Below are positions 1 to 64,000 of a stretch of DNA of 64,000 nt, piece after piece. The notes beneath the pieces were generated by a model. The model made no database searches and had not been told where the DNA came from. It was given only the letters and a program-made list of their open reading frames with translations. The translations under genes were made by a program, and so were the position numbers. How positions within the stretch are numbered: the first letter of the stretch is position 1; every line of letters begins with the position of its first letter. This DNA comes from Psammoneis japonica (lineage: Eukaryota): assembly GCA_008632985.1 (NCBI GenBank), contig QPGO01000112.1, forward strand, positions 186,001 to 250,000. The letters are read 5' to 3'.

Positions 1-3000
1 GGTTTCAGAGGCACTGTGCAATGGCAAAGGTCAACACAGGCTCACAACCTGTTAGAGACTCCAATGTGTTGCAGGAGCGACCTCTTCCACTGACACAACT
101 TGCTTTTTTTGCAGAAATCCAAGATTGCCAGCACCCTCATTTGCTGTGCATGCCTTTGGGCTTCACAATTTTCTGAAAATCTGACTCTGAAATGTCTGTG
201 GAAATTGAGGTCATGCAGCTGCAGAAGTGCGTGGCAAAAAAGTCATGCTGGCTTCCACTGTGGAAAGCCAGTGCAGAAATCACAGCAGGTTTTCTGCTGG
301 CAGGCAGAAAGCTTGGCCCAGGAGTCATGATCCAGCACCAGCACCCAATGGAAAACTGCAAAAAATGCAAAATCATGCTGGGTTGATGACAAAAGGTGGT
401 GTTTTCCAGATTTTGGGGATCTTGCCCAGCACTGAGTCTCAGCAGCACAGAGTTGTCATGGAGCTGTGCACAGGCATGAGTGGAGCAATTTTCAATGCCT
501 GGGTGTGATTCCTGATTGCCACCTGAGGTGCACAGACACACTGCAGCACTGTGGCATGCCAGGTGCGATGGCAAGCTCAAACAGTGGCTGACAATGCACA
601 TCACTCTCAAATGCAATGAGGGGTGACCTGTCTTAGCTGTGAAAAGTGACAATGCCATGGGGCCAAGTGTGCAATGTGCAACAAGGAAAAAAACATTTGC
701 AACAAACCTCAACTTTTTTTTCACCCACTCAGCTGCCACACCCAAACAAAATTTTCAACCATCACAGAAAATGCCAAGTCAAATGATGAAATTTCTTTGT
801 TCAAACACATGGTGGTGTGATCTTTTTCAGCCACAAAAAAGTCAAAAACAAGTGCTGCTCCAATTGTTTCTTGTCCCCTCCAGCCCACAAAACACAAAAA
901 GTTGAGCTGATCTTCATGGATTCCAAATGAAAGCACCTGGCATTCTGTCAGAAACTCTGGCCCTTTGCCCAGCCCTTGCCCTTGGGTTTGGCCTGTGGTG
1001 CACTGGCCCACATTTCACACAGAATTTCTTGGAGTCACCACCACCTCCAGCATGCTCTGCACTTGTTGGGAGCAGCTCCTTGCTGCAAATTGCAAATTCC
1101 AGCTGTGGGTGTGTGGCAGGGTGCTTTCTTGTCACAAAACAGCAGACTTGCAGCAGCTTGATCATTGTCATTTGCACACACATGTGAGGCACTGGAAGGA
1201 CTTGGGTTGCTCAGAGGTTCACTTGACAATCACTGGAGGCTCCTTGTGCAACAGCCTGTCATGCTTCCCAACTCTCCAGTGGCAGCCTGTGCAGTCAATG
1301 AGTGTGCTCAATCTTTTTCTCTTGCAAGCCACAGCAAGGTGTCATGATCAAGACAGTCAACTGCTGACAAGAGAGAGTGAAGCACAGAGGTGGTGTGGTT
1401 CAGGCAACAAGGGAAGTGAAATGCCTTGTGCCTGCTTGTGCACACTTTCATGTGTGTGTGCCACACACAAGGGTTCCTTGTTTTCAGCACAATTGTCACA
1501 CAAAGGCTTGCTGCTGTCTGACTCATGCCAACTTTGTGCGCAGGCCTGTGTGCTGCTGTCATCTGTCTTCTGAGCTGTGCCTCCTTTTTTTTGATGAAGT
1601 GGCAATGTGTTCAGCAAGTTGTGGTGCTTTTGCTGTCATGGTGGCAAGCCTCCTCTGCTGCTCTGTTGTTGTCATCAGAGCCATGCCAGCATCTGCAACA
1701 AGGAGATGGCGGTGAGTTGTTGTCATCATCAAAGTCACACTGTCTTTTTCTTCTCTTGAGTTGCTGAGTCATGGATGTCCACTGCCTCCCATTTTCCTGG
1801 CACTTCTTCTTTGGCATTTCTTTGTGGCCCATGGCAACAACGACCAGCTCTTTTCTTTCAAATCAGCATGGTGTCTTGTGTGCCTGGGAGGAAGCTCATT
1901 GCACCCACCATCATGCATGACTTGTGGATGAACCAAGTGCACTCAACTTTTTTGTTGTGTTGTTGCTTTTCCTTTTTTCCATTTCTTCTTTTGTCTTTAG
2001 CCGCTTTGCCATCTGCAGACTTGTGTGTGCTTGGACAAGCAGCCCAACTTGGAAGACAACACAGCAAGGCCATGCCACTCTTTTGCCTTTTTGCTGCTTT
2101 TGCCCAAAAAAAATGATTGCTGGGCATGAAACAGCCAGGAGCTCCACCTGATCCAGCTGAGTTGCTGGATTTCTGAGTCCAGCCCTTTGCACACCTGGGT
2201 GCTCAAACATGCCACAGAGCTGGTGCTCTGCAGCTGGGCAAAATCTGCTTGACCACACAAATGTCCAGGTGGTCAAAAACATGCCAGGCTTGCAATGCAT
2301 GGCCTCTGCACACCCAAGAAACAATGCATTCTCAATGACAATGAGCCCCTGTTTTGCAAACTGGATGTGACTGCACATGCCTTGTTTTTAGGACTCTAAA
2401 AAAAACCTTTTCTGCTGCGGGCCTGTTCCAGCCCCAGGTGATGAGAAATCCATCATGAAAGAGGCCAATTTTTTGTGCAGTTTGGCACATTGAACTCCTT
2501 CAAATTTGATCGTTTGCTCAAACATCGAAAGGTGAGAGCACACAAAAAAACATGAGTTTTGTGTGCACTCACCCTTCGATTTGGAAAAAACCTGATTTTG
2601 AAGCAGTTTGTTGTGCCAAATGCAAAAATGGTCAGAGAATGCTTGGCACTCTCCACACTTGATTTCAAAGCAGGGAAATCTCCATCTGGAGCTCTGTTCT
2701 GGGTGGGACTGGGATTGCACTCACCATCTCATGTTTCTCCTGTCAGAAATTGATTTTGTGGGGCAGAAAATGTGCAGTGCGCAGAAGAGCAAAGCTCCCG
2801 AGGGGGGGGGGGGGGGGCAACAAAACACAGCCAAGAACTCTGGAAATGGTGGTGTGGTCTCATGATCTCCAACACTTGGCATTTTTGTGATGGTGCTGCT
2901 CAAGTGCAAATGCATTTCAGCAGCAAGCCAGAGAAATGAGCAACATCAGTGTCAATCAATTGACATTGCTGGTTTTGGCCAGGAGGGCCGGCACCGGCAG

Positions 3001-3200
3001 TGGCTGCGGGGATTGGCACGCTGCTTCAACCTGAGATGCTGTGCGGCGCAATTTAAAAACTCAGTCAGCAAAACAAGAGTGTGGCCAATCCCTTCATTCT
3101 CTCTCTTTGTGACTTTCAAAGTGCTTTTTTATGGCAGCTGTTCCACCATGGAGACTGGCGAAACAAGATGATGCGCTGATGTTTTGATTGCCATCATCCA
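1..3200. repeat. Degenerate repeat-like DNA depleted of both TpA and CpG; family not identifiable
   Basis: Only about 5 TA dinucleotides seen by eye in the first 3 kb, all in TTAG/CTAA context. CpG is also very rare. ORFs are Cys/His/Gln-rich with no recognisable domain. Confidence 0.6.
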
Positions 3201-5554
3201 TTGGATTTATTCCCAACGCGCAAAATGCCATGCGCAAAGCCAGAACTTCAACTTGAAAGACACCGCGAAACGCGCAAACTGCGGCTGTTCCCTCCTATCC
3301 GATCTCCGATGGCACGCGCCGATGGCTGGTGCGTGGTGCGCCGTGACAGGAACCGAGCGTGTTTGTGGACGACGACACAACATGCGAAAGAGGAGGATGG
3401 CTGAAAAATGGCCATTTGAAAACTTTGCATCCGTTGAGCCAACACCTTCATGACACTCGCAAAACCTGATCCTAACAATCGTGAAATGAGTCGTGCTTCG
3501 GAATTCGTGTAGAATCTACGCATTCCCTGGTATGTAGCTGAGCGTGATGGCTTGAAGCTGAGCGTGGCGGCTGCGATCGGAACATCACTCACTGCTCACA
3601 ATCCATCGAAACAGAGGATTGTCAGGGTTGTTTTTGGGGTAAGAACGAAGGCCGCGGTTTGTATTGTATGCTTTCTCAACCATGGACTTTTCTATAGCCA
3701 AGCCAGACAACGCCTTCGTGATGCCTGCCACCGCCATGATCGCCGTCGACTCGGAGCAGTAGTGTTCTCAGTCTCCTGTCGTGGAGGAACTGTAATGTCG
3801 TGTTTGGACTCTGTCTGGTGTTTGTTCAGAGTCCATATTCGCCGCACAGATTCTCCAAGACATGAGATTGAGGGTTTCGTGTCGACGGTTTGATACCCCG
3901 ATTGTGGAGCGCCACATGCCGTCCGTCTGATTGACTGTTTTCATTCGTAGGTTGAGGAGGAGTGTATCAGTGTCCATGATGCTGTTCTTTCCTTCAATAT
4001 CTATGATTGGAACTTTCATGATGATGGATAATTGTGGTGATTGGTAGGGTTACGCTGGATTCTGCTTGGGTGTAGTTGAGTTCATTGTCGTTATTGCGTA
4101 TGATATGCCGGGTTCTTCCTCCAGTACAAAACGATCCTTGGTGACGAGAGCGTTCTGAGACATGAAAAAAAGGAAGCAAGCACTAGAACCGGGACTCTGT
4201 CAATGTTACTGTGGAAATGCCTTCCCGCAGGACAGGGGGTGATCGGCTAGTGACTTTGTTATCCACCAAAGTCTATACCGTGTGGTATTATTGAGCATTG
4301 AAAAAAAGAAAAGAGGCCAAACTAAGAATAAGGAGTGAATAGCATCTGAGGTGAGAAAGGGTATAAGTCCCTGCTAAGTGGTGTAAAAGGCGAGCTTAGT
4401 AGTACGGCATCCCCCTCCTCGGGCACAGCTGCCCTGGCTCAGGCCCACAGAACGAGAAAAAAAATACTCTCCACCAAAACCCCGGGGCAAAAGACCCCTA
4501 CTCAACAATCTTCCAGTTCAAGGCTTTTTAATGTATGAGCTTCTATGGTGGACCGCGGATGGGACTTTGAGGCACGTGACGACGTCATCCGACAGCGATT
4601 TTGAGGGTAGTTGATGGGAGCGAAAGAGAGGACGAATACTGGAAAGAAGACCGCGATGAAAGCGCCTGTAAACAAGAGAGTCCGTCGAACGAGTCATTGA
4701 TAGCATATCCTCCTGCAAATGCATTTATCAAGTTGTTGGATTCAGGTTCAGGCTGCTCTTGGTTCTGTCCCGATGTGTTCCGACGACAGTCCGAGCGAAA
4801 GTAGAAAGTGCTATGAATGAAAAGGTGACACAGCCTCAGGTAATGAAGGAATGCGCTCGCTTGTGGCTTGAACAAACGATCTTGCAATAGTTGAACGCGA
4901 GCTTAAAAGCTATGGTTGTCCGTGGCGAATGCCGGACAAAGCCTGTGGATCAGGACGTCCTGATAAATTTTCACATCATTGCAAAATAGGTAAGCATTAG
5001 AAAAATCCATCACTCTAGACTATGATATTCTTATTAGCGAATGATATAATCTAGTCTACCGCAGACATCTGTCGCATCACAGTGCATTAGAGTCTCTCTA
5101 TATATTTCTTTATTGTAGCTTCAACTTGCGTGGTCGAAAGCAGATTCCATATAACGAGGCCACGCTGATGGTTCGACGAACATTGACAAGTATATTGAAG
5201 ATAGACAGGACGAGCCCCTTTGTACAAGTCCTGGGGTTGGGAGCATGGCAGTTTTATTTTCTTCCTTGCAGATGCTATTCGTGATGCTGTCGCCAATGTT
5301 CTATATCCATTTGTGGACACCAATCCCTCCATTCAACGTCTTCTTCTGCTGCAAAGAGTTTATATGTCGTGATTCGTTTGGATTGCCGTCCCGGCGACAG
5401 TTGCGAGTGGTGATGGCGTCGGTTATGGGATGGACCACCTTTGTCGGTGTAACGGATACTTGTTGGGGATTGTGTTGCCACACGCCCTGGACCAGCTTGC
5501 AAAGGTCGCCTATATGTTGGATACGATTATACAATAGTACAGTCCATGCTTCTA

Positions 5555-6418
5555 CTATTTCGGGGACAACGCCATTGTGTTCTCTAGCCATTCGCTTCTG
5601 ACGAGGCTCTTGCTAGAGCCACGCGGCCAATCCTTTACGCACTCTTCAGCTACGACCCGTGGACTAGACTCAGGAGAGCTGCTACTCGTTTCTGGGTTAT
5701 AGATCAAGTCGTCCGTACAGGAGTTTAGCAATTTCTGTGCAAGACACTGCTTTCGATACAGTTCGGTTGCCAACGCATTCAGGACCTGACCCAAGGTTGA
5801 TACACGCTCATCCATTTGAACCAGCGGTAGTATGGTTGGCTCTTCTTGAGTTATCAATGACATATCAATCTTTTCCATGTTGCCCATATGAAAAGTCAAG
5901 AGCTGCTCAAACCGTCGTCCAAGCGCTGCCTGTCCTTGCGATAAGGAGGCCATGAGGCTTTTCAGCTTGCTCATCATGGATTCATGCTTTATCAAATCAT
6001 GACTGAGCGCCATGTTAACGTCGTCGTGGGTCAACACTGGCGTTCTCGAGTGCTTGAATCCATAGCATTTCCAATCTTGTCTTTCGTGATTAACTGCCAC
6101 ATGGCGACTCTCGAGATAAATTCGATGACGCAAGTTGGATATCGATTCGCAGACTTGCAACATGATGTCGTCTACCTGTATCCATTCCTGCTGCATGGTC
6201 AGTTGAAAAGACTTGATATGTCGCCAATAATCCTTGTTTAGCGAAGCAGGGATTCTTTGATTGGAAGGTGTTGGTATTGGCCCTGTATGAATGCCGGAGT
6301 TACTAGGCACAGGAGAGCTGAGAGCTGAAGAGTTTGGTTTCTTTTTTCCCCCCGTCATCATGAATTGCTGATACGCCAGATGCATACTGTCCTTGTCCGT
6401 ATTGCTATCATTACTCAT
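5555..6418 (-). CDS. Hypothetical protein of ~287 aa, probably helical/coiled-coil
   Basis: Long ORF with ordinary amino-acid composition; first ATG at 6418 (MSNDSNTDKD). No family recognised. Confidence 0.65.
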   Translation of the reverse strand: MSNDSNTDKDSMHLAYQQFMMTGGKKKPNSSALSSPVPSNSGIHTGPIPTPSNQRIPASLNKDYWRHIKSFQLTMQQEWIQVDDIMLQVCESISNLRHRIYLESRHVAVNHERQDWKCYGFKHSRTPVLTHDDVNMALSHDLIKHESMMSKLKSLMASLSQGQAALGRRFEQLLTFHMGNMEKIDMSLITQEEPTILPLVQMDERVSTLGQVLNALATELYRKQCLAQKLLNSCTDDLIYNPETSSSSPESSPRVVAEECVKDWPRGSSKSLVRSEWLENTMALSPK

Positions 6419-6442
6419 CTTGATATCAAGTATGCTCAATTT

Positions 6443-6784
6443 CTAATTGCTACTGTTATTGTCGCTGCTGCTGTCGCTCTTCTTGTAATAATCACGTTGC
6501 AGCTTTTCTTTAGAGGCGACAATCGCTTCAGGTTTCTCGTGAGAAAACAAATCGTGTCCTCGCTTCTCACTCTTTCCGTACACTGGAATGGCGCAAAGGC
6601 CAAGAAATATACTAGACGCCACAAACACTTGTGTGCGAGGTCCTCCAGGAATCTTCTTGACTGCGCAGAAAGTGGATGGATGAGAGAAGAGCAAATAGAA
6701 GATCGTGAGACGGACGAAAGAAGATAGAGCAACGACTCGTAATCTTTTGAAGCCAAACAACTTACTCAATGCTTCAAGCCCCAT
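6443..6784 (-). CDS. Small (~78 aa) spliced protein with one hydrophobic segment; intron 6661-6765
   Basis: Exon 1 ATGGGGCTTGAAGCATTGA|gtaag ... ttctgcgcag|TCAAGAAG gives MGLEALIKKIPGGPRTQVFVASSIFLGLCAIPVYGKSEKRGHDLFSHEKPEAI...; canonical splice sites around a 105-nt intron. Confidence 0.65.
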   Translation of the reverse strand: MGLEALSKLFGFKRLRVVALSSFVRLTIFYLLFSHPSTFCAVKKIPGGPRTQVFVASSIFLGLCAIPVYGKSEKRGHDLFSHEKPEAIVASKEKLQRDYYKKSDSSSDNNSSN

Positions 6785-7168
6785 ATGTGTCGATTGCGTT
6801 TGTGTCGATTGCGTTTGTTCGTTGCTGCTGTAGGTTATATTACTTCTAGAGCTGGTAGGAGCGGCAACGTTCTGTATGATTCGTCATGGTGAACTTTCCT
6901 CTGCGGCCGCGCCGCGCTTGCGCACTGACTCAGAATACCGCGCGCACGACGGAAAGAAGGGATTCACGAGGTCCGAGGTACGCAATCTTTATTCTCACAA
7001 CACTCAGAACCTGTTTTCGGCCCATTCAGATTTTTGCTCACATTTTGCGAAGCGATGCGACGCAAAAAAATCAAACCTAATATCATACTCTAGCTAGAGC
7101 ATCGCATCTACTCTATCATCCTTATCGCAGTCATCAACAACACTGTAGAATAGGAAGAAGCAGTCAAC

Positions 7169-10100
7169 ATGACGTCGTTGTCTCAACACGATGAGGAGGA
7201 TGCTATTTTCTTGAATGAAATGTCGACTCAGGGAGAACAGTTGGAAGAGCTGCACAAGAATCATTTGTTACGAATGGAAACAACAGAACTCCTGAGTGAA
7301 ATCTCGATTGCACCGTCGAGTTCCTGGTGGACGCGAACCAAAGAGTACGTTGCAACCATTCAAACAGTTTTGCAGCAGACACCGTCTCTCCGTGTCAATG
7401 TCAGTGAGTACTTTTCCAAGACGAAATGCCCAATCAAGCCTCTGTCGTCCACGAAAAAGCCCGTCGAACTCGAGTTGACTTCGTTTCAAGATGCAATGGT
7501 GATGGAATCCATGGGATCACAGGGCAATCACGGAATGGGACTCGTCAAGACCAGTGGTAATGCAAACATGCTTCCTACTTTGGATTTTCTAGTACGAATC
7601 CCGACTGACATTTTCAAAAGCAAAGACTACCTGGGATACGCGTACCTGGACAAGATCAATATCATTTTCTGGCACGTTTACACGCATTTGCATAAGCAGT
7701 CGCAAACCAAAAAAGGAAAGAACGTGGGGAAAGTGGAGTGGAGATTGTCGAGTGATGGTTGTAAGGCTCATCTTCTACTCACTCCTCCGGCTATAAACGT
7801 GAAGAACAGCAAGAAGAAACAAAAGACTGGAACGAAACAAAAGAACAAGTCGCTAAAGGTTTGCATTCAAATATTTTTCGGAATTGACAGTTTGGACTGG
7901 GTTCCTGCCCCTCGGCTATTTCCAAATCGGTGCAATCTGAAGCTCTCTAAAGAAAAGGAGGAATCCGATGTGGCAGTGTCGCCCATGTACAATTTCAGGT
8001 TGGCTGAGTGCTGCATGACGACCTCACAAGTAGTCCAAGAGCAGGAACATTTCCATGAGGATGATGCGCTACCACCAAACGTTCGTGACGCTGTTAATCT
8101 ACTCAAGGTTTGGTGTTTGCAACGCGGATTATTGAGAGGACACGACTCCTTTACTGCTTCGCATATTGTGATTCTTCTGCTCTATCTTTACAGGACGAAG
8201 CGAATAGGACCACGCATGGCATGCATGGACGTATTTGTTGTGACGCTACAATTCCTGATTGAAACGAATCTTGTTCTGGATTCGGACGATTCTCGAAAGC
8301 GCGTTGCACTCGTCATGCCCGCGATTCAGACGGACGAAGGCGCATCTAGAAAGTACAAATCGGAAGCCGCAACGATTTCGACATGTGAACAGGCCAAGCT
8401 TTATCAATCCCACACACATGCTAGCCCACTGACAAAAAATGATCCACCGACCTTGCAGGACTGCTTCCTAAAGTATACGCAGGGTCCAGTCTTCTTGGAT
8501 TCCAGTATGCGTATCAATTACTGGGCGAGACTGTCGCCGTCCTTTATGCATCAATTCGGAAGAGATGCAAAACTCGCTTTGGATTTCTTGCATGAATCGT
8601 CCACTATCACGAGGCCATTTGTTGGACTCTTTATGGAATCTTCTCGCTTTTGGTCTCGATACGATGCCTTTATCCGTGTGCCACTAAAGGATATTGCTAT
8701 CGGGCATTCAAACCTCTGGGGACATAACGCCCATGATGTTGGAAAATTGGAATGCATCCATCGTGGGCTGTACGATGTTTTGTCCACGGCTTTGGGAGAC
8801 AGGGTACGTTCATTACGCGTTCTGACAACGGGAAACGGAGCAGACAAGAACGATACTGATCAAATTCCAAAGTATTCCTTTGAGAGTCTGCCTGATAACA
8901 AGTTGCGTTCAACGCTTGGGCACGATGAGTTGGTTTTGGGAGTACAAATCAATCCGTCCACTGCTCATCGATTGGTAGACCGTGGTCCTCCGGCCAATGA
9001 CACCGAGGCAACGGCATCTTTTATTGATCTATGGGGTACCAAAAAGGCACAGTTGCGTCGGTTTATGGATGGCGCAATTGTCCATGCAGTGGTGTGGAAT
9101 AATCCCGAGAACGGTGACAGCGATGACGCGTACACTGTTTTTGAAAATGACGATAAAACAATGGGTGGTATCGTGGAGCGCATCGTTCAGCATGTCTTGG
9201 AGTTGCATTTTTTCAAACCTAAAAAGAGCAAGGGACAAAATGTCCAGTTTGCACTTCGCAATGTGCTCTCCCTTGTCGACGGAGTTGCAGGCTCGGATGA
9301 CAAGCTTTTTACTAGCTCCATGGCAGCTCACAAAAATCTTATGAATGCCTATGAGTCTCTCTCGCAGTTCTTAATACAAGCGAGCAGTCCTACATCCGTT
9401 CCAAATCGTGGTGAAACACAAGCACTGAAAAATCGACTGGGGCTACCTTTGTCCATTGACTCGGTCGAACCACTTTGCCCGGCTTTGAGATATACTGAGT
9501 TGTTCCCACCACTACCTCATCCTTTTTTAGGAGGAGAAAGAAATGTCAATATAACAGGACGTTCATCCAAAGTATCTGGAGCATTGATTGGGCCTTTGAT
9601 CAGGATTCAGATTCGATTTGGTCCTTCGTCGAAATGGCCAACCGATTTGCAAGCCATGCGAGCTGCCAAGACGGCAATGCTGGTTCAGCTTGCCAATGGC
9701 ATCGAGCTTCTAACCGAGGAAGGTGTCGACGGCGGAATTTATGTAACTCATGACTACATGGATGTCGGGTACAAGGGCTACTCCTTTCGCATTGTTGTAC
9801 GTGCCGATCCTGAGTTGAAGCTTCTGCGAAGTCTGATCAAGCCAAATCCCAAAGCTGCGAGCCTCTTGAATGTAAGTCCTAATATCATGGAGCATCGTAA
9901 TGCAAAAACCATGGCGTTTCTCACCTCTTTCATTTTGATTTGCATTCGTAGGCACTCGTTCGAGATCATGTGGTGGCTGCGATGCACCATACGACTATTC
10001 TTGCTGTCCATACCTTGAATCCATCGTTTGCCAGTGTTGTCCGTCTTGCCAGGCGCTGGGTGTCCTGCCACATGCTTTCTGACCTTTTACCTTTTGAAGC

Positions 10101-11404
10101 TATTGAGCTGGTAGTGGCCAAGGTATACACCGACCAAGAAACTCCTGATGAGGCGCCTGGGACAGTTTTGGCAGGATTTTTGCGGTTCCTGAAACTATTG
10201 GGGACTTTTGACTGGGCTAGGTGTGTACTTGCTCGTTCCTGACTTCTTTGTTGTTGTTTTTTTCTAACGTTTTATGCATATGGTGCCCTTCAAGAAATCC
10301 GCTCATTGTAGATCCGCAGATGCATTTATCAGATGACGACTGCGCTGCCATTCTGTCACAGTTTGAGTCGTCTCGCGGTCCCACCTACGAGAACGGGCCA
10401 GCGATGTATATTATTTCCCCAAACGACCGACAAGGGGTCGAATCAGAACAAGCAGAAGATCTTACGTCTACGCCACTTAGCAGTAATAATAAGGAGACTC
10501 AGAGTCGTTTATGGTCTCCGACTTTCACCCACGAACAGCCGGAATGGGTGACGCTGTCTCGCGCCGCATCATTGGCGAAGCGATCACATGACTATTTGAT
10601 GAAGCTTGTCATAGAAAATGCCTCCAGTGGTTCCCAAAGTGAGCAAAGTTGGGGAGCCGTATTCAAAGAAACCGCTACAGCAATCAAGTCGTACAATGTT
10701 CTTCTTCGTGTCGATCCCGAATTTGTCGTGGACAATACAAGCTCTTCGTCAGGAGCGAATCTCTCTTTGGTTCGAACGTCAGTTGATAGTCACTCCGCAA
10801 GGTCACTCGAAAGTCCGTTCACTCAAAGCATGCGCAGTCGTCAGTTTGGTCACAAAGTGTTGAAACGACGAATGTACAAAAACCTCAACAACTCTATGAG
10901 TGACTCGGGAATCATGGTAGGTTATTTGTCATGTGTATCGTCTTTACATGCTTCAAGACAATGCTAACCGAATCCTTACTTTTTCAGCATTCATTTAGGC
11001 CGGTTCAATCGATGGTGGAAACATTGAGAGAGAAGTTTGGGACGATGGCTCTGTTCTTCTACAACGACCTGGCTCCGGATATCGTTGCGATATTATGGCG
11101 ACCTACCACGTTTGTACCGCAACCTCTCAGCATCATGCGCTCTGCCTACAAGAGGCCTGTTGATGCCGGTGGATGGAGCTCGGACACGTTAGTCGTCAAC
11201 TGCGCCAGCGACCTTTTAAGAGAAATTATGCAATTTGGGGCGGACATTGTTGTCGGTGTCAAGGCTTTGGATAGCGAGGTGGATTCACCCACCATAAGGT
11301 CTCCGCCGAAGAAAGGACACAATCAGAAAAAGGGAAGACGCCGGAAAGGACCGGGGCACTCAGTGATGGCGAGTCTGAGTAACTTTGTCAGTCCTTTTTT
11401 CTAA
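7169..11404 (+). CDS. NOL6: Nrap/Utp22 (NOL6) family nucleolar protein, U3 snoRNA-associated; introns ~9872-9951, 10221-10294, 10917-10987
   Basis: Nrap-type motifs LLKVWCLQRG, VDRGPPA...FIDLWG.KKAQLRRFMDGAIVHAVVW, SSKWPTDL.A....KTA, GFLRFL.LL..FDW..NPLIVD and ALFFYN. GT-AG introns join the four ORF segments in frame. Confidence 0.9.
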
Positions 11405-11680
11405 TAATTGGCGTTGGATTGCACCGTGTTCTATGTCGTTAGACGATAGCGAGTCTAAGTACAATAGTTTCAAGTCTCTTACGGTTTAACGCAGCTTTTG
11501 AAAGAGGGTTGAGGGATTCAGAGTCTGCATAGCTTGAAGCAGCTGTTGCTTTGGAATACTAAAAGATGGCGGCGATCAGTGAGAGCGCTTACGAGTAGCT
11601 GAAAGTCCCTAATGCTAGCTTCAGAAGTAATTTATATCAAACCCTAACGATGTCTGTTGATGAACGACCACCAGATCGAT

Positions 11681-12877
11681 TCATGGGGAATGAAGCAGAT
11701 GCTTCCAACCAATGTCGTCTTCCGGAAGCAAATCAAGATCGTCCAACCGGAAAGGCTTCCCCAGCATATTGAATAGCTCCTGCAGCTTGGTGGGGTCGTC
11801 AGGCAGAGTAGTTGGTATGGTAGGCTCCTCGAGTTCTGGCGGAGGTCTTCGTATTTCCTTTGCAGGTCGTCGGACTTCCTGCGGAAGACTCTCATTCTCT
11901 TCGTCATCCGACAAGCATCCAATGTCTTCCAGCAAGAGACTCGCACTTTCAAGTGAAGCATAAAGGTCGTTCTCCTCCATAGAAGACGACGCCTCGCTTG
12001 GTGAATCTTGAGGTAGCATACTGTGAAGATCCACTAGATCCGTATATGACATCTTCCTCAAGAACGATGAGTCTTCTTCTATGTCGATATCTGAACCAAG
12101 AGAGAATGATGGAGAGAGGGGGGCTTTATTTTCTAATACGTTGAACCGCCGCTTAGCCCGACGCTTAGGAGTTGATGTTTCATCCTTTGCGCTTTCTCTA
12201 GGGCTCCTTTCCATATATGGTTCAGAATAGAAGTCAGGATCTAGGTCTGGATCGGCCTTGATTCGAAAGCGGTTGCCTTTTTGTCGCACAATGGCTATTC
12301 TTTCGCATAATTCGTACCGCCCTCGAAGAAAGTTTGGGTGATAGTACGCTCCCTTGTCTTTGCCCGAAGAAATTCTAGTGAACTGGAAAACGAAGAAAGC
12401 ACAACAATGAATAAGAATGATCAGTAGGCTTACGGGTAGAGAAAATTGAATCGCGCACTCACGACTCACCCCATAAAGATTGAGCTGTCTCTGTAGCGAC
12501 GGCCAAAACAGCAAGGAACAGAAAGTTCAGAAAGGAACTACATTGCTTTGTTTCTTTTCCTCGAGAAAAGACAATCCCACACTTACCTGAAACGATGGCC
12601 ACTTTGTTTGCCGGAACATTGTTTGCATAATCTCTAGAACGAATCGCTTAGGGTTGTGCACTCGAAACGCTCTGCCATGGGGCTGCCACGAAACGATACT
12701 ATCCTGACCACTTTCCTCAACAACATCAAGCATTTGATGAAGCACCTGAGGAAAGGACCGTTTCCTTGAGGCTAGGCTCCTGCCGTTGTTGCCGACTTTG
12801 CACCTAGGCTGCGAAAAAGATTCCAACTGTGTGGTATTCGCAATGATTGCCGCCTTTGGAAGAGCCATGGTGTTCAT
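11681..12877 (-). CDS. Heat-shock-factor (HSF) DNA-binding-domain transcription factor; exons 12877-12587, 12490-12470 (21-nt microexon), 12382-11681
   Basis: FPQVLHQML...IVSWQPHGRAFRVH...FRQTKWPSFQ|RQLNLYG|FTRISSGKDKGAYYHPNFLRG is the HSF DNA-binding domain. Splice sites are gtaagt/ctacag and gtgagt/ttccag. Confidence 0.9.
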
Positions 12878-13574
12878 TTTTGTTCTCCGAAGGGCTTAAT
12901 CGACAATGAGCAAAGATAGTAACGTTTTTGCTGAGTGGAAACGATTGTGATGAATCTTAATCGACAATGGGGAGCACTATTTACGTTTTTGCTGAGTGGA
13001 AGTGAATGTGGTGGAGTTTAGTTTTGCGATGCAGTGAAGTCAACAGTGAGCTAACAAACTTTGGCATGGGTCACGGGTGACAGTCATTATCTGCGTCTCC
13101 GATTAAAACAGTCATTAATGTGAGATTTTGTTATGGATCCTTCTGATCGAGAGGTCATCGTACGAATTTTACAATTATTAAACGGGTCTTGAAAATTACA
13201 TGTAGAGTCTTTCACAAAATGCAAAAGACGACTGCGCAACTTTTTGACAGATAATACATACTATATGCGCTATTGAATAGACACTCTTTGAAAACAAGAG
13301 ACCCAATAATTATTTCTTATCTGTCCGCGCCCATACCTGCTCCTGGGCATTAATTAACGAATGAGCTAAACAGTCATTCACATTTTGGTTCACTCGATAG
13401 TCGGTTGGATTAGACAAAAAAGGGTCTGCACCTAAGACATCGAGATACATTTCATTTTGTCCATTCTACAATGATTTGTATCAATTATGGACGTGGTAAC
13501 TTAATGACCGAGACGTTTTAATCTCGCGATAAATGTTTCGAGGTGATCCGATCGATCGTCAAAAGACTGCCGCG

Positions 13575-13732
13575 ACTCTGTAGCTACTCTCTACTACCGT
13601 ATTCATACAGTAGAGTAGAGCTCTAGTAGAGCTAGTAGAGCTAGTAGTAGCTACTCTCTAGAGCTATCTAGCTATCTAGCTACTCTCTACCGTACTCTCT
13701 ACTCTACTAGCTAGTAGAGAAGTAGTAGTAGC
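13575..13732. repeat. Low-complexity CTAG/GTAG/CTAC-rich tract in the divergent intergenic region
   Basis: Runs such as ctagtagagctagtagagctagtagtagctactctctagagctatctagc. Confidence 0.7.
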
Positions 13733-14371
13733 AACGAGGAGCGGTTGTTACGAAAAGGCAGTCAAAGCAAAGGGCAGTCTTCAGCATTGGCACTTCGAAG
13801 TGGACCCTGCTTCACGAGAGTGCTCCACTTTCGTAGCGAGTTTTGTTGCTACATGAGGCTTGACACTTCTCACCAATCACGCGGTAAGAGAGAGCGCGAT
13901 TCTGGTACTTTACTTCACTCGCAAGAGTTCACCTTTGACTTCCACTTGTGAAAGAGGTCACGTAATGTTGGTCTCTCTACGGTAGGTTTGCGGTTCAGAA
14001 ATACTCTAGCCTAGTAGTAGCTAGCTTCTTGGTGTAAAACGGAATCTGAAATAGAGAACCCTGCTCTCTGCTCTCCTTCTTTTTGATTTTGACGTGGCTG
14101 GACTCCACCCAAATCTACGTGGCTGCTAAGCTTCGTCAGCCTGTAGGTAGAAACATACCACAAGATTCCGTAAATGTTCGTTTACGTGGCTCGATGCGAG
14201 GCATTTGGTCAAGCAACGTACGTCATCGTGCGCCGTATGTAACTGCTTGGTATCCTGTCTACGAGAGCGCGATGCGCGTCCTTCTCCCAGTTTGCCAACG
14301 CACGATTTTTTATGGTGGCTTTTGCACATCACATAAATCTCGAATTCTTTCAGATTTCATACGTTGACACC

Positions 14372-14722
14372 ATGGCTCCTGTAAGTTGGATTAATTGCTT
14401 CGCAGTCGTTTTTGACGAACGATTTGGTTGTTGCCTTGGCTTGCTTGAAATCCGATGAAGATACTCATCTCTTTTGACATCTTTCTCTCCTATTCTGCAG
14501 ACCAAGATTGTTCTTCTCGCCGCCCTCGTTGCTGGCACCACCGCCTTCGCTCCTGCGCCCTTCACCCGCCCCTCCACTGTCCTCAACCAAGAGAAGGGAG
14601 CTGGCGGTATGCATGATACTCGTAACCCTGATGCCAAGGATGACGAAGATCCCCGCAAGTCTATCTCTGCCGCTCCTTCTTTCGAGGAGTACTTGAAGCA
14701 GCGTGAGGCTGAGGGCAACTAA
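14372..14722 (+). CDS. Small (~76 aa) protein with a bipartite plastid-targeting-like presequence; intron 14381-14500
   Basis: ATGGCTCCT|gtaagt...ctgcag|ACCAAG gives MAPTKIVLLAALVAGTTAFAPAPF...; signal peptide followed by an AFAP (ASAFAP-type) motif; C-terminal SAAPSFEEYLKQR; strongly biased codon usage. Confidence 0.8.
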
Positions 14723-16451
14723 ATTACTTCGCGTGAGTGTCTCCTCTCGAATGCCTACTATGGTGTTTGAATTTTGGTCTGCCGCTTAATCAGTGAGCTT
14801 GTCCAAGAGGAGAATGGGTTTTACTTCATGTGGGAGATGGCAAAGATCTCGGATTTGGCAAAGATCTTAGTTATACAGAGTAGACATTCGTTTGTGGTAT
14901 TTAGTCGATCAGTTTGCTATCCTCTATTTCTGCTGAGCATTATTATCCATCCTCGATCTGATATAGTCAGAACGCGATCTTTGCTTTGTGTTTTGCTCAA
15001 ACGTCTTCTCATTACGGCGCCATTGTCGTTTACGGTATCACGCCGATCCGCATACGCACGAGAGCGATCTCAAATCTAGGGCTATCTGGGATCTTTTGCA
15101 TCGAAAGAACGTACGTCACTCCCGCAGAAACTACTCAAAATCCTCGTCAATAGAGTGTTTTACAAAAAGCTATGTATTAGTTTATGTATATCTTCAAACA
15201 CGAAGCGCGATCAGCATCAAGACTGAAATTTGGCAAAATCTTCGTGAAAGCGCGGTCACAGACGATGGACTTCATCTTCAAAAGATTACCTTACGACTAG
15301 ATGATTATCGGTACGGATATGATCAGGATATGCCAGCATGACATGACAATCTAGATTAAAATCGTATGACGTGCTCTTCTCTCCGGACGCGACGATGACA
15401 GCGCACCACTGCAAAAGCGATTAAGACGCACGCTTGCTGTTTGCTGGTTGTTCGTTTGTCGTTTGTCGTTTGTCGTGTTGTGCTCGGTTCTTTCACTGCG
15501 GAAAAATCGATAAACAATGGTGAAATGACTGTCCCGTGGGTTGTGACTTGATGCACAAGCTTCGTTCTTCGCAAGTGCTCTCTCTCTCTCTCTCTCTCTG
15601 GTCTTGAATTGGTGCGTCGTGCCCCACAATTTGTCAGTCCCTTTTTGTCAATCCATCAGGCGCACAAGGGAAAATACCAATGTGCGAAAACAGATCTCTG
15701 TTTGGAACGTTAGAAAGTTGCTCGTGTCATTATCCTCGCTTGTTTTTAGTCACAGGTAATGCCCATCCTCTGTTTGTGAGCATAGCTTCCGAAATCATGC
15801 CCATGTTAAGGCTGAGAGTGCTGAGATTCTCTCTACAGAACATCGACTGTATGAGCTTCAGTCCAGCCGATGGAAATCGTTTCGACCGCCACAGACATTT
15901 GCGGCCACATTTCTCTGGGACTGCTTCAGCTAGCGCGGAGAGTTGCATGATGAAAATTATCTGAACGCCAGAAAGAATGTTAATCGTGTCAAGCTCTATG
16001 AAATATTGGCAATACTTCTCTGAGATACACGGTGAAAATTTGTGATGATGAAAATGCGGTTGCTGCCACCAAGTATGGAGCATCCTTAGTGCGTTTTCCA
16101 AATAGTAGCAATACGACCGTAGTTATGCACTGGTCAACCATTTTACTCGTTGCAAAGGATGGCATTGTTGCAGCAAGCCCGGGATCATCAATGGTTCCAC
16201 GGCGATACTTCTCTTCTAGGGGGGATGAATCGTTCTACAAAAGCCTTAAAAACGATGAGGTTCGGAAAGTACGAGTTACTTTGTTTCCTACAGGGTTTTA
16301 TATGGCGTGCAATGCTATTCCAACGCAGGGCGTGGATATTAGGATCAATGCCGGACACACAAAACGATGTAGGAACCGAAAGCACACAATAGAGGACTCG
16401 CGACTGACTGATTTGTCACCCTTGCTAATCTTCAAGAGAGTCTTATCCAGA

Positions 16452-17435
16452 TTACTTCTGATGCTTCGCTTCCACAATTCGTGTCGATTCCTTCCACTTC
16501 AATAGATCCTCTTTCCAGTCCAGTAACTCACAGAGTGCATGAACAGTCTCATCGCAATCACCTTCTAGGAATACATCTCGCCGATGCTTTTTGTGCATGA
16601 TATTGAAATCTCCAACAAAATCTCTATTGATCAAGACACGTTTGCAACTCACCATGTCTGGAATCAAGGATACCGGTGCCACGGAAAGAGACGTTCCCAT
16701 CACCAAGAGTAGATCTGCCCTAGGCAAATCTTGCTCCAAGAGCGGCCCAAACTTCCTTGGCAATCCCTCCCCAAAAAAAACAATGTCCGGCTTCACGTAG
16801 GATCCGCAGGACTTGCAAAGCGGTGGCGGAGACTCCTTTTCGTTCTCTTCCTTCAAAATGATGGATTTGCACTTGTCGCCATCAAAGGCTCTTCCGCACT
16901 TGACGCATGAAGCTGTGCGGAAGTGACCGTGGCATTCCATTATATGCTCAAGTGGGATCTTCGCGAGAGCTTCAAGTCCATCGATATTTTGTGTGTAGTT
17001 GCGTAATAATTTCTTTTGTTTTGCAAGCAAAGCAACAAAGACATGAGTGTAGGTCGGCGAATAACGCAATCCTGGCCAAATGCTCTGTGCCAGAGAACAG
17101 AATGGCTCGGGATTCCTCTTGTAAAAGCCAACATCAAAGATCGCTTCAGCGTAAGGCAAATTATACTTTTGCAGGTTGTCATAGAGGCCTGTCCCCGGTG
17201 TACGAAAGTCGGGAATTCCAGCGCTGCACGACACACCCGCACCACTCAATACGACAATTCTTTTTGAGTTACGGATCCAATCGGCCACCAATCGAAAGTC
17301 TTCAGAGAACTTTGGAGTTGAGATATTCAACTTCTCGATCTCCTGCGTTATTTTGTTGAGTGGCTCGTCCGTGTTAGACCTAGATTTATCAGAATCATTC
17401 GAAGCCTTTGCCTCTTCGTCGTCGGAAGTAGTCAT
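16452..17435 (-). CDS. NAD+-dependent deacetylase, class I sirtuin (SIRT2/3/Hst2-like)
   Basis: GAGVSCSAGIPDFR, GLYDNL, NYTQNIDGLE, CHG, two CxxC zinc ligand pairs, KPDIVFFGE, GTSL.V.P and LINR. First ATG at 17435; the ORF is open to a GTG at 17510. Confidence 0.95.
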   Translation of the reverse strand: MTTSDDEEAKASNDSDKSRSNTDEPLNKITQEIEKLNISTPKFSEDFRLVADWIRNSKRIVVLSGAGVSCSAGIPDFRTPGTGLYDNLQKYNLPYAEAIFDVGFYKRNPEPFCSLAQSIWPGLRYSPTYTHVFVALLAKQKKLLRNYTQNIDGLEALAKIPLEHIMECHGHFRTASCVKCGRAFDGDKCKSIILKEENEKESPPPLCKSCGSYVKPDIVFFGEGLPRKFGPLLEQDLPRADLLLVMGTSLSVAPVSLIPDMVSCKRVLINRDFVGDFNIMHKKHRRDVFLEGDCDETVHALCELLDWKEDLLKWKESTRIVEAKHQK

Positions 17436-17825
17436 AATGCGGAAGAAATTCTTCTGATTGCAGGCGAACGCTGGGTGATAACTGAACCTGCCGGCAGCGA
17501 AAACAGGCACGTTTGAGAGTCTCCAAATCAGGGGCGTAATTTTCTTGGTGGGTTATATACAACGGATATCTGAGTAGTAGGTTCTGTTCACAAAACAAAG
17601 ACCGTCAATGCCAGCAACGTTTCCCGCTCGAGTGGCCTCAAGAAGCTGTCGTCGAGTCAATAGGTAGCTGTTACAAGTTGCAGAGCACAACAACAGCAAC
17701 ACTTTTTCAGAGCAAACAATCATCGACGGAAAAGCGCGGAATGCGTCCGCGCGACTCCGTCGAATGGAAAAAGAAGCCGGGGGGCGGTGTGCGGCGGGAA
17801 ATGAAAAAATGAGCTTCACATTCCC

Positions 17826-19481
17826 AGTGAACCCAATTTCCGTTCAACAACGGATTCTGCATTTTACTGAGAGTGAAAAGAGGCCACTCATTTCACATTC
17901 TTCCCCTCNNNNNNNNNNNNNNNNNNNNNNNNNNNNNNNNNNNNNNNNNNNNNNNNNNNNNNNNNNNNNNNNNNNNNNNNNNNNNNNNNNNNNNNNNNNN
18001 NNNNNNNNNNNNNNNNNNNNNNNNNNNNNNNNNNNNNNNNNNNNNNNNNNNNNNNNNNNNNNNNNNNNNNNNNNNNNNNNNNNNNNNNNNNNNNNNNNNN
18101 NNNNNNNNNNNNNNNNNNNNNNNNNNNNNNNNNNNNNNNNNNNNNNNNNNNNNNNNNNNNNNNNNNNNNNNNNNNNNNNNNNNNNNNNNNNNNNNNNNNN
18201 NNNNNNNNNNNNNNNNNNNNNNNNNNNNNNNNNNNNNNNNNNNNNNNNNNNNNNNNNNNNNNNNNNNNNNNNNNNNNNNNNNNNNNNNNNNNNNNNNNNN
18301 NNNNNNNNNNNNNNNNNNNNNNNNNNNNNNNNNNNNNNNNNNNNNNNNNNNNNNNNNNNNNNNNNNNNNNNNNNNNNTGCAGAAGCCACAACAATTTTTC
18401 AAAAACTGACCAAGGTGCCCATTGTGGCCACAACTCTGAACAACACTTGTCGTGACATGCTGGCTCAGTTTCAGCGACATGTCTGGCATTGCCAAAGTTG
18501 TCGTTTTTTGTTTTGTGGCTCAGCAGCTTGTTCAGAGCAGGCTCATTTGTTTGGAAAAGCTTCAGCTCAACTGCCCATTTCATTGCATTTTGTTGTTTTT
18601 TCTGCTGCATTTGTCTGGGCCTCTTTGTGGCATTGGTGCCCCACACAATGCAGCTGCCAATCATCTGTCGTTTGCATGAGAACAATGGCGCACTTCCCTG
18701 TTACAATCCACTGTGTCCTCATCATCAACAACTTCCAAGGTTGTTGAAAAATGACTGTTGACCTTGGCACGCAAAATTGAATTCACTGAATGTCATGTGC
18801 ATGGCTGAAAAAATCAATGCATCTGTCTGATTGTCCATCCGTCCAAATTTTGAATGCCACATGTGCGTGAAGAACCACTCTGACCGGAGGACCAACACAT
18901 TGTGGCTGCACTCTTCACAGAAAAGCCACAAGGTTTCAAAAACTAACCAAGGTGCCCAATGCAGCCAGGGGGCTCTGAACAACATTTTGTCTTGACACAC
19001 TGGCTCACTTTCAGCCACAAATCTGGCATTGCCAAAGTTCCTTGTCATTTTTTGGTTGGCGGTTGTTGACACTTTTCAAATGGCCATGGATTTGCAATGT
19101 TTTGTTTTGTCCTCTGTGACATGTTTCTGCTCAACAAGAGTGCAACTTGTCAATGACTGAAATTTTCACATGCACCCCAATTGCACCCACAGATTTTCAA
19201 CACACGTGAGCCCAGTTTCCATTCAACAACGGATTCTGCATTTTGCTGAGAGTGAAAAGAGGCCACTCATTTCACATTCTTCCCCTCCGCCACTCCTTTT
19301 GCCACACTCCGTTTGCACCGCATCACCATGCATTCACCGTGCATTCCGTGCTTCCACAAAAGAGAAGTGGGGTGTGATGGCCGCCACAGGTGCCACTCTG
19401 TGCTGAAGTTGGAGTGTGGCATGCCATCTGGCACACTGGAAGCTGATTGCATTGCAAAACAAATGAAAATCTGTGAAATGG
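17826..19481. repeat. Tandem ~1.38-kb unit, first copies (spans the gap)
   Basis: Near-identical to 33039-34423, 47966-49347 and 55544-56919. Confidence 0.85.
17909..18377. other. Assembly gap (469 N) inside the tandem unit
   Basis: Run of N. Both flanks match the tandem unit, and the size matches the corresponding empty-site segment 32852-33319. Confidence 0.95.
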
Positions 19482-22400
19482 TGACAGGATTTGAACAGGA
19501 TTTAGATGCTCGCGAAATGTCGCGCGCTGTTTAGTTTGCCGTGCACAGTTTTGTGTGCTTCAGTTCCGCGCATTCGCGCGCGATGCAGTTTGCTTTTGAG
19601 CCACAAGGCTCACAAGAATGACAACAGCAGCCTGATTGCACCGACTTGCATGTCTTTCGGCTCCTGCAACGGTCTCTGAGCGGAGACTCATCTGCCATTT
19701 AGACAGCAGCAAGGAGTCATTGTTTGAATTCTTGCCATTTGCCTTCAATTTCTGTCAGATTGACAGTCTTGCTCATTGTCAACCCATTGAGCAACCGCCA
19801 TCATTGTTGTTGATTTACCAACGACGCTGTTTCAATTCTGCGTGGACCTCCGTGTGTGTTCTACATGCATCGGCAAGTCTGCGCACATCCAACACCAGGG
19901 CATCGGCAGGAAGTTAACGTCACCGTCAAGTCTCCTTGCCGCTGGACATCTGGATTGATTGCACCACCTTTGATCGCTGAAGACATGCATTCAACGGTCA
20001 TGTCCAAGTCCATCCTTGATCCTTGTCCCTTGATGTGCCCATTCATTGGTTGACGGTCAAGAACCCTGCACATTCAAGGATCCTTGTCGCTGAAGACATG
20101 TGTGCACACACATGTCTTCACGGCCAAGAACCTGTGCCCACTCTTTGGACTGCGGTTTTTCCACCACTCTGCAAGCACACCGAGTCCATTGCACCTGATC
20201 TGCCCCGGACTGCTGGTGCTCTGCAGTTCTGCTGGGTCCACGAGGACGACTGTGAGAGCAAGTGGCCGTGATTGCAGCCTGCGTTGGGGCGAGGGTGCTT
20301 TCCCGCGTTTGTTCATTCGTCCACAGCGCCTGACGCCTGCATCAACTGGCCAGCCTGATCGGGAAATCCAACCGATGCAAAATGAGAACGGTTCGGGGGT
20401 CTTGTCCACCTCTGGTCAGCTTGCCTGCAGGGGTTTACAACCCGCTGCTCCGCTTGCAAGCAACCCAAAGCGCCGCCAGCTGCGGGTTCGGACGTGCCGG
20501 CACAACTCTGCAGACCGGATGGGAAGTTTAGCACTTGACAACGAACGGGACAGCACAACCCAGCGACTTCTGATTTTAAGGCAGTTCGAGATTTCAAGTC
20601 AAGTCTGCTTCAAGTCAAGTCCATTCTCACCCAAGTTTCAAGTCCACCTTCGCTTCCCAACAAGAATTGCTTGTCCTGACTCCGCTTTTGTCTGCCATGG
20701 TTCTCACTCGTCAGCAACAAACCGATGGTTTCGAGCACGTTGTTGGAACCGTGCTTGCCCAAGGTGCTGGGAGCCCTCTTCGTTTGGCTTTGGCCCAAGA
20801 CGGCACGGACTCGCATCAAGAACTGTTCACGTTCATGCCGTCCCAAATCAACTCGCTTGAGTGCGACAACGGCACCAATGTGATCCCTTTGCCCCACGGT
20901 TATAAGAACATGTTGGCAGCCCTGGTCAGTCTGCACATTGTCAAAGCACACGAAGGTCTTGACGTTGCCAATGACTCCTCGTTGTTCACGCATGACGAGT
21001 TCCTTGCCCACCGCCTCAGCCCCGACTGCATGTCTTCTGTGTCCATCGGCAGCTCACCCCTCGCACCTCCGCATGTCACCAACCCGACCAAGGCACGCGA
21101 CCTGGTGCGAGACTTCAAGCGAGGCATCAAGCGTGATCCCACCGCTTTCACGGCTCTCAAATCCGACAAGCAGTGGCACACTTGGCACACCTCACTTGTG
21201 GCACAAGCCCGTGCCCAAGACGTCGAGTGCACTCTAGACTCGTTGTACAAACCGACCAGCCCCGAAGACAAACTGCTCTTTGCTGAACAGCAAAAGTGCA
21301 TGTTCGCCGTCTTCGAACGCATCCTTCTCACCGACAAGGGCAAGGCTCTCATCCGCGAAAATGTGGGGTCTTCTGACGCCCAGACCGTCTGCCGCGCCTT
21401 GTCCGAGTGTGCGCTCGCCTCCACCCGCGCATCTGTCGAGTCCTCCACCTTGCTCACGCACCTTGCCACCGCACATCTTGGTGATGGTGCTTGGAAAGGT
21501 CCGACCCACGGCTTCATCCTTCATTGGCAAGACCAGTTGCGCAAGTGCGATGCACTTGTCCCGGCCAGTGACCACTTCTCTGAAGGACAGAAGCGCGTCA
21601 TGCTTGAGAATGCCACGCACCCTGTCGAGGAACTCCGTGCTGTCAAGAACCAAGCTGATCAGCATCGCACGCAGAGTGGCAAGAGCCTCACATGTGACCA
21701 ATGCTGCGGCTTGCTCCTCTCCGTGGCAGCTCAATGCGACAGTGCGTTTCAACCCAAGACAACACCTCGAGCTCCCCAACGCGCCATGTGCGCACACGAC
21801 GTCTGCTCCGAGGAACCATCCGACGATGTGTTCCACGACATTGACAGCGACATTGACGTCCTTCAGGCCAATGCTGCCTGCACCCGTGGTCCCAGCCTCA
21901 CCGGTGACCAATGGAAACGTCTCCCTCCCGACCACCAACGGATTTGGGATTCGTTGCCCCATTCCTCCAAGGCGATCATCCTTGAGCATTCTCGTCCACC
22001 TCCCCGCAACCCGCGAGCCAGCAACTGCCATGAGTCCGTTATGGCCAACCTTCATGACCAACGCCTTGGGAGTGACGGTGATGTCAACTTGTCCAACACG
22101 ACTCCTGCTGACTCTGGTGACCCCGCTCCAAATGTGGGCACCACTTCGGATGATCCCATCCTGGCGCACCTCACCAAGCGCAAGCCACTGCCACCTGGTG
22201 ATCTGCAACGTCTGTTGTCTCCTAACCAAGCCCCCAATGCCAGTCGACCGGGGCCATCCGCCGCTCCCTCCACCCCGCCAGCTTCTGCCGATGACACAGA
22301 ACTCAACGGCCGCACTTGCCGTCGCGCCAATGACCACAATGTCATTTGCTCTGCCTCTGCTCATTGCTCCACATGCACTGGTGCTCTAGTCGATCGTGGG

Positions 22401-25071
22401 GCCAACGGCGGCATTGCTGGTGACGACGTTCGCGTCATTGCACGCACCTCTCGCCAAGTCGACGTTCAGGGCATTGACGACCATCAATTGGTGGACATCC
22501 CTGTTGTCACCGCTGGCGCCGTCATTGAGACCCAGCGTGGTCCCGTCATCGCCATCCTCCATCAGTGCGCGTGCACGGGAAAGGGCAAGACCATCCATTC
22601 CTGCGGCCAGCTTGAATGGCACAAACAGGATGTCCACGATCGCTCTGTCAAGGTGCCCAACGGCTTGCAACGCATTGCCACTCCTGATGGCTGTGTCATC
22701 CCCATTGACATCAAGGCCGGCCTGCCTTGTGTTGCCATGCGACCTTGCACTGACGCCGAATGGGACACCCTGCCCCATGTCATCCTCACCGGTGATGACA
22801 CATGGGATCCTTCCGTCCTCGATCACTCTGTCACTGATGGCGACCAGTGGTGCGACGCGATCTCTGACCTGCAGGACGATCCCACTGCCAACCCATTTGA
22901 CGAACACGGCAACTGCCGTCATCGTGTCGTTGTCAACGAGACCATCATGTCCGCTTCCTTGTCTGCCGATCACGCGTCCGCCCTCGATGATCACCTCATT
23001 CCAAATGACGACGTGTTCTACGAGTGTCATCCACACGCGATTGACCCCAAGGGCGACGACGTCCCGCCCCCGGAGCGCACTGTACAGCCCAAGGACCCCC
23101 CCTTCGAGTCTCTTCGGCCTCACTTTGGCTTCCTGCCTGCCGATGCGGTCCGTCGTGCTTTTGACTGCACCACGCAGTGCGCCCGCATGCCTGCCGGCAC
23201 ACACCTTAGGAAGGCCTGCAAATCACCCAACCCCGCCCTTAACGTGCACCGCCGCAACGAGCCTGTCGCCACTGACACCATTTGTGCCGACACCCCGGCT
23301 GTCGACTCTGGTTGCACCAGCGCCCAACTGTTTGTTGGCACCGAGTCTACCGTCACTGACGTCTGCAGCACCAAGACGGACAAAGAGTTTGTCAACACAC
23401 TCGAGGATCAGATCCGTGAGCGTGGTGCCCCATCCAAACTCATTGGCGACCGTGCTCAAGTTGAGATCAGCAACAAAGTGCTCGGGATCCTACGAGCCCT
23501 CTTCATCTCCAGCTGGCAAAGTGAGCCTCACCAGCAACAACAAAACTTTGCCGAGCGTCGACACCAGACCGTGAAGCGCATGGCAAACACTGTCATGGAT
23601 CATTTTGGTTTGCCCGCCCACACATGGCTGCTGGCGCTCATGTGTGTGTGCTTCATGCTCAACCATGCAGCGTCCCCACGTCTCCACTGGTGCACGCCCC
23701 TCGAGACTCTCACTGGCTCCACCCCGGACATCAGCCCATTGCTTTGCTTTCACTGGTGGGAACCCGTGTGCTTCCACCTCAATGACTCCGATTGGCCGTC
23801 CGAATCCCGTGAGTTGCGTGGACGCTTCGTTGGCATTGCTGAGCACGTCGGCCACCAGATGACCTTCAAGATTCTCTCTGACAAGACTCAGAAGATCCTC
23901 CACTGGTCCAACGTACACTCCGCTGCCACCGATCCTGCCGTTCGAAACCTGCATCTTGATCCTCCTGATGGGAGCCACCTGAACCCATCATCAAATCTCG
24001 CCATGACGACAACCCCGTCGATTCTCCTGATGGGAAGATCAGGACACCCAAGATGCCAGTTTTCGATCCGCAAGACATCATCGTACCTTCCTCATGCAGC
24101 CACAAGAGGACGGACAATGCCACAGAGCTCGCATCGTCAAGGCCGTCGAAGACCATGAATGGAAAGTGAACGGCAATCCCGAGCTTGCTAAGTTCGTCTG
24201 CTCTGTCAACAACGATGAATGCGAGGAAGTCCTTGCCTGCAACGACATCATGAATCACATGAGCAAGAAGACAAAGACACTGCTGTTTGGAAATTCCGAC
24301 GCATCGTGTCACACGAAGGACCTCTGAAGCCTCATGACCCAACCTGGAAAGGCTCAAGCTACAACATCATGCTTGAATGGGAAAGTGGGGAGATCACGTC
24401 CGAGCCTCTCGCCATCATTGCCAAGGATGACCCCGTCACCTGCGCCATCTATGCACGAGAGAACGGACTTCTCGACACGGATGGCTGGAAGCGGTTCCGC
24501 ACCATCGCGAGGCACCAAAAGAAGCCATTTCGCATGGCCAACCAAGCCAAGCTTCGCTCCTTCCGCACTGCACCTCGCCACAAGTGCGGATGCAAAGTTC
24601 CCCGGAACTGCAAACACGCCATGTCACTAGACGAGCGCAACGGCAACCGCAAATGGGGAGACGCAACTAATCTCGAGATGGCCAACTCGGGGAATACGAA
24701 GTCTTCCATGACTGCGGCCCTTCGAGTCTTCCACTCCTCCTGCGGGACACAAGAAGATCCGAGTGCACCTGGTGCACGACGTGAAACACGACGGTCGCCA
24801 CAAGGCACGACTCGTAGCCGATGGGCACCTCACGGACATGCCTGTCGACAGTGTCCACTTCGGAGCAGTCTCCCTCCGTGGCCTTCGGTTGATGATTTTC
24901 CTGGCCGAACTCAACGAGTTGGAGACATGGGCCACCGACATTGGCAATGCCTGTCTTGAAGCCACCACTGAGGAGAAGCTCTACATTGCAGCCGGACCCG
25001 GATTTGGCAAACTCCAAGGACACATCCTTGTCATCCACAAGGCCCTGCATGGGCTGCGCAGCTCCGGTCTC

Positions 25072-28000
25072 AGTCGAGATGCAGTCCCACAGCTGAGTGG
25101 GATGGACAAGACCTCGGAGGTTGGCAGCAATGTGAGTGGCGACAGAGGCAAACAGACGCTTGTTGAAAGTCGTTGTCCAGAAATTGTGACGAATGTCGTT
25201 GCTTCTGTTTGAATCGATTTTGTGATGAGCCAATTATTTTCGAAGAGAAAATCTGAGTCTGGGTTGCAGTCGTGAGATGTGACCAGAATGACGTTGAGTC
25301 GTGACTCTCCCTCTCAACCGAGAGAGCTCACCAGCCCACAAGAGCCTTTCCAGCCGCACGGAACGCATCGGTCCGTAGTCCCTTCGTGAACTGATCGGCC
25401 AGTTGCTCTAGAGTGCTGACAGGTTGGATGTCGATCTCCAATTGTTCGACTTTAGTCCTAAACCAGTGGTGCGGGGTGCCGATGTGTTTGGTTCGCGGAG
25501 ACAACTTGGGCGTGCGTGCGAACTTGAGGCACGCGGAGTTATCTTCGTACACAACGGACGCAGGCAGGACATTCTGCTCTACAGGCGAGTCATCGGTGCC
25601 TTGGGTTGCGAGCTCAAAAGCCTTGGAGTGAGTCGTGATGGGGTTTTGGTGGTCAGACTTTCCAAGTGCGTGGTGGTTGGGCTCCTTGAGAACTTCACGA
25701 GTGGGGATGAGATCGCGCATGGCTTGAGAAAGTGCGACATGTTCCGCTTCCATGGTCGACAATGCTGCAAGAGTCTGCAGCTTGGACACCCAGACAAGCG
25801 GGCAGCCGGCGCAGCAGACAAGGTGTCCAGTCCTGGACTTGACAGAAACTGGGTCTTGACCATCTTCCACACCAAATGACCCCGCGAAGTCAGAATCGAC
25901 GCAACAATCAACTCGATGATCTTGCGCAGGCTTGAGAATGAGACCTTCAGCAGCAGTTGCTTTGAGGTGTCGGAGCATCCGCTTCACTGCAGCAGCGTGG
26001 GACGCTCGGGGCGCAAACGAGAATCGAGCTGCTTGATGTGTGGCATGTGCAATGTCTGGCTGGCTGTTCGCTGCCAAGCACATCAACATTCCAACAACTG
26101 AGCGATAATCGCAGGGTTCATCAAAAGGCAGGCCGTCCGTGTTGGCACCAACAGCCGCAGGTAGAGCTGGAGTAGATGCTCCATTGCAATCCTGCATCTG
26201 TGCGGCACGCAGGACCTTGTCAATTAGACCGGGTTGAGTGAGTAGAAATCGACCCTCGGAGAGCTTTTCGATCTTGACACCGAGAAAGTTGCCGACTTCT
26301 CCTTCGTCTCTAAGTTCAAATGCGTGGCGATGTTCGTCGTCGGAGACTCCTAACTTGCGAATTTCGGCTTCTAGAGCTTCAGCTGAAGCTCCAGCAAAAA
26401 CGGTGTCGTCGACGTGCACCACACACATCATGCCCTCTTTGAAATACAAACAGGGATCTATGGCTGAAGGTGCCCATCCGCGCTTGGTTAAACCAGCTCG
26501 CAACTTCTCGCAGAAGCCCTTGGGAGACTGTTTTAGGCCGCACAGTCCTTTCAAAAGTTTGAGAACCATGTTGAGTCCCGACCTTGGCGCAAATCCCTTC
26601 GGCGGTGTTATGCAAACTTCTTCAGCGATGTCAGCTTGGCAAAAGGCTGTGGCACAGTCCACCTGTCATGCAGCCCATCCCTCCTTTAATGCCGCAGTGA
26701 GCATGAGTCGGATGCTGGACCATTGCACAACCGGCGCGCAGGTTTCGAAGCAGTCGACTCCTTCTTTCTGCAATCACCGCGGACGCAGTGTCGGGCCTTG
26801 TGCTTGAGAGGGGTTCCATCTGGGAGTCTCTTGAGCTTTGGTGCCCATGTGCCTGGAAGTGCATTCATGTGCAGCTGACGCTCGACTGCTTTCCAGGCTC
26901 GACGATGTGTGAGTGCGTTGACTTCAATTTTCATCGCCTTGATCCATTCGTTGGCGTCCGGACCTTTCAGAGCATTGTGTGACGAAGGCACATCAGGGTC
27001 CTTGGTTTTCTTGCTAGCTGCGCATGCTCGTGGATCGCCGATGTTGATGGCACCACTGTCCAAATCCATCTCGAGAGTCACCAGATGCGCTGGTTGAGCC
27101 TCGTGTCCGATCGGCAGCGGCATTTCCTCAACGGAGCTGAAGCAGACCTCATCTACAAACTTGGCAGAGTTGAACTGTCCCTTGGTTGACCGTGAAGACC
27201 GTCGCAGCCCTGGTGCTCCCTCTGGATTCGTCACAGGAGGTGTCTTGACTGGGGGAGGAGCTGTTGGTTCCGTCGGCGCTTCGGGTGGCGGAAGTCCGTT
27301 GCCATCTTGAGGTTCAGGTGGCTGAATTGGCGCAGAGTCCGCAGAGTCTGCAGGTTTTTGAGTCGCAGGTGGGACTGGTGGCGTTGGCTGCTGAGTCGCA
27401 GGTGCGACTCGATCGGTGACGTCGTCGCGAGAAATGGGTGAGTCCGGCACAGTGATCGATGGAGTGGGCTCAAAATGCCCGCGAATGCGTGTTGCTCTGG
27501 CCAGTTCTCGTTCTTTGCATTGACGCTCTGGAGGGGCAAGCCACTCATCGTGTAAATGAACTGCCTGATCCTTCTCCAGAGGGATGCACATCGATTGGTT
27601 GAGGCACAAGTGTTCCCAGTGATCAGGTGGATCCGTCTCCCTCTCGATTGATGGTGCGGCAGTGAAGAGATCGTCAAAGACCACATGATGCTGAGGTGCA
27701 ACACTTCCAGTTTGAAGATTGAGGACCAAAGGAACCTCACTGGAATGGATGGCACTGAGTCCCACGAACAAAGCGCGACAAGTGCGAGGCTCCCAACGCG
27801 GGAGCTTCTTCCCGGAAGCGAGGGTCGGGTCAAGTGCGTACGCTGGACATCCCCATGTGTGAATGTCGCGCAACCGATGTCTTGGCACTGTCGAACCGGT
27901 GAAAATGTCCGCTGGGCAATGTCCTTTGGAATTTGGGGTGACATTGTAGATGTGCGTGGCACAAGAAACTGCCATGGGCCACAGGGAGCTGTCAATCCCC

Positions 28001-30920
28001 CCCTTCCAGTGGATTGATGCATGAAGCAACATCGCTCTCGCCATGTTGGAGATGCTGCGGACACCCCGCTCTGCGACGCCGTTCTGATGATGGGCGTTGG
28101 TTCCACAAAAATGGAGACATTGTTCATGATCTCGTGTGTGTTGTACAAAAGCGTTGGCCTTGAAAGCGCCACTGTCGGTAAGAAATTCTTGGACGATGAC
28201 CCCGTGGTCCAAAGCATGTTTCTCAAACGCTTGCTTCGCGCGTGTCGTCTCAACAGCGGAGAAACCCAGTTGGTGCTCGACCTGGACATAGCCAGAGGCG
28301 TGGTCGACAAAGACACAACCGCCCTTGAATTGCTTGGACGTGGCTTTGCCATGAGAGTTGAAGGTGCGGCCTAAAAGGCGCGACTCAAGATGATCAACGC
28401 TGACAGCCTGACCCGGTCGAAGATGGTCAGCTCGAAGGGCCCCGTCGCGTTCAGGGACTGTCGACTTGTGAGTAGATCCAAGAGAGCGTCTGTGACCTTT
28501 AGCATGTTCGCATGCCTCGCATCTTGGGTGGTCACACTTCGCTGCGGACTTGAAATGGTTCGAAAGGAACGGAACTGCGCGGAGAAGTGATTGGACGCGA
28601 CCAAAGTTCAAATGGCCAAAACGGGCGTGCATTTCGAGAAGAAGCTTTTGGCCTGCCGTGAGGTTTTGATTCTCCTCGTTAAGGATCTGAAGGTTCACTT
28701 GAGGAGCGGCAGACACGCCCTTGGTCATCGACGCAACAGGCAAGTGGCTTGATGGATGACATGGCACGACCAACTTGCCTGTCCCGTCAACATGTAAACG
28801 GAAAGTGGTTTCATCGCCCTCACACTTCCCACGTACCCCCTTCTCTTCGTTGAAGAGGCGTTGAGGCGACAGCAGGCGCTGACGGGCTCCAGGGACGTAG
28901 CATGCCATGGTGTTCAGTTGGATGGTAGCCCCACTCGGCGTTGTGAACACCCACGCAACCGGACCGGTGCCCTGGATGGTGAGACCGTTGGCAATCCCAT
29001 TGATCTGTAAGGGTTTCTTGGGAACAGTCATGGGCCCCGTAAAATCATCTTTGTCGGGGGTGACAGCTAACGTGGCACCAGCATCCATGACGACCGTGAG
29101 AGCCTCGTCCGACAGACCGATGAGTGGGCTTGTGATTGTCCGGTGAGCAGTTGGATGGTGGAGGCATTGTAGACGACTGGTCCAACACTTGCTTCCTCCA
29201 ACAGTTCCACAGGATCTTGAAAATGGGCAGTGTCCACGATGTGATGCGGCAGACAGAGCTCGTCAAACCGGAAGAAATCCGGGCTGAAGTCCTCAAGAGC
29301 GTCAAAGAAATGCCTCTGGTCGTCGAGAGGTTCCAGTTCCTCACAGGTGTCAAAGAAGGCTGATTCGTCTATCGCATCAGACCGTTCAGCTACTTCTGGG
29401 CTCTCCCAGTGGGCCTTGAGACGAGTGCTCAGTGCGTGTGACGGATGGCGCGCGACAAACTCGGTGAGCACTTGCGTGCCTTTGATCCTGTGACATTCGA
29501 ACAGTGACCCCGTGTCCAACACTGTCCGGTCATCTAGCTCTTCCACAACATGGTAGACTTGAGAGCCAGCGGTCGAAAAACGACTTGGTGCGTTCGAGAA
29601 TGGATGCTCGGGCTGTTGACCGGCGTAAACTGCTGACCATGCCATCACTGCAATGGATGGGACCATCCAGGAGGCTGGAAACCCGTGCAAAGTTGGGAGT
29701 TTGCGCTGGCGGCGTAGAGCTCGAGGGACACATGGGATTGGAGCAAAGCAAAGATGTAGTGCCATTTCCCAAAACATGGCGGCGAGCCAGAGTGTGAACA
29801 GCTTGACTCGACCCAAGAGTGAGCGACGCGAAGTGGGCTCGTCTTCGACGTCCTCGTGACAATCATCCGCATCCAGGACCTCTGGATCGTAGAAATCGAA
29901 GCCACGATACGTAACACACGGAGGCAAGTCGCAGCATGCGTCTTCAAAGTGTACGTCGTGTTCAAGGATGAGATCTAACTTGGTGTCGTCTGACAGCATG
30001 TCCGTCAAATGTGCGGGAGCGTCAAAGAACTCATCTGGATGCTTGATGGAGTACAGCTTCGAGGCCGGAAACAACTCAATAGCCGGTGGTTCGTTTTCAA
30101 AGGTAGAGAAAGCGTCGGAGCATTCGTAGAAGTCATCGGCGTCTTCGGGAGTGACAGTCTCAACCACGATGGGAGACACGACTGGATCCACAACTGAGGT
30201 GAGTGCAGGTGGGCTCGTTTCGATGCAAACCACCTCAGTGCCAACGACTGTATCGCTCTCCCTCTCGGCCGAAGAAGCCGGAGCAACCACAATTGCAGCA
30301 GTGACAGGGGCGGAACAGAAATCCGGGTCGGCAACGGGATCCGCAGCCGCGCACCACATTCCTGTGAAAACCAACTCGTTGGGGTCGGATTCGTCTCCCT
30401 CTGGTGCCTTGGCAGTCTGAGCGGGCGGACCCATGGGCACGCCACCATCCGGATCAGCAACGGAAGACAAATTCCCGGCTGGGGTCTCCTTGGGAGGTTG
30501 CCTGCGGTCGTCGGCATGTTCCGCGGTAGAGTGCTTCTGGTGGATTCCAGGTTTGTTGGCACCCTTCGCCTTGCACGTGGCACACCACTTCCATTCCTTG
30601 CCATTCTTATCCTTCTTCGTTTCTCCGTCAAATTTAGCACTCCAGGCAGCGATGGGTCGCCTCTTCTTCTTGGAAGGGTCGTCTGCAGGCGGCGGATTGG
30701 GAGGAGGATCGTCGCGCGGCGGTTTGGCGTTGCACTTCGGACACGTCTTCTTGGTGCACCCCTCGAGACCGCAACCATGACAGTGCTTCGTCTTCCCAGG
30801 GGTTGTCCGCAGTCGAAAGATTACTCTCGGGTAGCTTGGCCACTAATGCAGGCCATTCCCCGTCCTTCATGAGTTCGTTGTGTTGCTCTTGAATCCACGC
30901 AATGATGCCGACCGGTCCGA
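25072..30920 (-). mobile_element. Ty1/copia element B, copy 1; 5'-truncated, nested in the RT of element A; 3' LTR 25072-25306
   Basis: Zinc knuckle, protease (MDAGA), integrase (HARFGH, HQNGVAER), RT (LCGLKQS, HVDD) and RNase H (DSDFAG, ADQFTK) on the minus strand; PPT gagagggag. Confidence 0.9.
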
Positions 30921-30922
30921 GC

Positions 30923-31247
30923 GAATGCTGTACACTGCCTGACGAGTGCGGGAGGTTCTCAACAACCCAAGAGGCAAAGAAATTACCACTCGGCTAATTG
31001 TTGAGTCCCTTCTCCGCACACACATTCAGGCATGTGTTGTGCACAGCATCATCACACAGCATTTGTCCAACTCTCCCTCTCGTCGCAGGATGGGGCATCG
31101 CCTTGGGGGGCGCATCCGCACGGCGGACTTACAAATTTGACCATGCACTCCCTCTGATGGGCAGGATGGGCAGCGCCATGTGGCGCATCCGGCCAAGGGA
31201 GGAGTGGGTTCGAAGCCCAACCGCCCACCCCGGATGGGGTTGGAAAG
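30923..31247 (-). mobile_element. Truncated copy of the TRIM-like element (one 150-bp repeat plus part of the interior)
   Basis: Matches 45892-46214, then jumps into RT/RNase H sequence of element A (~866 bp missing relative to copy 2). Confidence 0.75.
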
Positions 31248-32024
31248 CTCCGGCCTGTGAATGGATGCATTCCGTGTACGGCGAAGCAGAAGAGATGATC
31301 CCGAAGGATGCTCCACCGCCCCTTGGCAAGTTCGTCACTGCCACCCACTGCGTTGATGCAAACTTGTGCCATTGCATGCTCACCGGACGCTCTGTCATGG
31401 GGAATGCTCCACTTCCTCAACAAATTCCCAGCTGATTGGTTCTCTAAGAAGCAAGCCACTGTGGAGACTGCGACCTGCGGGTCTGAATTTGTTGCCGCAA
31501 GGACTTGTGTCAAGCAGATTGTCGACCTGCGCATCACCCTGCGCTGCCTCGGCGTCCCGACCCGTGATGTCAGTTGCATGTTCGGTGACAACAAGTCAGT
31601 TGTAGACAGTGCCACCATCCCGCACTCCAAGTCACACAAGCGACACACCGCACTGTCGTTCCACCGTGTGCGTGAGGCAATCACCTCTGGTTGCCTTGAG
31701 CTCCACTTCATCGAAGGCTCCCGCAACCCTGCTGACATTCTCAGCAAGCATTGGGGTTGCTCCCAAATCTGGGACCTTCTCCGCCCCCTCATGTTCTGGA
31801 ACTTCATTCCATCCAAAGTCAAATCTGTTTCTGTGACTCCTCAAGCAAACTGGGGAGTGACAGGATTTGAACAGGATTCAGGTGCGCGCGAAATGTCGCA
31901 TGCTGTTTAGCCCACCGCGCACAGTTTTGTGTGCTTTAGTTCCGCGCGTTTGACTCATCTGCCATTTAGACAGCAGCAAGGAGTCATTGTTGGAATTCTT
32001 GCCATTTGCCTTCAATTTCTGTCA

Positions 32025-34423
32025 AATGTGGTCACTGCATTGCATCTCTTTCATCGCTGCGTGCTCACTGGCTCCCCTCGACCCATGTTGGCATGACTGC
32101 GTTGCTGCACTGCTGCTCAGCCAAGCCACAGATTGGCTCATGTGCCTTCTTTTTGTGGATCTTGGGTGCCCTCCCGAGAACAAGAGGTGCTTCCACTTTT
32201 CCCAAATGTGAGCAGCCACAGCTGCAATGTGCACTTTTCTTGCTGGGCACAAGAAGTGAAGAGGTCAGCTGGCCAGAAACAAAATTTTGCAGCTGCGCTC
32301 TCTATGCAGAAGCCACAACAATTTTTCAAAAATTGACCAAGGTGCCCATTGTGGCCACAACTCTGAACAACACTTGTCTTGACATGCTGGCTCAGTTTCA
32401 GCCACATGTCTGGCATTGCCAAAGTTGTCGTTTTTTGTTTTGTGGCTCAGCAGCTTGTTCAGAGCAGGCTCATTTGTTTGGAAAAGCTTCAGCTCAACTG
32501 CCCATTTCACTGCATTTTGTTGTTTTTTCTGCTGCATTTGTCTGGGCCTCTTTGTCTTGACACACTGGCTCACTTTCAGCCACAAATCTGGCATTGCCAA
32601 AGTTCCTTGTCATTTTTTGGTTGGCGGTTGTTGACACTTTTCAAATGGCCATGGATTTGCAATGTTTTGTTTTGTCCTCTGTGACATGTTTCTGCTCAAC
32701 AAGAGTGCAACTTGTCAATGACTGAAATTTTCACATGCACGCCAATTGCACCCACAGATTTTCAACACACGTGAACCCAGTTTCCGTTCAACAATGGATT
32801 CTGCATTTTGCTGAGAGTGAAAAGATGCCACTTGTTTCACATTCTTCCCTCCGCCACTCCTTTTGCCACACTCCATTTGCACTGCATCACCGTGCATTCA
32901 CCGTGCATTCCGTGCTTCCACAAAAGAGAAATGGGGTGTGATGGCCACCACACTCTGAGCTGAAGTTGGAGTGTGGCATGCCATCTGGCACATTGGAAGC
33001 TGACTGCATTACAGAACAAATGAAAATCTGTGAAATGGGGTCACTGTGTTGCATCTCTTTCATTGCTGCATGCTCGCTGGCTCCCCCCTCAACCCATGTT
33101 GGCATGACTGCATGTCATTGCTGCACTGCTGCTCAGCCAAGCCACAGATTGGCCCCTGTGCCTTCTTTTTGTGGATCTTGGGTGCCCTCCAGAGAACAAG
33201 AGGTGCTTCNCTTTTCCCAAATGTGAGCAGCCACAGCTGCAATGTGCACTTTTCTTGCTGGGCACAAGAAGCGAAGAGGTCAGCTGGCCAGAAACAAAAT
33301 TTTGCAGCTGCGCTCTCTCTGCAGAAGCCACAGCAATTTTTCAAAAACTGACCAAGGTGCCCATTGTGGCCACAACTCTGAACAACACTTGTCGTGACAT
33401 GCTGGCTCAGTTTCAGCGACATGTCTGGCATTGCCAAAGTTGTCGTTTTTTGTTTTGTGGCTCAGCAGCTTGTTCAGAGCAGGCTCATTTGTTTGGAAAA
33501 GCTTCAGCTCAACTGCCCATTTCATTGCATTTTGTTGTTTTTTCTGCTGCATTTGTCTGGGCCTCTTTGTGGCATTGGCGCCCCACACAATGCAGCTGCC
33601 AATCATCTGTCATTTGCATGAGAACAATGGCGCACTTCCCTGTTACAATCCACTGTGTCCTCATCATCAACAACTTCCAAGGTTGTTGAAAAATGACTGT
33701 TGACCTTGGCACGCAAAATTGAATTCACTGAATGTCATGTGCATGGCTGAAAAAATCAATGCATCTGTCTGATTGTCCATCCGTCCAAATTTTGAATGCC
33801 ACATGTGCGTGAAGAACCACTCTGACCGGAGGACCAACACATTGTGGCTGCACTCTTCACAGAAAAGCCACAAGGTTTCAAAAACTAACCAAGGTGCCCA
33901 ATGCAGCCAGGGGGCTCTGAACAACATTTTGTCTTGACACACTGGCTCACTTTCAGCCACAAATCTGGCATTGCCAAAGTTCCTTGTCATTTTTTGGTTG
34001 GCGGTTGTTGACACTTTTCAAATGGCCATGGATTTGCAATGTTTTGTTTTGTCCTCTGTGACATGTTTCTGCTCAACAAGAGTGCAACTTGTCAATGACT
34101 GAAATTTTCACATGCACCCCAACATCACCCACAGATTTTCAACACACGTGAGCCCAGTTTCCATTCAACAACGGATTCTGCATTTTGCTGAGAGTGAAAA
34201 GAGGCCACTCATTTCACATTCTTTTCCTCCGCCACTCCTTTTGCCACACTCCGTTTGCACCGCATCACCGTGCATTCACCGTGCATTCCGTGCTTCCACA
34301 AAAGAGAAGTGGGGTGTGATGGCCGCCACAGGTGCCACTCTGTGCTGAAGTTGGAGTGTGGCATGCCATCTGGCACACTGGAAGCTGATTGCATTGCAAA
34401 ACAAATGAAAATCTGTGAAATGG
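32025..34423. repeat. Two tandem units (first internally deleted) with the empty target site AATGG at 33034-33038
   Basis: aaaatctgtga-AATGG-ggtcactgtg is contiguous here but split by element A elsewhere. Confidence 0.9.
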
Positions 34424-37400
34424 TGACAGGATTTGAACAGGATTTAGGTGCTCGCGAAATGTCGCGCGCTGTTCAGTTTACCGCGCACAGTTTTGTGTGC
34501 TTCAGTTCCGCGCATTCGCGCACGATGCAGTTTGCTTTCGAGCCACAAGGCTCACAAGAATGACAACAGCAGCCCGATTGCACCGACTTGCACGTCTTTC
34601 GGCTCCTGCAACAGTCTCTGAGCGGAGACTCATCTGCCATTTAGACAGCAGCAAGGAGTCATTGTTTGAATTCTTGCCATTTGCTTTCAATTTCTGTCAG
34701 ATTGACAGTCTTGCTCATTGTCAACCCATTGAGCAACCGCCATCATCGTCGTTGATTTACCAACGACACTGTTTCAATTCTGCGTGGACCTCCGTGTGTG
34801 TTCTACATGCATCGGCAAGTCTGCGCGCATCCAACACCAGGGCATCGGCAGGAAGTTAACGTCACCGTCAAGTCTCCTTGCCGCTGGACATCTGGATTGA
34901 TTGCACCACCTTTGATCGCTGAAGACATGCATTCAACGGTCATGTCCAAGTCCATCCTTGATCCTTGTCCCTTGATGTGCCCATTCATCGGTTGACGGTC
35001 AAGAACCCTGCACATTCAAGGATCCTTGTCGCTGAAGACATGTGTGCACACACATGTCTTCACGGCCAAGAACCTGTGCCCACTCTTTGGACTGCGGTTT
35101 TGCCACCACTCTGCAAGCACACCGAGTCCATTGCACCTGATCTGCCCCGGACTGCTGGTGCTCTGCAGTTCTGCTGGGTCCACGAGGACGACTGTGACAG
35201 CAAGTGGCCGTGATTGCAGCCTGCGTTGGGGCGAGGGTGCTTTCCCGCGTTTGTTCGTTCGTCCACAGCGCCTGACGCCTGCATCAACTGGCCAGCCTGA
35301 TCGGGAAATCCAACCGATGCAAAATGAGAACGGTTCGGGGGTCTTGTCCACCTCTGGTCAGCTTGCCTGCAGGGGTTTACAACCCGCTGCTCCGCTCGTA
35401 AGCAACCCAAAGCGCCGCCAGCTGCGGGTTCGGACGTGCCGGCACAACTCTGCGGACCGGATGGGAAGTTTAGCACTTGACAACGAACGGGACAGCACAA
35501 CCCGGCGACTTCTGATTTTAAGGCAGTTCGAGATTTCAAGTCAAGTCCGCTTCAAGTCAAGTCCATTCTCACCCAAGTTTCAAGTCCACCTTCGCTTCCC
35601 AACAAGAATTGCTTGTCCTGACTCCGCTTTTGTCTGCCATGGTTCTCACTCGTCAGCAACAAACCGATGGTTTCGAGCACGTTGTTGGAACCGTGCTTGC
35701 CCAAGGTGCTGGGAGCCCTCTTCGTTTGGCTTTGGCCCAAGACGGCACGGACTCGCATCAAGAACTGTTCACATTCATGCCGTCCCAAATCGACTCGCTT
35801 GAGTGCGACAATGGCACCAATGTGATCCCTTTGCCCCGCGGTTATAAGAACATGTCAGCAGCCCTGGTCAGTCTGCACATTGTCAAAGCACATGAAGGTC
35901 TTGACGTTGCCAATGACTCCTCGTTGTTCACGCATGACGAGTTCCTTGCCCACCGCCTCAGCCCCGACTGCATGTCTTCTGTGTCCATCGGCAGCTCACC
36001 CCTCGCACCTCCGCATGTCACCAACCCGACCAAGGCACGCGACCCGGTGCGAGACTTCAAGCGAGGCATCAAGCGTGATCCCACCGCTTTCACGGCTCTC
36101 AAATCCGACAAGCAGTGGCACACTTGGCACACCTCACTTGTGGCACAAGCCCGTGCCCAAGACGTCGAGTGCACTCTAGACTCGTTGTACAAACCGACCA
36201 GCACCGAAGACAAACTGCTCTTTGCTGAACAGCAAAAGTGCATGTTCGCCATCTTCGAACGCATCCTTCTCACCGACAAGGGCAAGGCTCTCATCCGCGA
36301 AAATGTGGGGTCTTCTGACGCCCAGACCGTCTACCGCGCCTTGTCCGAGTGTGCGCTCGCCTCCACCCGCGCATCTGTCGAGTCCTCCACCTTGCTCACG
36401 CACCTTGCCACCGCACATCTTGGTGATGGTGCTTGGAAAGGTCCGACCCACGGCTTCATCCTTCATTGGCAAGACCAGTTGCGCAAGCACGAGGCACTTG
36501 TCCCGGCCAGTGACCACTTCTCTGAAGGACAGAAGCGCGTCATGCTCGAGAATGCCACGCACCCTGTCGAGGAACTCCGTGCTGTCAAGAACCAAGCTGA
36601 TCAGCATCGCACGCAGAGTGGCAAGAGCCTCACATGTGACCAATGCTGCGGCTTGCTCCTCTCCATGGCAGCTCAATGCGACAGTGCGTTTCAACCCAAG
36701 ACGACACCTCGAGCTCCCCGACGCGCCATGTGCGCACACGACATCTGCTCCGAGGAGCCATCCGACGATGTGTTCTGCGACATTGACAGCGACATTGACG
36801 TCCTTCAGGCCAATGCTGCCTGCACCCGTGGTCCCAGCCTCGCCGGTGACCAATGGAAACGTCTCCCTCCCGACCACCAACGGATTTGGGATTCGTTGCC
36901 CCATTCCTCCAAGGCGATCATCCTTGAGCATTCTCATCTGCCTCCCCGCAACCCGCGAGCCAGCAACTGCCATGAGTCCGTTATGGCCAACCTTCATGAC
37001 CAACGCCTTGGGAGTGACGGTGATGTCAACTTGTCCAACACGACTCCTGCTGACTCTGGTGACCCCGCTCCAAATGTGGGCACCACTTCAGATGATCCCA
37101 TCCTGGCGCACCTCACCAAGCGCAAGCCACTGCCACCTGGTGATCTGCAACGTCTGTTGTCTCCTAACCAAGCCCCCAATGCCAGTCGACCGGGGCCATC
37201 CGCCGCTCCCTCCACCCCGCCAGCTTCTGCCAATGACACAGAACTCAATGGCCGCACTTGCCGTCGCGCCAATGACCACAATGTCATTTGCTCTGCCTCT
37301 GCTCATTGCTCCACATGCACTGGTGCTCTAGTCGATCGTGGGGCCAACGGTGGCATTGCTGGTGACGACGTTCGCGTCATTGCACGCACCTCTCGCCAAG

Positions 37401-40016
37401 TCGACGTTCAGGGCATTGACGACCATCAATTGGTGGACATCCCTGTTGTCACCGCTGGCGCCGTCATTGAGACCCAGCGTGGTCCCGTCATCGCCATCCT
37501 CCATCAGTGCGCGTGCACGGGAAAGGGCAAGACCATCCATTCCTGCGGCCAGCTTGAATGGCACAAACAGGATGTCAACGATCGCTCTGTCAAGGTGCCC
37601 AACGGCTTGCAACGCATTGCCACTCCTGATGGCTGTGTCGTCCCCATTGACATCAAGGCCGGCCTGCCTTGTGTTGCCATGCGACCTCACACTGACGCCG
37701 AATGGGACACCCTGCCCCATGTCATCCTCACCGGTGATGACACATGGGATCCTTCCGTCCTCGATCACTCTGTCACTGATGGCAACCAGTGGTGCGATGC
37801 GATCTCTGACCTGCAGGACGATCCCACTGCCAACCCATTTGACGAACACGGCAACTGCCGTCATCGTGTCGTTGTCAACGAGACCATCATGTCCGCTTCC
37901 TTGTCTGCCGATCACGCATCTGCCCTCGATGATCACCTCATTCCGAATGACGACGTGTTCTGCGAGTGTCATCCACACGCGATTGACCCCAAGGGCGACA
38001 ACGTCCCACCCACGGAGCGCACTGTACAGCCCAAGGACCCCCCCTTCGAGTCTCTTCGGCCTCACTTTGGCTTCCTGCCTGCCGATGCGGTCCGTCGTGC
38101 TTTTGACTGCACCACGCAGTGCGCCCGCATGCCCGCCGGCACACACCTTAGGAAGGCCTGCAAATCACCCAACCCCGCCCTTAACGTGCACTGCCGCAAC
38201 GAGCCTGTCGCCACTGACACCATTTGTGCCGACACCCCGGCCGTCGACTCTGGTTGCACCAGCGCCCAACTGTTTGTTGGCACCGAGTCTACCGTCACTG
38301 ACGTCTGCAGCACCAAGACGGACAAAGAGTTTGTCAACACACTCGAGGATCAGATCCGTGAGCGTGGTGCCCCATCCAAACTCATTGGCGACCGTGCTCA
38401 AGTTGAGATCAGCAACAAAGTGCTCGGGATCCTACGAGCCCTCTTCATCTCCAGCTGGCAAAGTGAGCCTCACCAGCAACAACAAAACTTTGCCGAGCGT
38501 CGACACCAGACCGTGAAGCGCATGGCGAACACTGTCATGGATCATTTTGGTTCGCCCACCCACACATGGCTGCTGGCACTCATGTGTGTGTGCTTCATGC
38601 TCAACCATGCAGCGTCCCCACGTCTCCACTGGTGCACGCCCCTCGAGACTCTCACTGGCTCCACCCCGGACATCAGCCCATTGCTTCGCTTTCACTGGTG
38701 GGAACCCGTGTGCTTCCACCTCAATGACTCCGATTGGCCGTCCGAATCCCGTGAGTTGCGTGGACGCTTCGTTGGCATTGCTGAGCACGTCGGCCACCAG
38801 ATGACCTTCAAGATTCTCTCTGACAAGACTCAGAAGATCCTCCACGGTCCAACGTACACTCCGCTGCCACCGATCCTGCCGTTCGAAACCTGCATCTTGA
38901 TCCTCCTGATGGGGAGCCACCTGAACCCATCATCAAATCTCGCCATGACGACAACCCCGTCGATTCTCCTGATGGGAAGATCAGGACACCCAAGATGCCA
39001 GTTTTCGATCCGCAAGACATCATCGTACCTTCCTCATGCAGCCACAAGAGGACGGACAACGCCACAGAGCTCGCATCGTCAAGGCCGTCGAAGACCATGA
39101 ATGGAAAGTGAACGGCAATCCCGAGCTTGCTAAGTTCGTCTGCTCTGTCAACAACGACGAATGCGAGGAAGTCCTTGCCTGCAACGACATCATGAATCAC
39201 ATTGAGCAAGAAGACAAAGACACTGCTGTTTGGAAATTCCGACGCATCGTGTCACACGAAGGACCTCTGAAGCCTCATGACCCAACCTGGAAAGGCTCAA
39301 GCTACAACATCATGCTTGAATGGGAAAGTGGGGAGATCACGTCCGAGCCTCTCGCCATCATTGCCAAGGATGACCCCGTCACCTGCGCCATCTATGCACG
39401 AGAGAACGGACTTCTCGACACGGATGGCTGGAAGCGGTTCCGCACCATCGCGAGGCACCAAAAGAAGCCATTTCGCATGGCCAACCAAGCCAAGCTTCGC
39501 TCCTTCCGCACTGCACCTCGCCACAAGTGCGGATGCGAAGTTCCCCGGAACTGCAAACACGCCATGTCACTAGACGAGCGCAACGGCAACCGCAAATGGG
39601 GAGACGCAACTAATCTCGAGATGGGCCAACTCGGGGAATACGAAGTCTTCCATGACTGCGGGCCCTTCGAGTCTTCCACTCCTCCTGCGGGACACAAGAA
39701 GATCCGAGTGCACCTGGTGCACGACGTGAAACACGACGGTCGCCACAAGGCACGACTCGTAGCCGATGGGCACCTCACGGACGTGCCTGTCGACAGTGTC
39801 CACTCCGGAGCAGTCTCCCTCCGTGGCCTTTGGTTGATGATTTTCCTGGCCGAACTCAACGAGTTGGAGACATGGGCCACCAACATTGGCAATGCCTGTC
39901 TTGAAGCCACCACTGAGGAGAAGCTCTACATTGCAGCCGGACCCGAATTTGGCAAACTCGAAGGACACATCCTTGTCATCCACAAGGCCCTGCATGGGCT
40001 GCGCAGCTCCGGTCTC

Positions 40017-43000
40017 AGTCGACATGCAGTCCTGCAGCTGAGTGGGATGGACAAGACCTCGGAGGTTGGCAGCAATGTGAGTGGCAACAGAGGCAAACAG
40101 ACGCTTGTTGAAAGTCGTTGTCCAGAAATTGTGACGAATGTCGTTGCTTCTGTTTGAATCGATTTTGTGATGAGCCAATTATTTCGAAGAGAAAATCTGA
40201 GTCTGGGTTGCAGTCGTGAGATGCAACCAGAATGACGTTGAGTCGTGACTCTCCCTCTCAACCGAGAGAGCTCACCAGCCCACAAGAGCCTTTCTAGCCG
40301 CACGGAATGCATCGGTCCGTAGTCCCTTCGTGAACTGATCGGCTGGTTGCTCTAGAGTGCTGACAGGTTGGATGTCGATCTCCAATTGTTCGACTTTAGT
40401 CCTAAACCAGTGGTGCGGGGTGCCGATGTGTTTGGTTCGCGGAGACAACTTGGGCGTGCGTGCGAACTTGAGGCACGCGGAGTTATCTTCGTACACAACG
40501 GACGCAGGTGGGACATTCTGCTCTACAGGCAAGTCATCGGTGCCTTGGGTTGCGAGCTCAAAAGCCTTGGAGTGAGTCGTGATGGGGTTTTGGCGGTCAG
40601 ACTTTCCGAGTGCGTGGTGGTTGAGCTCCTTGAGAACTTCACGAGTGGGGATGAGATCGCGCATGGCTTGAGAAAGTGCGACATGTTCCGCTTCCATGGT
40701 CGACAATGCTGCAAGAGTCTGCAGCTTGGACACCCAGACAAGCGGGCAGCCGGCGCAGTGGACAAGGTGTCCAGTCCTGGACTTGACAGAAACTGGGTCT
40801 TGACCATCTTCCACACCAAATGACCCCGCGAAGTCAGAATCGACGCAACAATCAACTCGATGATCTTGCGCAGGCTTGAGAATGAGACCTTCAGCAGCAG
40901 TTGCTTTGAGGTGTCGGAGCATCCGCTTCACTGCAGCAGCGTGGGACGCTCGGGGCGCAAACGAGAATCGAGCTGCTTGATGTGTGGCATGTGCAATGTC
41001 TGGCCGGCTGTTCGCTGCCAAGCACATCAACATTCCAACAACTGAGCGACAATCGCAGGGTTCATCAAAAGGCAGGCCGTCCGTGTCGGCACCAACAGCT
41101 GCAGGTAGAGCTGGAGCAGATGCTCCATTGCAATCCTGCATCTGTGCGGCACGCAGGACCTTGTCAATTAGACCGGGTTGAGTGAGTAGAAATCGACCCT
41201 CGGAGAGCTTTTCGATCTTGACACCGAGAAAGTTGCCGACTTCTCCTTCGTCTCTAAGTTCAAATGCGTGGCGATGTTCGTCGTCGGAGACTCCTAACTT
41301 GCGAATTTCGGCTTCTAGAGCTTCAGCTGAAGCTCCAGCAAAAACGGTGTCGTCGACGTGCACCACACACATCATGCCCTCTTTGAAATACAAACAGGGA
41401 TCTATGGCTGAAGGTGCCCATCCGCGCTCGGTTAAACCAGCTCGTAACTTCTCGCAGAAGCCCTTGGGAGACTGTTTTAGGCCGCACAGTCCTTTCAAAA
41501 GTTTGAGAACCATGTTGAGTCCCGACCTTGGCGCAAATCCCTTCGGCGGTGTTGTGCAAACTTCCTCGGCGATGTCAGCTTGGCAAAAGGCTGTGGCACA
41601 GTCCACCTGTCGTGCAGTCCATCCCTCCTTTAATGCCGCAGTGAGCATGAGTCGGATGCTGGACCATTGCACAACCGGCGCGCAGGTTTCGAAGCAGTCG
41701 ACTCCTTCTTTCTGCAAATCACCGCGGACGCAGTGTCGGGCCTTGTGCTTGAGAGGGGTTCCACCTGGGAGTCTCTTGAGCTTTGGTGCCCATGTGCCTG
41801 GAAGTGCATTCATGTGCGGCTGACGCTCGACTGCTTTCCAGGCTTGACGATGTGTGAGTGCGTTGACTTCAATTTTCATCGCCTTGATCCATTCGTCGGC
41901 GTCCGGACCTTTCAGAGCATTGTGTGACGAAGGCACATCAGGGTCCTTGGTTTTCTTGCTAGCTGCGCATGCTCGTGGATCGCCGATGTTGATGGCGCCA
42001 CTGTCCAAATCCGTCTCGAGAGTCGCCAGATGCGCTGGTTGAGCCTCGTGTCCGATCGGCAGCGGCATTTCCTCAACGGAGCTGAAGCAGACCTCATCTA
42101 CAAACTTGGCAGAGTTGAACTGTCCCTTGGTTGACCGTGAAGACCGTCGCAGCCCTGGTGCTCCCTCTGGATTCGTCACAGGAGGTGTCTTGACTGGGGG
42201 AGGAGCTGTTGGTTCCGTCGGCGCTTCGGGTGGCGGAAGTCCGTTGCCATCTTGAGGTTCAGGTGGCTGAATTGGCACAGAGTCCGTAGAGTCTGTAGGA
42301 GTTTGAGTCGCAGGTGGGACTGGTGGCGTTGGCTGCTGAGTCGCAGGTGCGACTCGATCGGTGACGTCGTTGCGAGAAATGGGTGAATCCGGCACAGTGA
42401 TCGATGGAGTGGGCTCAAAATGCCCGCGAATGCGTGTTGCTCTGGCCAGTTCTCGTTCTTTACGTTGACGCTCTGGAGGGGTGAGCCACTCATCGTGTAA
42501 ATGAACTGCCTGATCCTTCTCCAGAGGGATGCACATCGATTGGTTGAGGCACAAGTGTTCCCAGTGATCAGGTGGATCCGTCTCCCTCTCGATTGATGGT
42601 GCGGCAGTGAAGAGATCGTCAAAGACCACATGATGCTGAGGTGCAACACTTCCAGTTTGAAGATTGAGGACCAAAGGAACCTCACTGGAATGGATGGCAC
42701 TGAGTCCCACGAACAAAGCGCGACGAGTGCGAGGCTCCCAATGCGGGAGCTTCTTCCCGGAAGCGAGGGTCGGGTCAAGTGCGTACGCTGGACATCCCCA
42801 TGTGTGAATGTCGCGCAACCGATGTCTTGGCACTGTCGAACCGGTGAAAATGTCCGCTGGGCAATGTCCTTTGGAATTTGGGGTGACATTGTAGATGTGC
42901 GTGGCACAAGAAACTGCCATGGGCCACAGGGAGCTGTCAATCCCCCCCTTCCAGTGGATTGATGCATGAAGCAACATCGCTCTCGCCATGTTGGAGATGC

Positions 43001-45890
43001 TGCGGACACCCCGCTCTGCGACGCCGTTCTGATGATGGGCGTTGGTTCCACAAAAACGGAGACGTTGTTCATGATCTCGTGTGTGTTGTGCAAAAGCGTT
43101 GGCCTTGAAAGCGCCACTGTCGGCAAGAAATTCTTGGACGATGACCCCGTGGTCCAAAGCATGTTTCTCAAACGCTTGCTTCGCGCGTGTCGTCTCAACA
43201 GCGGAGAAACCCAGTTGGTGCTCGACCTGGACATAGCCAGAGGCGTGGTCGACAAAGACACAACCGCCCTTGAATTGCTTGGACGTGGCTTTGCCACAAG
43301 AGTCGAAGGTGCGGCCCAAAAGGCGCGACTCAAAATGATCAACGCTGACAGCCTGACCCGGTCGAAGATGGTCAGCTCGAAGGGCCCCGTCGCGTTCAGG
43401 GACTGTCGACTTGTGAGTGGATCCAAGAGAGCATCTGTGACCTTTAGCATGTTCGCATGCCTCACATCTTGGGTGGTCACACTTCGCTGCAGACTTGAAA
43501 CGGTTCGAAAGGAACGGAACTGCGCGGAGAAGTGCTTGGACGCGACCAAAGTTCAAATGGCCAAAACGGGCGTGCATTTCGAGAAGAAGCTTTTGGCCTG
43601 CCGTGAGGTTTTGATTCTCCTCGTTGAGGATCTGAAGGTTCACTTGAGGAGCGGCAGATGCGCCCTTGGTCATCGACGCAACAGGCAAGTGGCTTGATGG
43701 ATGACATGGCACGACCAACTTGCCTGTCCCGTCAACATGTAAACGGAAAGTGGTTTCATCGCCCTCACACTTCCCACGCACCCCCTTCTCTTCGTTGAAG
43801 AGGCGTTGAGGCGACAGCAGGCGCTGACGGGCTCCAGGGACGTGGCGTGCCATGGTGTTCAGTTGGATGGCAGCCCCACTCGGCGTTGTGAACACCCACG
43901 CAACCGGACCGGTGCCCTGGATGGCAAGACCGTTGGCAATCCCATTGATCTGCAAGGGTTTCTTGGGAACAGTCATGGGCCCCGTAAAATCATCTTTGTC
44001 GGGGGTGACAGCTGACGTGGCACCAGCATCCATGACGACCGTGAGAGCCTCGTCCGACAGACCGATGAGTGCCTGCGGGTCGGATGCAAGGAGGTCGGCT
44101 TGTGATTGTCCGGTGAGTAGTTGGATGGTGGAGGCATTGTAGACGACTGGTCCAACACTTGCTTCCTCCAACAGTTCCACAGGATCTTGAAAATGGGCAG
44201 TGTCCACGACATGATGCGGCAGACAGAGCTCGTCAAACCGGAAGAAATCCGGGCTGAAGTCCTCAAGAGCATCAAAGAAATGCTTCTGGTCGTCGAGAGG
44301 TTCCAGTTCCTCACAGGTGTCAAAGAAGGCTGATTCGTCTATCGCATCAGACCGTTCAGCTGCTTCTGGGCTCTCCCAGTGGGCCTTGAGACGAGTGCTC
44401 AGTGCGTGTGACGGATGGCGCGCGACAAACTCGGTGAGTGCTTGCGTGCCTTTGATCCTGTGACATTCGAACAGTGACCCCGTATCCAACACTGTCCGGT
44501 CATCTAGCTCTTCCACAACATGGTAGACTTGAGAGCTGGCGGTCGAAAAACGACTTGGTACGTTCGAGAATGGATGCTCGGGCTGTTGACCGGTGTAAAC
44601 TGCTGACCATGCCATCACTGCAACGGATGGGACCATCCAGGAGGCTGGAAACCCGTGCAAAGTTGGGAGTTTGCACTGGCGGCGTAGAGCTCGAGGGACA
44701 CATGGGATCGGAGCAAAGCAAAGATGTAGTGCCGTTTCCCAAAACATGGCGGCGAGCCAGAGTGTGAATGGCTTGACTCAACCCAAGAGTGAGCGACGCG
44801 AAGTGGGCTCGTCTTCGACGTCCTCGTGACAATCATCCGCATCCAGGACCTCTGGATCGTAGAAATCGAAGCCACGATACGTAACACACGGAGGTAAGTC
44901 GTAGCATGCGTCTTCAAAGTGTACGTCGTGTTCAAGGATGAGATCTAACTTGGTGTCGTCTGACAGCACATCCGTCAAATGTGCGGGAGCGTCAAAGAAC
45001 TCATCTGGATGCTTGATGGAGCACAGCTTCGAGGCCGGAAACAACTCAATAGCCGGTGGTTCGTTTTCAAAGGTAGAGAAAGCGTCGGAGCATTCGCAGA
45101 AGTCATCGGCGTCTTCGGGAGTGACAGTCTCAACCACGATGGGAGACACGACTGGATCCACAACTGAGGTGAGCACAGGTGGGCTCGTTTCGATGCAAAC
45201 CACCTCAGTGCTAACGACTGTATTGCTCTCCCTCTCGGCCGAAGAAGCCGGAGCAACCACAATTGCAGCAGTGACAGGGGCGGAACAGAAATCCGGGTCG
45301 GTGACGGGATCCGTAGCCGCGCACCACATTCCCGTGAAAACCAACTCGTTGGGGTCGGATTCGTCTCCCTCTGGTGCCTTGGTGGTCTGAGCGGGCGGAC
45401 CCATGGGCACGCCACTGTCCGGATCAGCAACGGAAGACAAATTCCCGGCTGGGGTCTCCTTGGGAGGTTGCCTGCGGTCGTCGGCATGTTCCGCGGTAGA
45501 GTGCTTCTGGTGGATTCCAGGTTTGTCGGCACCCTTCGCCTTGCACGTGGCACACCACTTCCATTCCTTGCCATTCTTATCCTTCTTCGTTTCTCCGTCA
45601 AATTTAGCACGCCAGGCAGCGATGGGTCGCCTCTTCTTCTTGGAAGGGTCGTCTGCAGGCGGCGGATTGGGAGGAGGATCGTAGCGCGGCGGTTTGGCGT
45701 TGCACTTCGGACACGTCTTCTTGGTGTGCCCCTCGAGACCGCAACCACAACAGTGCTTCATCTTCCCAGGGTTGTCCGCAGTCGAAAGATTGCTCTCGGG
45801 TAGCTTGGCTGCTAATGCAGGCCATTCCCTGTCCTTCACGAGTTCGTTGTGCTGCTCTTGAATCCACGCAATGATGCCAACCGGTCCGAG
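40017..45890 (-). mobile_element. Ty1/copia element B, copy 2; 5'-truncated in gag; 3' LTR 40017-40250; 1491-aa ORF at 40272-44747
   Basis: CxxCxxxxHxxxxC knuckle (CCGCGLEGHTKKTC), then protease, integrase, RT and RNase H in copia order; PPT at 40251-40259. Confidence 0.92.
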
Positions 45891-45891
45891 T

Positions 45892-46451
45892 GAATGCTGT
45901 GCACCACCTGACGAGTGCGGGAGGTTCTCAACAACCCAAGAGGCAAAGAAATTACCACTCGGCTAATTGTTGAGTCCCTTCTCCGCACACACATTCAGGC
46001 ATGCGTTGTGCACAGCATCATCACACAGCATTTGTCCAACTCTCCCTCTCGTCGCAGGATGGGGCATCGCCTTGGGGCGCATCCGCACGGCGGACTTACA
46101 AATTTGACCATGCACTCCCTCTGATGGGCAGGATGGGCAGCGCCATGTGGCGCATCCGGCCAAGGGAGGAGTGGGTTCGAAGCCCAACCGCCCACCCCGG
46201 ATGGGGTTGGAAAGGGGCAGGCCGAGAAAGAAAAGGAGGCTTGGATTTGAGGCCGACTCGAACCAGCGACCTCAGGAAGCGTAAAGACTCATAACCACTC
46301 AGAATGCTGTGCACCACCTGACGAGCACGGGAGGTTCTCAACAACCCAAGAGGCAAAGAAATTGCCACTTGGCCAATTGTTGAGCCCCTTCTCTGCACAC
46401 ACATTCAGGCATGTGTTGTGCACAGCATCATCACACAGCATTTGTCCAACT
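45892..46451 (-). mobile_element. TRIM-like non-autonomous LTR element (~560 bp): 150-bp direct repeats at 45892-46041 and 46302-46451
   Basis: On the minus strand: repeat, GGTTATGAGTC (resembles the half-tRNA-iMet PBS of copia/Ty5), 260-bp non-coding interior, PPT gagagggag, repeat. Confidence 0.7.
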
Positions 46452-47965
46452 GTTCCGCTGGCACGAGCGCTTCGCCGACTGCCTGCGAGCTGAAGGCTTC
46501 TTCCCCTGCCACGCCGAACCTGACATTTGGGTGCACAGGAACGGCGACCACCATGAGCACATTGCCGTTTATGTGGATGACCTCGCCATTGCTGTGAAGG
46601 ACCCTCAATCTTTCGTCGACACTCTCACGGAAAAGTGCAAGTTCAAGCTCAAGGGTGCGGGACCCATTGAGTTCCATCTGGGTTGCGACTTTTCCCGGGA
46701 TCCCGACGGCACCTTGAGCCTGTCTCCGCGCAAGTACATCAAGCGCATGGTCGACAGCTGCACCCGACTGTTTGGGGAGAAACCCACCACCAACACCCTG
46801 TCACCTCTGGAGAAGGGTGACCACCCCGAACTGGACACTTCCGAACTGCTGGAGCCCGACGGCATTCACAAGTTCCAGTCCCTTGTTGGCTCACTCCAAT
46901 GGGCAGTGTCTCTTGGTCGAATTGACATCACCACGGCCGTCATGTCACTCTCCAGCTTCCGAGCTGCGCCCCGTCAAGGCCACTTGGATCGTGCCAAACG
47001 CGTCTGTGGGCACCTCTCCAAGATGCGACACAGCGCTCTCCACGTTCGCACGGAAGAGCCCGACTGTTCGGATCTCCCTGCTCCGGCCTGTGAATGGATG
47101 CATTCCGTGTGCGGCGAAGCAGAAGAGATGATCCCGAAGGACGCTCCACTGCCCCTTGGCAAGTTCGTCACTGCCACCCACTGCGTCGATGCAAACTTGT
47201 GCCATTGCATGCTCACCGGACGCTCTGTCATGGGAATGCTCCACTTCCTCAACAAATTCCCGGCTGATTGGTTCTCCAAGAAGCAAGCCACTGTGGAGAC
47301 TGCGACCTGCGGGTCTGAATTTGTTGCCGCAAGGACTTGTGTCGAGCAGATTGTCGACCTGCGCATCACCCTGCGCTGCCTCGGCGTCCCGACCCACAAT
47401 GTCAGTTGCATGTTCGGTGACAACAAGTCAGTTGTAGACAGTGCCACCATCCCGCACTCCAAGTTACACAAGCGACACACTGCACTGTTGTTCCACCGTG
47501 TGCGTGAGGCAATCACCTCTGGTTGCCTTGAGCTCCACTTCATCGAAGGCTCCCGCAACCCTGCTGACATTCTCAGCAAGCATTGGGGTTGCTTCCAAAT
47601 CTGGGACCTTCTCCGCCCCCTCATGTTCTGGAACTTCATTCCATCCAAAGTCGAATCTGTTTCTGTGACTCCTCAAGCAAACTGGGGAGTGACAGGATTT
47701 GAACAGGTTTCAGGTGCGCGCGAAATGTCGCACGCTGTTTAGCCCACCGCGCACAGTTTTGTGTGCTTTAGTTCCGCGCGTTTCTGCGCGATGCAGTTTG
47801 CTTTCGAGCCACAAGGCTCACAAGAATGACAACAGCAGCCCGATTGCACCGACTTGCACGTCTTTCGGCTCCTGTGACGGTCTCTGAGCGGAGACTCATC
47901 TGCCATTTAGACAGCAGCAAGGAGTCATTGTTTGAATTCTTGCCATTTGCCTTCAATTTCTGTCA

Positions 47966-49347
47966 AATGGGGTCACTGTGTTGCATCTCTTTCATCGCTG
48001 CGTGCTCACTGGCTCCCCTCGACCCATGTTGGCATGACTGCGTTGCTGCACTGCTGCTCAGCCAAGCCACAGATTGGCTCGTGTGCCTTCTTTTTGTGGA
48101 TCTTGGGTGCCCTCCCAAGAACAAGAGGTGCTTCCACTTTTCCCAAATGTGAGCAGCCACAGCTGCAATGTGCACTTTTCTTGCTGGGCACAAGAAGCGA
48201 AGAGGTCAGCTGGCCAGAAACAAAATTTTGCAGCTGCGCTCTCTCTGCAGAAGCCACAACAATTTTTCAAAAACTGACCAAGGTGCCCATTGTGGCCACA
48301 ACTCTGAACAACACTTGTCGTGACATGCTGGCTCAGTTTCAGCGACATGTCTGGCATTGCCAAAGTTGTCGTTTTTTGTTTTGTGGCTCAGCAGCTTGTT
48401 CAGAGCAGGCTCATTTGTTTGGAAAAGCTTCAGCTCAACTGCCCATTTCATTGCATTTTGTTGTTTTTTCTGCTGCATTTGTCTGGGCCTCTTTGTGGCA
48501 TTGGTGCCCCACACAATGCAGCTGCCAATCATCTGTCGTTTGCATGAGAACAATGGCGCACTTCCCTGTTGCAATCCACTGTGTCCTCATCATCAACAAC
48601 TTCCAAGGTTGTTGAAAAATGACTGTTGACCTTGGCACGCAAAATTGAATTCACTGAATGTCATGTGCATGGCTGAAAAAATCAATGCATCTGTCTGATT
48701 GTCCATCCGTCCAAATTTTGAATGCCACATGTGCGTGAAGAACCACTCTGACCGGAGGACCAACACATTGTGGCTGCACTCTTCACAGAAAAGCCACAAG
48801 GTTTCAAAACTAACCAAGGTGCCCAATGCAGCCAGGGGCTCTGAACAACATTTTGTCTTGACACACTGGCTCACTTTCAGCCACAAATCTGGCATTGCCA
48901 AAGTTCCTTGTCATTTTTTGGTTGGCGGTTGTTGACACTTTTCAAATGGCCATGGATTTGCAATGTTTTGTTTTGTCCTCTGTGACATGTTTCTGCTCAA
49001 CAAGAGTGCAACTTGTCAATGACTGAAATTTTCACATGCACCCCAATTGCACCCACAGATTTTCAACACACGTGAGCCCAGTTTCCATTCAACAACGGAT
49101 TCTGCATTTTGCTGAGAGTGAAAAGAGGCCACTCATTTCACATTCTTCCCCTCCGCCACTCCTTTTGCCACACTCCGTTTGCACCGCATCACCGTGCATT
49201 CACCGTGCATTCCGTGCTTCCACAAAAGAGAAGTGGGGCATGATGGCCGCCACAGGTGCCACTCTGTGCTGAAGTTGGAGTGTGGCATGCCATCTGGCAC
49301 ACTGGAAGCTGATTGCATTGCAAAACAAATGAAAATCTGTGAAATGG
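47966..49347. repeat. One complete ~1.38-kb tandem unit between element A copies 2 and 3
   Basis: Runs from TSD to TSD and contains an internal sub-repeat (accaaggtgccca...tctggcattgccaaagt) twice. Confidence 0.9.
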
Positions 49348-52300
49348 TGACAGGATTTGAACAGGATTTAGATGCTCGCGAAATGTCGCGCGCTGTTTAA
49401 TTTACCGCGCACAGTTTTGTGTGCTTTCACCAGCTGCGGGTTCGGACGTGCCGGCACAACTCTGCGGACCGGATGGGAAGTTTAGCACTTGACAACGAAC
49501 GGGACAGCACAACCCGGCGACTTCTGATTTTAAGGTAGTTCGAGATTTCAAGTCAAGTCCGCTTCAAGTCAAGTCCATTCTCACCCAAGTTTCAAGTCCA
49601 CCTTCGCTTCCCAACAAGAATTGCTTGTCCTGACACCGCTTTTGTCTGCCATGGTTCTCACTCGTCAGCAACAAACCGATGGTTTCGAGCACGTTGTTGG
49701 AACCGTGCTTGCCCAAGGTGCTGGGAGCCCTCTTCGTTTGGCTTTGGCCCAAGACGGCACGGACTCGCATCAAGAACTATTCACGTTCATGCCATCCCAA
49801 ATCGACTCGCTTGAGTGCGACAACGGCACCAATGTGATCCCTTTGCCCCGCGGTTATAAGAACATGTTAGCAGCCCTGGTTAGTCTGCACATTGTCAAAG
49901 CACACGAAGGTCTTGATGTTGCCAATGACTCCTCGTTGTTCACGCATGACGAGTTCCTTGCCCACCGCCTCAGCCCCGACTGCATGTCTTCTGTGTCCAT
50001 CGGCAGCTCACCCCTCGCACCTCCGCATGTCACCAACCCGACCAAGGCACGCGACCCGGTGCGAGACTTCAAGCGAGGCATCAAGCGTGATCCCACCGCT
50101 TTCACGGCTCTCAAATCCGACAAGCAGTGGCACACTTGGCACACCTCACTTGTGGCACAAGCCCGTGCCCAAGACGTCGAGTGCACTCTAGACTCGTTGT
50201 ACAAACCGACCAGCCCCGAAGACAAACTGCTCTTTGCTGAACAGCAAAAGTGCATGTTCGCCGTCTTCGAACGCATCCTTCTCACCGACAAGGGCAAGGC
50301 TCTCATCCGCGAAAATGTGGGGTCTTCTGATGCCCAGACCGTCTACCGCGCCTTGTCCGAGTGTGCGCTCGCCTCCACCCGCGCATCTGTCGAGTCCTCC
50401 ACCTTGCTCACGTGCCTTGCCACCGCACATCTTGGTGATGGTGCTTGGAAAGGTCTGACCCACGGCTTCATCCTTCATTGGCAAGACCAGTTGCGCAAGT
50501 GCGAGGCACTTGTCCTGGCCAGTGACCACTTCTCTGAAGGACAGAAGCGCATCATGCTCGAGAATGCCGCGCACCCTGTCGAGGAACTCCGTGCTGTCAA
50601 GAACCAAGCTGATCAGCATCGCACGCAGAGTGGCAAGAGCCTCACATGTGACCAATGCTGCGGCTTGCTCCTCTCCGTGGCAGCTCAATGCGACAGTGCA
50701 TTTCAACCCAAGACGACACCTCGAGCTCCCCGACGCGCCATGTGCGCACACGACGTCTGCTCCGAGGAACCATCCGACGATGTGTTCTACGACATTGACA
50801 GCGACATTGACGTCCTTCAGGCCAATGCTGCCTGCACCCGTGGTCCCAGCCTCACCGGTGACCAATGGAAACGTCTCCCTCCCGACCACCAACAGATTTG
50901 GGATTCGTTGCCCCATTCCTCCAAGGCGATCATCCTTGAGCATTCTCGTCCGCCTCCCCGCAACCCGCGAGCCAGCAACTGCCATGAGTCCGTTATGGCC
51001 AACCTTCATGACCAACGCCTTGGGAGTGACGGTGATGTCAACTTGTCCAACACGACTCCTGCTGACTCTGGTGACCCCGCTCCAAATGTGGGTGCCACTT
51101 CGGATGATCCCATCCTGGCGCACCTCACCAAGCGCAAGCCACTGCCACCTGGTGATCTGCAACATCTGTTGTCTCCTAACCAAGCCCCCAATGCCAGTCG
51201 ACCGGGGCCATCCGCCGCTCCCTCCACCCCGCCAGCTTCTGCCGATGACACAGAACTCAACGGCCGCACTTGCCGTCGTGCCAATGACCACAATGTCATT
51301 TGCTCTGCCTCTGCTCATTGCTCCACATGCACTGGTGCTCTAGTCGATCGTGGGGCCAACGGCGGCATTGCTGGTGACGACGTTCGCGTCATTGCACGCA
51401 CCTCTCGCCAAGTTGACGTTCAGGGCATTGACGACCATCAATTGGTGGACATCCCTGTTGTCACCGCTGGCGCCATCATTGAGACCCAGCGTGGTCCCAT
51501 CATCGCCATCCTCCATCAGTGCGCGTGCACGGGAAAGGGCAAGACCATCCATTCCTGCGGCCAGCTTGAATGGCACAAACAGGATGTCAACGATCGCTCT
51601 GTCAAGGTGCCCAACGGCTTGCAACGCATTGCCACTCCTGATGGCTGTGTCATCCCCATTGACATCAAGGCCGGCCTGCCTTGTGTTGCCATGTGACCTT
51701 ACACTGACGCCGAATGGGACACCCTGCCCCATGTCATCCTCACCGGTGATGACACATGGGATCCTTCCGTCCTCGATCACTCTGTCACTGATGACGACCA
51801 GTGGTGCGACGCGATCTCTGACCTGCAGGACGATCCCACTGCCAACCCATTTGACGAACACGGCAACTGCCGTCATCGTGTCGTTGTCAACGAGACCATC
51901 ATGTCCGCTTCCTTGTCTGCCGATCACGCGTCCGCCCTTGATGATCACCTCATTCCGAATGACGACGTGTTCTGCGAGTGTCATCTACACGCGATTGACC
52001 CCAAGGGCGACGACGTCCCGCCCCCGGAGCGCACTGTACAGCCCAAGGACCCCCCCTTCGAGTCTCTTCGGCCTCACTTTGGCTTCCTGCCTGCCAATGC
52101 AGTCCGTCGTGCTTTTGACTGCACCACGCAGTGCGCCCGCATGCCCACCGGTGCACACCTCAGGAAGGCCTGCAAATCACCCAACCCCGCCCTCAACGTG
52201 CACCGCCGCAACGAGCCTGTCGCCACTGACACCATTTGTGCCGACACCCCGGCCGTCGACTCTGGTTGCACCAGCGCCCAACTGTTTGTTGGCACCGAGT

Positions 52301-55300
52301 CTACCGTCACTGACGTCTGCAGCACCAAGACGGACAAAGAGTTTGTCAACACACTCAAGGATCAGATCCGTGAGCGTGGTGCCCCATCCAAACTCATTGG
52401 CGACCGTGCTCAAGCTGAGATCAGCAACAAAGTGCTCGGGATCCTACGAGCCCTCTTCATCTCCAGCTGGCAAAGTGAGCCTCACCAGCAACAACAAAAC
52501 TTTGCCGAGCGTCGACACCAGACCGTGAAGCGCATGGCGAACACTGTCATGGATCGTTTTGGTTCGCCCGCCCACACATGGCTGCTGGCACTCATGTGTG
52601 TGTGCTTCATGCTCAACCATGCAGCGTCCCCACGTCTCCACTGGTGCACGCCCCTCGAGACTCTCACTGGCTCCACCCCGGACATCAGCCCATTGCTTCG
52701 CTTTCACTGGTGGGAACCCGTGTGCTTCCACCTCGATGACTCCGATTGGCCGTCCGAATCCCGTGAGTTGCGTGGACGCTTCGTTGGCATTGCTGAGCAC
52801 GTCGGCCACCAGATGACCTTCAAGATTCTCTCTGACAAGACTCAGAAGATCCTCCACTGGTCCAACGTACACTCCGCTGCCACCGATCCTGCCGTTCGAA
52901 ACCTGCATCTTGATCCTCCTGATGGGGAGCCACCTGAACCCATCATCAAATCTCGCCATGACGACAACCCCGTCGATTCTCCTGATGGGGAGATCAGGAC
53001 ACCCAAGATGCCAGTTTTCGATCCGCAAGACATCATCGGACGCACCTTCCTCATGCAGCCACAAGAGGACGGACAACGCCACAGAGCTCGCATCGTCAAG
53101 GCCGTCGAAGACCATGAATGGAAAGTGAATGGCAATCCCAAGCTTGCTAAGTTCGTCTGCTCTGTCAACAACGACGAATGCGAGGAAGTCCTTGCCTGCA
53201 ACGACATCATGAATCACATTGAGCAAGAAGACGAAGACACTGCTGTTTGGAAATTCCGACGCATCGTGTCACACGAAGGACCTCTGAAGCCTCATGACCC
53301 AACCTGGAAAGGCTCAAGCTACAACATCATGCTTGAATGGGAAAGTGGGGAGATCACGTCCGAGCCTCTCGCCATCATCACCAAGGACGACCCCGTCACC
53401 TGCGCCATCCATGCACGAGAGAACGGACTTCTCGACACGGATGGCTGGAAGCGGTTCCGCACCATCGCGAGGCACCAAAAGAAGCCATTTTGCATGGCCA
53501 ACCAAGCCAAGCTTCGCTCCTTCCGCACTGCACCTCGCCACAAGTGCAGATGCGAAGTTCCCCGGAACTGCAAACACGCCATGTCACTAGACGAGCGCAA
53601 CGGCAACCGCAAATGGGGAGACGCAACTAATCTCGAGATGGGCCAACTCGGGGAATACGAAGTCTTCCATGACTGCGGGCCCTTCGAGTCTTCCACTCCT
53701 CCTGCGGGACACAAGAAGATCCGAGTGCACCTGGTGCACGACGTGAAACACGATGGTCGCCACAAGGCACGACTCGTAGCCGATGGGCACCTCACAGACG
53801 TACCTGTCGACAGTGTCCACTCCGGAGCAGTCTCCCTCCGTGGCCTTCGGTTGATGATTTTCCTGGCCGAACTCAACGAGTTGGAGACATGGGCCACCGA
53901 CATTGGCAATGCCTGTCTTGAAGCCACCACTGAGGAGAAGCTCTACATTGCAGCCGGACCCGAATTTGGCAAACTCGAAGGACACATCCTTGTCATCCAC
54001 AAGGCCCTGCATGGACTGCGCAGCTCCGGTCTTCGCTGGCACGAGCGCTTTGCCGACTGCCTGTGAGCTGAAGGCTTCTTCCCCTGCCGCGCCGAACCTG
54101 TCATTTGGATGCGCAGGAATGGCGACCACCATGAGCACATTGCCGTTTATGTGGATGACCTCGCCATTGCTGTGAAGGACCCTCAATCTTTCGTCGACAC
54201 TCTCACGGTAAAGTGCAAGTTCAAGCTCAAGGGTGCGGGACCCATTGAGTTCCATCTGGGTTGCGACTTTTCCCGGGATCCCGACGGCACCTTGAGCCTG
54301 TCTCCGCGCAAGTACATCAAGTGCATGGTCGACAGCTGCACCCGACTGTTTGGGGAGAAACCCACCACCAACGCCCTGTCACCTCTGGAGAAGGGTGACC
54401 ACCCCGAACTGGACACTTCCGAACTGCTGGAGCCCAATGGCATTCACAAGTTCCAGTCCCTTGTTGGCTCACTCCAATGGGCAGTGTCTCTTGGTCGAAT
54501 TGACATCACCACGGCCATCATGTCACTCTCCAGCTTCCGAGCTGCGCCCCCTCAAGGCCACTTGGATCGTGCCAAACGCGTCTGTGGGCACCTCTCCAAG
54601 ATGCGACACGGCGCTCTCCGCGTTCGCACGGAAGAGCCCGACTGTTCGGATCTCCCTGCTCCGGCCTGTGAATGGATGCATTCCGTGTACGGCGAAGCAG
54701 AAGAGATGATCCCGAAGGACGCTCCACCGCCCCTTGGCAAGTTCGTCACTGCCACCCACTGCGTCGATGCAAACTTGTGCCATTGCATGCTCACCGGACA
54801 CTCTGTCATGGGAATGCTCCACTTCCTCAACAAATTCCCGGCTGATTGGTTCTCTAAGAAGCAAGCCACTGTGGAGACTGCGACCTGCGGGTCTGAATTT
54901 GTTGCCGCAAGGACTTGTGTCAAGCAGATTGTCGACCTGCGCATCACCCTGCGCTGCCTCGGCGTCCCGACCCGTAATGTCAGTCACATGTTCGGTGACA
55001 ACAAGTCAGTTGTAGACAGTGCCACCATCCCGCACTCCAAGTCACACAAGCGACACACCGCACTGTCGTTCCACCGTGTGCGTGAGGCAATCACCTCTGG
55101 TTGCCTTGAGCTCCACTTCATCGAAGGCTCCTGCAACCCTGCTGACATTCTCAGCAAGCATTGGGGTTGCTCCCAAATCTGGGACCTTCTCCGCCCCCTC
55201 ATGTTCTGGAACTTCATTCCATCCAAAGTCGAATCTGTTTCTGTGACTCCTCAAGCAAACTGGGGAGTGACAGGATTTGAACAGGATTCAGGTGCGCGCG

Positions 55301-55543
55301 AAATGTCGCACGCTGTTTAGCCCACCGCGCACAGTTTTGTGTGCTTTGGTTCCGCGCGTTTGCGCGCGATGCAGTTTGCTTTCGAGCCACAAGGCTCACA
55401 AGAATGACAACAGCAGCCCAATTGCACCGACTTGCACGTCTTTTGGCTCCTGTGACGGTCTCTGAGCGGAGACTCATCTGCCATTTAGACAGCAGCAAGG
55501 AGTCATTGTTTGAATTCTTGCCATTTGCCTTCAATTTCTGTCA
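49348..55543 (+). mobile_element. Ty1/copia element A, copy 3. No nested insert; ~0.9-kb deletion of 5' LTR and leader at ~49430; 3' LTR 55268-55543
   Basis: Single-frame gag-pol from 49651 to 55320 broken only by two CGA->TGA stops (51694, 54064); TSD AATGG. Confidence 0.95.
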
Positions 55544-57255
55544 AATGGGGTCACTGCATTGCATCTCTTTCATCGCTGCGTGCTCACTGGCTCCCCTCGA
55601 CCCATGTTGGCATGACTGCGTTGCTGCACTGCTGCTCAGCCAAGCCACAGATTGGCTCATGTGCCTTGTTTTTGTGGATCTTGGGTGCCCTCCCGAGAAC
55701 AAGAGGTGCTTCCACTTTTCCCAAATGTGAGCAGCCACAGCTGCAATGTGCACTTTTCTTGCTGGGCACAAGAAGCGAAGAGGTCAGCTGGCCAGAAACA
55801 AAATTTTGCAGCTGCGCTCTCTATGCAGAAGCCACAACAATTTTTCAAAAACTGACCAAGGTGCCCATTGTGGCCACAACTCTGAACAACACTTGTCTTG
55901 ACATGCTGGCTCAGTTTCAGCCACATGTCTGGCATTGCCAAAGTTGTCGTTTTTTGTTTTGTGGCTCAGCAGCTTGTTCAGAGCAGGCTCATTTGTTTGG
56001 AAAAGCTTCAGCTCAACTGCCCATTTCACTGCATTTTGTTGTTTTTTCTGCTGCATTTGTCGGGGCCTCTTTGTGGCATTGGCACCCCACACGGTGCAGC
56101 TGCCAATCATCTGTCGTTTGCATGAGAACAATGGCGCACTTCCCTGTTACAATCCACTGTGTCCTCATCATCAACAACTTCCAAGGTTGTTGAAAAATGA
56201 CTGTTGACCTTGGCACGCAAAATTGAATTCACTGAATGTCACGTGCATGGCTGAAAAAATCAATGCATCTGTCTGATTGTCCATCCGTCCAAATTTTGAA
56301 TGCCACGTGCGCGTGAAGAACCACTCTGACCGGAGGACCAACACATTGTGGCTGCACTTTTCACAGAAAAGCCACAAGGTTTCAAAAACCAACCAAGGTG
56401 CCCAATGCAGCCAGGGGGCTCTGAACAACATTTTGTCTTGACACACTGGCTCACTTTCAGCCACAAATCTGGCATTGCCAAAGTTCCTTGTCATTTTTTG
56501 GTTGGCGGTTGTTGACACTTTTCAAATGGCCATGGATTTGCAATGTTTTGTTTTGTCCTCTGTGACATGTTTCTGCTCAACAAGAGTGCAACTTGTCAAT
56601 GACTGAAATTTTCACATGCACGCCAATTGCACCCACAGATTTTCAACACACGTGAACCCAGTTTCCGTTCAACAATGGATTCTGCATTTTGCTGAGAGTG
56701 AAAAGATGCCACTTGTTTCACATTCTTCCCTCCGCCACTCCTTTTGCCACACTCCATTTGCACTGCATCACCGTGCATTCACCGTGCATTCCGTGCTTCC
56801 ACAAAAGAGAAATGGGGTGTGATGGCCACCACACTCTGAGCTGAAGTTGGAGTGTGGCACGCCATCTGGCACATTGGAAGCTGACTGCATTACAGAACAA
56901 ATGAAAATCTGTGAAATGGGGTCACTGTGTTGCATCTCTTTCATTGCTGCATGCTCGCTGGCTCCCCCCTCAACCCATGTTGGCATGACTGCATGTCATT
57001 GCTGCACTGCTGCTCAGCCAAGCCACAGATTGGCCCCTGTGCCTTCTTTTTGTGGATCTTGGGTGCCCTCCAGAGAACAAGAGGCACTTCCACTTTTCGC
57101 AAATGTGAGCAGCCACATCTGCAACATGCACTCTTCTTGCTGGGCACAAGAAGCAAAGGTCAGCTGGCCAGAAACAAAATTTTGCAGCTGCGCACTCTCT
57201 GCAGAAGCCACAACAATTTTTCAAAAACTGACCAAGGTGCCCATTGTGGCCACAA
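55544..57255. repeat. Tandem units with a second empty target site (AATGG at 56915-56919)
   Basis: Same empty-site unit subtype as around 33034. Confidence 0.9.
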
Positions 57256-58170
57256 CTGTGCGGAAGTGACCGTGGCATTCCATCACATGCTCAAGTGGGA
57301 TCTTCGTGAGAGCTTCAAGTCCATCAATATTTTGTGTGTAGCTGCGCAACAATTTCTTTTGTTTTGCAAGCAAAGCAACAAAGACATGAGTGCAGGTCGG
57401 CGAATGACGCAATCCTGGCCAAATGCTCTATGCCAGAGAACAGAATGGCTCGGGATTCCTCTTGTAAAAACCAACATCAAAGATCGCTTCAGCGCAAGGC
57501 AAATCACACTTTTGCAGGTTGTCATGGAGGCCTGTCCCCGGTGTACGAAAGTCGGGAATTCCAGCGCTGCACGACACACCCGCACCACTCAATGCGACAA
57601 TTCTTTTTGAGTTGCGGATCCAATCGGCCACCAATCGAAAGTCTTTAGAGAACTTTGGAGTTGAGATGTTCAACTTCTCGATCTCCTGCGTTATTTTGTT
57701 GAGTGGCTCGTCCGTGTTAGACCTAGATTTATCAGAATCATTCGAAGCCTTTGCCTCTTCGTTGTCGGAAGCAGTCATAATGCGGAAGAAATTCTTCTGA
57801 TTGCAGGCGAACGCTGGGTGACAACTGAACCTGCCGGCAGCGAAAACAGGCACGTTTGAGAGTCTCCAAATCAGGGGCGTAATTTTCTTGGTGGGTCACA
57901 TACAACGGATGTCTGAGCAGCAGGTTCTGTTCACAAAACAAAGACTGTCAATGCCAGCAACGTTTCCCGCTCGAGTGGCCTCAAGAAGCTGTCGTCGAGT
58001 CAACAGGCAGCTGTTACAAGTTGCAGAGCACAACAACAGCAACACTTTTTCAGAGCAAACAATCATCGACGGAAAAGCGCGGAATGCGTCCGCGCGACTC
58101 CGTTGAATGGAAAAAGAAGCCGGGGGGCGGTGTGCGGCGGGAAATGAAAAAATGAGCTTCACATTCCCAG
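57256..58170 (-). pseudogene. Duplicated 5' half and upstream region of the sirtuin gene; hypermutated, with a nonsense mutation
   Basis: Colinear with 16913-17827 (offset 40,343). Tyr->Cys/His changes (GLYDNLQKYNLPY -> GLHDNLQKCDLPC) and a CAG->TAG stop at 57428-57430. Confidence 0.95.
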
Positions 58171-58445
58171 TGAACCCAATTTCCGTTCAACAACGGATTC
58201 TGCATTTTACTGAGAGTGAAAAGAGGCCACTCATTTCACATTCTTCCCCTCCGCCACTCCTTTTGCCACACTCCATTTGCACTGCATCACCGTGCACTCA
58301 CCGTGCATTCCGTGCTTCCACAAAAGAGAAGTGGGGTGTGATGGCCGCCACAGGTGCCACTCTGTGCTGAAGTTGGAGTGTGGCATGCCATCTGGCACAC
58401 TGGAAGCTGATTGCATTGCAAAACAAATGAAAATCTGTGAAATGG

Positions 58446-58721
58446 TGACAGGATTTGAACAGGATTTAGATGCTCGCGAAATGTCGCGCGCTGTTTAGTT
58501 TGCCGTGCACAGTTTTGTGTGCTTCAGTTCCGCGCATTCGCGCGCGATGCAGTTTGCTTTTGAGCCACAAGGCTCACAAGAATGACAACAGCAGCCTGAT
58601 TGCACCGACTTGCATGTCTTTCGGCTCCTGCAACGGTCTCTGAGCGGAGACTCATCTGCCATTTAGACAGCAGCAAGGAGTCATTGTTTGAATTCTTGCC
58701 ATTTGCCTTCAATTTCTGTCA
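58446..58721 (+). mobile_element. Solo LTR of element A
   Basis: 276-bp TGACAG...CTGTCA flanked on both sides by AATGG. Confidence 0.95.
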
Positions 58722-59825
58722 AATGGGGTCACTGTGTTGCATCTCTTTCATCGCTGCGTGCTCACTGGCTCCCCTCGACCCATGTTGGCATGACTGCATT
58801 GCTGCACTGCTGCTCAGCCAAGCCACAGATTGGCTCGTGTGCCTTCTTTTTGTGGATCTTGGGTGCCCTCCAGAGAACAAGAGGTGCTTCTACTTTTCCC
58901 AAATGTGAGCAGCCACAGCTGCAATGTGCACTTTTCTTGCTGGGCACAAGAAGCGAAGAGGTCAGCTGGCCAGAAACAAAATTTTGCAGCTGCGCTCTCT
59001 TTGCAGAAGCCACAACAATTTTTCAAAAACTGACCAAGGTGCCCATTGTGGCCACAACTCTGAACAACACTTGTTGTGACATGCTGGCTCAGTTTCAGCG
59101 ACATGTCTGGCATTGCCAAAGTTGTCGTTTTTTGTTTTGTGGCTCAGCAGCTTGTTCAGAGCAGGCTCATTTGTTTGGAAAAGCTTCAGCTCAACTGCCC
59201 ATTTCATTGCATTTTGTTGTTTTTTCTGCTGCATTTGTCTGGGCCTCTTTGTGGCATTGGTGCCCCACACAATGCAGCTGCCAATCATCTGTCATTTGCA
59301 TGAGAACAATGGCGCACTTCCCTGTTGCAATCCACTGTGTCCTCATCATCAACAACTTCCAAGGTTGTTGAAAAATGACTGTTGACCTTGGCACGCAAAA
59401 TTGAATTCACTGAATGTCACGTGCATGGCTGAAAAAATCAATGCATCCATCTGATTGTCCATCCGTCCAAATTTCGAATGCCACACACGCGTGAAGAACC
59501 ACTCTGACCAGAGGACCAACAAATTGTGGCTGCACTCTTCACGGAAGCCACAATTTTTCAAAACTGACCAAGGTGCCCAATGCAGCCGGGGCTCTTAACA
59601 ACATTTTGTCTTGACACACTGGCTCACTTTCAGCCACAAATCTGGCATTGCCAAAGTTCCTTGTCATTTTTTGGTTGGCGGTTGTTGACACTTTTCAAAT
59701 GGCCATGGATTTGCAATGTTTTGTTTTGTCCTCTGTGACATGTTTCTGCTCAACAAGAGTGCAACTTGTCAATGACTGAAATTTTCACATGCGTGCCAAT
59801 TGCATTCACAGATTTTCAACACACA
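58722..59825. repeat. Last, partial tandem unit
   Basis: Matches 47966-49068, then similarity ends. Confidence 0.85.
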
Positions 59826-62800
59826 CAGTTGTCAACTTTGTTTCTTGGCAGTCATTGAGTCACAAACAATTGAATCTTTTTGCTTGTTTTAAGCCACCTG
59901 TGTGGCTCATTCTGTTCACATTTCAAACACTTGTCAAGAACTTTCATTTGTTTTTCCCTCCATTTGTCAGGTCTCTGCCTTTGTTTGAGTCACCTGTGTG
60001 GCTCACACAAGTGTTTTCTCTGTGCACTGCAGTTTGCTGGTTTGATCTGTCATGGTGAAGGGAAGTGAGCTTGGTGATGTGTTTCTGAAAGGCACTCAAG
60101 CAAGCTTTGCACAAGATGTGTTGGTTGACAAGACTCTTGAGACACAGCATTTTTGCTTTGGCAGTTGTGTGAGAGAGCTTTGCAGGCAGAGTCACTGCAA
60201 AACAATCAGTCAGGAGATCACGGTTGAAGTGCTGACATGTCCTGTCCTCTTTTCCAGGTCTGCCAGGAGAGCTGCAGTGATGGTGATGTGTGAAACAACC
60301 AAGGCAAGTGTGAAAAGGTTGCTCGTCATTGTGGAATTTTTCACAATGCAGTGCATGCTCACAGGCATTGCTTTTGTTTCATTTGGCAGCACAGGCATGG
60401 CATCATTTTGGCTTGGCAGAAGGATTGGTCACTTTCTTGCACTTTTGAGCATGAGATCCTTGCTTGCAAGCTTGCAAGAATTTCTTGGATGCAAGCCAAT
60501 GTGAACTCTTTTGGGTGGCTTGCTCATTTCACATGTGACGTGGACGATTGTCACAGGCCTTGGCAGTGCAGTCAAAATTGAGGCCGCCATTTCAATGCCA
60601 GAAGACTGGTCTCCAGACACTGGATTTTATGGGGAGCAGCAGTCAAGGTAAATGTTGGTGAGAAGGGATGCAATGCAGGTCAGTTTGTTCATGCTCATTG
60701 GCTTCTTTGACTTCTCTGCCATGCAGATGATGCTCACAGTGCTTGGACCTTCAATGCACACACTTTTTAGAGACTGCTGCAGCAGAAGGGGGTCCAAAGA
60801 CTGCGCTGCAGATTCTCTTGTTGGGCAGGTTGGTCACAGCAGACAAGAATTTACAAGATGGGAGACAACTCCCAGTTGCAGCTGGCCATTGAAAGCACCA
60901 GTCCATGCCACTTTGTGATGTTGCTCTTTGACAAAGCCATTCTCATCATTGCAGCAATGATTTCTGGTGCTTGGAGCCCGGCAGAGAGAGCTGCCTGCAC
61001 ACTCACAACTCACCAAGTCCTGGATCAAACCCACCTTTTATGGTTAAATGGCGCCAATTGTGCTTGTTGATTCTTGCTGTTGCTCACATTCAATGTCCTT
61101 CTGTGCAGCAGATGCTTCCTGGACTGTTGCACAGTGTGCAGTCTGCATCATTGACAAACCGCGCATCATTCTGTGCATGCAAAATGATGAAAATGTGTGT
61201 CCAACAGAAGGGCTCCGGCCAGCTGTTGTCATTCAATTGCCCCTGGTGGCATTTTCTGCAGTTTGGCCCCAATCTTAGAAGCATTGGCCACTCAAAAATG
61301 CCTCTTTGCAGACAATGTGAACAACTCAAGCTGCGCTCTGAATCAACTTGATTGGAGCTGGCATGCTCACAGAGTCCGATGTCCAACTGCTTGCGGCTCC
61401 CAAGGAACACACAAAATTTTGACACCTGGTGACTTCCCAGGAGGACAGTCTCCTTGGGTCACAGAGGGTGGCATTTGAGCCATTGATTGAAACTTTTGGA
61501 TGGATCAAAGCAGACATTGTTTCATCTTTCATCAGCCACACATCCTCCATTTCGAGAAGGAGTTCATTCTGGTGTTGAGTTTGACGACATGTCTTGGTGT
61601 CTCCAGTTGGAGCAACAAGCTTGCCATGTGGATGGTGCTTGATGCACAGGCCAGCGCCACTTGAGAAACTGAAATGGAGCATGTGGTGGTGTCCCCATGT
61701 CCCAGCAAACATTTGCCAAATGCCAAGCCAGATCATCATCATTGCCACAAATGCACATTGGTTTGAGTTGCTGCCTGCATGACATGCACCCCAAATGCAC
61801 TCAGTTGCATTTGTTGAGCAGGTTGGCCCAATTGTTGTGTCTTTGCATTCTTGATTTGGGAAGCTGCAAGCCTTGTTTTTGGGCAGCAGCAGACCCTTGC
61901 ATGATTCCTCCACAAACAAAAAGATGCCCAGCTGCACAACAAGGTGTGGAAGCATCAGGCCCACAGATGTGGCAAAGGAGGTGTGCAGTTGTCTTTGGAT
62001 GGCATTGGAGGACTCCAGCGGGTTGCCAGGGACATGCCAACAACCATGGTTGGGGAGCATGTCAATGCAGCACCTTGTCTCTCTGACATTGCTGGCTTTG
62101 GCCCAGCCAGCCGCAACCTGCAGCCAGAGACAAGGGAAACATCTGTGAAACAGTGCATGTGCTCTGTCATCTCTGGATGGCCTTGGATGACTCCATCAAG
62201 ATCCAGAGGATGCAATGACAACAATGACTGGGAATCAAAGGCCTCATCTCATGTCAACACAGCACCCTGTCTCTCTGACATGGCTGGGTTCTTTGGCCCA
62301 GCTGCCCCACCCACAGAGACAAGAAAACCATCTGTGCAACAGTGCAAGTGCCGAGTCATCTTGGGATGGCTTTTGGTGACTCCATTGGATCCCAGGAGAG
62401 CCAACAACAACAATGGCTGGGAAGCAAAGGCCTTGTCTTGTGTCAATGCAGCACCTTGTCTCTCTGACATCATGGCTGGTGGGTTTGGCCCAGGCAGCCC
62501 CCCCACCTGCAGAGACAAGAAAACCATCTGTGCAACAGTGCAAGTGCTCAGTCATCTTGGGATGGCTGTTGGTGACTCCACTGGGTCCTTGAGGACACAA
62601 CAGCAACAATGGTTGGGAAGCAAAGGCCTTGTCTTGTGTCAACACAGCACCTTTTCTCTCTCACACAACTGGGTTTTGCGCTGCCACCAAGAACCCAAAT
62701 TTGCAAGGAACACAAGAGAACCATCTGTGTGACAGTGCAAGCACTCAATTGTCGTGGGTTTGGCACAAGAGACTCCACTGGGTCCCTGAGGAGGCAAGAA

Positions 62801-64000
62801 CCACAATGGCTGGGAAAGAAAAGCCTTGTCTTGGGCCAATGCAGCCCCTTTTGTTTCTGATGTGATTGTGGCTTGCTTTGGCCCAGCCACCCCACCTGCA
62901 GAGACAAGGGAGCTTTCTGGCTTTTTGACAGTGCAAGTGCTCAGTTGTCTTTGGATGGCCTTGGGTGCTTCCATTGCATCCCAGGGGAGCCAACAACAAC
63001 CAGGGCAGGGAGTCAGTGAATGGAAATTGACGGTGTTCCCTGTCTCTTGTTTGGACGGAAAACCAAGAGAGAACAGAAGAGAACAACCCACCTTTGAGTT
63101 GCCCACTTTCTTTGCAAGGTTGGTCTCCAAAGTTGTCATTTCACTGGCACAAAGGGTCTGTTTTTGAGCTTTCTGGAGAGAGTCAATTGTCTTGTTGGCA
63201 GTGGCAATTTTTGCACCGCGGGCTTTGCACTTTTGCTGCAGCTGCCAGCACATCTTTTCGTTTTGGTTTTTGCAAAGGGTGCGCATCTGCCAGCAAAACA
63301 ACAGCCACATTCTGCACTCATCACCAAACATTTTTTTGGATTGATGCATCAGGTGGCGTGGTGCTTGGAGGCTCCAAACAGCAAGGGAGCATTGTGGGAA
63401 GGGACTTTGTTGTGCTCCTTGAGAAAGTTGAGATCTTCTTGTCAAACTGCAGGGGAACAGATGTCAGACACATTGCCAAAGGTGTTGGCTTCTTCATTGA
63501 TGGAGGCAGCAGCAGCAGCAGCAGATCCTGGGTTGCTGGCTGGCAGAGCATGCATGGCTCCAGACAAAGAGCCTTGATGTTGCCCCAAAGGCTTGTCCTG
63601 GAGCCTCACCTGGGCTGCCTGGGAGGACCTTGCTTGACCTTGCGCTTGAGCACCACGAGCACCACCTCCACCATGGTCGCCAGTGGCGCCGGTGTGACTG
63701 GCGCTGTTGTGGCCAGCACCTTGTGGGTTCTGCTTCTTTCTTCTTTTTCTTGGTGGCGAGACAAGGTGACATGGGGCCACAGCACCACAAGATCCTCCTT
63801 CTTGTGTGGTGCTCAACCCCACAGCTCTTAAAGTCACACCTGGAGCTCACCAGACACCACCAGCATCCTCAGCTTGTGACTGTTTGGCTGGTTTTTGCAG
63901 CCATGGGCCTCTTCTTTGCTCTGGAGTTCCTTTGGAAGCTCAAGTCTGCTGCCATTTGGGGCAAGGTGACATGGGGCCACAACCACACAAGACAGGCCTT
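59826..64000. repeat. Degenerate TpA- and CpG-depleted repeat-like DNA
   Basis: About 9 TA seen by eye in 4.2 kb, nearly all preceded by T; CpG rare; no credible protein. Confidence 0.6.
62040..63000. repeat. Diverged tandem repeat, ~192-bp period, about 5 units
   Basis: A gcacc-tgtctctctgaca-like anchor recurs at ~62070, 62262, 62451, 62647 and 62841. Confidence 0.8.

Follow-up and report, generated by a model that had tools for sequence, protein, structure and literature searches.

The 64,000-nt stretch of Psammoneis japonica DNA analysed here as a whole (the window; GCA_008632985.1, contig QPGO01000112.1, 186,001-250,000, forward strand) combines genic DNA of normal TA content with repeat DNA in which TA is scarce, raising the question of what sequence the responsible process reads and which agent carries it out. 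The observed/expected ratio (O/E) of TA is 0.00-0.33 in 1-3000 and 18001-64000 versus 0.44-0.94 in 4001-17000, and the mutated DNA consists of copia-type retrotransposons, unclassified repeats and one host gene fragment. The features of the window are as follows.

1..3000, repeat block nearly cleared of TA and CG (TA O/E 0.02-0.03, CG O/E 0.05-0.15)
3300..16900, genic stretch (Nrap, identified by Nrap domains, and others), the TA-normal baseline
16452..17510, minus strand, intact ORF for a sirtuin (SIR2), serving as the unmutated reference (Pfam SIR2, E=4e-52)
16913..17908, minus strand, sirtuin duplicate copy a, comprising the 199 first codons and 398 upstream bases, TA content normal
18378..33319, repeat unit 1, in which a second copia (minus strand) is nested in an outer copia-type element (plus strand), from self-BLAST and the depth profile
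20667..24158, plus strand, outer copia-type polyprotein, N-terminal part
33320..47900, repeat unit 2, sharing 97.9% identity with unit 1 across 12.9 kb
40272..44747, minus strand, nested copia pol ORF of 1491 aa, RVT_2
46411..47742, plus strand, outer copia-type element, RT part
47901..57255, further outer-element copies without the nested copia, and short repeats (self-BLAST)
57256..58251, minus strand, sirtuin copy b, a mutated pseudo-copy within the repeat block (self-BLAST pair)
59825..64000, repeat block nearly cleared of TA and CG, 9 TA left

The genic baseline holds 614 TA (19% YTAR, 28% RTAY), and the best named relative is a diatom Nucleolar protein 6. Repeat unit 1 is TA-poor (TA O/E 0.01-0.31) with CG largely retained, and matches 33320-46214 and 49430-54032 by self-BLAST. 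Contigs from a public run, compared over 18378-33209, revealed that the outer element is present in very high copy number, with 1004 variable places of which 866 are transitions. For the nested copia, no close DNA relatives were found in viral_contigs, and a metagenome scan returned only six loci (L001-L006) of 28-35% identity, too distant for site-by-site use. Copia protein relatives reach no more than 55% identity along most of the query, so that no unmutated sister copy was found, and they were used only in the conserved-Tyr test described below.

The duplicated sirtuin fragment offers a direct comparison of genic and repeat DNA. Copies a and b align over 996 bases without gaps at 96.9% identity, with 31 differences, whose polarity is known because the SIR2 ORF of copy a is intact, and copy b is truncated and contains a stop. 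At 22 of the differences copy a reads TA and copy b CA (16) or TG (6); the others are five CG>TG/CA changes, two reverse cases in which copy b alone has TA, and two of other kinds. The TA count is 35 in copy a and 15 in copy b. At most two candidate TA losses fall in copy a against 22 in copy b, and one of these candidates is a new TAG in copy b. The damage to copy b includes six Tyr>Cys/His replacements and the stop at codon 142. That the copy in the repeat block is mutated and its genic twin spared indicates that targeting tracks location and not duplication as such, and what marks the location is probably chromatin state.

Written as A>G changes, 17 of the 22 events are TAY (TAC 9, TAT 8), four are TAA and one is TAG, exactly as the earlier note on this DNA had counted; its statement that no YTAR site was hit is likewise correct, TTAG at 17375 and CTAG at 17381 being kept, for a sample of two YTAR sites only. 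Per half-site the pair gives 17/42 for TAY and 5/28 for TAR (Fisher p=0.066), and by itself is only suggestive of a flank preference.

The larger sample was taken from the repeat columns of the window, of which 169 usable columns with TA provided 338 half-sites and 86 hits; all counts were drawn within the 64-kb window, from few repeat families whose copies share ancestry. By 3′ base the hits were C 41/109, T 13/44, A 19/87 and G 13/98, which amounts to 54/153 for TAY against 32/185 for TAR (odds ratio 2.6, p=2.5e-4). Leaving out the sirtuin, the counts were 35/110 and 26/154 (p=0.005). In a competing-risk fit, the rate with a 3′ Y was 2.4 times that with a 3′ R (p=2e-4). Polarity among repeat copies is an assumption here and about one third of the polymorphisms may be ordinary transitions; once this estimated background (~29/84 polymorphisms) was subtracted, the Y/R ratio became 2.8-3.2. 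TAG is the least-hit target (13/98), its rate being 0.06 when background-corrected. The order of the 3′ bases within the pyrimidine and purine classes is unstable, with C>T>A>G among events and T>>C>=G>A in the decay model with a gene-like baseline. On the minus strand of the window the bias has the same direction and is not significant (30/83 vs 22/86, p=0.18). Sorting TAC half-sites by the +2 base (TACG 17/37, TACC 8/18, TACT 8/12, TACA 8/42) revealed no preference for G in these TACN counts. An effect of the -2 base was considered and rejected, the naive estimate of 1.7 (p=0.02) falling to 1.4 (p=0.14) once half-site competition was modelled.

The TA sites that survive were analysed against the genic baseline. 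All five TA left in 1-3000 are YTAR (TTAG at 53, 634, 1998 and 2389, CTAA at 2397), as had been noticed before, with p=2.5e-4 given 19% YTAR among genic TA, and the nine left in 59825..64000 comprise five YTAR, three YTAY and one RTAR. The shift of survivor classes relative to genes is pronounced (chi2=28.8, p=5.5e-7). The survival index, defined as the fraction of YR steps that are TA in repeats divided by the same fraction in genes, is 0.239 for YTAR, 0.118 for the mixed class and 0.052 for RTAY, reproducing the predicted order YTAR > YTAY/RTAR > RTAY (0.24, 0.12 and 0.05). The corresponding values of -ln survival are 1.43, 2.14 and 2.96, and an additive model predicts 2.20 for the mixed class with kY/kR of 2.07. 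Since the two half-site rates of one TA add up, RTAY is lost fastest and YTAR slowest, though YTAR is mostly gone: TA accounts for 0.037 of the YyrR steps in repeats and for 0.156 of those in genes. The earlier claim that YTAR sites survive is right in that they are the slowest-lost class, but ~76% of them have been lost and 15/44 YTAR repeat columns are polymorphic for TA versus TG/CA. Taken together, the counts confirm that the preference for a 3′ pyrimidine is real yet modest, ~2-3-fold, with RTAY lost quickest, YTAY and RTAR in the middle and YTAR slowest.

The flanking bases also bias which strand of a TA is changed. At asymmetric sites the TAY strand was changed 40:14 (p=5e-4); with the sirtuin columns left out the split was 27:9. 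A test independent of both the baseline and the polarity assumption was made on the conserved Tyr positions of three copia ORFs, 74 columns of which 52 are mutated to Cys or His; the purine/pyrimidine class of the flank is unchanged by transitions. The ORF at 20667..24158 (plus strand) has 21 such columns (Cys 14, His 2, Tyr 1, Phe 4), that at 40272..44747 (minus strand) 37 (Cys 13, His 11, Tyr 4, Phe 4, other 5) and that at 46411..47742 (plus strand) 16 (Cys 9, His 3, Tyr 2, Phe 2). Codons in YTAY context became Cys 23:His 2 and those in RTAY context Cys 13:His 14 (Fisher p=7.8e-4). The RCAR:RTGR product ratio is 1.53-1.65 in three fully erased blocks versus 1.11 in genes, a rise that is significant only in block 59825-64000 (p=0.011) and is not seen in unit 19500-31900 (1.07). 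Same-strand runs, as a processive single-strand enzyme would leave, were absent (56/101 adjacent pairs vs 54 +/- 4.3 expected). We have little doubt that a TpA-specific A:T>G:C process with a ~2-3-fold TAY bias has acted on the repeat DNA of the window.

The specificity of this process was assessed from polymorphism rates in the repeats, which are 86/348 for TA/TG (24.7%), 24/1863 for AA/AG (1.3%) and 13/2214 for GA/GG; per half-site, TA/TG is 19x AA/AG and 42x GA/GG. A>G changes at ApT without 5′ T or C (AAT and GAT) amount to 12/851, compared with 24/3313 at the other non-TpA, non-CpA adenines, and GAA half-sites were changed in 4/542 cases. Transversions are scarce (40/434 variable repeat columns), and CpG decays alongside TpA at a slower pace. 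With AA>AG, GA>GG and ApT at background and TAG the poorest target, these data argue against polymerase eta, ApT methylation and an ADAR-like preference.

Error-prone repair synthesis by a polymerase-eta-like enzyme in repeat chromatin would also make A>G, and polymerase eta does favour A>G at WA, TA included. However, the raised AA>AG rate that the earlier note had named as the mark of polymerase eta was not observed, AA/AG lying near GA/GG and far below TA/TG and hence leaving no WA signature, and with transversions so scarce we regard this explanation as quite improbable. A slightly better, though still poor, chance is given to a mutator that reads TpA only, the TAY bias then stemming from the ancestral make-up of the repeats, mis-polarised polymorphisms or shared ancestry. 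The p-value of the sirtuin sample, the background share among the polymorphisms, a gene baseline that may misfit transposons and the unit 19500-31900 without a product-ratio shift would all agree with it; against it, four partly independent lines concur in direction and size, the Tyr-codon contrast (23:2 vs 13:14) is strong, and removal of background strengthens the bias. It is very improbable that TA and CG only seem lost because bases of heavily modified repeat DNA were miscalled in the assembly. Modified bases can give systematic errors in some long-read assemblies, and the public run used in support has no recorded library type; but contigs from that run contain 92% of sampled genic-stretch words and match the repeat DNA exactly, a 704-letter record corresponding to 18378-19038 with 0 other letters and a word depth of 144, and word depths near 68 recur elsewhere. 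The repeat copies, moreover, differ site-specifically and bear ordinary pseudogene damage.

Editing of A to I in transposon RNA by an ADAR- or ADAT-like enzyme prior to reverse transcription would require no DNA mutation at all and would suit the retrotransposons that are the chief victims in the window. It is contradicted by the roughly equal change of both strands in each element (Tyr codons Cys 36, His 16; RTAY 13:14), by mutation of a host gene fragment including upstream non-coding DNA, by tandem copies that diverged from one another after duplication and by TAG being least hit, ADAR preferring UAG; we hold it to be as improbable as the artefact. The strongest competitor, unlikely as it is, has thymine attacked instead: a modification of thymine in repeat chromatin, such as a hydroxylation giving a 5-hydroxymethyluracil-type base at 5′-R-T-A, would yield T>C, of which A>G is the mirror image. 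Because TA is its own reverse complement, all TA counts fit R-T-A>R-C-A equally with T-A-Y>T-G-Y, and hydroxymethyluracil in dinoflagellates occurs preferentially at TpA; our literature search found no paper joining hydroxymethyluracil, dinoflagellates and TpA. On the other side, we know of no thymine modification that yields T>C at near-100%, and the sole published study of this mutation type, in its available text, favours adenine deamination, likewise without proof.

The explanation we prefer joins the mutation pattern to an adenine-deaminase agent, and as a whole we assign it a probability of about 0.55. An enzyme would deaminate adenine in DNA to hypoxanthine at 5′-T-A on either strand, its pocket would favour a 3′ pyrimidine, and the hypoxanthine would be fixed as G upon replication. 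Adenine deamination has slightly better than even odds as the underlying chemistry. It is conceivable, if only tentatively, that a chromatin-guided DNA adenine deaminase reading 5′-T-A-Y is common to diatoms (stramenopiles) and chlorarachniophytes (rhizarians); such an enzyme would be a natural 'A base editor' that rewrites transposons, viral inserts and other DNA in silenced domains. If true, it would constitute a genome defence whose chemistry has no known counterpart among eukaryotic defences, and the motif would be the fingerprint of the enzyme. An origin of the putative deaminase in the TadA/ADAT family is more doubtful still, being compatible with the motif and unproven. Of the earlier proposal that a TadA-like enzyme fits better than ADAR or ApT methylation, the part disfavouring the latter two holds, and the fit to TadA itself amounts to compatibility (5′ T, 3′ C).

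As a mechanistic fingerprint, the flank preference serves to exclude polymerase eta, ApT methylation and an ADAR-like preference, aids the hunt for the enzyme and provides a read-out for candidates (TAC and TAT above TAA and TAG, on both strands). The motif is directly comparable with published de novo mutations of Bigelowiella, by which one may ask whether the same machinery acts in two distant algal lineages, and a natural A-to-G DNA enzyme with a defined motif would matter to the base-editing field. In practical terms, TA-erased DNA has lost TAA and TAG stops and abounds in long false ORFs, and fungal RIP indices miss TA erasure.

RIP of Neurospora and other fungi changes C>T at CpA, creates TpA, hits both duplicates and depends on a RID/DIM-2-type cytosine methyltransferase. 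The window resembles RIP in its dinucleotide target, its dense transitions limited to repeat and transposon DNA, its disabled copies and its clean nearby genes; unlike RIP, TpA is destroyed (35 to 15 in the sirtuin copies) with G+C going up, and the sirtuin copy among the genes is spared (no more than 2 candidates vs 22). ADARs work on double-stranded RNA, and share with the process in the window a favoured 5′ U/T neighbour and repeat-derived substrates, their usual targets. The hot spots of ADAR1/2 are 5′UAG according to the available text of PMC10661471. This favoured 3′ G is, by contrast, the least-hit context in the window (13/98).

TadA and ADAT2-ADAT3 target an A after U/T (tRNA position 33-34), TadA with C next, in the UACG of tRNA-Arg, and TadA/ADAT-type deaminases carry an HxE-PCxxC motif. 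Like TadA, the process in the window has T before the target A. On the 3′ side C is hit most among events (41/109), T comes close (13/44) and is strongest in the decay model, and the effect is ~2-3-fold; unlike TadA, T at +1 is as good as C, and G at +2 is not preferred. The available text of PMC13109818 describes DNA editing in YAC context by a TadA-8e variant, and that of PMC10354150 a preference for GAA in the animal BjADAT2, the only natural ADAT2 for which deamination of adenine in DNA has been demonstrated. GAA, in contrast to what is described there for BjADAT2, is at background here (4/542; GA/GG 13/2214).

TpA hypermutation itself has already been described for Bigelowiella natans, whose mutation-accumulation lines acquire TpA-only A:T>G:C changes de novo (Mettrop et al., bioRxiv 10.64898/2026.01.13.699255). 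The main text of that preprint describes hits in integrated giant-virus and virophage DNA and, for some lines, rates per site and generation of ~1e-7 to 1e-6, suggests an adenine deaminase as agent without demonstration, and gives context only to the dinucleotide, although its supplementary tables may give flanks. A full-text literature search found no earlier description of TpA hypermutation in a diatom or of any flank preference. As in the Bigelowiella main text, nearly all changes here are A:T>G:C at TpA, yielding TpG or CpA by strand, and are restricted to certain nuclear regions with the remainder normal; TpA-poor coding sequences there are enriched in transposon domains, and copia elements are mutated here. 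Bigelowiella is a chlorarachniophyte with viral targets and de novo events, whereas the present case is a diatom with copia elements, repeats and a gene fragment as targets and comparative evidence. Relative to the main text of that study, the parallel CpG decay and the measured 3′ pyrimidine preference are features of the diatom window.

Dinucleotide counts per kilobase split the window sharply. From 4001 to 17000 the observed/expected ratio of TA is 0.44-0.94 and that of CG about 1, and this part holds host genes, with Nrap domains and the SIR2 ORF 16452-17510 (-); among named relatives the Nrap protein comes nearest to Nucleolar protein 6 from the diatom Seminavis robusta (37% identity), and oomycete sequences reach 24-26%. 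In 1-3000 and 18001-64000 the TA ratio is 0.00-0.33, TG and CA are elevated up to 2-3-fold, and CG is also almost absent from some blocks (1-3000, 32-34 kb and 59-64 kb). The TA-poor part consists of repeats, in units of about 15 kb that are 98% alike, every one carrying an outer copia-type element (+) and two of the three also a nested second copia (-). The features used below are:

16913-17908, (-): genic sirtuin copy (copy a)
57256-58251, (-): its twin inside the repeat block (copy b)
20667-24158, (+): copia ORF
40272-44747, (-): copia ORF
46411-47742, (+): copia ORF

TA depletion extends about 500 bases deeper into the genic side (3001-3500, ratio 0.15-0.17) than that of CpG, whose limit lies near 3000. 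About 15 consecutive G stand at 2804-2818 within a fully eroded block, a single N at 33210, and a 469-N assembly gap (17909-18377) immediately after the genic sirtuin copy, so that the join between genic part and repeat block is not sequence-proven. The window contains 82 ORFs of at least 150 aa, many of them overlapping; long ORFs occupy all six frames of the TA-erased DNA (18000-64000) because it lacks TAA and TAG stops, and they are no evidence of genes. Summed contig word depth in run X1 was about 44,000-225,000 for the outer copia-type element (19368-25307 and 31248-32237), far above the value of about 68 for single-copy pieces, which makes it a very high-copy family; the nested copia reached about 4,000-7,000.

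To quantify the changes, all self-BLAST pairs within the window with a length of 300 bases or more and an identity of 90% or more were merged into columns, each counted once, leaving out columns with more than seven members or inconsistent neighbours. Among 173 TA-bearing columns, 90 have TA in all copies, 45 are TA/CA, 27 TA/TG, 7 contain all three states and 4 fall outside these classes. Every TA enters as a pair of half-sites, with one A per strand, and TAY or TAR denotes the base 3′ of the A that changes to G. Changed half-sites numbered 41/109 before C, 13/44 before T, 19/87 before A and 13/98 before G, TAG being the lowest-rate target. TAY was thus changed at 54/153 half-sites vs 32/185 for TAR (p=2.5e-4), and at 35/110 vs 26/154 (p=0.005) without the sirtuin columns. 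A competing-risk fit to the repeat columns put the 3′ Y/R ratio of rates at 2.4 (p=2e-4), the -2 base having no significant influence. The direction of change between repeat copies is an assumption here, and ordinary transitions, estimated from AA/AG and GA/GG, could account for about 29 of the 84 TA/TG polymorphisms; without this estimated background the Y/R ratio becomes 2.8-3.2, with corrected shares of 0.31 (C), 0.18 (T), 0.13 (A) and 0.06 (G).

In the sirtuin pair the polarity is known, since copy a is intact and copy b is truncated and carries a stop. Copy a comprises part of the intact sirtuin ORF and 398 upstream bases; copy b has its stop at codon 142 and differs at 15/199 residues, with Tyr replaced by Cys or His at six. 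Their gap-free alignment contains 31 differences: 22 are TA in copy a and CA (16) or TG (6) in copy b, 5 are CG>TG/CA, 2 are reverse and 2 other, one reverse case being the ordinary C>T that creates the TAG stop of copy b. With the A>G strand as reference, the 22 events fall at TAC (9), TAT (8), TAA (4) and TAG (1), reproducing the count from which the earlier note had proposed a TAY preference. Changes hit 12/16 RTAR, 6/9 RTAY, 4/8 YTAY and 0/2 YTAR sites among the 35 TA of copy a; the remark that no YTAR was changed therefore holds, for two sites. By half-sites, TAY 17/42 vs TAR 5/28 (p=0.066) is weak evidence for the preference on its own. Three TTATAY stretches (16941-16943, 17162-17164 and 17554-17556) lost both neighbouring TA on the same strand, as TTATAT>TCACAT twice and TTATAC>TCACAC once, and supply three of the four TAA events of the pair.

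The choice of strand follows the 3′ base more closely. At sites with TAY on one strand only, the TAY strand was changed in 40/54 events, and in 27/36 without the sirtuin columns. Conserved Tyr codons of the three copia ORFs offered a test free of baseline and polarity assumptions. The alignments paired the nested pol with the best 60 of 120 relatives listed, the N-part of the outer element with 45 out of 150, each 600 residues or longer and with one Tyr-poor relative left out, and its RT part with 13 that have 1300 residues or more. In 74 columns Tyr is the residue of half or more of the relatives; there the window reads Cys in 36, His in 16, Tyr in 7, Phe in 10 and another residue in 5. Cys records a change of the sense-strand A of TAY, and His a change of the antisense A, which is followed 3′ by the complement of the base preceding the codon; the purine/pyrimidine class of this flank is ancestral because transitions cannot alter it. 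Cys:His was 23:2 after a pyrimidine and 13:14 after a purine (Fisher p=7.8e-4). The earlier note's observation is borne out: the TAY preference is real, yet a matter of degree (about 2-3-fold in rate), and is stronger in determining which strand changes.

At RTAY Tyr codons of 20667-24158 (+) and 40272-44747 (-), the A of the window's + strand was changed 18 vs 6 times (p=0.02), and 19 vs 8 times with 46411-47742 (+) added; this excess may reflect an asymmetry linked to replication or read-through transcription, not gene orientation. Among relatives of the outer copia N-part, the nearest, the public protein P0121 (959 aa, 49% identity), has little Tyr and much Cys (Y 0.73%, C 3.0%) compared with two others, P0122 and P0124 (Y 2.7-3.6%, C 0.7-1.1%), and the same erosion may be present in its source organism.

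The TA that remain bear the same imprint. YTAR makes up 19% and RTAY 28% of 614 genic TA, vs 39% and 13% of 125 TA in non-redundant repeats (chi2=28.8, p=5.5e-7). Normalised to the pyrimidine-purine steps of each region itself, the TA share of repeats relative to genes is 0.239 for YTAR, 0.118 for the mixed class (YTAY/RTAR) and 0.052 for RTAY, which is the order the earlier note predicted. The corresponding -ln values (1.43, 2.14 and 2.96) fit an additive model of independent half-sites with kR=0.72 and kY=1.48 (kY/kR=2.07), under which the mixed class is expected at 2.20. As had been stated, 1-3000 keeps five TA, TTAG in four cases and CTAA in one. In the three most eroded blocks (9176 bases) 18 TA persist and 11 of these are YTAR; at the density of genes about 414 TA and 79 YTAR would be expected. 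The YTAR class is the slowest to be lost, but about three quarters of its sites are gone, and the claim that YTAR sites survive should read that YTAR decays about half as fast.

Several agents can be weighed against this specificity. Polymorphism per half-site is 24.7% for TA/TG, 9.4% for CG/TG, 1.3% for AA/AG and 0.6% for GA/GG. CpG decay is a separate, slower process; among the repeat copies (16913-59900) the base 5′ of the CpG has a mild influence on it (C>T at ACG 59/463, TCG 56/568, GCG 40/526, CCG 35/485). A raised AA to AG rate, proposed as the mark of polymerase eta, did not appear, and the AA/AG and GA/GG values beside that of TA/TG rule against WA mutagenesis of this kind. RNA editing before retrotransposition is a misfit because both strands are changed per element and the changes extend to a fragment of a host gene together with non-coding DNA. 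An assembly artefact is unlikely, since contigs of a public run match the window sequence, repeat DNA included, without differences. ADARs have their hot spot at 5′UAG (PMC10661471), opposite to the process in the window, where TAG is least changed. For adenines of ApT that lack a 5′ T or C, the A>G count is 12/851.

A TadA-like pocket is compatible with the motif, in which the 5′ T is strict and the 3′ pyrimidine mildly preferred. The natural substrate of TadA is UACG in tRNA-Arg, whereas changed TAC sites of the window show no +2 G preference and T serves as well as C at +1. The earlier note's ranking of a TadA-like enzyme above ADAR or ApT methylation is upheld on the side of those two, with a loose fit to TadA itself. 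A TadA-8e variant edits DNA in YAC context (PMC13109818), but GAA is the preferred motif of the sole natural ADAT2 with demonstrated activity on adenines in DNA (PMC10354150), another point on which the fit is loose. No same-strand runs of changes were found, and A>G and T>C on the opposite strand are indistinguishable in the present, sequence-only data. A TadA-like enzyme is a reasonable lead, not a finding.

Full-text literature searches turned up no account of the process in a diatom and none of a flank preference. TpA-only A:T>G:C hypermutation of particular genome regions is described in Bigelowiella natans in a 2026 preprint, which lists 231 de novo mutations, names an ADAT2-like candidate and gives no flank context in its main text (10.64898/2026.01.13.699255). 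RIP targets by duplication; here the genic member of the sirtuin pair is untouched and its twin in the repeat block mutated, which points to targeting that follows location rather than duplication.

Follow-up and report, generated by a model that had tools for sequence, protein, structure and literature searches.

A sirtuin gene fragment captured by a diatom transposon array has lost TpA dinucleotides that its native source retains

What decides which DNA is struck by a TpA-directed mutator is left open in the available text of the Bigelowiella natans preprint (bioRxiv 10.64898/2026.01.13.699255), and the locus described here constitutes, together with its controls, a natural experiment on this question. 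In the diatom Psammoneis japonica the same sirtuin sequence and promoter are found twice, one partner being enclosed by repeats, and 31 diagnostic sites allow chromatin, methylation and RNA reads to be assigned to each partner. We analyzed a window of 64,000 nucleotides (contig C114:186001-250000; positions below are those of the window unless a contig is named) and searched the 91.4-Mb assembly.

A sirtuin gene and its partner in a repeat array

The genic stretch of the window (about 3500-17700) features TA o/e values of 0.44-0.94 per kb and includes an Nrap/Utp22 gene on the plus strand (7169-11404), whereas TpA is almost absent and CA/TG are overrepresented in two TA-erased blocks, at positions 1-3000 and from 17827 onward, which have sharp edges and a TA o/e of 0.01-0.38 per kb. 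Scored by kb windows, about 48% of C114 and 27% of a 150-kb stretch of contig C1 have a TA o/e below 0.2. The TA dinucleotides surviving in the erased blocks of C114 are context-biased: relative to its genic share ATAT is almost gone (0.04) and ATAC/GTAT stand at 0.2, with CTAA/TTAG (3.1) and TTAA (2.5) persisting, a pattern that may provide a clue to the favored motif of the mutator. A decayed tandem repeat with a period of about 190 bp is also found at 61986-63015.

At the edge of the genic stretch lies an intact single-ORF sirtuin gene of 327 residues (16452-17435, minus strand), which is of SIRT2/SIRT3/Hst2 type by its ORF, Pfam and PDB matches. Its SIR2 domain is complete (positions 1-180 of 180, E 3.6e-52) and in open frame, as would be expected for a class I sirtuin, and the top PDB matches are SIRT2 and SIRT3, with E about 1e-69. 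The upstream or promoter region (17436-17826, minus strand) carries 11 TA at 17479-17672, all intact, and is followed directly by the first copy of a tandem unit, R (17827-19205, plus strand; 1,379-bp unit), which forms the left edge of the TA-erased block and holds an N gap (17909-18377) of a size that fits R without an LTR. From here an array of about 42 kb extends over 17827-59824 (TA o/e 0.01-0.38 per kb), in which R, a Copia element A and a nested Copia element B have all been amplified together in tandem. Element A (plus strand, LTR of 276 bp, three partial copies) is inserted in R with the target-site duplication AATGG; element B is nested in A in the opposite orientation, with copy 1 at 25071-31247 and copy 2, with a 1,491-codon pol ORF, at 40016-46214, both on the minus strand. 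The GC-rich array is not rDNA, as an Rfam scan of the window returned no matches.

By self-BLAST, the segment 16913-17908 is matched in direct orientation and without gaps over 996 bp by 57256-58251, at 96.9% identity and a distance of 40,343 bp, and a genome search with the sirtuin DNA matched just these two places. The native partner comprises codons 1-174, the upstream region and the first 82 bp of R. The sirtuin part of the other partner is a truncated copy of 914 bp (57256-58169, minus strand) with the upstream region, the ATG and codons 1-174, and is bracketed by direct R repeats: a truncated R on its left (56652-57257, plus strand), joined through a 2-bp (CT) microhomology, and an R unit on its right (58170-59824, plus strand), which contains a solo LTR of element A at 58446-58721 with the 5-bp target-site duplication AATGG. 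A local direct duplication with microhomology has thus put the sirtuin promoter and 5' half between two R repeats, and the native gene adjoins R at its promoter side alone. The duplication probably continues across the assembly gap, with an end near 19205 that corresponds to 59824. One TA within R, at 17865 and 58208, survives in the two R starts next to sirtuin DNA, and the remaining five read TG there.

One-sided loss of TpA in the captured copy

Since the duplication the copy, and not the native gene, has gained A:T>G:C changes almost solely at TpA and on both strands, plus CpG transitions. Of the 31 substitutions that separate the partners, 22 abolish a native TpA (16 TA>CA and 6 TA>TG on the plus strand) and 2 give the copy a TA that the native partner lacks; CpG transitions account for 5 and other transitions for 2. 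TA counts are 35 in the native partner and 15 in the copy. TpA makes up only 70 of 526 A/T bases but receives 22 of the 23 A:T>G:C changes (Fisher p 4e-20), a roughly 225-fold enrichment relative to A:T sites of the copy outside TpA, the latter figure resting on a single background change. The two sites with TA in the copy alone correspond to a stop, Q117* (57430), and to E45K. The copy carries 13 residue changes in addition to the stop, among them Y85H, Y91C and Y95C, which replace tyrosines conserved across the three SIRT2/SIRT3 alignments compared, and this identifies it as the derived partner; Q117* and E45K are likewise best read as derived in the copy, so that the native partner has lost none of its 35 TpA detectably, against 22 of 35 for the copy. 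The earlier claims of a direct duplicate of about 1 kb lying 40 kb away, and of an array copy that alone is mutated, are hence borne out, with the corrections that the interval first given, 16913-17700, was too short, the duplicate extending to 17908, and that the copy is not promoterless. The upstream TAs described as kept in the native gene (17511-17675) number 10, of which the copy has lost 7.

The asymmetry extends to silent sites, where TA losses in copy and native partner stand at 12:0 (8 non-coding and 4 synonymous; binomial p 0.0005), or 8:0 for non-coding sites alone (p 0.008). At 17479-17672, 155-348 bp from R, the copy has lost 8 of 11 TA and the native partner none; since corresponding promoter TAs, equally far from R, survive in the one and are mostly lost in the other, distance to R is not what sets the partners apart. 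Lost and kept TA sites are not clustered along the copy (site runs p 0.37) and the losses hit both strands (strand runs p 0.12), with a 16:6 split favoring the sense strand of the gene (p 0.052), which becomes 80:57 (p 0.06) or 86:65 (p 0.10) when pooled with the Copia comparisons. TA loss in the copy goes together with CpG decay (5 of 60 CpG, p 0.03), as would be expected if this decay were the trace of methylation. TA o/e in the native partner is 0.58 over the duplicated coding sequence and 0.62 upstream, compared with 0.65 in the genic flank and 0.34 in the non-duplicated 3' half of the gene. We considered whether the native partner is itself TA-depleted relative to its surroundings (it has 35 TA per 996 bp, whereas genic windows have a median of 45 and range from 30 to 83, 6% of them lying at or below 35) and rejected this, because the deficit lies in its last 235 bp, which are TA-poor in both partners.

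These counts also bear on a scenario in which both partners were mutated and hit native alleles were then purged by selection or overwritten from the homolog by mitotic recombination or gene conversion. In its favor, the native gene is intact and conserved, 10 of the copy's 14 TA losses in coding sequence change an amino acid, and interhomolog mitotic recombination in diatoms is reported to exceed 4 per 100 divisions (bioRxiv 10.1101/2020.11.08.373134, available text); an unduplicated homolog may moreover serve as donor, as suggested by the copy's assembly arms having less than half the native depth (see below). It is nevertheless at odds with the 12:0 count at silent sites, and with losses that are scattered over two strands, from which single silent hits should persist; an intact second allele should shield a single hit allele from strong selection, and apparently non-coding repeats in genic DNA are likewise spared. 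Overall, we regard purging as very unlikely.

Still less credible, to the point of being most improbable, is that the copy represents an artefact, either a mis-joined allele or base-calling errors from modified bases. Contigs from sequencing run X1 contain two bubbles, at 57440-57556 and 57867-57976, whose minor arms equal the copy with zero mismatch, at depths of 29 and 26 against 74 and 71 for the native arms. These separate arms cover 11 of the 31 changes, in clusters of 5 and 6, and 9 of the 11 are TA losses; a mere allele should reach the depth of its counterpart, yet these arms have less than half of it, and the clean microhomology joins two identifiable sequences. On the other side, among the 8 of 30 X1 contigs listed none spans the 57255/57256 junction and the other 19 listed sites show the native letter alone, the native partner adjoins an N gap, and the runs derive from one sample, possibly the source of the assembly itself. 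Native-only letters are, however, uninformative, as contigs discard minority paths. The depth ratio loosely suggests that the copy is present on one homolog.

Duplicates inside and outside TA-erased blocks

Taken alone, the sirtuin pair is a weak test against homology sensing, because it is short, distant and under selection and its copy lies between two direct repeats. We therefore compared duplicates inside and outside repeat blocks, as the preliminary description had proposed, in a survey covering about 0.54 of the 91.4 Mb, in which pairs with both partners erased were skipped in the genic-pair scan. With both partners inside, units 1 and 2 of the array (12.9 kb) show symmetric TA losses, 15 against 20 (p 0.5), scattered and on two strands. 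With both outside, six genic pairs (308-650 bp, 80-99.5% identity) show TA-type changes at 21 of 151 substitutions, compared with 22 of 31 here (p 5e-10), so that these pairs display background TA change only and the symmetric loss that would have spoken against domain targeting is not seen in them. Examples include a 99.5% identical light-harvesting-protein (LHC) pair 23 kb apart (16 and 15 TA) and a 96.5% tandem pair (10 and 8 TA). In an LHC tandem of 650 bp with a spacing of 1.1 kb, TA-type changes make up 3 of 21. Most of the pairs are short (308-650 bp) or functional, and the count of 21/151 leaves out the near-identical multi-kb sets C91/C541/C252 and C82/C337, which show no TA loss and may be alleles, as well as C14/C145, C23/C39 and a C111 tandem. 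Light-harvesting-protein matches in the genome number 82, in keeping with a diatom.

Dispersed repeats provide a complementary comparison. An element of about 1.1 kb (C1:297768-298921), with no ORF above 185 codons and no Pfam match, has 129 candidate places in the genome, 40 of which were scored; we sampled 10 copies down the ranking and two from C1, one serving as the reference, so that 11 were compared, and the ranking by likeness to a TA-rich query favors TA-rich copies. The seven copies with a TA-normal upstream flank have each lost 1-4 of 32 TA (20/224 in total, against 22 reverse changes) and carry 38-58 other substitutions, whereas the four with an erased upstream flank have each lost 20-25 (91/128 in total, 1 reverse) and carry 50-63 other substitutions, two of these four having common upstream sequence. 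Given the similar numbers of other substitutions within the same family, age explains little of this split and copy number none. The reference element ends 3' in short tandem units, and in three of the four erased copies TA is back about 100 bp beyond the core. A second element, of 308 bp with terminal inverted repeats of about 50 bp (C1:337877-338184), has 105 candidate places, several 98-100% identical, and the four copies examined, all in genic DNA, have a TA o/e of 0.60-0.89.

The long Copia A elements behave differently from what position alone would predict. We compared the 5' 1.5 kb at 60 loci, of which 11 duplicates were dropped to leave 49 distinct copies with 11-94 TA each, one without a flank reducing the flank analysis to 48. 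Copies with a TA-normal flank do not retain more TA (rho -0.28, p 0.06, n=48), and flank state is not supported as a predictor: the median is 57 TA in 38 erased flanks against 25 in 6 genic ones, five of the six genic-flank copies are reduced to 15-38 TA, and many copies deep in erased DNA retain the TA-rich LTR and leader of the family. Element length, age or LTR activity thus matter as much as position. Long elements appear to seed their own domain, and newcomers in a block seem either to need time or to be protected at an active LTR. TA loss in Copia A does not follow the flank, and "position" is to be understood as chromatin state and not as coordinates. The proposal in the preliminary description that targeting follows a domain and not homology is consequently supported in part, through the genic-pair and dispersed-element controls more than through the sirtuin pair itself, with position alone failing on the 48 Copia copies. 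Loss of TA after insertion is seen, as historical counts, in a Copia A LTR pair and in the array units.

Copia A has 943-978 candidate places in the genome, and among its 5' ends no fewer than two inherited TA profiles can be told apart (about 16/25/15/5/3 and 17/25/23/16/11 per 300 bp), suggesting that partly erased elements still transposed. In a younger copy 19-25 kb past the window end (C114:269056-275055; 91-94% identical to the array copies) the LTRs differ by 10 changes, the 3' LTR has lost 5 TA, and at one further site one LTR has TG where its partner has CA, as would result from a common TA; its 5' 900 bp retains TA although erased DNA lies further out.

The same controls weigh on the idea that repeats are paired in a RIP-like manner to start the domain, with mutation then spreading into the linker, here the copy, and a 0.9-kb match 40 kb away falling below threshold. 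The copy indeed lies between direct R repeats (56652-57257 and 58170 onward), and DIM-2 mutates the linkers of repeat-linker-repeat constructs in Neurospora (PMC11969663, available text); DNMT4, a possible RID relative, is reported in many diatoms (PMC9998398, available text), DNA-cytosine-methylase (PF00145) matches in this genome number 27, counted without DNMT family typing, and long Copia copies are mutated even with genic flanks. Nevertheless, the element of about 1 kb with its 129 candidate places is spared in genic DNA, the tandem LHC pair 1.1 kb apart shows no more than the 3 of 21 TA-type changes given above, and the B. natans target is described as single-copy (bioRxiv 10.64898/2026.01.13.699255, available text). 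Homology-triggered seeding, which differs from our preferred reading solely in how the domain starts, is accordingly judged rather unlikely.

We consider it probable, instead, that long repeats give rise to silenced domains, that these domains attract a TpA mutator, and that host DNA enclosed in them is hit as well. In such a model long transposons and tandem arrays would seed a silenced, CG-methylated chromatin domain, within which the TpA-specific mutator would act gradually on all DNA, whether repeated or unique. An active gene would bound the domain, mutation ending within about 150 bp of its edge, and the native sirtuin gene would escape by lying outside, its sequence match to the copy recruiting no mutator. 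The "domain" is delineated here from TA content itself, which renders the reading partly circular.

Candidate activities and relation to known systems

As for the chemistry, analogy with the proposal for B. natans makes adenine deamination in DNA (A to inosine, read as G) by a TadA/ADAT-fold enzyme a slightly better than even candidate, and an error-prone polymerase or a repair bias in heterochromatin, although unlikely, would be its main competitor, with a small share left to other routes. The genome holds five TadA-fold matches, four of which were examined and match TadA or dCMP-deaminase-type NCBIfam models below cut-offs; these four presumably resemble housekeeping deaminases in their family features, and no dedicated or unusual deaminase was found among them. 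A TadA-fold domain at C79:88000-89200 (minus strand) continues in frame into a second sequence, possibly as a fusion protein, and we take this second sequence to resemble the start of a 2-oxoglutarate/Fe(II) oxygenase. Several of the PF00145 matches are clustered (C297, C10, C301) and have internal stops, and are perhaps transposon-borne.

Tentatively, and with somewhat less than even confidence, these elements may be combined into a chromatin-guided DNA adenine-editing defence that operates without copy pairing, is shared with a distant rhizarian and is possibly ancient in SAR, erasing TpA in silenced domains so that the landing site of a duplicate decides its fate. Such a defence would kill the copy and leave the original, the opposite of the cost that RIP imposes on gene duplication. 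If targeting is domain-guided, a second supergroup would possess a programmed A>G mutator of nuclear DNA. Its effects would reach to transposon decay, base composition and what becomes of duplicates, and it would open a way towards a DNA adenine-editing activity.

The closest likeness is with B. natans, where integrated NCLDV and virophage DNA has been described as undergoing TpA-specific A:T>G:C hypermutation (Mettrop et al., bioRxiv 10.64898/2026.01.13.699255). According to the available text of that preprint, a single-copy 186-kb region gained 2-45 changes per line, all on TpA, at a rate raised about 1000-fold in mutation-accumulation lines, and an ADAT2-like deaminase is proposed, unproven there. 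As far as that text goes, both systems feature TpA>TpG/CpA changes on both strands, confined to regions and two to three orders over background, with A:T>G:C nearly all at TpA (22/23, p 4e-20 here), and bounded, transposon-rich blocks that are TA-depleted and CA+TG-rich (TA o/e 0.01-0.38 against about 0.45-0.95 in genic DNA here). The diatom differs in belonging to another supergroup, in having about half of contig C114 erased, and in that the target is a captured piece of a host gene, present in two copies and lying between repeats, with an unmutated source and with CpG decay alongside, known here from historical counts alone. The word "diatom" does not occur in the available text of the preprint, and we found no description of TpA hypermutation in diatoms in the literature searched, whose coverage excluded most subscription papers. 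Within the literature searched, the signature has so far been published for one unrelated alga alone, and the present locus shows a diatom version of a recently described process.

DNA methylation would account for a part of the pattern. In Phaeodactylum tricornutum DNMT5 methylates transposons in CG context (PMC9998398, available text), and a similar marking of transposon-rich domains would explain the CpG transitions of the copy. Decay of 5mC yields C>T alone, however, and cannot make TA>CA or TA>TG.

RIP is premeiotic and RID-dependent. With it the process described here shares, as far as the available sources go, repeat association, dinucleotide-specific transitions, damage to host DNA among repeats and, probably, modulation by chromatin state. 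The base pair and the direction are opposite, RIP creating TpA by C>T whereas 23 of 31 changes here are A:T>G:C and 22 destroy TpA. RIP yields same-strand clusters per event; in the copy both strands are hit, with p 0.12 for strand runs and p 0.37 for site runs. The premise of the preliminary description that RIP mutates both partners was too strong: in Neurospora an unlinked young duplicate escapes RIP in about half of the spores, and a natural Sly1 pair is asymmetric, with 309 one-sided changes (PMC11969663, available text). Our search for literature on asymmetric RIP yielded nothing useful. Short, GC-rich coding duplicates are moreover reported to escape RIP largely, and RIP leaks into flanks (PMC7296669, available text), so that RIP, too, might leave untouched a 0.9-kb partner at a distance of 40 kb. 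Nonetheless, per cross about half of the spores carry RIP mutations in the euchromatic partner, whereas genic partners here show no excess loss (native gene 0/35, genic pairs 21/151, high-copy element spared). Overall, the process departs from RIP in chemistry and partner symmetry and works like its heterochromatin-dependent arm, and B. natans hypermutation is its closest published counterpart.

Follow-up and report, generated by a model that had tools for sequence, protein, structure and literature searches.

Directional TpA-to-CpA/TpG hypermutation in a repeat domain of Psammoneis japonica and a candidate DNA adenine-editing process

To our knowledge, the permanent self-mutation of repeats and retroelements described so far always begins at cytosine, whether by RIP, by APOBEC editing or by the decay of 5-methylcytosine (5mC). 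Fungal RIP (premeiotic, with cytosine methyltransferases of the RID/DIM-2 type; Neurospora and other Ascomycota) converts C:G to T:A at CpA, creating TpA and stop codons and lowering the GC content. The process described here resembles RIP in being a massive, context-specific, transition-only hypermutation that is confined to repeats and transposons, hits the DNA of the chromosome and destroys its coding capacity. Unlike RIP, it changes A:T to G:C at TpA, so that TpA is destroyed, the GC content is raised and stop codons cannot be created.

A>G transitions are also the product of adenine-to-inosine (A-to-I) deaminases, namely tRNA-acting TadA/ADAT, fungal ADAT-based mRNA editing, metazoan ADAR and the TadA-derived base editors. 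The natural target of TadA/ADAT, A34, follows U33 (U-A-C in bacterial tRNA-Arg), which matches the T-A-Y context found here. All natural A-to-I deaminases known to us act on RNA, and activity on DNA needed laboratory evolution, whereas the substrate here is chromosomal DNA in place; the 3'-G preference of ADAR was likewise not seen. A TadA mutation that increases activity on DNA is mentioned in PMC5889660. According to an excerpt of PMC4866542, hypermutation by the deaminase APOBEC3 leaves heritable traces in LTR retroelements; APOBEC3 editing of retroelement cDNA and the present process, if a deaminase drives it, are alike in this respect. APOBEC3 attacks cytosine on one strand and is tied to reverse transcription, whereas here adenine/thymine on both strands was changed after DNA-level duplication. 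Deamination of 5mC (G:C>A:T at CpG) shares the TG/CA sink and the repeat domain with this process but affects another dinucleotide in the opposite direction. Somatic hypermutation by polymerase eta shares the A>G change at TA; unlike it, the process here did not hit AA, and transversions were not abundant. A literature search found no description of a repeat-targeted TA-to-TG/CA mutation process, in agreement with an earlier note on this DNA, whose author knew of no such system.

TA depletion of the repeat domain

The whole evidence base is one stretch of 64 kb (the window; Table 1) from one sample. The earlier note had claimed that TA is nearly absent from the repeats and common in a gene island at ~3.5-17.7 kb, and counts over the window gave 6.1 TA per kb in the repeat domain (298 in 48.6 kb) versus 45 in the gene island (647 in 14.3 kb). 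In 2-kb windows, the observed/expected (O/E) ratio of TA was 0.01-0.31 at 1-4000 and 18001-64000 and 0.53-0.78 at 4001-18000. The ratios of TG and of CA were 1.2-2.3 in repeats versus 0.96-1.25 in the gene island, and AA, TT and AT stayed at 0.65-1.6 in repeats. At a resolution of 500 bp, every repeat window held 0-13 TA and those across 3501-17500 held 14-44, with the edges of the TA-depleted DNA at ~3000-3500 and 17700-17830; the tandem repeat region contained no TA over the windows 62001-63500.

Table 1. Features of the 64-kb window
Feature	Position	Strand	Remarks
Left flank, TA- and CG-depleted, with TG/CA excess	1-3000	.	Per 500 bp, TA 0-2 and CG 0-7
Gene island, internal control with normal TA	3500-17826	.	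TA O/E 0.53-0.78
Nrap/NOL6 gene	7154-11404	+	In gene island
HSF-type DNA-binding gene	11684-12895	-	In gene island
Sir2-family gene	16452-17510	-	In gene island
Genic (ancestral) Sir2 duplicate: 5' part of Sir2 and upstream region	16913-17826	-	34 TA sites
TA-depleted repeat domain	17827-64000	.	N gap 17909-18377
Segmental unit copy 1: LTR-like segment, copia A, nested copia B	18378-31247	+	
Copia B copy 1	25071-31247		
Segmental unit copy 2	33320-46214	+	
Copia B copy 2	40016-46455	-	Holds open 1491-aa frame 40272-44747 (P0001)
LTR-like 1.65-kb segment between copia A copies, TA- and CG-poor	47784-49429	+	
Copia A copy 3, B-free	49430-55362	+	Empty insertion site near 54032; outgroup
Further LTR-like segment copies	Near 18378-19560, 33320-34502, 55363-56919, 58445-59824		
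Embedded Sir2-fragment copy, hypermutated	57256-58169	-	
196-bp tandem repeat, 4.9 copies	62060-63011	.	

The three ORFs of the left flank matched no Pfam family, and the flank had no recognisable coding content. The LTR-like segments, the satellite and the flanks might have been TA-poor from their origin. CpG decay was also active in the repeat domain, draining into the same TG/CA sink, and judging from this decay the domain is presumably methylated and heterochromatic.

The TA loss was reproduced in sequencing data, in the form of k-mer contigs (not raw reads) of run X1, which may be the assembly's own source sample. At least 99% likeness to the TA-poor sequence was found for 536 of the 554 contigs aligned to it. 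Contig depth was 29-220 with exact agreement at the places checked, and one exact X1 unitig (57440-57556) covers four changes specific to the embedded Sir2 copy.

Loss of tyrosine codons from two copia families

Copia B matched RVT_2 at E=3e-32 and copia A gave weaker RVT_2 matches; together with homology to diatom copia polyproteins, these matches place the elements in Ty1/copia (diatom CoDi-like). Copia B, in which no LTRs were found, is 55-59% identical to its relatives, two of them named for Fragilaria crotonensis, and P0149 and P0150 share 56-57% identity with copia A. By these similarities the lineage is diatom-like, not fungal.

The open frame of copia B encodes 8 Tyr in 1491 residues (0.54%), versus 2.2-3.9% in 120 homologs. 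Tyr comparisons for both families used 60 to 150 relatives. Twenty-six columns hold Tyr in 70% or more of 60 homologs; copia B kept it at 4 of these, and the others read Cys (10), His (6), Phe (3), Arg (1), Trp (1) and Ile (1). Copia A kept Tyr at 4 of 20 conserved columns (Cys 7, His 6, Phe 3) and retained all other residue classes at conserved columns to 77-100%. The motifs in which Tyr had been reported to read as Cys or His were found again: LCGLKQ and HVDD twice each, LHGLRS and TCGSEF three times each and EAEHVA twice. Rather than encoding Cys or His natively, relatives carry Tyr where both copia families have Cys or His.

Among 79 environmental relatives, TA O/E was 0.23-0.88 and the share of Y>C/H was 2-16%, versus 54% in copia B. 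None of the 79 showed the signature of TA loss, which indicates that this loss is not a family trait. The relative at the lower end of the range (L071) combined a TA O/E of 0.23 with intact Tyr.

Mutation of duplicated DNA in place

A 914-bp fragment of the Sir2 gene and its upstream region occurs both in the gene island and within the repeat array, the two copies being 96.6% identical. In the embedded copy 22 of 34 TA sites were converted, 16 to CA and 6 to TG. Changes fell on 22 of 68 TA positions and on 1 of 412 non-TA A/T positions (Fisher p=1.6e-19). These results demonstrated the direction and the context of the process, bearing out the claim that A:T is converted to G:C at TpA in repeat DNA and revealing the enrichment of substitutions at TpA on which that claim depended. 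Only 5 of 58 CpGs had decayed in the embedded copy; over the same 914 bp, TA loss reached 65% and CpG loss 8.6%, a ~7.5-fold difference in completeness. In the non-coding part 7 of 10 TA sites were converted in the embedded copy, and the upstream region of the genic copy had all 10 of its sites. Two differences were opposite in direction and are possible TA losses of the genic copy; no site in the pair had CA against TG. The Tyr residues of genic Sir2 are those of human SIRT2 and read as His or Cys in the embedded copy, which also has one in-frame stop. The junction between the Sir2 upstream region and the LTR-like segment (17826/17827) recurs at 58169/58170, and the presence of promoter sequence together with this shared gene/repeat junction points to a DNA-level duplication.

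RIP mutates both duplicates, whereas here the genic member was spared (22 changes versus 2). The process had been called repeat-restricted, which holds for the repeat domain; a repeat-induced origin in the sense of RIP is not supported, the genic twin having been left alone. Since unique genes and the genic twin of a duplicated segment were both spared, targeting follows the chromatin domain and not mere duplication. Fungal RIP itself was rejected on two grounds: TA went to CA or TG, with 22 changes against 2 and repeats that are TA-poor and CA/TG-rich, opposite to its CpA-to-TpA direction; and homology-triggered mutation of both duplicates is at odds with a genic 914-bp member that keeps 34 TA sites.

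The first two copies of a 14.9-kb segmental unit (18378-31247 and 33320-46214) are 97.9% identical over 12.9 kb and are DNA duplicates, because the insertion junction of nested copia B is common to both. TA was present in both at 83 sites, stood against TG or CA at 35, and had given way to CA against TG at 27, where ~3.7 would be expected at one uniform mutation rate. At three sites copia A copy 3 keeps TA and the two unit copies bear different products. The same TA sites were thus mutated independently in two segmental duplicates, which demonstrates action in place on chromosomal DNA. The unit copies also had 105 sites with CG against TG/CA. In the majority sequence of the three copia A copies 28 TA sites are left, 20 of them invariant, which makes the process either saturating, strongly site-dependent or episodic.

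Spectrum, candidate agent and alternatives

All 31 differences in the Sir2 pair were transitions, and the unit pair had 211 transitions and 15 transversions. Transversions made up 0 of 22 and 1 of 36 TA changes, respectively, which fits A>I chemistry. The mutation rate by base 5' of the mutated T was 0.37 for A, 0.39 for G, 0.17 for C and 0.14 for T, and at single TA sites a T with a 5' purine was mutated 50 times versus 21 (p=8e-4). The preferred context, RTA>RCA, is TAY>TGY on the opposite strand; seen from the adenine, a T on the 5' side is all but obligatory (among A/T positions outside TA, 1 of 412 changed) and a 3' pyrimidine is preferred. The neighbour order of ADAR is 5' U>A>C>G with a 3' G. 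Surviving TA sites were deficient in ATAT (1 in repeats versus 53 in genes). On the + strand T>C weakly exceeded A>G (52 versus 34, p=0.07), for which we have no explanation.

We consider it somewhat probable (about 0.55) that a directional TpA-to-CA/TG mutation process acts in place on the chromosomal DNA of silenced repeats and is driven by an enzyme, probably an adenine deaminase. The data demonstrate its direction, context, spectrum, action in place and confinement to the domain: the T:A pair of a TpA step is turned into C:G, giving CA or TG, inside the CpG-decaying repeat domain and within the chromosome itself. The process runs roughly 100-fold above background and ~10-fold above CpG decay at susceptible sites, yields transitions only, on both strands about equally and preferably at T with a 5' purine, and mutates each site once only, because TA is then gone. 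For the agent, which we infer to be an enzyme, our best guess is a DNA adenine deaminase that would be recruited to silenced repeats, be aimed at methylated repeat chromatin and turn A into inosine, which is read as G. As the earlier note had stated of the responsible gene, no candidate enzyme or deaminase-fold (CDA/TadA) gene was found within the 64 kb. The outcome would be permanent inactivation of transposons, because their Tyr codons are destroyed and no stop codons are made, and judging from its targets the process possibly serves genome defence. More tentatively, and with greater doubt, we propose a natural enzyme that deaminates adenine of chromosomal DNA at T-A-Y and is recruited to methylated or silenced repeats, a heritable "anti-RIP" defence that removes the Tyr codons of transposons along with their TATA-like signals and never creates stops; this would be the first natural DNA adenine editor.

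If true, chromatin-domain-targeted TpA-to-TpG/CpA mutation would add a new class to programmed or semi-programmed mutagenesis and would have no precedent of its kind in stramenopile algae. It would account for a genome compartment that is TA-poor, TG/CA-rich and full of spurious open frames and on which gene callers, repeat dating and RIP indices will go wrong. An enzyme acting on DNA adenine would bear directly on base editing, whose current adenine editors are built from tRNA deaminases evolved in the laboratory. The claim is easily testable because the footprint is so specific.

Of the alternatives, the one that survives best, although unlikely, is a chemistry on the thymine side, in which a TET/JBP-type hydroxylase modifies T at TpA and the resulting 5-hydroxymethyl- or 5-formyluracil pairs with G and so produces T>C. 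The data fit an attack on either base of the T:A pair, RTA>RCA being TAY>TGY on the other strand, and base J and 5hmU are found where T precedes A, in dinoflagellates as well as in the telomere repeats of kinetoplastids. However, 5-formyluracil, which mispairs with G, also yields transversions, and these were nearly absent from the TA changes (0/22 and 1/36). We know of no TET/JBP-type thymine hydroxylase or T modification in diatoms.

Editing tied to retrotransposition would place the event earlier, with an ADAR- or ADAT-like deaminase editing element RNA and/or first-strand cDNA and DNA duplication amplifying the product later. The affected sequence is mostly copia or LTR-like, A-to-I enzymes favour a 5' U, and most copia A TA sites are now stable, as a one-off event predicts. 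Against this, the Sir2 fragment, apparently a DNA-level copy in view of its promoter and genic junction, still lost 65% of its TA, and the duplicates sharing nested copia B differ at 35 + 27 sites, 3 of them polarised by copy 3. Both strands were mutated, as indicated by the blastx tally for copia B (516 Y>C and 477 Y>H of 1832), and on conserved columns the two outcomes were also near-equal (10 versus 6 in copia B, 7 versus 6 in copia A); the 3' pyrimidine preference further departs from the 3' G of ADAR. Such editing is accordingly improbable as the source. ADAR hyperediting of RNA fixed by reverse transcription was rejected outright: it predicts A>G on the sense strand only and before integration, and the hits here follow DNA duplication.

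Just as improbable is a process with no dedicated enzyme, in which ubiquitous damage or misincorporation at TpA is repaired only in transcribed, open chromatin and builds up in heterochromatin. The domain restriction and the spared genic twin would also fit chromatin-dependent repair. However, mutation at TpA was ~100 times background (22/68 versus 1/412 positions), and we know of no spontaneous lesion with transitions only, at TpA only, at such a level. The untranscribed Sir2 upstream region holds 10/10 TA in the genic copy, and the absence of the signature from the 79 environmental relatives also argues against it.

Elements that are natively TA-poor, or an artefact of assembly or base calling such as a misread modified base, are very improbable. 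L071 shows that low TA can be native (TA O/E 0.23, Tyr intact), and the supporting reads are possibly from the assembly's own sample. Nevertheless, Cys or His stands at conserved catalytic Tyr positions in two copia families and in a host gene fragment, and the X1 k-mer contigs, at depths of 29-220, match exactly at the places checked. Moreover, TA sites vary between the unit copies, contrary to what a systematic miscall would give.

The least probable source is a polymerase-eta-like enzyme that repairs heterochromatin again and again by error-prone synthesis and mutates WA motifs. This polymerase errs most often by A>G and the WA class includes TA, but TA and AA are both its hotspots and ~40% transversions are expected; the earlier note's candidacy of this enzyme is contradicted by untouched AA contexts (1/412 outside TA versus 22/68 inside) and by 0/22 transversions, which at 40% has a chance of ~1e-5. 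GC-biased gene conversion, which was also rejected, would change W to S in all contexts, whereas non-TA A/T changes numbered 1/412 and the O/E of AA, TT and AT was 0.65-1.6.

TA depletion across the repeat domain

TA was depleted in the repeats on both sides of the gene island, with an observed/expected ratio per 2 kb of 0.01–0.31 across positions 1–4000 and 18001–64000, compared with 0.53–0.78 in 4001–18000, and TG and CA were over-represented in the repeats (observed/expected, 1.2–2.3). Counted per 500 bp, TA occurred 0–13 times in all repeat windows and 14–44 times in the island windows (3501–17500), giving totals of 298 per 48.6 kb of repeats and 647 per 14.3 kb of gene island. These counts confirmed the depletion that an earlier note had seen in the repeats relative to the genes, and all of the peptide motifs quoted there were present in the window. 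The edges of the loss, at ∼3000–3500 and ∼17700–17830, adjoin CpG-rich stretches. At both island edges, CpG-dense and TA-sparse stretches abut the repeat domain, and these may be promoter-like CpG islands or boundary elements.

Layout of the window and positions of the features discussed
Feature	Position	Size	Description
Left flank of gene island		3 kb	degenerate sequence
CpG-dense, TA-sparse edge stretches	3000–3500 and 17673–17826		
Gene island	∼3.5–17.8 kb	14 kb	three genes (Nrap/NOL6 in three pieces, an HSF-type DNA-binding gene and a Sir2-family deacetylase gene); normal-TA side of the contrast
Sir2, genic copy	16913–17826 (-)	914 bp	
Right flank of gene island		46 kb	repeat array
14.9-kb unit, copy 1	18378–31247		
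14.9-kb unit, copy 2	33320–46214		
Element B (copia), two copies	25071–31247 and 40016–46455 (-)		
Element B frame (P0001)	40272–44747 (-)	1491 aa	
Stretch in copy 2, missing in copy 1	46215–47079	∼866 bp	end of nested element B and adjoining part of A
LTR-like segment	47784–49429		further copies present
Copia A, copy 3	49430–55362		uninterrupted by B
Sir2, embedded copy	57256–58169 (-)	914 bp	
LTR-like piece of high k-mer depth	58450–58789		
Satellite	62060–63011	196-bp unit	

The repeats formed two classes: LTR-like segments, satellite and flanks were low in both TA and CG, and the copia bodies (GC 53–60%) were low in TA with a CpG observed/expected still at ∼0.85. In the LTR-like segments the CpG ratio was ∼0.15–0.6 at a GC near 47%, and in the internal part of the array that holds them it was ∼0.85 at a GC of 55–60%. 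Because copies of the LTR-like segments and of the copia A body diverge similarly, the difference between these parts lies in their native composition, their methylation level or their age.

Relatives of the copia polyproteins (55–59% identity) included a marine transcriptome entry and two proteins bearing the name of the diatom Fragilaria crotonensis. For the Nrap protein, the best relative with a species name came from the diatom Seminavis robusta (37%), with oomycete proteins at 24–26%. By these identities, the window derives from a diatom or a near relative of one, without close neighbours in the databases. Fifteen ORFs, drawn from the flanks, LTR-like segments and 5′ portion of copia A, were scanned against Pfam; 14 returned no family, and the sole match was MSG at 21.4 bits, under the cut-off of 22. 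LTRs of element B were not found, there being no direct repeat of at least 60 nt and only a poor local alignment of the ends.

The k-mer contigs of sequencing run X1, possibly from the assembly's own sample, reproduced the window sequence, with 99% or more agreement for 536 of the 554 contigs. An exact X1 unitig at 57440–57556 (depth 29) spans four sites specific to the embedded Sir2 copy, and the genic-copy unitigs alongside it (depth 68–75) differ at precisely the expected positions. On the basis of these contigs, an artefact is an unlikely cause of the TA loss. Run X2 yielded no contig matching the window and run X3 only four short ones, with parts of the window left without cover. Summed X1 k-mer depth at the LTR-like piece at 58450–58789 was 1.4e4 to 2.3e5, compared with ∼30–400 elsewhere in the window, indicating a repeat present at very high copy number in the sample.

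We counted 82 ORFs of at least 150 aa in 17764–64000 and 1–2400, many of them overlapping in several frames inside repeats, and a dead copia element retains a fully open frame (P0001). Because losing TA eliminates TAA and TAG, and A>G and T>C changes are unable to create stops, such long ORFs give no indication of function and will be misleading to gene callers.

The Sir2 duplicate and the conserved tyrosines

Self-comparison of the window revealed that 16913–17908 is duplicated at 57256–58251 inside the array with 96.9% identity. The duplicated stretch takes in the 5′ part of the Sir2 gene, the sequence upstream of it and the initial 82 bp of the neighbouring repeat, and the gene/repeat junction is identical at both places, indicating that copying occurred at the DNA level. 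All 31 differences in the 914 host-derived bases were transitions: 22 were TA in the genic copy versus CA (16) or TG (6) in the embedded copy, five were CpG versus TpG/CpA, two ran in the reverse direction and two were of other kinds. The embedded copy was converted at 22 of 34 TA sites (15/24 in the coding part and 7/10 upstream), compared with 1 of 412 A/T positions outside TA (odds ratio 197, p=1.6e-19). The genic copy reads TGLYDNLQKYNLPY, with Tyr residues that agree with human SIRT2; the embedded copy reads LHDNLQKCDLPC and carries an in-frame stop. This agreement indicates that TA is the ancestral state and that the mutated copy is only the one inside the repeat domain. No double TA>CG change was found in the Sir2 pair, which fits a mechanism requiring an intact TA step.

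The copia families gave a second view of the ancestral state. The family B frame contains 8 Tyr in 1491 residues, compared with 2.2–3.9% Tyr among its 120 listed homologs. Taking as conserved those columns where 70% or more of 60 homologs have Tyr, we obtained 26, at which B carries Tyr in 4 cases and otherwise Cys (10), His (6), Phe (3) and, once each, Arg, Trp and Ile. Of all 634 conserved columns, B retains 521; Ile (11/28), Met (7/11) and Thr (19/29) are further reduced classes. Family A is only ∼21% identical to the relatives of B and is thus a second lineage; it retains Tyr at 4 of 20 conserved columns (Cys 7, His 6, Phe 3), and its other tabulated residue classes are 77–100% retained. 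In blastx tallies of 1832 for B, Cys (TAY>TGY, 516) and His (TAY>CAY, 477) replacements were near-equal in number, indicating that both strands were hit. As judged from these alignments, the TA loss in these families is mutation and not native composition.

We also surveyed 79 environmental (metagenome) relatives, whose TA observed/expected ranged from 0.23 to 0.88. Aligned Tyr was read as Cys/His in 2–16% of cases in each, compared with 54% in B, and the Tyr>Cys/His loss was found in none of the 79. A 3788-bp metagenome contig carrying a copia relative (L071) has a TA observed/expected of 0.23 and a normal Tyr pattern with mostly Y>F changes, and looks natively TA-poor; low TA alone is therefore no proof of this hypermutation.

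Segmental duplicates and sequence context

In the 14.9-kb unit, copies 1 and 2 carry element B nested inside A at an identical junction, and in copy 3 of A this site is empty, which identifies the first two as segmental duplicates. We scored the two copies against each other as pyrimidine-purine dinucleotide site patterns.

Dinucleotide site patterns between copies 1 and 2 of the 14.9-kb unit
Pattern	Sites
TA in both	83
TA versus TG or CA	35
CA versus TG	27
CG in both	758
CG versus TG or CA	105

A CA-versus-TG site requires two hits on an ancestral TA (or CG). Arithmetic from the pattern counts predicts ∼3.7 such sites under one rate for all sites, compared with the 27 observed. This excess indicates a class of very hot TA sites that took independent hits in each copy once the duplication had occurred, and a second class that is refractory. 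Copy 3 retains TA at three sites where copies 1 and 2 carry differing products. From these site patterns, we conclude that the process acts in place on chromosomal DNA.

Among 110 inferred events, the mutation rate varied with the base 5′ of the mutated T (A, 0.37; G, 0.39; C, 0.17; T, 0.14). Where just one T of a site has a 5′ purine, that T was hit in 50 cases versus 21 (p=8e-4), and the pooled preference had an odds ratio of 3.2 (p=4e-7). The mutated motif is thus RTA>RCA, equal to TAY>TGY on the opposite strand. Transversions made up 0 of 22 and 1 of 36 TA changes. On the + strand, T>C (52) and A>G (34) did not differ significantly (p=0.07), and hand counts revealed no significant strand-coordinated clustering among the Sir2 events (7 runs versus ∼9.7 expected) or among Tyr>Cys/His changes along B (8 versus ∼8.5). 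Among surviving TA sites, ATAT was strongly scarce (1 in repeats versus 53 in genes), ATAC and ATAG were scarce too, and CTAA and CTAC were relatively enriched. Many surviving TA in element B lie in CGTA or GTAG(A) and are shared in position between the two copies, which may reflect local protection or a refractory context.

Candidate mechanisms and related signatures

The core reading of the earlier note, a change of A:T to G:C at TpA in repeat DNA, was supported and sharpened by these results. Adenine deamination at TpA would produce this change and, from the mutational pattern, fits best with a spectrum of transitions only, an almost absolute requirement for TpA and the preference for T-A-Y. 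The natural target context of TadA is U-A-C, which this T-A-Y preference resembles. Were the thymine of that pair attacked instead of the adenine, the products would be identical, and sequence could not distinguish the two. CpG decay occurs in the same places, at 5 of 58 sites in the embedded Sir2 copy, at none in the genic copy and at 105 sites between the unit copies, and from this we infer that the process would be targeted to chromatin that is methylated or silent.

RNA editing followed by fixation through reverse transcription fails on the Sir2 fragment, the post-duplication differences and the strand symmetry. Polymerase eta, acting at WA motifs, was the other candidate of the earlier note alongside an adenine deaminase; it predicts AA hotspots and many transversions, neither of which was found, and we rejected it. 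Biased gene conversion predicts W>S changes in every context, which was likewise not found. RIP-like homology sensing is argued against by the untouched genic Sir2 twin, and classical RIP mutates both duplicates and runs in the opposite direction.

A search of the full-text literature, with most subscription journals outside its scope, found no description of TpA>TpG/CpA hypermutation. In term look-ups, neither PMC2806351 nor PMC8147415 had text on dinucleotides, TpA, RIP or hypermutation; PMC5889660 yielded passages on algal AID/APOBEC-like deaminases and TadA only. Based on one window from one sample, the finding belongs to none of the known kinds of targeted hypermutation.

Four database matches to 51901–54066 (P0250, P0256, P0214 and P0258), out of 150 representatives related to copia A, originate in Logan, ENA and JGI assemblies, with only 35–57% identity to the element in the window. 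Two are fragments (335 and 253 aa) lacking any Tyr, with Cys and His at 4–6% each; one has 0.7% Tyr, and one carries Cys/His at 4/4 conserved Tyr columns. The TA-loss footprint may thus exist in other assemblies or other families too.

Follow-up and report, generated by a model that had tools for sequence, protein, structure and literature searches.

Sister copies of a retrotransposon (element A) carry TAC, TGC or CAC at the same codon, and comparison of these copies strongly suggests that a single copia insertion was amplified as DNA in a repeat domain which, after integration, came under fast mutation of TpA and slower mutation of CpG. The window, which is the whole stretch of 64,000 nucleotides analysed here, contains three full or partial A copies (A1–A3), two copies of a nested element B, an older repeat ('C') and a duplicated fragment of a host Sir2-family gene (Table 1). 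The faster process would convert TpA to TpG or CpA, through A:T>G:C changes that hit the A on one or the other strand of the palindromic step, and the slower one would convert CpG to the same two products, most simply by deamination of 5-methylcytosine. Since both processes end in TG or CA, sister copies are able to show TAC, TGC and CAC at one tyrosine codon. Comparison of paralogues within this one window, on which all inference rests, demonstrates below what the ancestral state was, that mutation acted on DNA after integration and used both strands, where the affected domains end, and how fast TpA is lost relative to CpG.

Table 1. Features of the window, with positions counted from its first letter.
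Feature	Position	Strand	Basis or remark
Gene island, ordinary composition	3300–17908	.	TpA observed/expected 0.44–0.94, CpG ~1
HSF-type ORF, in gene island	within 3300–17908	.	Weak
Nrap gene, in gene island	7154–10967	+	Homology
Host Sir2-family gene	16452–17552	-	Pfam SIR2, E 4e-52
Parental Sir2 fragment, 5′ gene part and upstream DNA	16913–17908	-	Keeps its TpA, 35 sites
Element A copy 1 (A1), Ty1/copia type	19482–25070	+	5′ LTR 19482–19757 (TGACAG...CTGTCA); internal part ends at nested B
Cited codon 1	A1 21834–21836 CAC (His); A2 36776–36778 TGC; A3 50788–50790 TAC	+	Sequence
Cited codon 2	A1 22746–22748 TGC (Cys); A2 37688–37690 CAC; A3 51700–51702 TAC	+	Sequence
Element B copy 1 (B1), Ty1/copia type, nested in A1	25071–31247	-	Sequence comparison, homologues
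Element A copy 2 (A2)	34424–40015	+	5′ LTR 34424–34699; DNA duplicate of A1 including nested B
Element B copy 2 (B2), nested in A2	40016–46455	-	Sequence comparison
A2 beyond nested B	A sequence resumes at 46456; 3′ LTR 47690–47965	+	Sequence comparison
'C' repeat (A insertion target)	47966–49347	+	TpA observed/expected 0.01–0.05, CpG 0.2–0.4
Other 'C' repeat copies	18378–19481, 32018–33038, 33027–34423, 55544–56919, 58722–59824		Sequence comparison
Element A copy 3 (A3), without B	49348–55543	+	Body 49430–54032, continuing from 54034; 3′ LTR 55268–55543
Sir2 fragment duplicate inside repeat domain	57256–58251	-	31 differences, no gaps relative to parental
Solo LTR of element A	58446–58721	+	Flanks and TSD same as full copies

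Amplification of element A as chromosomal DNA

Element A has 276-bp LTRs (TGACAG...CTGTCA) and a 5-bp target site duplication (TSD), AATGG. The left flank (ending in GTGAAATGG, directly before TGACAGG) and the right flank (AATGGGGTCAC, directly after CTGTCA) are common to all A copies, and the flanks and TSD of the solo LTR are the same, which bears out the single insertion point and TSD described in the initial annotation. Element B is nested at the identical base in A1 and A2. Because the flanks and AATGG are common to all copies, and nested B to A1 and A2, the copies multiplied as DNA, as had been proposed, and independent site-specific insertions are ruled out on the same grounds. A1 and A2 lie in 12.9-kb units (18378–31247 and 33320–46214) with 97.9% identity, while A3 has a 5′ LTR shortened to 81 bp (49348–49427) and a 915-bp deletion relative to A1. 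A single Ty1/copia insertion would thus have given rise to a tandem array by amplification of chromosomal DNA, with element B probably nested into one A copy before the last duplication.

The class assignment is based on TG...CA LTRs and the 5-bp TSD for element A, and on RVT_2 in homologues for both A and B. A stop-free frame of 1192 codons at 20580–24158(+), P0001, gave no match in a Pfam search. Among 9940 homologues retrieved for element A, the intact P0004 (44% identity over 1083 residues) carries RVT_2 at residues 1367–1577, downstream of the aligned part. The domains of element B itself (gag_pre-integrs, Pol_BBD and SH3_retrovirus) are weak and below the gathering score, its class resting on RVT_2-bearing homologues. 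Element A belongs to a family that is highly abundant in this organism, represented by 6295 contig pieces at ≥90% likeness.

Ancestral codons and mutation after duplication

Both codons cited in the initial annotation as differing among A1, A2 and A3 were re-read from the sequence with their flanks, and all six triplets are as given there. They are in frame in P0001, at residues 419 and 723. The KC/KH pair that was also cited corresponds to residues 322–323, with TGC/CAC/TGC (A1/A2/A3, here and below) at codon 21546, and the TH/TC pair to residues 293–294, with CAC/CAC/TGC at codon 21459. Residue 723 is the Tyr of a conserved 'RPYTD' motif, and of 29 homologues 16 have Y there, 7 have P, 3 F, 2 H and 1 M; at residue 419, 11 of 33 homologues have Y and 11 have F, the remainder having others. 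Arg is absent from both positions in the homologues examined (33 and 29, respectively), and A3 keeps TA at both codons. Judged from these comparisons, the ancestral state of both is TAC (Tyr), not CGC. Tyrosine loss is general: at 22 positions where Tyr is present in at least half of the homologues, A1 has Cys 17 times, His twice, Phe twice and Tyr once. Other residue classes are mostly retained in A1 relative to the homologues, for example L at 40/46 and G at 27/30 positions. A further Tyr codon, at 21390, reads TGC/TAC/TAC; codon 20914 reads TTG/TCA/TTA where homologues have L, I or V; and in element B codon 28353 is CAT in one copy and TGT in the other, with Tyr in 21 of 36 homologues.

A MAFFT alignment of A1, A2 and A3 (4603 columns) contains 115 variable columns, 109 of which are transitions. 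CpG decay to TpG or CpA is the larger source of these differences by count, accounting for at least 63 of the 115 columns; this number comprises the CG>CA/TG singletons over all three copies, of which 39 are polarised on A1 or A2. Changes private to A3 receive no polarity from the three-copy tree alone. TG in one copy against CA in another is not rare, with 10 such dinucleotide sites among the A copies and 27 between the 12.9-kb units. In the third A copy, the 10 sites have TA in 3 cases and CG in 2, the remaining 5 being two-against-one. The initial annotation had set its reading against an origin in ancestral CpG, and this holds for the cited codons, which come from TA, but not for sites 21997 (CA/TG/CG) and 23192 (TG/CG/CA), which we attribute to CpG decay because CG is retained in one copy.

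Comparison of the 12.9-kb units gave 20 TA/CA, 15 TA/TG, 27 CA/TG, 49 CG/TG and 56 CG/CA sites, and between B1 and B2 there are 22 TG/CA-discordant sites and 30 with TA against TG or CA. Both products occur within each unit (CA 26 and TG 16 in unit 1; CA 21 and TG 26 in unit 2), and no strand runs of either product were seen in the two units; mutation on both strands after duplication, as originally claimed, is thereby supported. TpA sites hit in the two units alike (27 discordant, versus 35 single hits and 83 unchanged sites) are approximately 10 times commoner than expected from independent events at equal rates, an excess which requires hot and cold TpA sites. Tetranucleotide context accounts for these only in part. 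C follows the A in 28 of 43 events, compared with 51 of 176 strand-orientations of unchanged TpA, and the process thus prefers T-A-C. This preference resembles the U-A-C context of TadA substrates.

Domain limits and the Sir2 fragment

Within the 64-kb window, TpA is hypermutated in the repeat domains only, and the parental Sir2 copy is spared. In 1-kb windows, TpA observed/expected falls to 0.00–0.33 in the repeats and CpA/TpG is raised to 1.3–2.0, with sharp borders on both sides of the gene island. TpA loss precedes CpG loss along an apparent age series running from B through A and C to the oldest repeats. The host genes resemble those of diatoms most closely: the best named match of the Nrap gene in the island is from Seminavis robusta (37% identity), with oomycetes next at 24–26%. 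The window carries a 469-N gap and one single N.

The Sir2 fragment provides a control in host-gene sequence. Its duplicate in the repeat domain has lost 22 of 35 TpA (16 to CA and 6 to TG) and 5 of 60 CpG to TpG or CpA, a per-site loss approximately 11 times faster for TpA; the opposite pattern, with TA in the duplicate only, is found at 2 sites. Read as protein, the duplicate shows four Tyr>Cys and two Tyr>His changes and one new stop. As this fragment was never a retroelement and has the same TA>CA/TG spectrum, the process acts at the level of DNA, and since only the domain-embedded copy was hit, duplication as such is not the trigger. Together with the shared TSD, flanks and nested B, these data agree with the original proposal that the change occurs in chromosomal DNA and not by RNA editing. 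The process is limited to the repeat or silenced domain and favours T-A-C. The likeliest chemistry would be that an enzyme directed to silenced chromatin deaminates adenine in DNA, giving hypoxanthine, a mechanism also proposed for Bigelowiella natans. We infer that the process acts as a genome defence.

Alternative explanations

The cited codons could in principle descend from CGC (Arg), with deamination of 5-methylcytosine on either strand giving TGC and CAC, and TAC as a double hit. CpG decay in the A copies is genuine and frequent, as the 63 singleton sites attest, and the 2 discordant sites with a CG copy fit a CpG-decay-only simulation fitted to the A-copy data (1.7 expected). The same simulation predicts only 0.22 discordant sites lacking a CG copy, compared with 8 observed, and none of 20000 runs reached 8. 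Tyr and Phe dominate the homologues at both codons and Arg occurs in none, TAC would presuppose a double hit within one copy, the second of them outside a CpG context, and both the loss of Tyr codons and the Sir2 TA>CA/TG changes, where the gene copy has TA, are left unaccounted for; we regard this origin as practically untenable. ADAR-like A-to-I editing of retrotransposon RNA, fixed by reverse transcription with each copy a separate retrotransposition, is extremely improbable. The preference of ADARs for a 5′ U/T neighbour (10.64898/2026.01.13.699255) is in its favour, and the sense-strand bias among Tyr codons converted before the A copies split (14 TGY versus 1 CAC) could predate insertion, although a T-A-C preference predicts that bias equally. 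The site, TSD and flanks shared by the A copies, and the B shared by A1 and A2, leave no new reverse transcription between copies; TG and CA products both arise in one copy after duplication; and the Sir2 fragment with its upstream DNA has the same spectrum, 16 of the 22 changes being of the CA type on the + strand.

A homology-triggered process resembling RIP, in which duplication itself induces mutations in both copies, would account for the fact that the mutated DNA is repeated, and for the 22 discordant sites hit in both duplicates of B, the youngest insertion. It is nevertheless highly unlikely, as the direction is opposite, with TpA destroyed rather than created, the Sir2 changes number 22 in the embedded copy against at most 2 in the gene copy, and the hypermutated viral region described in B. 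natans is single copy (10.64898/2026.01.13.699255). That the copy differences stem from errors of assembly or base calling, from allelic haplotypes placed in tandem, or from patches of gene conversion donated by the family is very unlikely. The gap and single N, and the high repetition of the A family, lend this some weight, and donors with other states exist: at 21834 other family contigs read T (56733/58594 of summed depth), these reads coming from one sample, possibly the assembly's own source, and thus giving no independent proof of variants. The abundance of the family makes ectopic gene conversion possible for the A copies, though not for the Sir2 fragment. Random errors would not fall on CpG and TpA steps alone, with 95% of them transitions; if the units were allelic instead of paralogous, the changes would remain DNA-level; and gene conversion could not produce TA>CA/TG in the low-copy Sir2 fragment and merely shifts the origin of TG and CA to other DNA copies.

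Relation to known systems and implications

Mutation of TpA in chromosomal DNA has a close counterpart in mutation-accumulation lines of B. natans, a chlorarachniophyte rhizarian. There, of 231 single-nucleotide mutations found in two viral regions integrated in the genome, 230 were A>G/T>C, all 230 on TpA; RT and DDE domains were over-represented among coding sequences poor in TpA, and an ADAT2/TadA-like DNA adenine deaminase was proposed (Mettrop et al., bioRxiv 10.64898/2026.01.13.699255, April 2026). The two systems share A>G/T>C changes at TpA that yield TpG or CpA by strand, restriction to foreign or silent DNA in a genome that is otherwise ordinary, and long-term TpA depletion with gain of CpA and TpG. 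Of the 31 differences that the Sir2 duplicate shows, 22 are A>G/T>C on TpA and the rest are mostly CpG decay; both strands are affected, chromosomal DNA is the target and, within the window, the changes are confined to the domain. The process was seen directly in B. natans, in giant-virus and virophage inserts, where it arises de novo, at a high rate per generation and episodically among lines, whereas here it is deduced from paralogues, and the targets are LTR retrotransposons, an older repeat and a captured host-gene fragment rather than integrated viral DNA. Depletion is far deeper here (TpA observed/expected 0.0–0.3, compared with 0.45 in the B. natans viral region), CpG decay runs alongside, with no mention of it in the accessible preprint text, and the T-A-C preference and the rate relative to CpG are added. 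Literature searches for chromosomal A:T>G:C hypermutation at TpA found no report besides this preprint. The window carries the B. natans signature in an organism that is most likely a diatom, a member of a different eukaryotic supergroup.

Other systems share parts of this pattern. Ascomycete RIP likewise wrecks repeated or foreign chromosomal DNA by context-specific transitions that strike both strands and leave a dinucleotide signature, but in fungal RIP C>T changes, mainly at CpA, enrich TpA (PMC2621366), and both members of a duplication are mutated; with TpA depleted to 0.0–0.3 and a single, repeat-domain Sir2 copy mutated, it was rejected. Decay of methylated CpG also gives TG and CA and recurs independently in sister copies, but its starting point is CG rather than TA, and it accounts for 2 of the 10 discordant sites and for neither of the cited codons. 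APOBEC editing of cDNA and ADAR editing of RNA leave retroelement copies with clusters of transitions that depend on the neighbouring base (PMC4866542); such editing precedes integration and marks a single strand, whereas the changes here follow integration and duplication, involve both strands and extend to DNA that is not a retroelement.

The recurrence of the signature in a probable diatom, where retrotransposons, an older repeat and a host-gene fragment are all affected, points to a general process of defence or mutagenesis targeted to domains, rather than to something peculiar to a single alga and its viruses. More tentatively, and with somewhat less than even confidence, diatoms may possess a DNA adenine-editing defence guided by chromatin domains, a mirror image of RIP that is the same as that of Bigelowiella and is old and widespread in SAR. 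If so, mutation in silenced domains would run an order of magnitude faster than methyl-CpG decay and erase Tyr codons and TAA/TAG stops, host genes included, and TpA content could be used as a clock of how long DNA has been in silent chromatin. On the practical side, dates derived from LTR divergence under a uniform clock will be in error, and the preference for T-A-C, the action on both strands and the borders of the domains offer a testable handle on the enzyme. Transposon proteins in such genomes lose Tyr, gain Cys and His and are missed by Pfam, as P0001 was, and the vanishing of TAA and TAG stops results in long spurious ORFs in all six frames.

Array architecture and discordant codons

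Element A, present as copies A1, A2 and A3 and as a solo LTR, has 276-bp LTRs (TGACAG...CTGTCA); left flank, right flank and 5-bp target site duplication (TSD), AATGG, do not differ between copies. A1 and A2 lie in two 12.9-kb duplicates (units 1 and 2), in both of which a second, minus-strand copia element, B, is nested in A at the identical base. A3 lacks B, its sequence running on from 54032 to 54034, and 915 bp are missing at its 5′ end. Because the flanks, the TSD and the nested B are shared, and because the tree ((A1,A2),A3) obtained from shared CpG changes agrees, the order of events is a single A insertion that was multiplied as DNA, entry of B into one copy, and renewed duplication of that copy. 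The shared flanks, AATGG and nested B thus confirm what the initial annotation had proposed, namely a common insertion point and TSD for all copies and their multiplication by DNA duplication. Divergence between the 5′ and 3′ LTRs of A is ~7.5% and between copies ~2%, so A must have existed as just one insertion during most of its history. A search for PBS motifs to delimit the element gave no useful match.

Features of the repeat domain and the Sir2 pair (window coordinates)
Feature	Position	Remarks
A segments aligned (A1, A2, A3)	20476–25070, 35418–40015, 49430–54032	4.6 kb each, ~98% identical
A 5′ junctions	19481, 34423, 49347, 58445	flanks and TSD common to all
A 3′ junctions	before 32018, 47959, 55537, 58715	flanks and TSD common to all
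Solo LTR of element A	58446–58721	flanks and TSD as in other A copies
Units 1 and 2	18378–31247 and 33320–46214	97.9% identical; contain A1, A2
Sir2-family host gene, 5′ part and upstream DNA	16913–17908	Pfam SIR2, E 4e-52
Sir2 fragment duplicate	57256–58251	996 bp aligned without gaps, 31 differences; lies in repeat domain
Gap	17909–18377	469 N
Tandem array	62060–63011	196-bp period, 4.9 copies, 72% matches

The units differ by rearrangements. Unit 1 lacks ~865 bp present in unit 2 (the end of B and 624 bp of A), with CTCCGG microhomology (31247 vs 46214–47079), and carries an additional 1015-bp duplication (32305 to 33320) of the C repeat, the older repeat into which A inserted. The gap fills precisely the interval from the Sir2 upstream region to the first C repeat; judged by comparison with 58252–59001, it probably conceals ~750 bp made up of the remainder of a C end, a solo LTR and the beginning of a C copy.

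When the three A copies were aligned, 115 of 4603 columns were variable, 109 of them by transitions. Two codons had been singled out as carrying TAC, TGC and CAC in sister copies; both were borne out, with identical flanks, and both are in frame within a 1192-codon stop-free frame, 20580–24158(+), as residues 419 and 723 of its protein, P0001. Two similar pairs were located at residues 322–323 (KC/KH) and 293–294 (TH/TC). Altogether, TG in one copy faces CA in another at 10 dinucleotide sites. The third copy has TA at 3 of these and CG at 2, and the other 5 are two-against-one. Codon 20914 reads TTG/TCA/TTA in A1/A2/A3, where homologues have Leu, Ile or Val. A three-state site is also present in non-coding DNA: the LTR motif GCTT[CA/TA/TG]GTTCC (19564–19565, 47772–47773, 55350–55351) has CA in 5′ LTRs, TA in the 3′ LTRs of A1 and A2, and TG in that of A3.

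Variable Tyr-consensus codons in the three A copies (A1 position first; positions in A2 and A3 in brackets)
Codon	A1	A2	A3
21390	TGC	TAC	TAC
21459	CAC	CAC	TGC
21546	TGC	CAC	TGC
21834	CAC	TGC (36776)	TAC (50788)
22746	TGC	CAC (37688)	TAC (51700)

Ancestral state and two mutation processes

Element A is of the Ty1/copia type. P0001 has 9940 homologues yet no Pfam match, and in the intact homologue P0004 an RVT_2 domain follows downstream of the aligned gag-protease-integrase part. We read ancestral states by position-by-position comparison in an alignment of P0001 with 34 homologues. Residue 723, in the conserved stretch RPYTD.EW, is Y in 16, P in 7, F in 3, H in 2 and M in 1 of 29 homologues, while residue 419 is Y in 11 and F in 11 of 33, with others in the remainder. 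Arg is absent from both sets and TA is kept in A3, which argues against an ancestral CpG at these codons. Of the 22 positions with Tyr in at least half of the homologues, 17 are Cys in A1, 2 are His, 2 Phe and 1 Tyr; the non-Tyr residue classes of A1 are mostly conserved relative to homologues. Tyr makes up 0.3% of P0001, Cys 3.4% and His 5.2%, against homologue medians of 3.4%, 1.0% and 3.5%. Among the 150 best A homologues in public (meta)genomes, 6 have less than 1.5% Tyr, with Cys or His raised in 5. The A homologues P0003, P0067, P0092, P0122 and P0141, from public metagenomes or genomes, have 0–0.7% Tyr with raised Cys/His, and the same signature therefore occurs in other public assemblies.

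CpG decay has the same end products as TpA loss and is itself real in these copies, with 36 CG>CA and 27 CG>TG singletons spread across A1, A2 and A3; 39 CpG singletons could be polarised along the branches leading to A1 and A2, the reverse pattern appearing at 3 sites only. Could it account for the discordant sites alone? In a simulation of CpG decay fitted to branch-specific counts, 1.7 discordant sites with a CG copy were expected and 2 observed (21997 and 23192, which are CpG-derived because one copy retains CG). However, only 0.22 sites without a CG copy were expected, 8 were observed, and none of 20000 runs reached 8. Homologues place the origin in TA for at least 5 of the 10 sites; a sixth (23198) is weakly supported, and 2 are assignable to neither. 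TpA loss is a second, faster process beside CpG decay. Editing of RNA or cDNA was excluded by the insertion site common to all copies. Before the copies diverged, 14 Tyr codons had become TGY and 1 had become CAC, an imbalance that the T-A-C preference described below can explain alone, so that an RNA-level step is unnecessary.

Comparison of unit 1 with unit 2 gave, at dinucleotides differing between them, 49 CG/TG, 56 CG/CA, 20 TA/CA, 15 TA/TG and 27 CA/TG pairs, besides 17 other transitions and 15 transversions; 758 CG and 83 TA were unchanged. Both TG and CA products are present in each unit, and a strand-run test for processive editing detected no clustering in either. The base after the edited A was C in 28 of 43 polarised repeat events, compared with 51 of 176 strand-orientations of unchanged TpA. 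With 35 sites hit once and 83 left unchanged, the 27 discordant sites (double hits in sister units) exceed about tenfold the expectation for independent hits at equal rates. Regional hot or cold zones were not seen in 500-bp bins, flanking tetranucleotide context accounts for the excess only partly, and 22 of the 27 sites lie in B, the youngest element. A hot class of TpA that saturates fast after entry into the domain, together with a resistant class, would fit the excess.

Two side effects of TpA loss were apparent. B1 has TGC at codon 28900–28902 and B2 has CGC at the counterpart, with Tyr in 29 of 30 homologues; a former TA is now CG there, so TpA loss can make new CpG in two steps. Both strands of the repeats hold long ORFs without stops, in several frames (e.g., 21234–22385 minus and 21238–22389 plus), because TpA loss deletes TAA and TAG stops, and an open frame in these repeats is no mark of an intact gene.

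The Sir2 duplicate and the borders of the domain

The Sir2 pair consists of a host gene copy and its duplicated fragment within the repeat domain. At 22 of the 31 differences the gene copy has TA where the duplicate has CA (16) or TG (6); CG in the gene copy faces TG or CA at 5 sites, and TA is found in the duplicate alone at just 2. The gene copy has 35 TpA and 60 CpG, the duplicate 15 and 55. The base after the edited A in the duplicate is C in 9 and T in 8 of 22 events. Its reading frame has four Tyr>Cys and two Tyr>His changes and one new stop, and its non-coding upstream part is mutated too, while the copy outside the domain is spared. The fragment has no retroelement past, so the substrate of the process is chromosomal DNA; and as only the in-domain copy was mutated, location triggers it and not the mere fact of duplication. 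Together with the homologue Tyr and the shared insertion, the Sir2 duplicate upholds the interpretation in the initial annotation of recurrent both-strand DNA mutation after duplication. Expressed per site, the loss of TpA comes to 0.99 (-ln(13/35)) and that of CpG to 0.087 (-ln(55/60)), and in this one pair TpA loss would be ~11 times CpG loss.

In 1-kb windows, TpA observed/expected is 0.00–0.33 from 18.4 kb to the window end and 0.44–0.94 in the gene island at 3.3–17.9 kb (Nrap, a weak HSF-type ORF and Sir2); CpA/TpG rises to 1.3–2.0 where TpA drops. The repeats form an apparent age series: TpA observed/expected is 0.1–0.3 in B, 0.05–0.19 in A, 0.01–0.05 in the C repeat and 0.0–0.06 in the oldest repeats, with CpG about 0.9, about 0.9, 0.2–0.4 and 0.05–0.2, respectively. 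TpA is lost ahead of CpG along this series, in agreement with the prediction from the rate ratio. The most decayed repeat zone is that of the tandem array (TpA 0.00–0.06, CpG 0.07–0.2). Another fully decayed repeat domain occupies positions 1–3300 (TpA 0.02–0.03, CpG 0.05–0.15), and the left border of the gene island, near 3.3 kb, is sharp.

Known systems and relatives

A literature search for a TpA signature in diatoms or other repeats returned nothing relevant beyond a single 2026 preprint on Bigelowiella natans (10.64898/2026.01.13.699255). In mutation-accumulation lines of that alga, two integrated viral regions received 231 of 302 nuclear single-nucleotide mutations; 230 of the 231 changed A to G or T to C, invariably at TpA, and the rate was ~6e-7 per site per generation. 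The preprint also reports an enrichment of RT and DDE domains among coding sequences poor in TpA and proposes an ADAT2-like deaminase. A term search within the main text of Maumus et al. 2009 (PMC2806351), a study of diatom copia elements, gave no match for RIP, dinucleotides or point mutation. Fungal RIP is a functional analogue, but it runs in the direction opposite to TpA loss and mutates both copies of a duplication. As read from paralogous sequences, our finding is an independent detection of TpA-targeted DNA hypermutation. New here are the host lineage and the kinds of target; the rate relative to CpG decay, the T-A-C preference and the sharp domain borders are added.

A dinoflagellate origin, with hydroxymethyl-uracil at TpA, was rejected: the spliced-leader motif had 0 matches at ≤2 mismatches, and host genes are diatom-like. 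Among named relatives of the Nrap ORF, the best comes from a diatom, Seminavis robusta, with 37% identity at 93% query coverage; oomycetes come next (24–26%). For element B, the best named relative is that of another diatom, Fragilaria crotonensis (51%). The host is likely to be a diatom or, more broadly, an ochrophyte. In public DNA contigs from four runs of one sample in one study, which may be the assembly's own source, the A family is very abundant, with 6295 contig pieces at ≥90% likeness. Variation in the family consists mainly of transitions (199 of 224 among the places listed, run X1), and position 21834 is T in nearly all of the summed depth in contigs of this sample.

Follow-up and report, generated by a model that had tools for sequence, protein, structure and literature searches.

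The repeat-directed hypermutation known until now converts C to T, as in fungal RIP or in the action of APOBEC. In April 2026 the opposite change, from A/T to G/C at TpA, was described for the first time, in a single alga, the chlorarachniophyte Bigelowiella natans, in which integrated viral DNA undergoes TpA-specific hypermutation (Mettrop et al., bioRxiv 10.64898/2026.01.13.699255). According to this preprint, the mutations arose de novo in some, but not all, of the mutation-accumulation lines, about 1000-fold more often than the background rate would give. The main targets are a single-copy silent giant-virus insert and a virophage, whose TpA is partly depleted (Rho 0.45). The authors propose adenine deamination by an ADAT2-like deaminase; a preference for a 5' U or T is described for ADAR and TadA/ADAT-type enzymes (10.64898/2026.01.13.699255).

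We have analysed a 64-kb window (64,000 nt of one contig of the Psammoneis japonica assembly, the whole stretch under study), whose repeats have probably been hypermutated in place, specifically at TpA, judging from the comparison of related sequences within it. Its central feature is an intact, intron-less sirtuin gene on the minus strand (16452..17435), identified as an open reading frame and by homologue searches. Its ATG is at 17435, and the frame remains open up to 17510. The protein is SIRT2/SIRT3-like: it resembles the catalytic cores of SIRT2 and SIRT3 over their full length, conserved motifs included, as expected of the SIR2 family (PF02146). A phmmer search of the PDB matches SIRT2 (8xe7_A) with E=2.1e-69 over query residues 81-336, and PF02146 is found in all 120 of the homologues listed among 6308 matches. 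The 5' half of this gene and its upstream DNA (copy A, 16913..17908; 35 TA, TA odds ratio 0.50) recur about 40 kb away as a truncated pseudogene fragment (copy B, 57256..58251; 15 TA, TA odds ratio 0.23). The sirtuin frame of copy B is cut off at 57256 and carries a premature stop on the minus strand (57428..57430), where CAG has become TAG at codon 142 of the open frame.

Copies A and B can be compared without any gap over 996 nt, and all of their 31 differences are transitions, as the initial annotation had stated. Out of the 35 TA dinucleotides of copy A, 22 are gone in copy B, 16 having turned into CA and 6 into TG on the plus strand, and two TA are new in copy B (17086, TG>TA; 17303, CA>TA). 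Changes affect 22 of the 70 positions inside TA versus 9 of the 926 elsewhere (0.97%), which corresponds to an odds ratio of 46.7 (Fisher p=1.7e-20); this is the outcome of the context-enrichment test on a pairwise alignment that the initial annotation had called for. The annotation's partition of the differences (22 in TA, of which 16 to CA and 6 to TG, 5 in CpG and 4 others) proved exact on recount, and its estimate of about 22 of 35 TA sites hit, against about 1% of other positions, agrees with our counts. It was also right that both strands are affected, and the non-coding upstream DNA as well: 8 of 12 TA are lost upstream of the ATG and 14 of 23 in the coding part, so that the two are alike (Fisher p=1.0).

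Read from A to B, 23 of the 31 differences are T>C or A>G; 22 of these 23 lie in TA, and all 22 losses of TA are of this type. Only 1 of the 456 A/T positions outside TA is altered. This is the context found in Bigelowiella, in which A is hit after T, or T before A, and the other A/T positions are spared. CpG decay is seen in the same DNA: 5 of the 60 CpG of copy A read TpG or CpA in copy B, which has gained no CpG, and copy A has lost none, as would be expected if copy B, but not copy A, were methylated. These 5 of the 31 changes in copy B correspond to a slower loss per site (8% of CpG versus 63% of TA), and about 0.46% of the positions outside both TA and CpG (4 of ~866) are altered. The strand split of the TA changes, 16 versus 6, gives p=0.052. 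No strand-coordinated clustering of the TA changes was detected in copy B (7 runs, permutation p=0.11), nor an effect of the ATA/TAT context within it (14/20 lost versus 8/15 in other contexts, p=0.48).

The direction of these changes was established with the 120 sirtuin homologues listed among the 6308 found. The native Tyr is present at position 110 in all 120, at position 116 in 113, and at position 120 in 81, with Phe in 31 more; the Cys of copy B at positions 116 and 120 occurs in none of them. Human SIRT2 shares Tyr110, Tyr116 and Tyr120 in the PDB alignment. At other sites too the native state is the common one among the listed homologues (native versus copy-B state: V87, 89 versus 2; N117, 89 versus 14; N171, 89 versus 4; A183, 116 versus 0; D31, 48 versus 1). 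Site 150 alone is reversed, with Tyr in A, His in B, and homologues that have His in 99 cases and Tyr in 11; either a TA change has recreated the family consensus by chance or the change occurred in copy A. Hence the argument of the initial annotation, that the native gene has kept the conserved Tyr residues, holds, and the polarisation with sirtuin homologues that it proposed favours copy A everywhere except at this one site. All polarised changes are in copy B, site 150 possibly excepted, and the comparison supports TA as the ancestral state and copy B as the derived sequence. The converse would be that a RIP-like conversion of C to T at CpA made TA in the native copy, and that B retains ancestral CA and TG. 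Site 150 fits this, and CpA>TpA is the known signature of fungal RIP, but the native Tyr at 110, 116 and 120 are the family states, copy A is intact while copy B has a stop, and the TA level of copy A is that of the neighbouring genes, which leaves this possibility with a practically negligible weight.

On its left, copy B abuts an LTR fragment (56908..57255, plus strand, detected by self-BLAST), and this LTR/sirtuin junction (57255|57256) is new to copy B; in contigs of a public run (X1), loose ends at 57256/57257 have the canonical LTR and the native gene continuing separately. On its right, it runs into LTR-derived sequence on the plus strand (58170..59824; TA odds ratio 0.05 and CpG 0.45 over 58252-59824). 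The native upstream region likewise adjoins LTR-derived sequence on the plus strand (17827..17908), which could be aligned with five other LTR copies and is followed by an assembly gap of 469 N (17909..18377). The junction between sirtuin upstream DNA and LTR is identical at the two loci (17826|17827 and 58169|58170), so the LTR must already have been in place at the native locus when copy B was derived from it. The simplest view is that copy B was duplicated as a DNA segment. The initial annotation had called the fragment captured; it is indeed flanked on both sides by LTR-derived pieces within a Ty1/copia array, but the LTR junction on its right came along from the native locus. A comparison of the A-side and B-side LTRs gave no date for the duplication: the LTR next to A has no singleton, versus 17 (4 of them transversions) for that next to B, so that either the two are not simple counterparts or the A-side LTR has been homogenised.

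The interval between the two sirtuin loci is occupied by an array of elements (18378..56907), delimited by self-BLAST and domain searches, whose sequence features are those of Ty1/copia LTR retrotransposons. One element, E1, is present in three copies on the plus strand (20476-25070, 35418-40015 and 49430-55320), pieces of which match RVT_2. Another, E2, is nested on the minus strand in the first two E1 copies. The pol frame of its second copy (40272-44777) matches RVT_2 with E=3.2e-32, and SH3_retrovirus (5.8e-05) and gag_pre-integrs (2.1e-04) more weakly, both below Pfam's cut-off. The search for a clean LTR pair around E2 returned only a pair of 158-nt direct repeats, at 45892 and 46302. 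Tyr makes up 0.45% of E2 pol, versus 2.17-3.90% in 120 homologues. E2 was aligned with 35 shorter copia homologues, and at the 25 columns where at least 70% of them have Tyr, it has kept Tyr in 3 and has Cys in 10 and His in 7, whereas about 86% of the other conserved residues are kept. These Tyr>Cys and Tyr>His replacements show that both strands have been hit in E2. E1 is identical to the homologue set at 194 of 567 conserved columns and has Tyr in 3, His in 6, Cys in 1 and Phe in 4 of the Tyr columns, a divergence too large for a clean count of Tyr. Among the E1 singletons, 64 of 115 are CpG decay; A>G is found at 2 of 376 AA sites and at 5 of 50 TA sites. Of the 28 "other" A>G singletons, 19 follow a C, and they are best read as mis-polarised CpG decay. 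A scan of metagenome contigs with E2 pol gave 6 loci at 26-35% identity, which are too distant to be of use.

The array also contains a tandem duplication, which makes it possible to follow changes that are more recent. Its 12.9-kb units, c1 (18378-31247) and c2 (33320-46214), are 97.9% identical and have the nested E2 in common. Between them, C/T differences are found before A at 35 of 2440 sites (1.43%), before C at 7 of 3508 and before T at 8 of 2982. At 27 dinucleotides one duplicate has CA and the other TG; a third copy polarises 5 of these, and it has TA in 3 of the 5. Codon 494 of E2, for instance, reads CAT in one of the duplicates but TGT in its counterpart, and the homologues have Tyr or Phe there. 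There are 14 non-synonymous differences in E2 pol in which one duplicate has TA and the other does not: homologues favour the TA state in 8 cases, the other state in none, and are uninformative in 6. By these comparisons, c1 and c2 have each lost ancestral TA on their own since the duplication, which means that the process acts on DNA in place, on both strands. The changes are over-dispersed, many sites having changed in both copies or in neither, which calls for bursts or for sites that differ strongly among themselves. The LTR copies resemble one another at 95-99% and are TA-free already, and one LTR piece reaches a contig depth of ~20,000; much of the TA loss is accordingly older than the last amplification.

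The depletion of TA extends to all the repeats in the window, in which the TA odds ratio is 0.02-0.24, versus 0.64 in the genes (3600-16912). It amounts to 0.22-0.24 in E2, 0.12-0.14 in E1, 0.05 in the LTRs and 0.02-0.03 in the outer repeats, and the odds ratios of CA and TG rise to 1.3-2.0 in the TA-depleted DNA; the long-term signature of TpA loss, low TpA with enriched CpA and TpG, is thus seen here. The outer repeat-like DNA, near-free of both TA and CpG, lies at 1..3250 (TA odds ratio 0.02 and CpG 0.09 over 1-3000) and at 59825..64000 (TA 0.03, CpG 0.14), the latter with a 196-bp tandem array; a Pfam search of the open frames of these outer repeats gave nothing above the cut-off. At the border near 3250-3500, TA returns to the genic level within ~250 bp. 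Within this single 64-kb window, the effect is therefore regional, with repeats depleted relative to the genes, and sharp borders. ATAT is absent from all the repeats, versus 106 occurrences in the genes, and the least depleted TA context across the repeats is CTAA/TTAG (0.42). As TAA and TAG are gone, spurious long reading frames run through the repeats in each of the six frames. CA and TG stand in a ratio of 0.95-1.06 in non-coding repeats and of ~1.0 in the LTRs, and on the sense strand CA exceeds TG by ~20% in both E1 and E2. Together with the 16:6 strand split in copy B, this sense-strand excess leaves room for a transcription-linked component of TA loss.

Other origins of the TA loss have to be weighed against these data. 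That the difference between the copies would be an artefact or non-mutational, arising from a mis-assembled allele, from GC-biased gene conversion or from selection against TA, is hardly credible. The N gap beside copy A is in its favour, and so are the contigs of run X1, which is probably the sample behind the assembly itself: none of those listed bridges the left junction of copy B at 57256, and the B-type depth is ~0.4 of that of the A-type contigs (57-76). However, the same run holds two B-type pieces with 0 differences (57440-57556, depth 29.3; 57867-57976, depth 25.6). If gene conversion or an overall bias from AT to GC were at work, A/T outside TA would have been altered too, and selection cannot strip 63% of TA from a truncated pseudogene in which 0.97% of the other positions change. 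It is highly improbable that error-prone patch repair at WA motifs by a polymerase eta-like enzyme, drawn to the T:G mismatches that result from 5mC deamination in methylated repeats, produced the pattern. TA loss and CpG decay do occur in the same DNA, and the hotspot of polymerase eta in antibody hypermutation (WA) includes TA; this polymerase, though, also mutates AA and makes many transversions, whereas the A/B differences are transitions without exception, A/T outside TA is spared, and the E1 singletons show the same scarcity of A>G at AA. A-to-I editing of retrotransposon RNA by an ADAR- or ADAT-like enzyme that prefers a 5' U, or deamination of cDNA during reverse transcription, fixed at each RNA copying, with copy B riding in an LTR, would agree with the nature of the elements, with the position of copy B within LTR-derived DNA, with the sense-strand excess of CA in E1 and E2, and with the fact that 16 of the 22 TA changes of copy B are T>C on the E1 sense strand. 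We consider it very unlikely, since both strands are affected in E2 and the LTRs have balanced CA and TG, since duplicates that share a nested insertion have lost TA separately after the duplication, and since the native host-LTR junction in copy B argues for copying at the DNA level. In addition, with 22 of its 25 conserved Tyr lost, E2 can hardly be expected to transpose on its own, and AA is spared in copy B as in E1, while a 5' A suits ADAR about as well as a 5' U. On two of these grounds, the involvement of both strands and the sparing of AA, ADAR-type hyperediting fixed by retrotransposition was rejected.

The two other alternatives concern the base that is modified and the trigger. The modified base could be thymine, if a TET/JBP-type enzyme oxidised it in TpA; the resulting 5-hydroxymethyl- or 5-formyl-uracil would mispair with G and give T>C. 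TpA is self-complementary, so that the sequence cannot separate T>C from A>G on the opposite strand; both the hmU of dinoflagellates and the base J of kinetoplastids prefer T followed by A, and 5-formyluracil is mutagenic. We nevertheless find this quite unlikely: we know of no such base in diatoms, and the sole published proposal for the TpA signature, in the Bigelowiella preprint, is adenine deamination. Alternatively, the chemistry may be the same and the trigger be the duplication of sequence, through pairing of repeats as in fungal RIP, in place of silent chromatin; copy A would then be clean since selection on the sirtuin removed burst-mutated alleles. Copy B is indeed a duplicate, every depleted region in the window is repeat-like, and bursts combined with selection on coding damage would also purge linked upstream changes, which would explain the intact upstream TA of copy A. 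RID-like DNMT4 enzymes are moreover described in many diatoms in PMC9998398. On the other hand, copy A has no polarisable derived change save possibly site 150, when RIP normally marks both copies, and the main target in B. natans is, according to the preprint, single-copy. A trigger by duplication is thus a genuine option, albeit an unlikely one.

We argue for TpA-specific hypermutation of repeat DNA in place as the probable explanation. Copy B would be a defunct, incomplete duplicate that took in the promoter and 5' half of the native sirtuin and now lies inside a silenced array of Ty1/copia elements. After copying, it would have undergone the same DNA-level process that nearly erased TpA from the repeats of the window, a context-specific hypermutation of TpA to CpA or TpG on either strand, alongside the ordinary CpG>TpG decay of methylated DNA. 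An enzyme that deaminates adenine within TpA, leaving inosine to be read as G, is the likeliest candidate for the underlying chemistry, though we would not put it at an even chance. The targeting may be by silent chromatin or by position, not by the origin of the sequence, since a host gene fragment was mutated while its expressed twin 40 kb away was untouched.

As in the Bigelowiella preprint, which describes the closest known case, the changes are nearly only A>G and T>C, all at TpA, and give TpG or CpA depending on the strand; they are confined to regions poor in TpA and rich in CpA and TpG, which are enriched in reverse-transcriptase and DDE domains in that alga. Both algae are marine and belong to the SAR supergroup; one is a chlorarachniophyte (Rhizaria), whereas the present one is diatom-like (Stramenopiles), its host genes pointing to a diatom. 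The evidence here is an evolutionary comparison of before and after, where the preprint has de novo mutations, the targets are LTR retrotransposon arrays with an embedded host gene fragment, and the depletion is almost complete (0.02-0.24, versus the partial one reported there) and joined by CpG decay. Fungal RIP, as in Neurospora, also makes transitions in a dinucleotide context on both strands, inactivates repeats in place and leaves a dinucleotide skew. It belongs to a different kingdom and makes TpA from CpA, whereas the present process destroys TpA; and it marks both duplicates, whereas the native sirtuin copy is clean. As a candidate for this locus, RIP itself (C>T, CpA>TpA, with TpA raised) was rejected on the direction of change, TpA>CpA/TpG, and on the restriction of polarised changes to copy B, with the possible exception of site 150. 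Editing by ADAR/ADAT and APOBEC3 also consists of deaminase-type transitions that can inactivate retroelements, but these enzymes are strand-specific, on RNA or minus-strand cDNA, while here both strands of resident DNA are affected, a segment of host DNA is hit and AA contexts escape. The CpG decay of methylated transposons by 5mC deamination affects this DNA too and likewise yields CpA or TpG; it concerns another dinucleotide, by another chemistry, and its loss per site is slower here.

The full-text literature searched, which covers few of the subscription journals, contained nothing on a loss of TpA from the repeats of diatoms. A process that erases TpA has, to our knowledge, been reported only once before, in the 2026 preprint on an unrelated alga, and since the signature was already described in B. 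natans, the novelty is less than the initial annotation assumed. The window would extend it independently to a second major lineage, to which some of the main primary producers of the ocean belong. It adds that retrotransposon arrays can be the target and that near-complete erasure of TpA can be reached. It also adds that a host gene fragment is mutated once it lies among repeats, which points to targeting by place or state and not by foreign origin. Tyr-less copia reading frames are present in unrelated public records, which hints that the process also occurs outside the P. japonica genome. It may be, and we offer this as a tentative and rather doubtful extension, that diatoms, or at least this lineage, possess a defence system dedicated to deaminating the adenine of TpA in silenced DNA, either double-stranded or transiently opened. 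Such a defence would mirror fungal RIP and be homologous to the Bigelowiella process, and so old in SAR and possibly wider, and would amount to a natural, chromatin-guided, TpA-specific editor of DNA adenine. Through the loss of TpA, repeats gain GC and false open frames, and the TA and CA/TG odds ratios offer an easy way to look for the process across the genomes of other protists. Should the enzyme be a TpA-specific DNA adenine deaminase, it would be of interest to genome editing.

Copy A (16913-17908), the 5' half of the native sirtuin gene with its upstream DNA, and copy B (57256-58251), a truncated sirtuin pseudogene fragment among LTR-derived pieces, align without gaps over 996 nt and differ at 31 sites, all of them transitions, which is exactly the count of the initial annotation. 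Its breakdown is also exact: 22 of the 35 TA dinucleotides of A are absent from B (16 read CA and 6 TG on the plus strand), five of its 60 CpG read TpG or CpA in B, and four differences are of other kinds; two TA are gained in B and no CpG is created. The differences fall on 22 of the 70 positions within TA versus 9 of 926 elsewhere, the roughly 1% it had estimated, and the context-enrichment test that it proposed for this alignment gives an odds ratio of 46.7 (Fisher p=1.7e-20). Of the 456 A/T positions outside TA, a single one is changed. The loss of TA reaches 63%, against 4 changes at about 866 positions outside both TA and CpG, i.e. about 130-fold per TA site. By hand count, the loss is similar in the coding part (14/23) and upstream of the ATG (8/12; p=1.0), so that the non-coding upstream DNA is indeed affected.

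The sirtuin gene to which A belongs is intact and intron-less (minus strand, 16452-17435); among solved structures, its best match is human SIRT2 (8xe7_A, E=2.1e-69). Copy B contains a premature stop (CAG to TAG at codon 142), and its sirtuin homology ends at 57256, where LTR-derived sequence starts. When A is aligned with the best 120 of 6308 sirtuin homologues, its state is found in 120 of the 120 at Y110, in 116 at A183, in 113 at Y116, in 89 at each of V87, N117 and N171, in 81 at Y120 (where 31 others have Phe) and in 48 at D31. The state of B is found in none of them at Y110, Y116, Y120 and A183, in one at D31, two at V87, four at N171 and 14 at N117. Sites 28, 70, 154 and 190 are uninformative or weak in this respect. 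Codon 150 is the sole polarised site at odds with the rest: A has TAT (Tyr, 17061-17063) and B has CAT (His, 57404-57406), while 99 of the 120 homologues have His and 11 have Tyr. Since the native states dominate in the homologues, and since B bears a stop and is truncated, we consider the direction TA to CA or TG in B secure from these comparisons. The initial annotation had taken the direction to be fixed by the conserved tyrosines of the native gene, which Y110, Y116 and Y120 bear out, with codon 150 as the exception. The opposite event, in which a RIP-like process would have made the TA of A, is excluded by the homologue states and by the stop and truncation of B.

The junction between sirtuin-upstream and LTR sequence is identical in both copies (17826|17827 in A, 58169|58170 in B), whereas five other copies of the LTR piece carry different sequence to the left of it, so that B must derive from the native locus at a time when an LTR already adjoined the promoter, most simply by duplication of the DNA itself. 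The term "captured", used initially, thus suits the present location of B, but not as a statement on retrotransposition, since the native host-LTR junction is common to A and B. The LTR DNA has 0 private changes on the A side and 17 on the B side, so that the adjoining LTRs do not help in dating the copy event. At 17865 (58208 in B), the LTR piece beside both sirtuin copies retains a TA (TTTTACTGAG) where the five other LTR copies have TG; the LTR copy at the native junction is a less mutated one at this site. A still has its TA at 17661 and 17665: native TA persist to about 160 bp from the LTR junction.

Two contig pieces of the public sequencing run X1, probably from the assembly's own sample, match B with 0 differences (57440-57556, depth 29.3; 57867-57976, depth 25.6), which establishes that B-type sequence is present in the reads. 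The A-type contigs beside these pieces have depths of 57-76, so B-type depth is about 0.4 of that of A; it may be that B is on one haplotype only. None of the X1 contigs listed spans 57256, the left junction of B, and A adjoins an assembly gap of 469 N. The summed X1 contig depth over the LTR piece at 58412-58500 is about 20,000, versus about 60-75 for single-copy DNA, which indicates that the sample is extremely rich in such TA-free sequence.

The A/B pair is a sample of a wider process in the repeats of the window. The TA odds ratio is 0.64 in the genes (3600-16912), 0.50 in copy A and 0.23 in copy B; it drops with the apparent age of the repeats, from 0.22-0.24 in the nested copia element E2 to 0.12-0.14 in the older copia element E1, 0.05 in the LTRs and 0.02-0.03 in the outer repeats (1-3000 and 59825-64000), while CA and TG climb to 1.3-2.0. 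At the left edge, the genic TA level is regained within about 250 bp, near 3250-3500. CpG is low too (0.09-0.14 in the oldest repeats, 0.45 in the LTRs). Among the contexts, ATAT occurs 0 times in 47.9 kb of repeats versus 106 times in 14.2 kb of genes; the ratio of repeats to genes per length is 0.03 for GTAT/ATAC, 0.05 for CTAT/ATAG and 0.08 for ATAA/TTAT, and CTAA/TTAG is the least depleted (0.42). The right flank, free of TA and CpG, includes a 196-bp tandem repeat at 62060-63011 (4.9 copies, 72% matches). On both strands, the repeats (18378-57255, 1-3000 and 59825-64000) have 3.7 TAA and 4.5 TAG per kb, versus 18.4 and 22.4 in the genes, and TGA is the same in both (about 40 per kb). As TAA and TAG are nearly absent, long open frames overlap across the repeats in several phases of both strands, such as 21234-22385 (-) and 21238-22389 (+), and false protein calls by gene finders are to be expected there.

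The repeats of the array at 18378-56907 are Ty1/copia elements (RVT_2, E=3.2e-32). The pol frame of E2 contains 0.45% Tyr, versus 2.17-3.90% (median 3.10%) in 120 homologues. Tyr is the residue of 70% or more of 35 homologues at 25 columns; at these, E2 has Tyr 3 times, Cys 10, His 7, Phe 3 and others 2, whereas about 86% of its other conserved columns are kept. An excess of Ile to Val, Thr or Met, of Val to Ala and of Thr to Ala fits the loss of TA within and across codons. Since Tyr to Cys (TA to TG in the sense strand) and Tyr to His (TA to CA) each occur often, the changes must affect both strands, as had been claimed; the CA/TG ratio is 0.95-1.06 in the non-coding repeats. An excess of CA over TG of about 20% on the sense strands of E1 and E2 may reflect coding composition or a small strand effect.

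The units c1 (18378-31247) and c2 (33320-46214) are 97.9% identical tandem duplicates whose E1 carries the nested E2 at an identical position. The third E1 copy (49430-55320) lacks E2 and joins at 54032|54034 what E2 splits elsewhere (as in 20476-31247), which implies that the array grew by DNA-level duplication after E2 had entered one unit. C/T differences between c1 and c2 amount to 35/2440 before A (1.43%), 105/3842 before G (2.73%, CpG decay), 7/3508 before C (0.20%) and 8/2982 before T (0.27%), with 15 transversions. Of 36 sites with TA in one duplicate only, 31 are in E2; for the 14 that change an amino acid of the pol frame, the homologues favour the TA state in 8 cases and the other state in 0 (6 are uninformative). 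At 27 dinucleotides one duplicate has CA and the other TG, 22 of them at 25088-30936, in or beside the younger, nested E2; the third E1 copy polarises five, with TA in three, CG in one and TG in one. Such pairs are a compact marker of an ancestral TA or, more rarely, CG that was struck twice, each time independently. The same explanation, one ancestral TA hit twice independently, accounts for E2 codons 494 (CAT in c1, TGT in c2; Tyr in 15 homologues, Phe in 11), 1478 (CTG versus CCA; Leu in 30 homologues) and 765/766 (CTT|GCC versus CTC|ACC; Leu and Thr in the homologues). Among singletons of the three E1 copies, 64 of 115 are CpG decay; of the 28 "other" A to G singletons, 19 follow C, and mis-polarised CpG decay is their best reading; AA to AG is seen just twice.

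The process is thus TpA-specific, transition-only and AT-to-GC; it affects resident DNA, in both of its strands, and within the window is confined to repeat DNA, which also undergoes methylation-type CpG decay, while the expressed native gene is spared. An enzyme would be responsible, and the simplest chemistry would be the deamination to inosine of an adenine that follows T, as proposed for Bigelowiella; thymine oxidation may be the chemistry instead. Because the host sequence is hit in the embedded copy only, silent state or position probably determines the target; the targeting may be guided by chromatin or triggered by duplication. The action may be continuous or occur in bursts: sites changed in both duplicates, or in neither of them, are over-represented, which needs either bursts or strong site heterogeneity, and the tetranucleotide contexts back the latter. 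Fungal RIP, ADAR/ADAT editing, APOBEC editing and polymerase-eta hotspots all disagree with the data in one or more of the defining features tested.

In mutation-accumulation lines of Bigelowiella natans, 231 of 302 nuclear point mutations lie within two integrated viral regions, nearly all are A to G or T to C, and all of those are at TpA; rates are about 6e-7 per site per generation, in some lines only; of the two regions, the larger is single-copy and transcriptionally silent, and the candidate put forward is an ADAT2-like protein (Mettrop et al., preprint, 10.64898/2026.01.13.699255). On that account, the signature is that of the window in every feature tested. The host lineage is different, the targets here are LTR retrotransposon arrays and a host fragment, TA depletion is deeper (0.02-0.24, versus a Rho of 0.45 in the viral insert), and CpG decay accompanies TA loss. 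Full-text literature searches gave this preprint as the one directly relevant paper, and no report of TpA loss in diatoms. Many diatoms have RID-like DNMT4 genes, whose function is described as not known in the consulted part of PMC9998398; they bear on the CpG changes, not on TpA.

The host gene matches indicate a diatom, or a near relative of diatoms, that the protein collections lack: among the matches listed, the named sirtuins are from diatoms (Ditylum, Nitzschia, Cyclotella, Thalassiosira), the nearest Atlas cluster is mostly Bacillariophyta, and the best protein identities are 47-63%. Beside the sirtuin, a gene for an Nrap/UTP22-type nucleolar protein (7154-10967) matches the diatom Seminavis robusta best among named sources (37%), then oomycetes (about 25%); its frame is split (7154-10018 and 10221-10967), probably by a short intron or a frame change. 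A weak HSF-type DNA-binding match at 11681-12526 (E=0.00099) is below the cut-off.

Three Tyr-poor copia-type frames, from ENA and NCBI records and 37-41% identical to E2, are among the best 150 representatives matching E2 pol in a library of 1.84 billion proteins: P0317 (0.05% Tyr, 4.46% His, 3.69% Cys), P0348 (0.76% Tyr) and P0273 (0.84% Tyr). Where Tyr is conserved, P0317 has it at 0 of 24 columns, with Cys at 8 and His at 5, and P0348 at 1 of 18, with Cys at 6 and His at 4. All of the 120 closest E2 pol homologues from the other search have normal Tyr content. These frames hint at the same process in other records or organisms, as a lead only.

The initial reading as a whole describes a real finding, and its interpretation holds. 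The case is best filed as TpA-directed A/T to G/C hypermutation, of which the first description, in 2026, concerned a chlorarachniophyte and which is seen here in the retrotransposons of a diatom-like alga; for it, the two sirtuin copies, as a natural before/after pair, provide a clean demonstration of specificity and direction, and of targeting by place.
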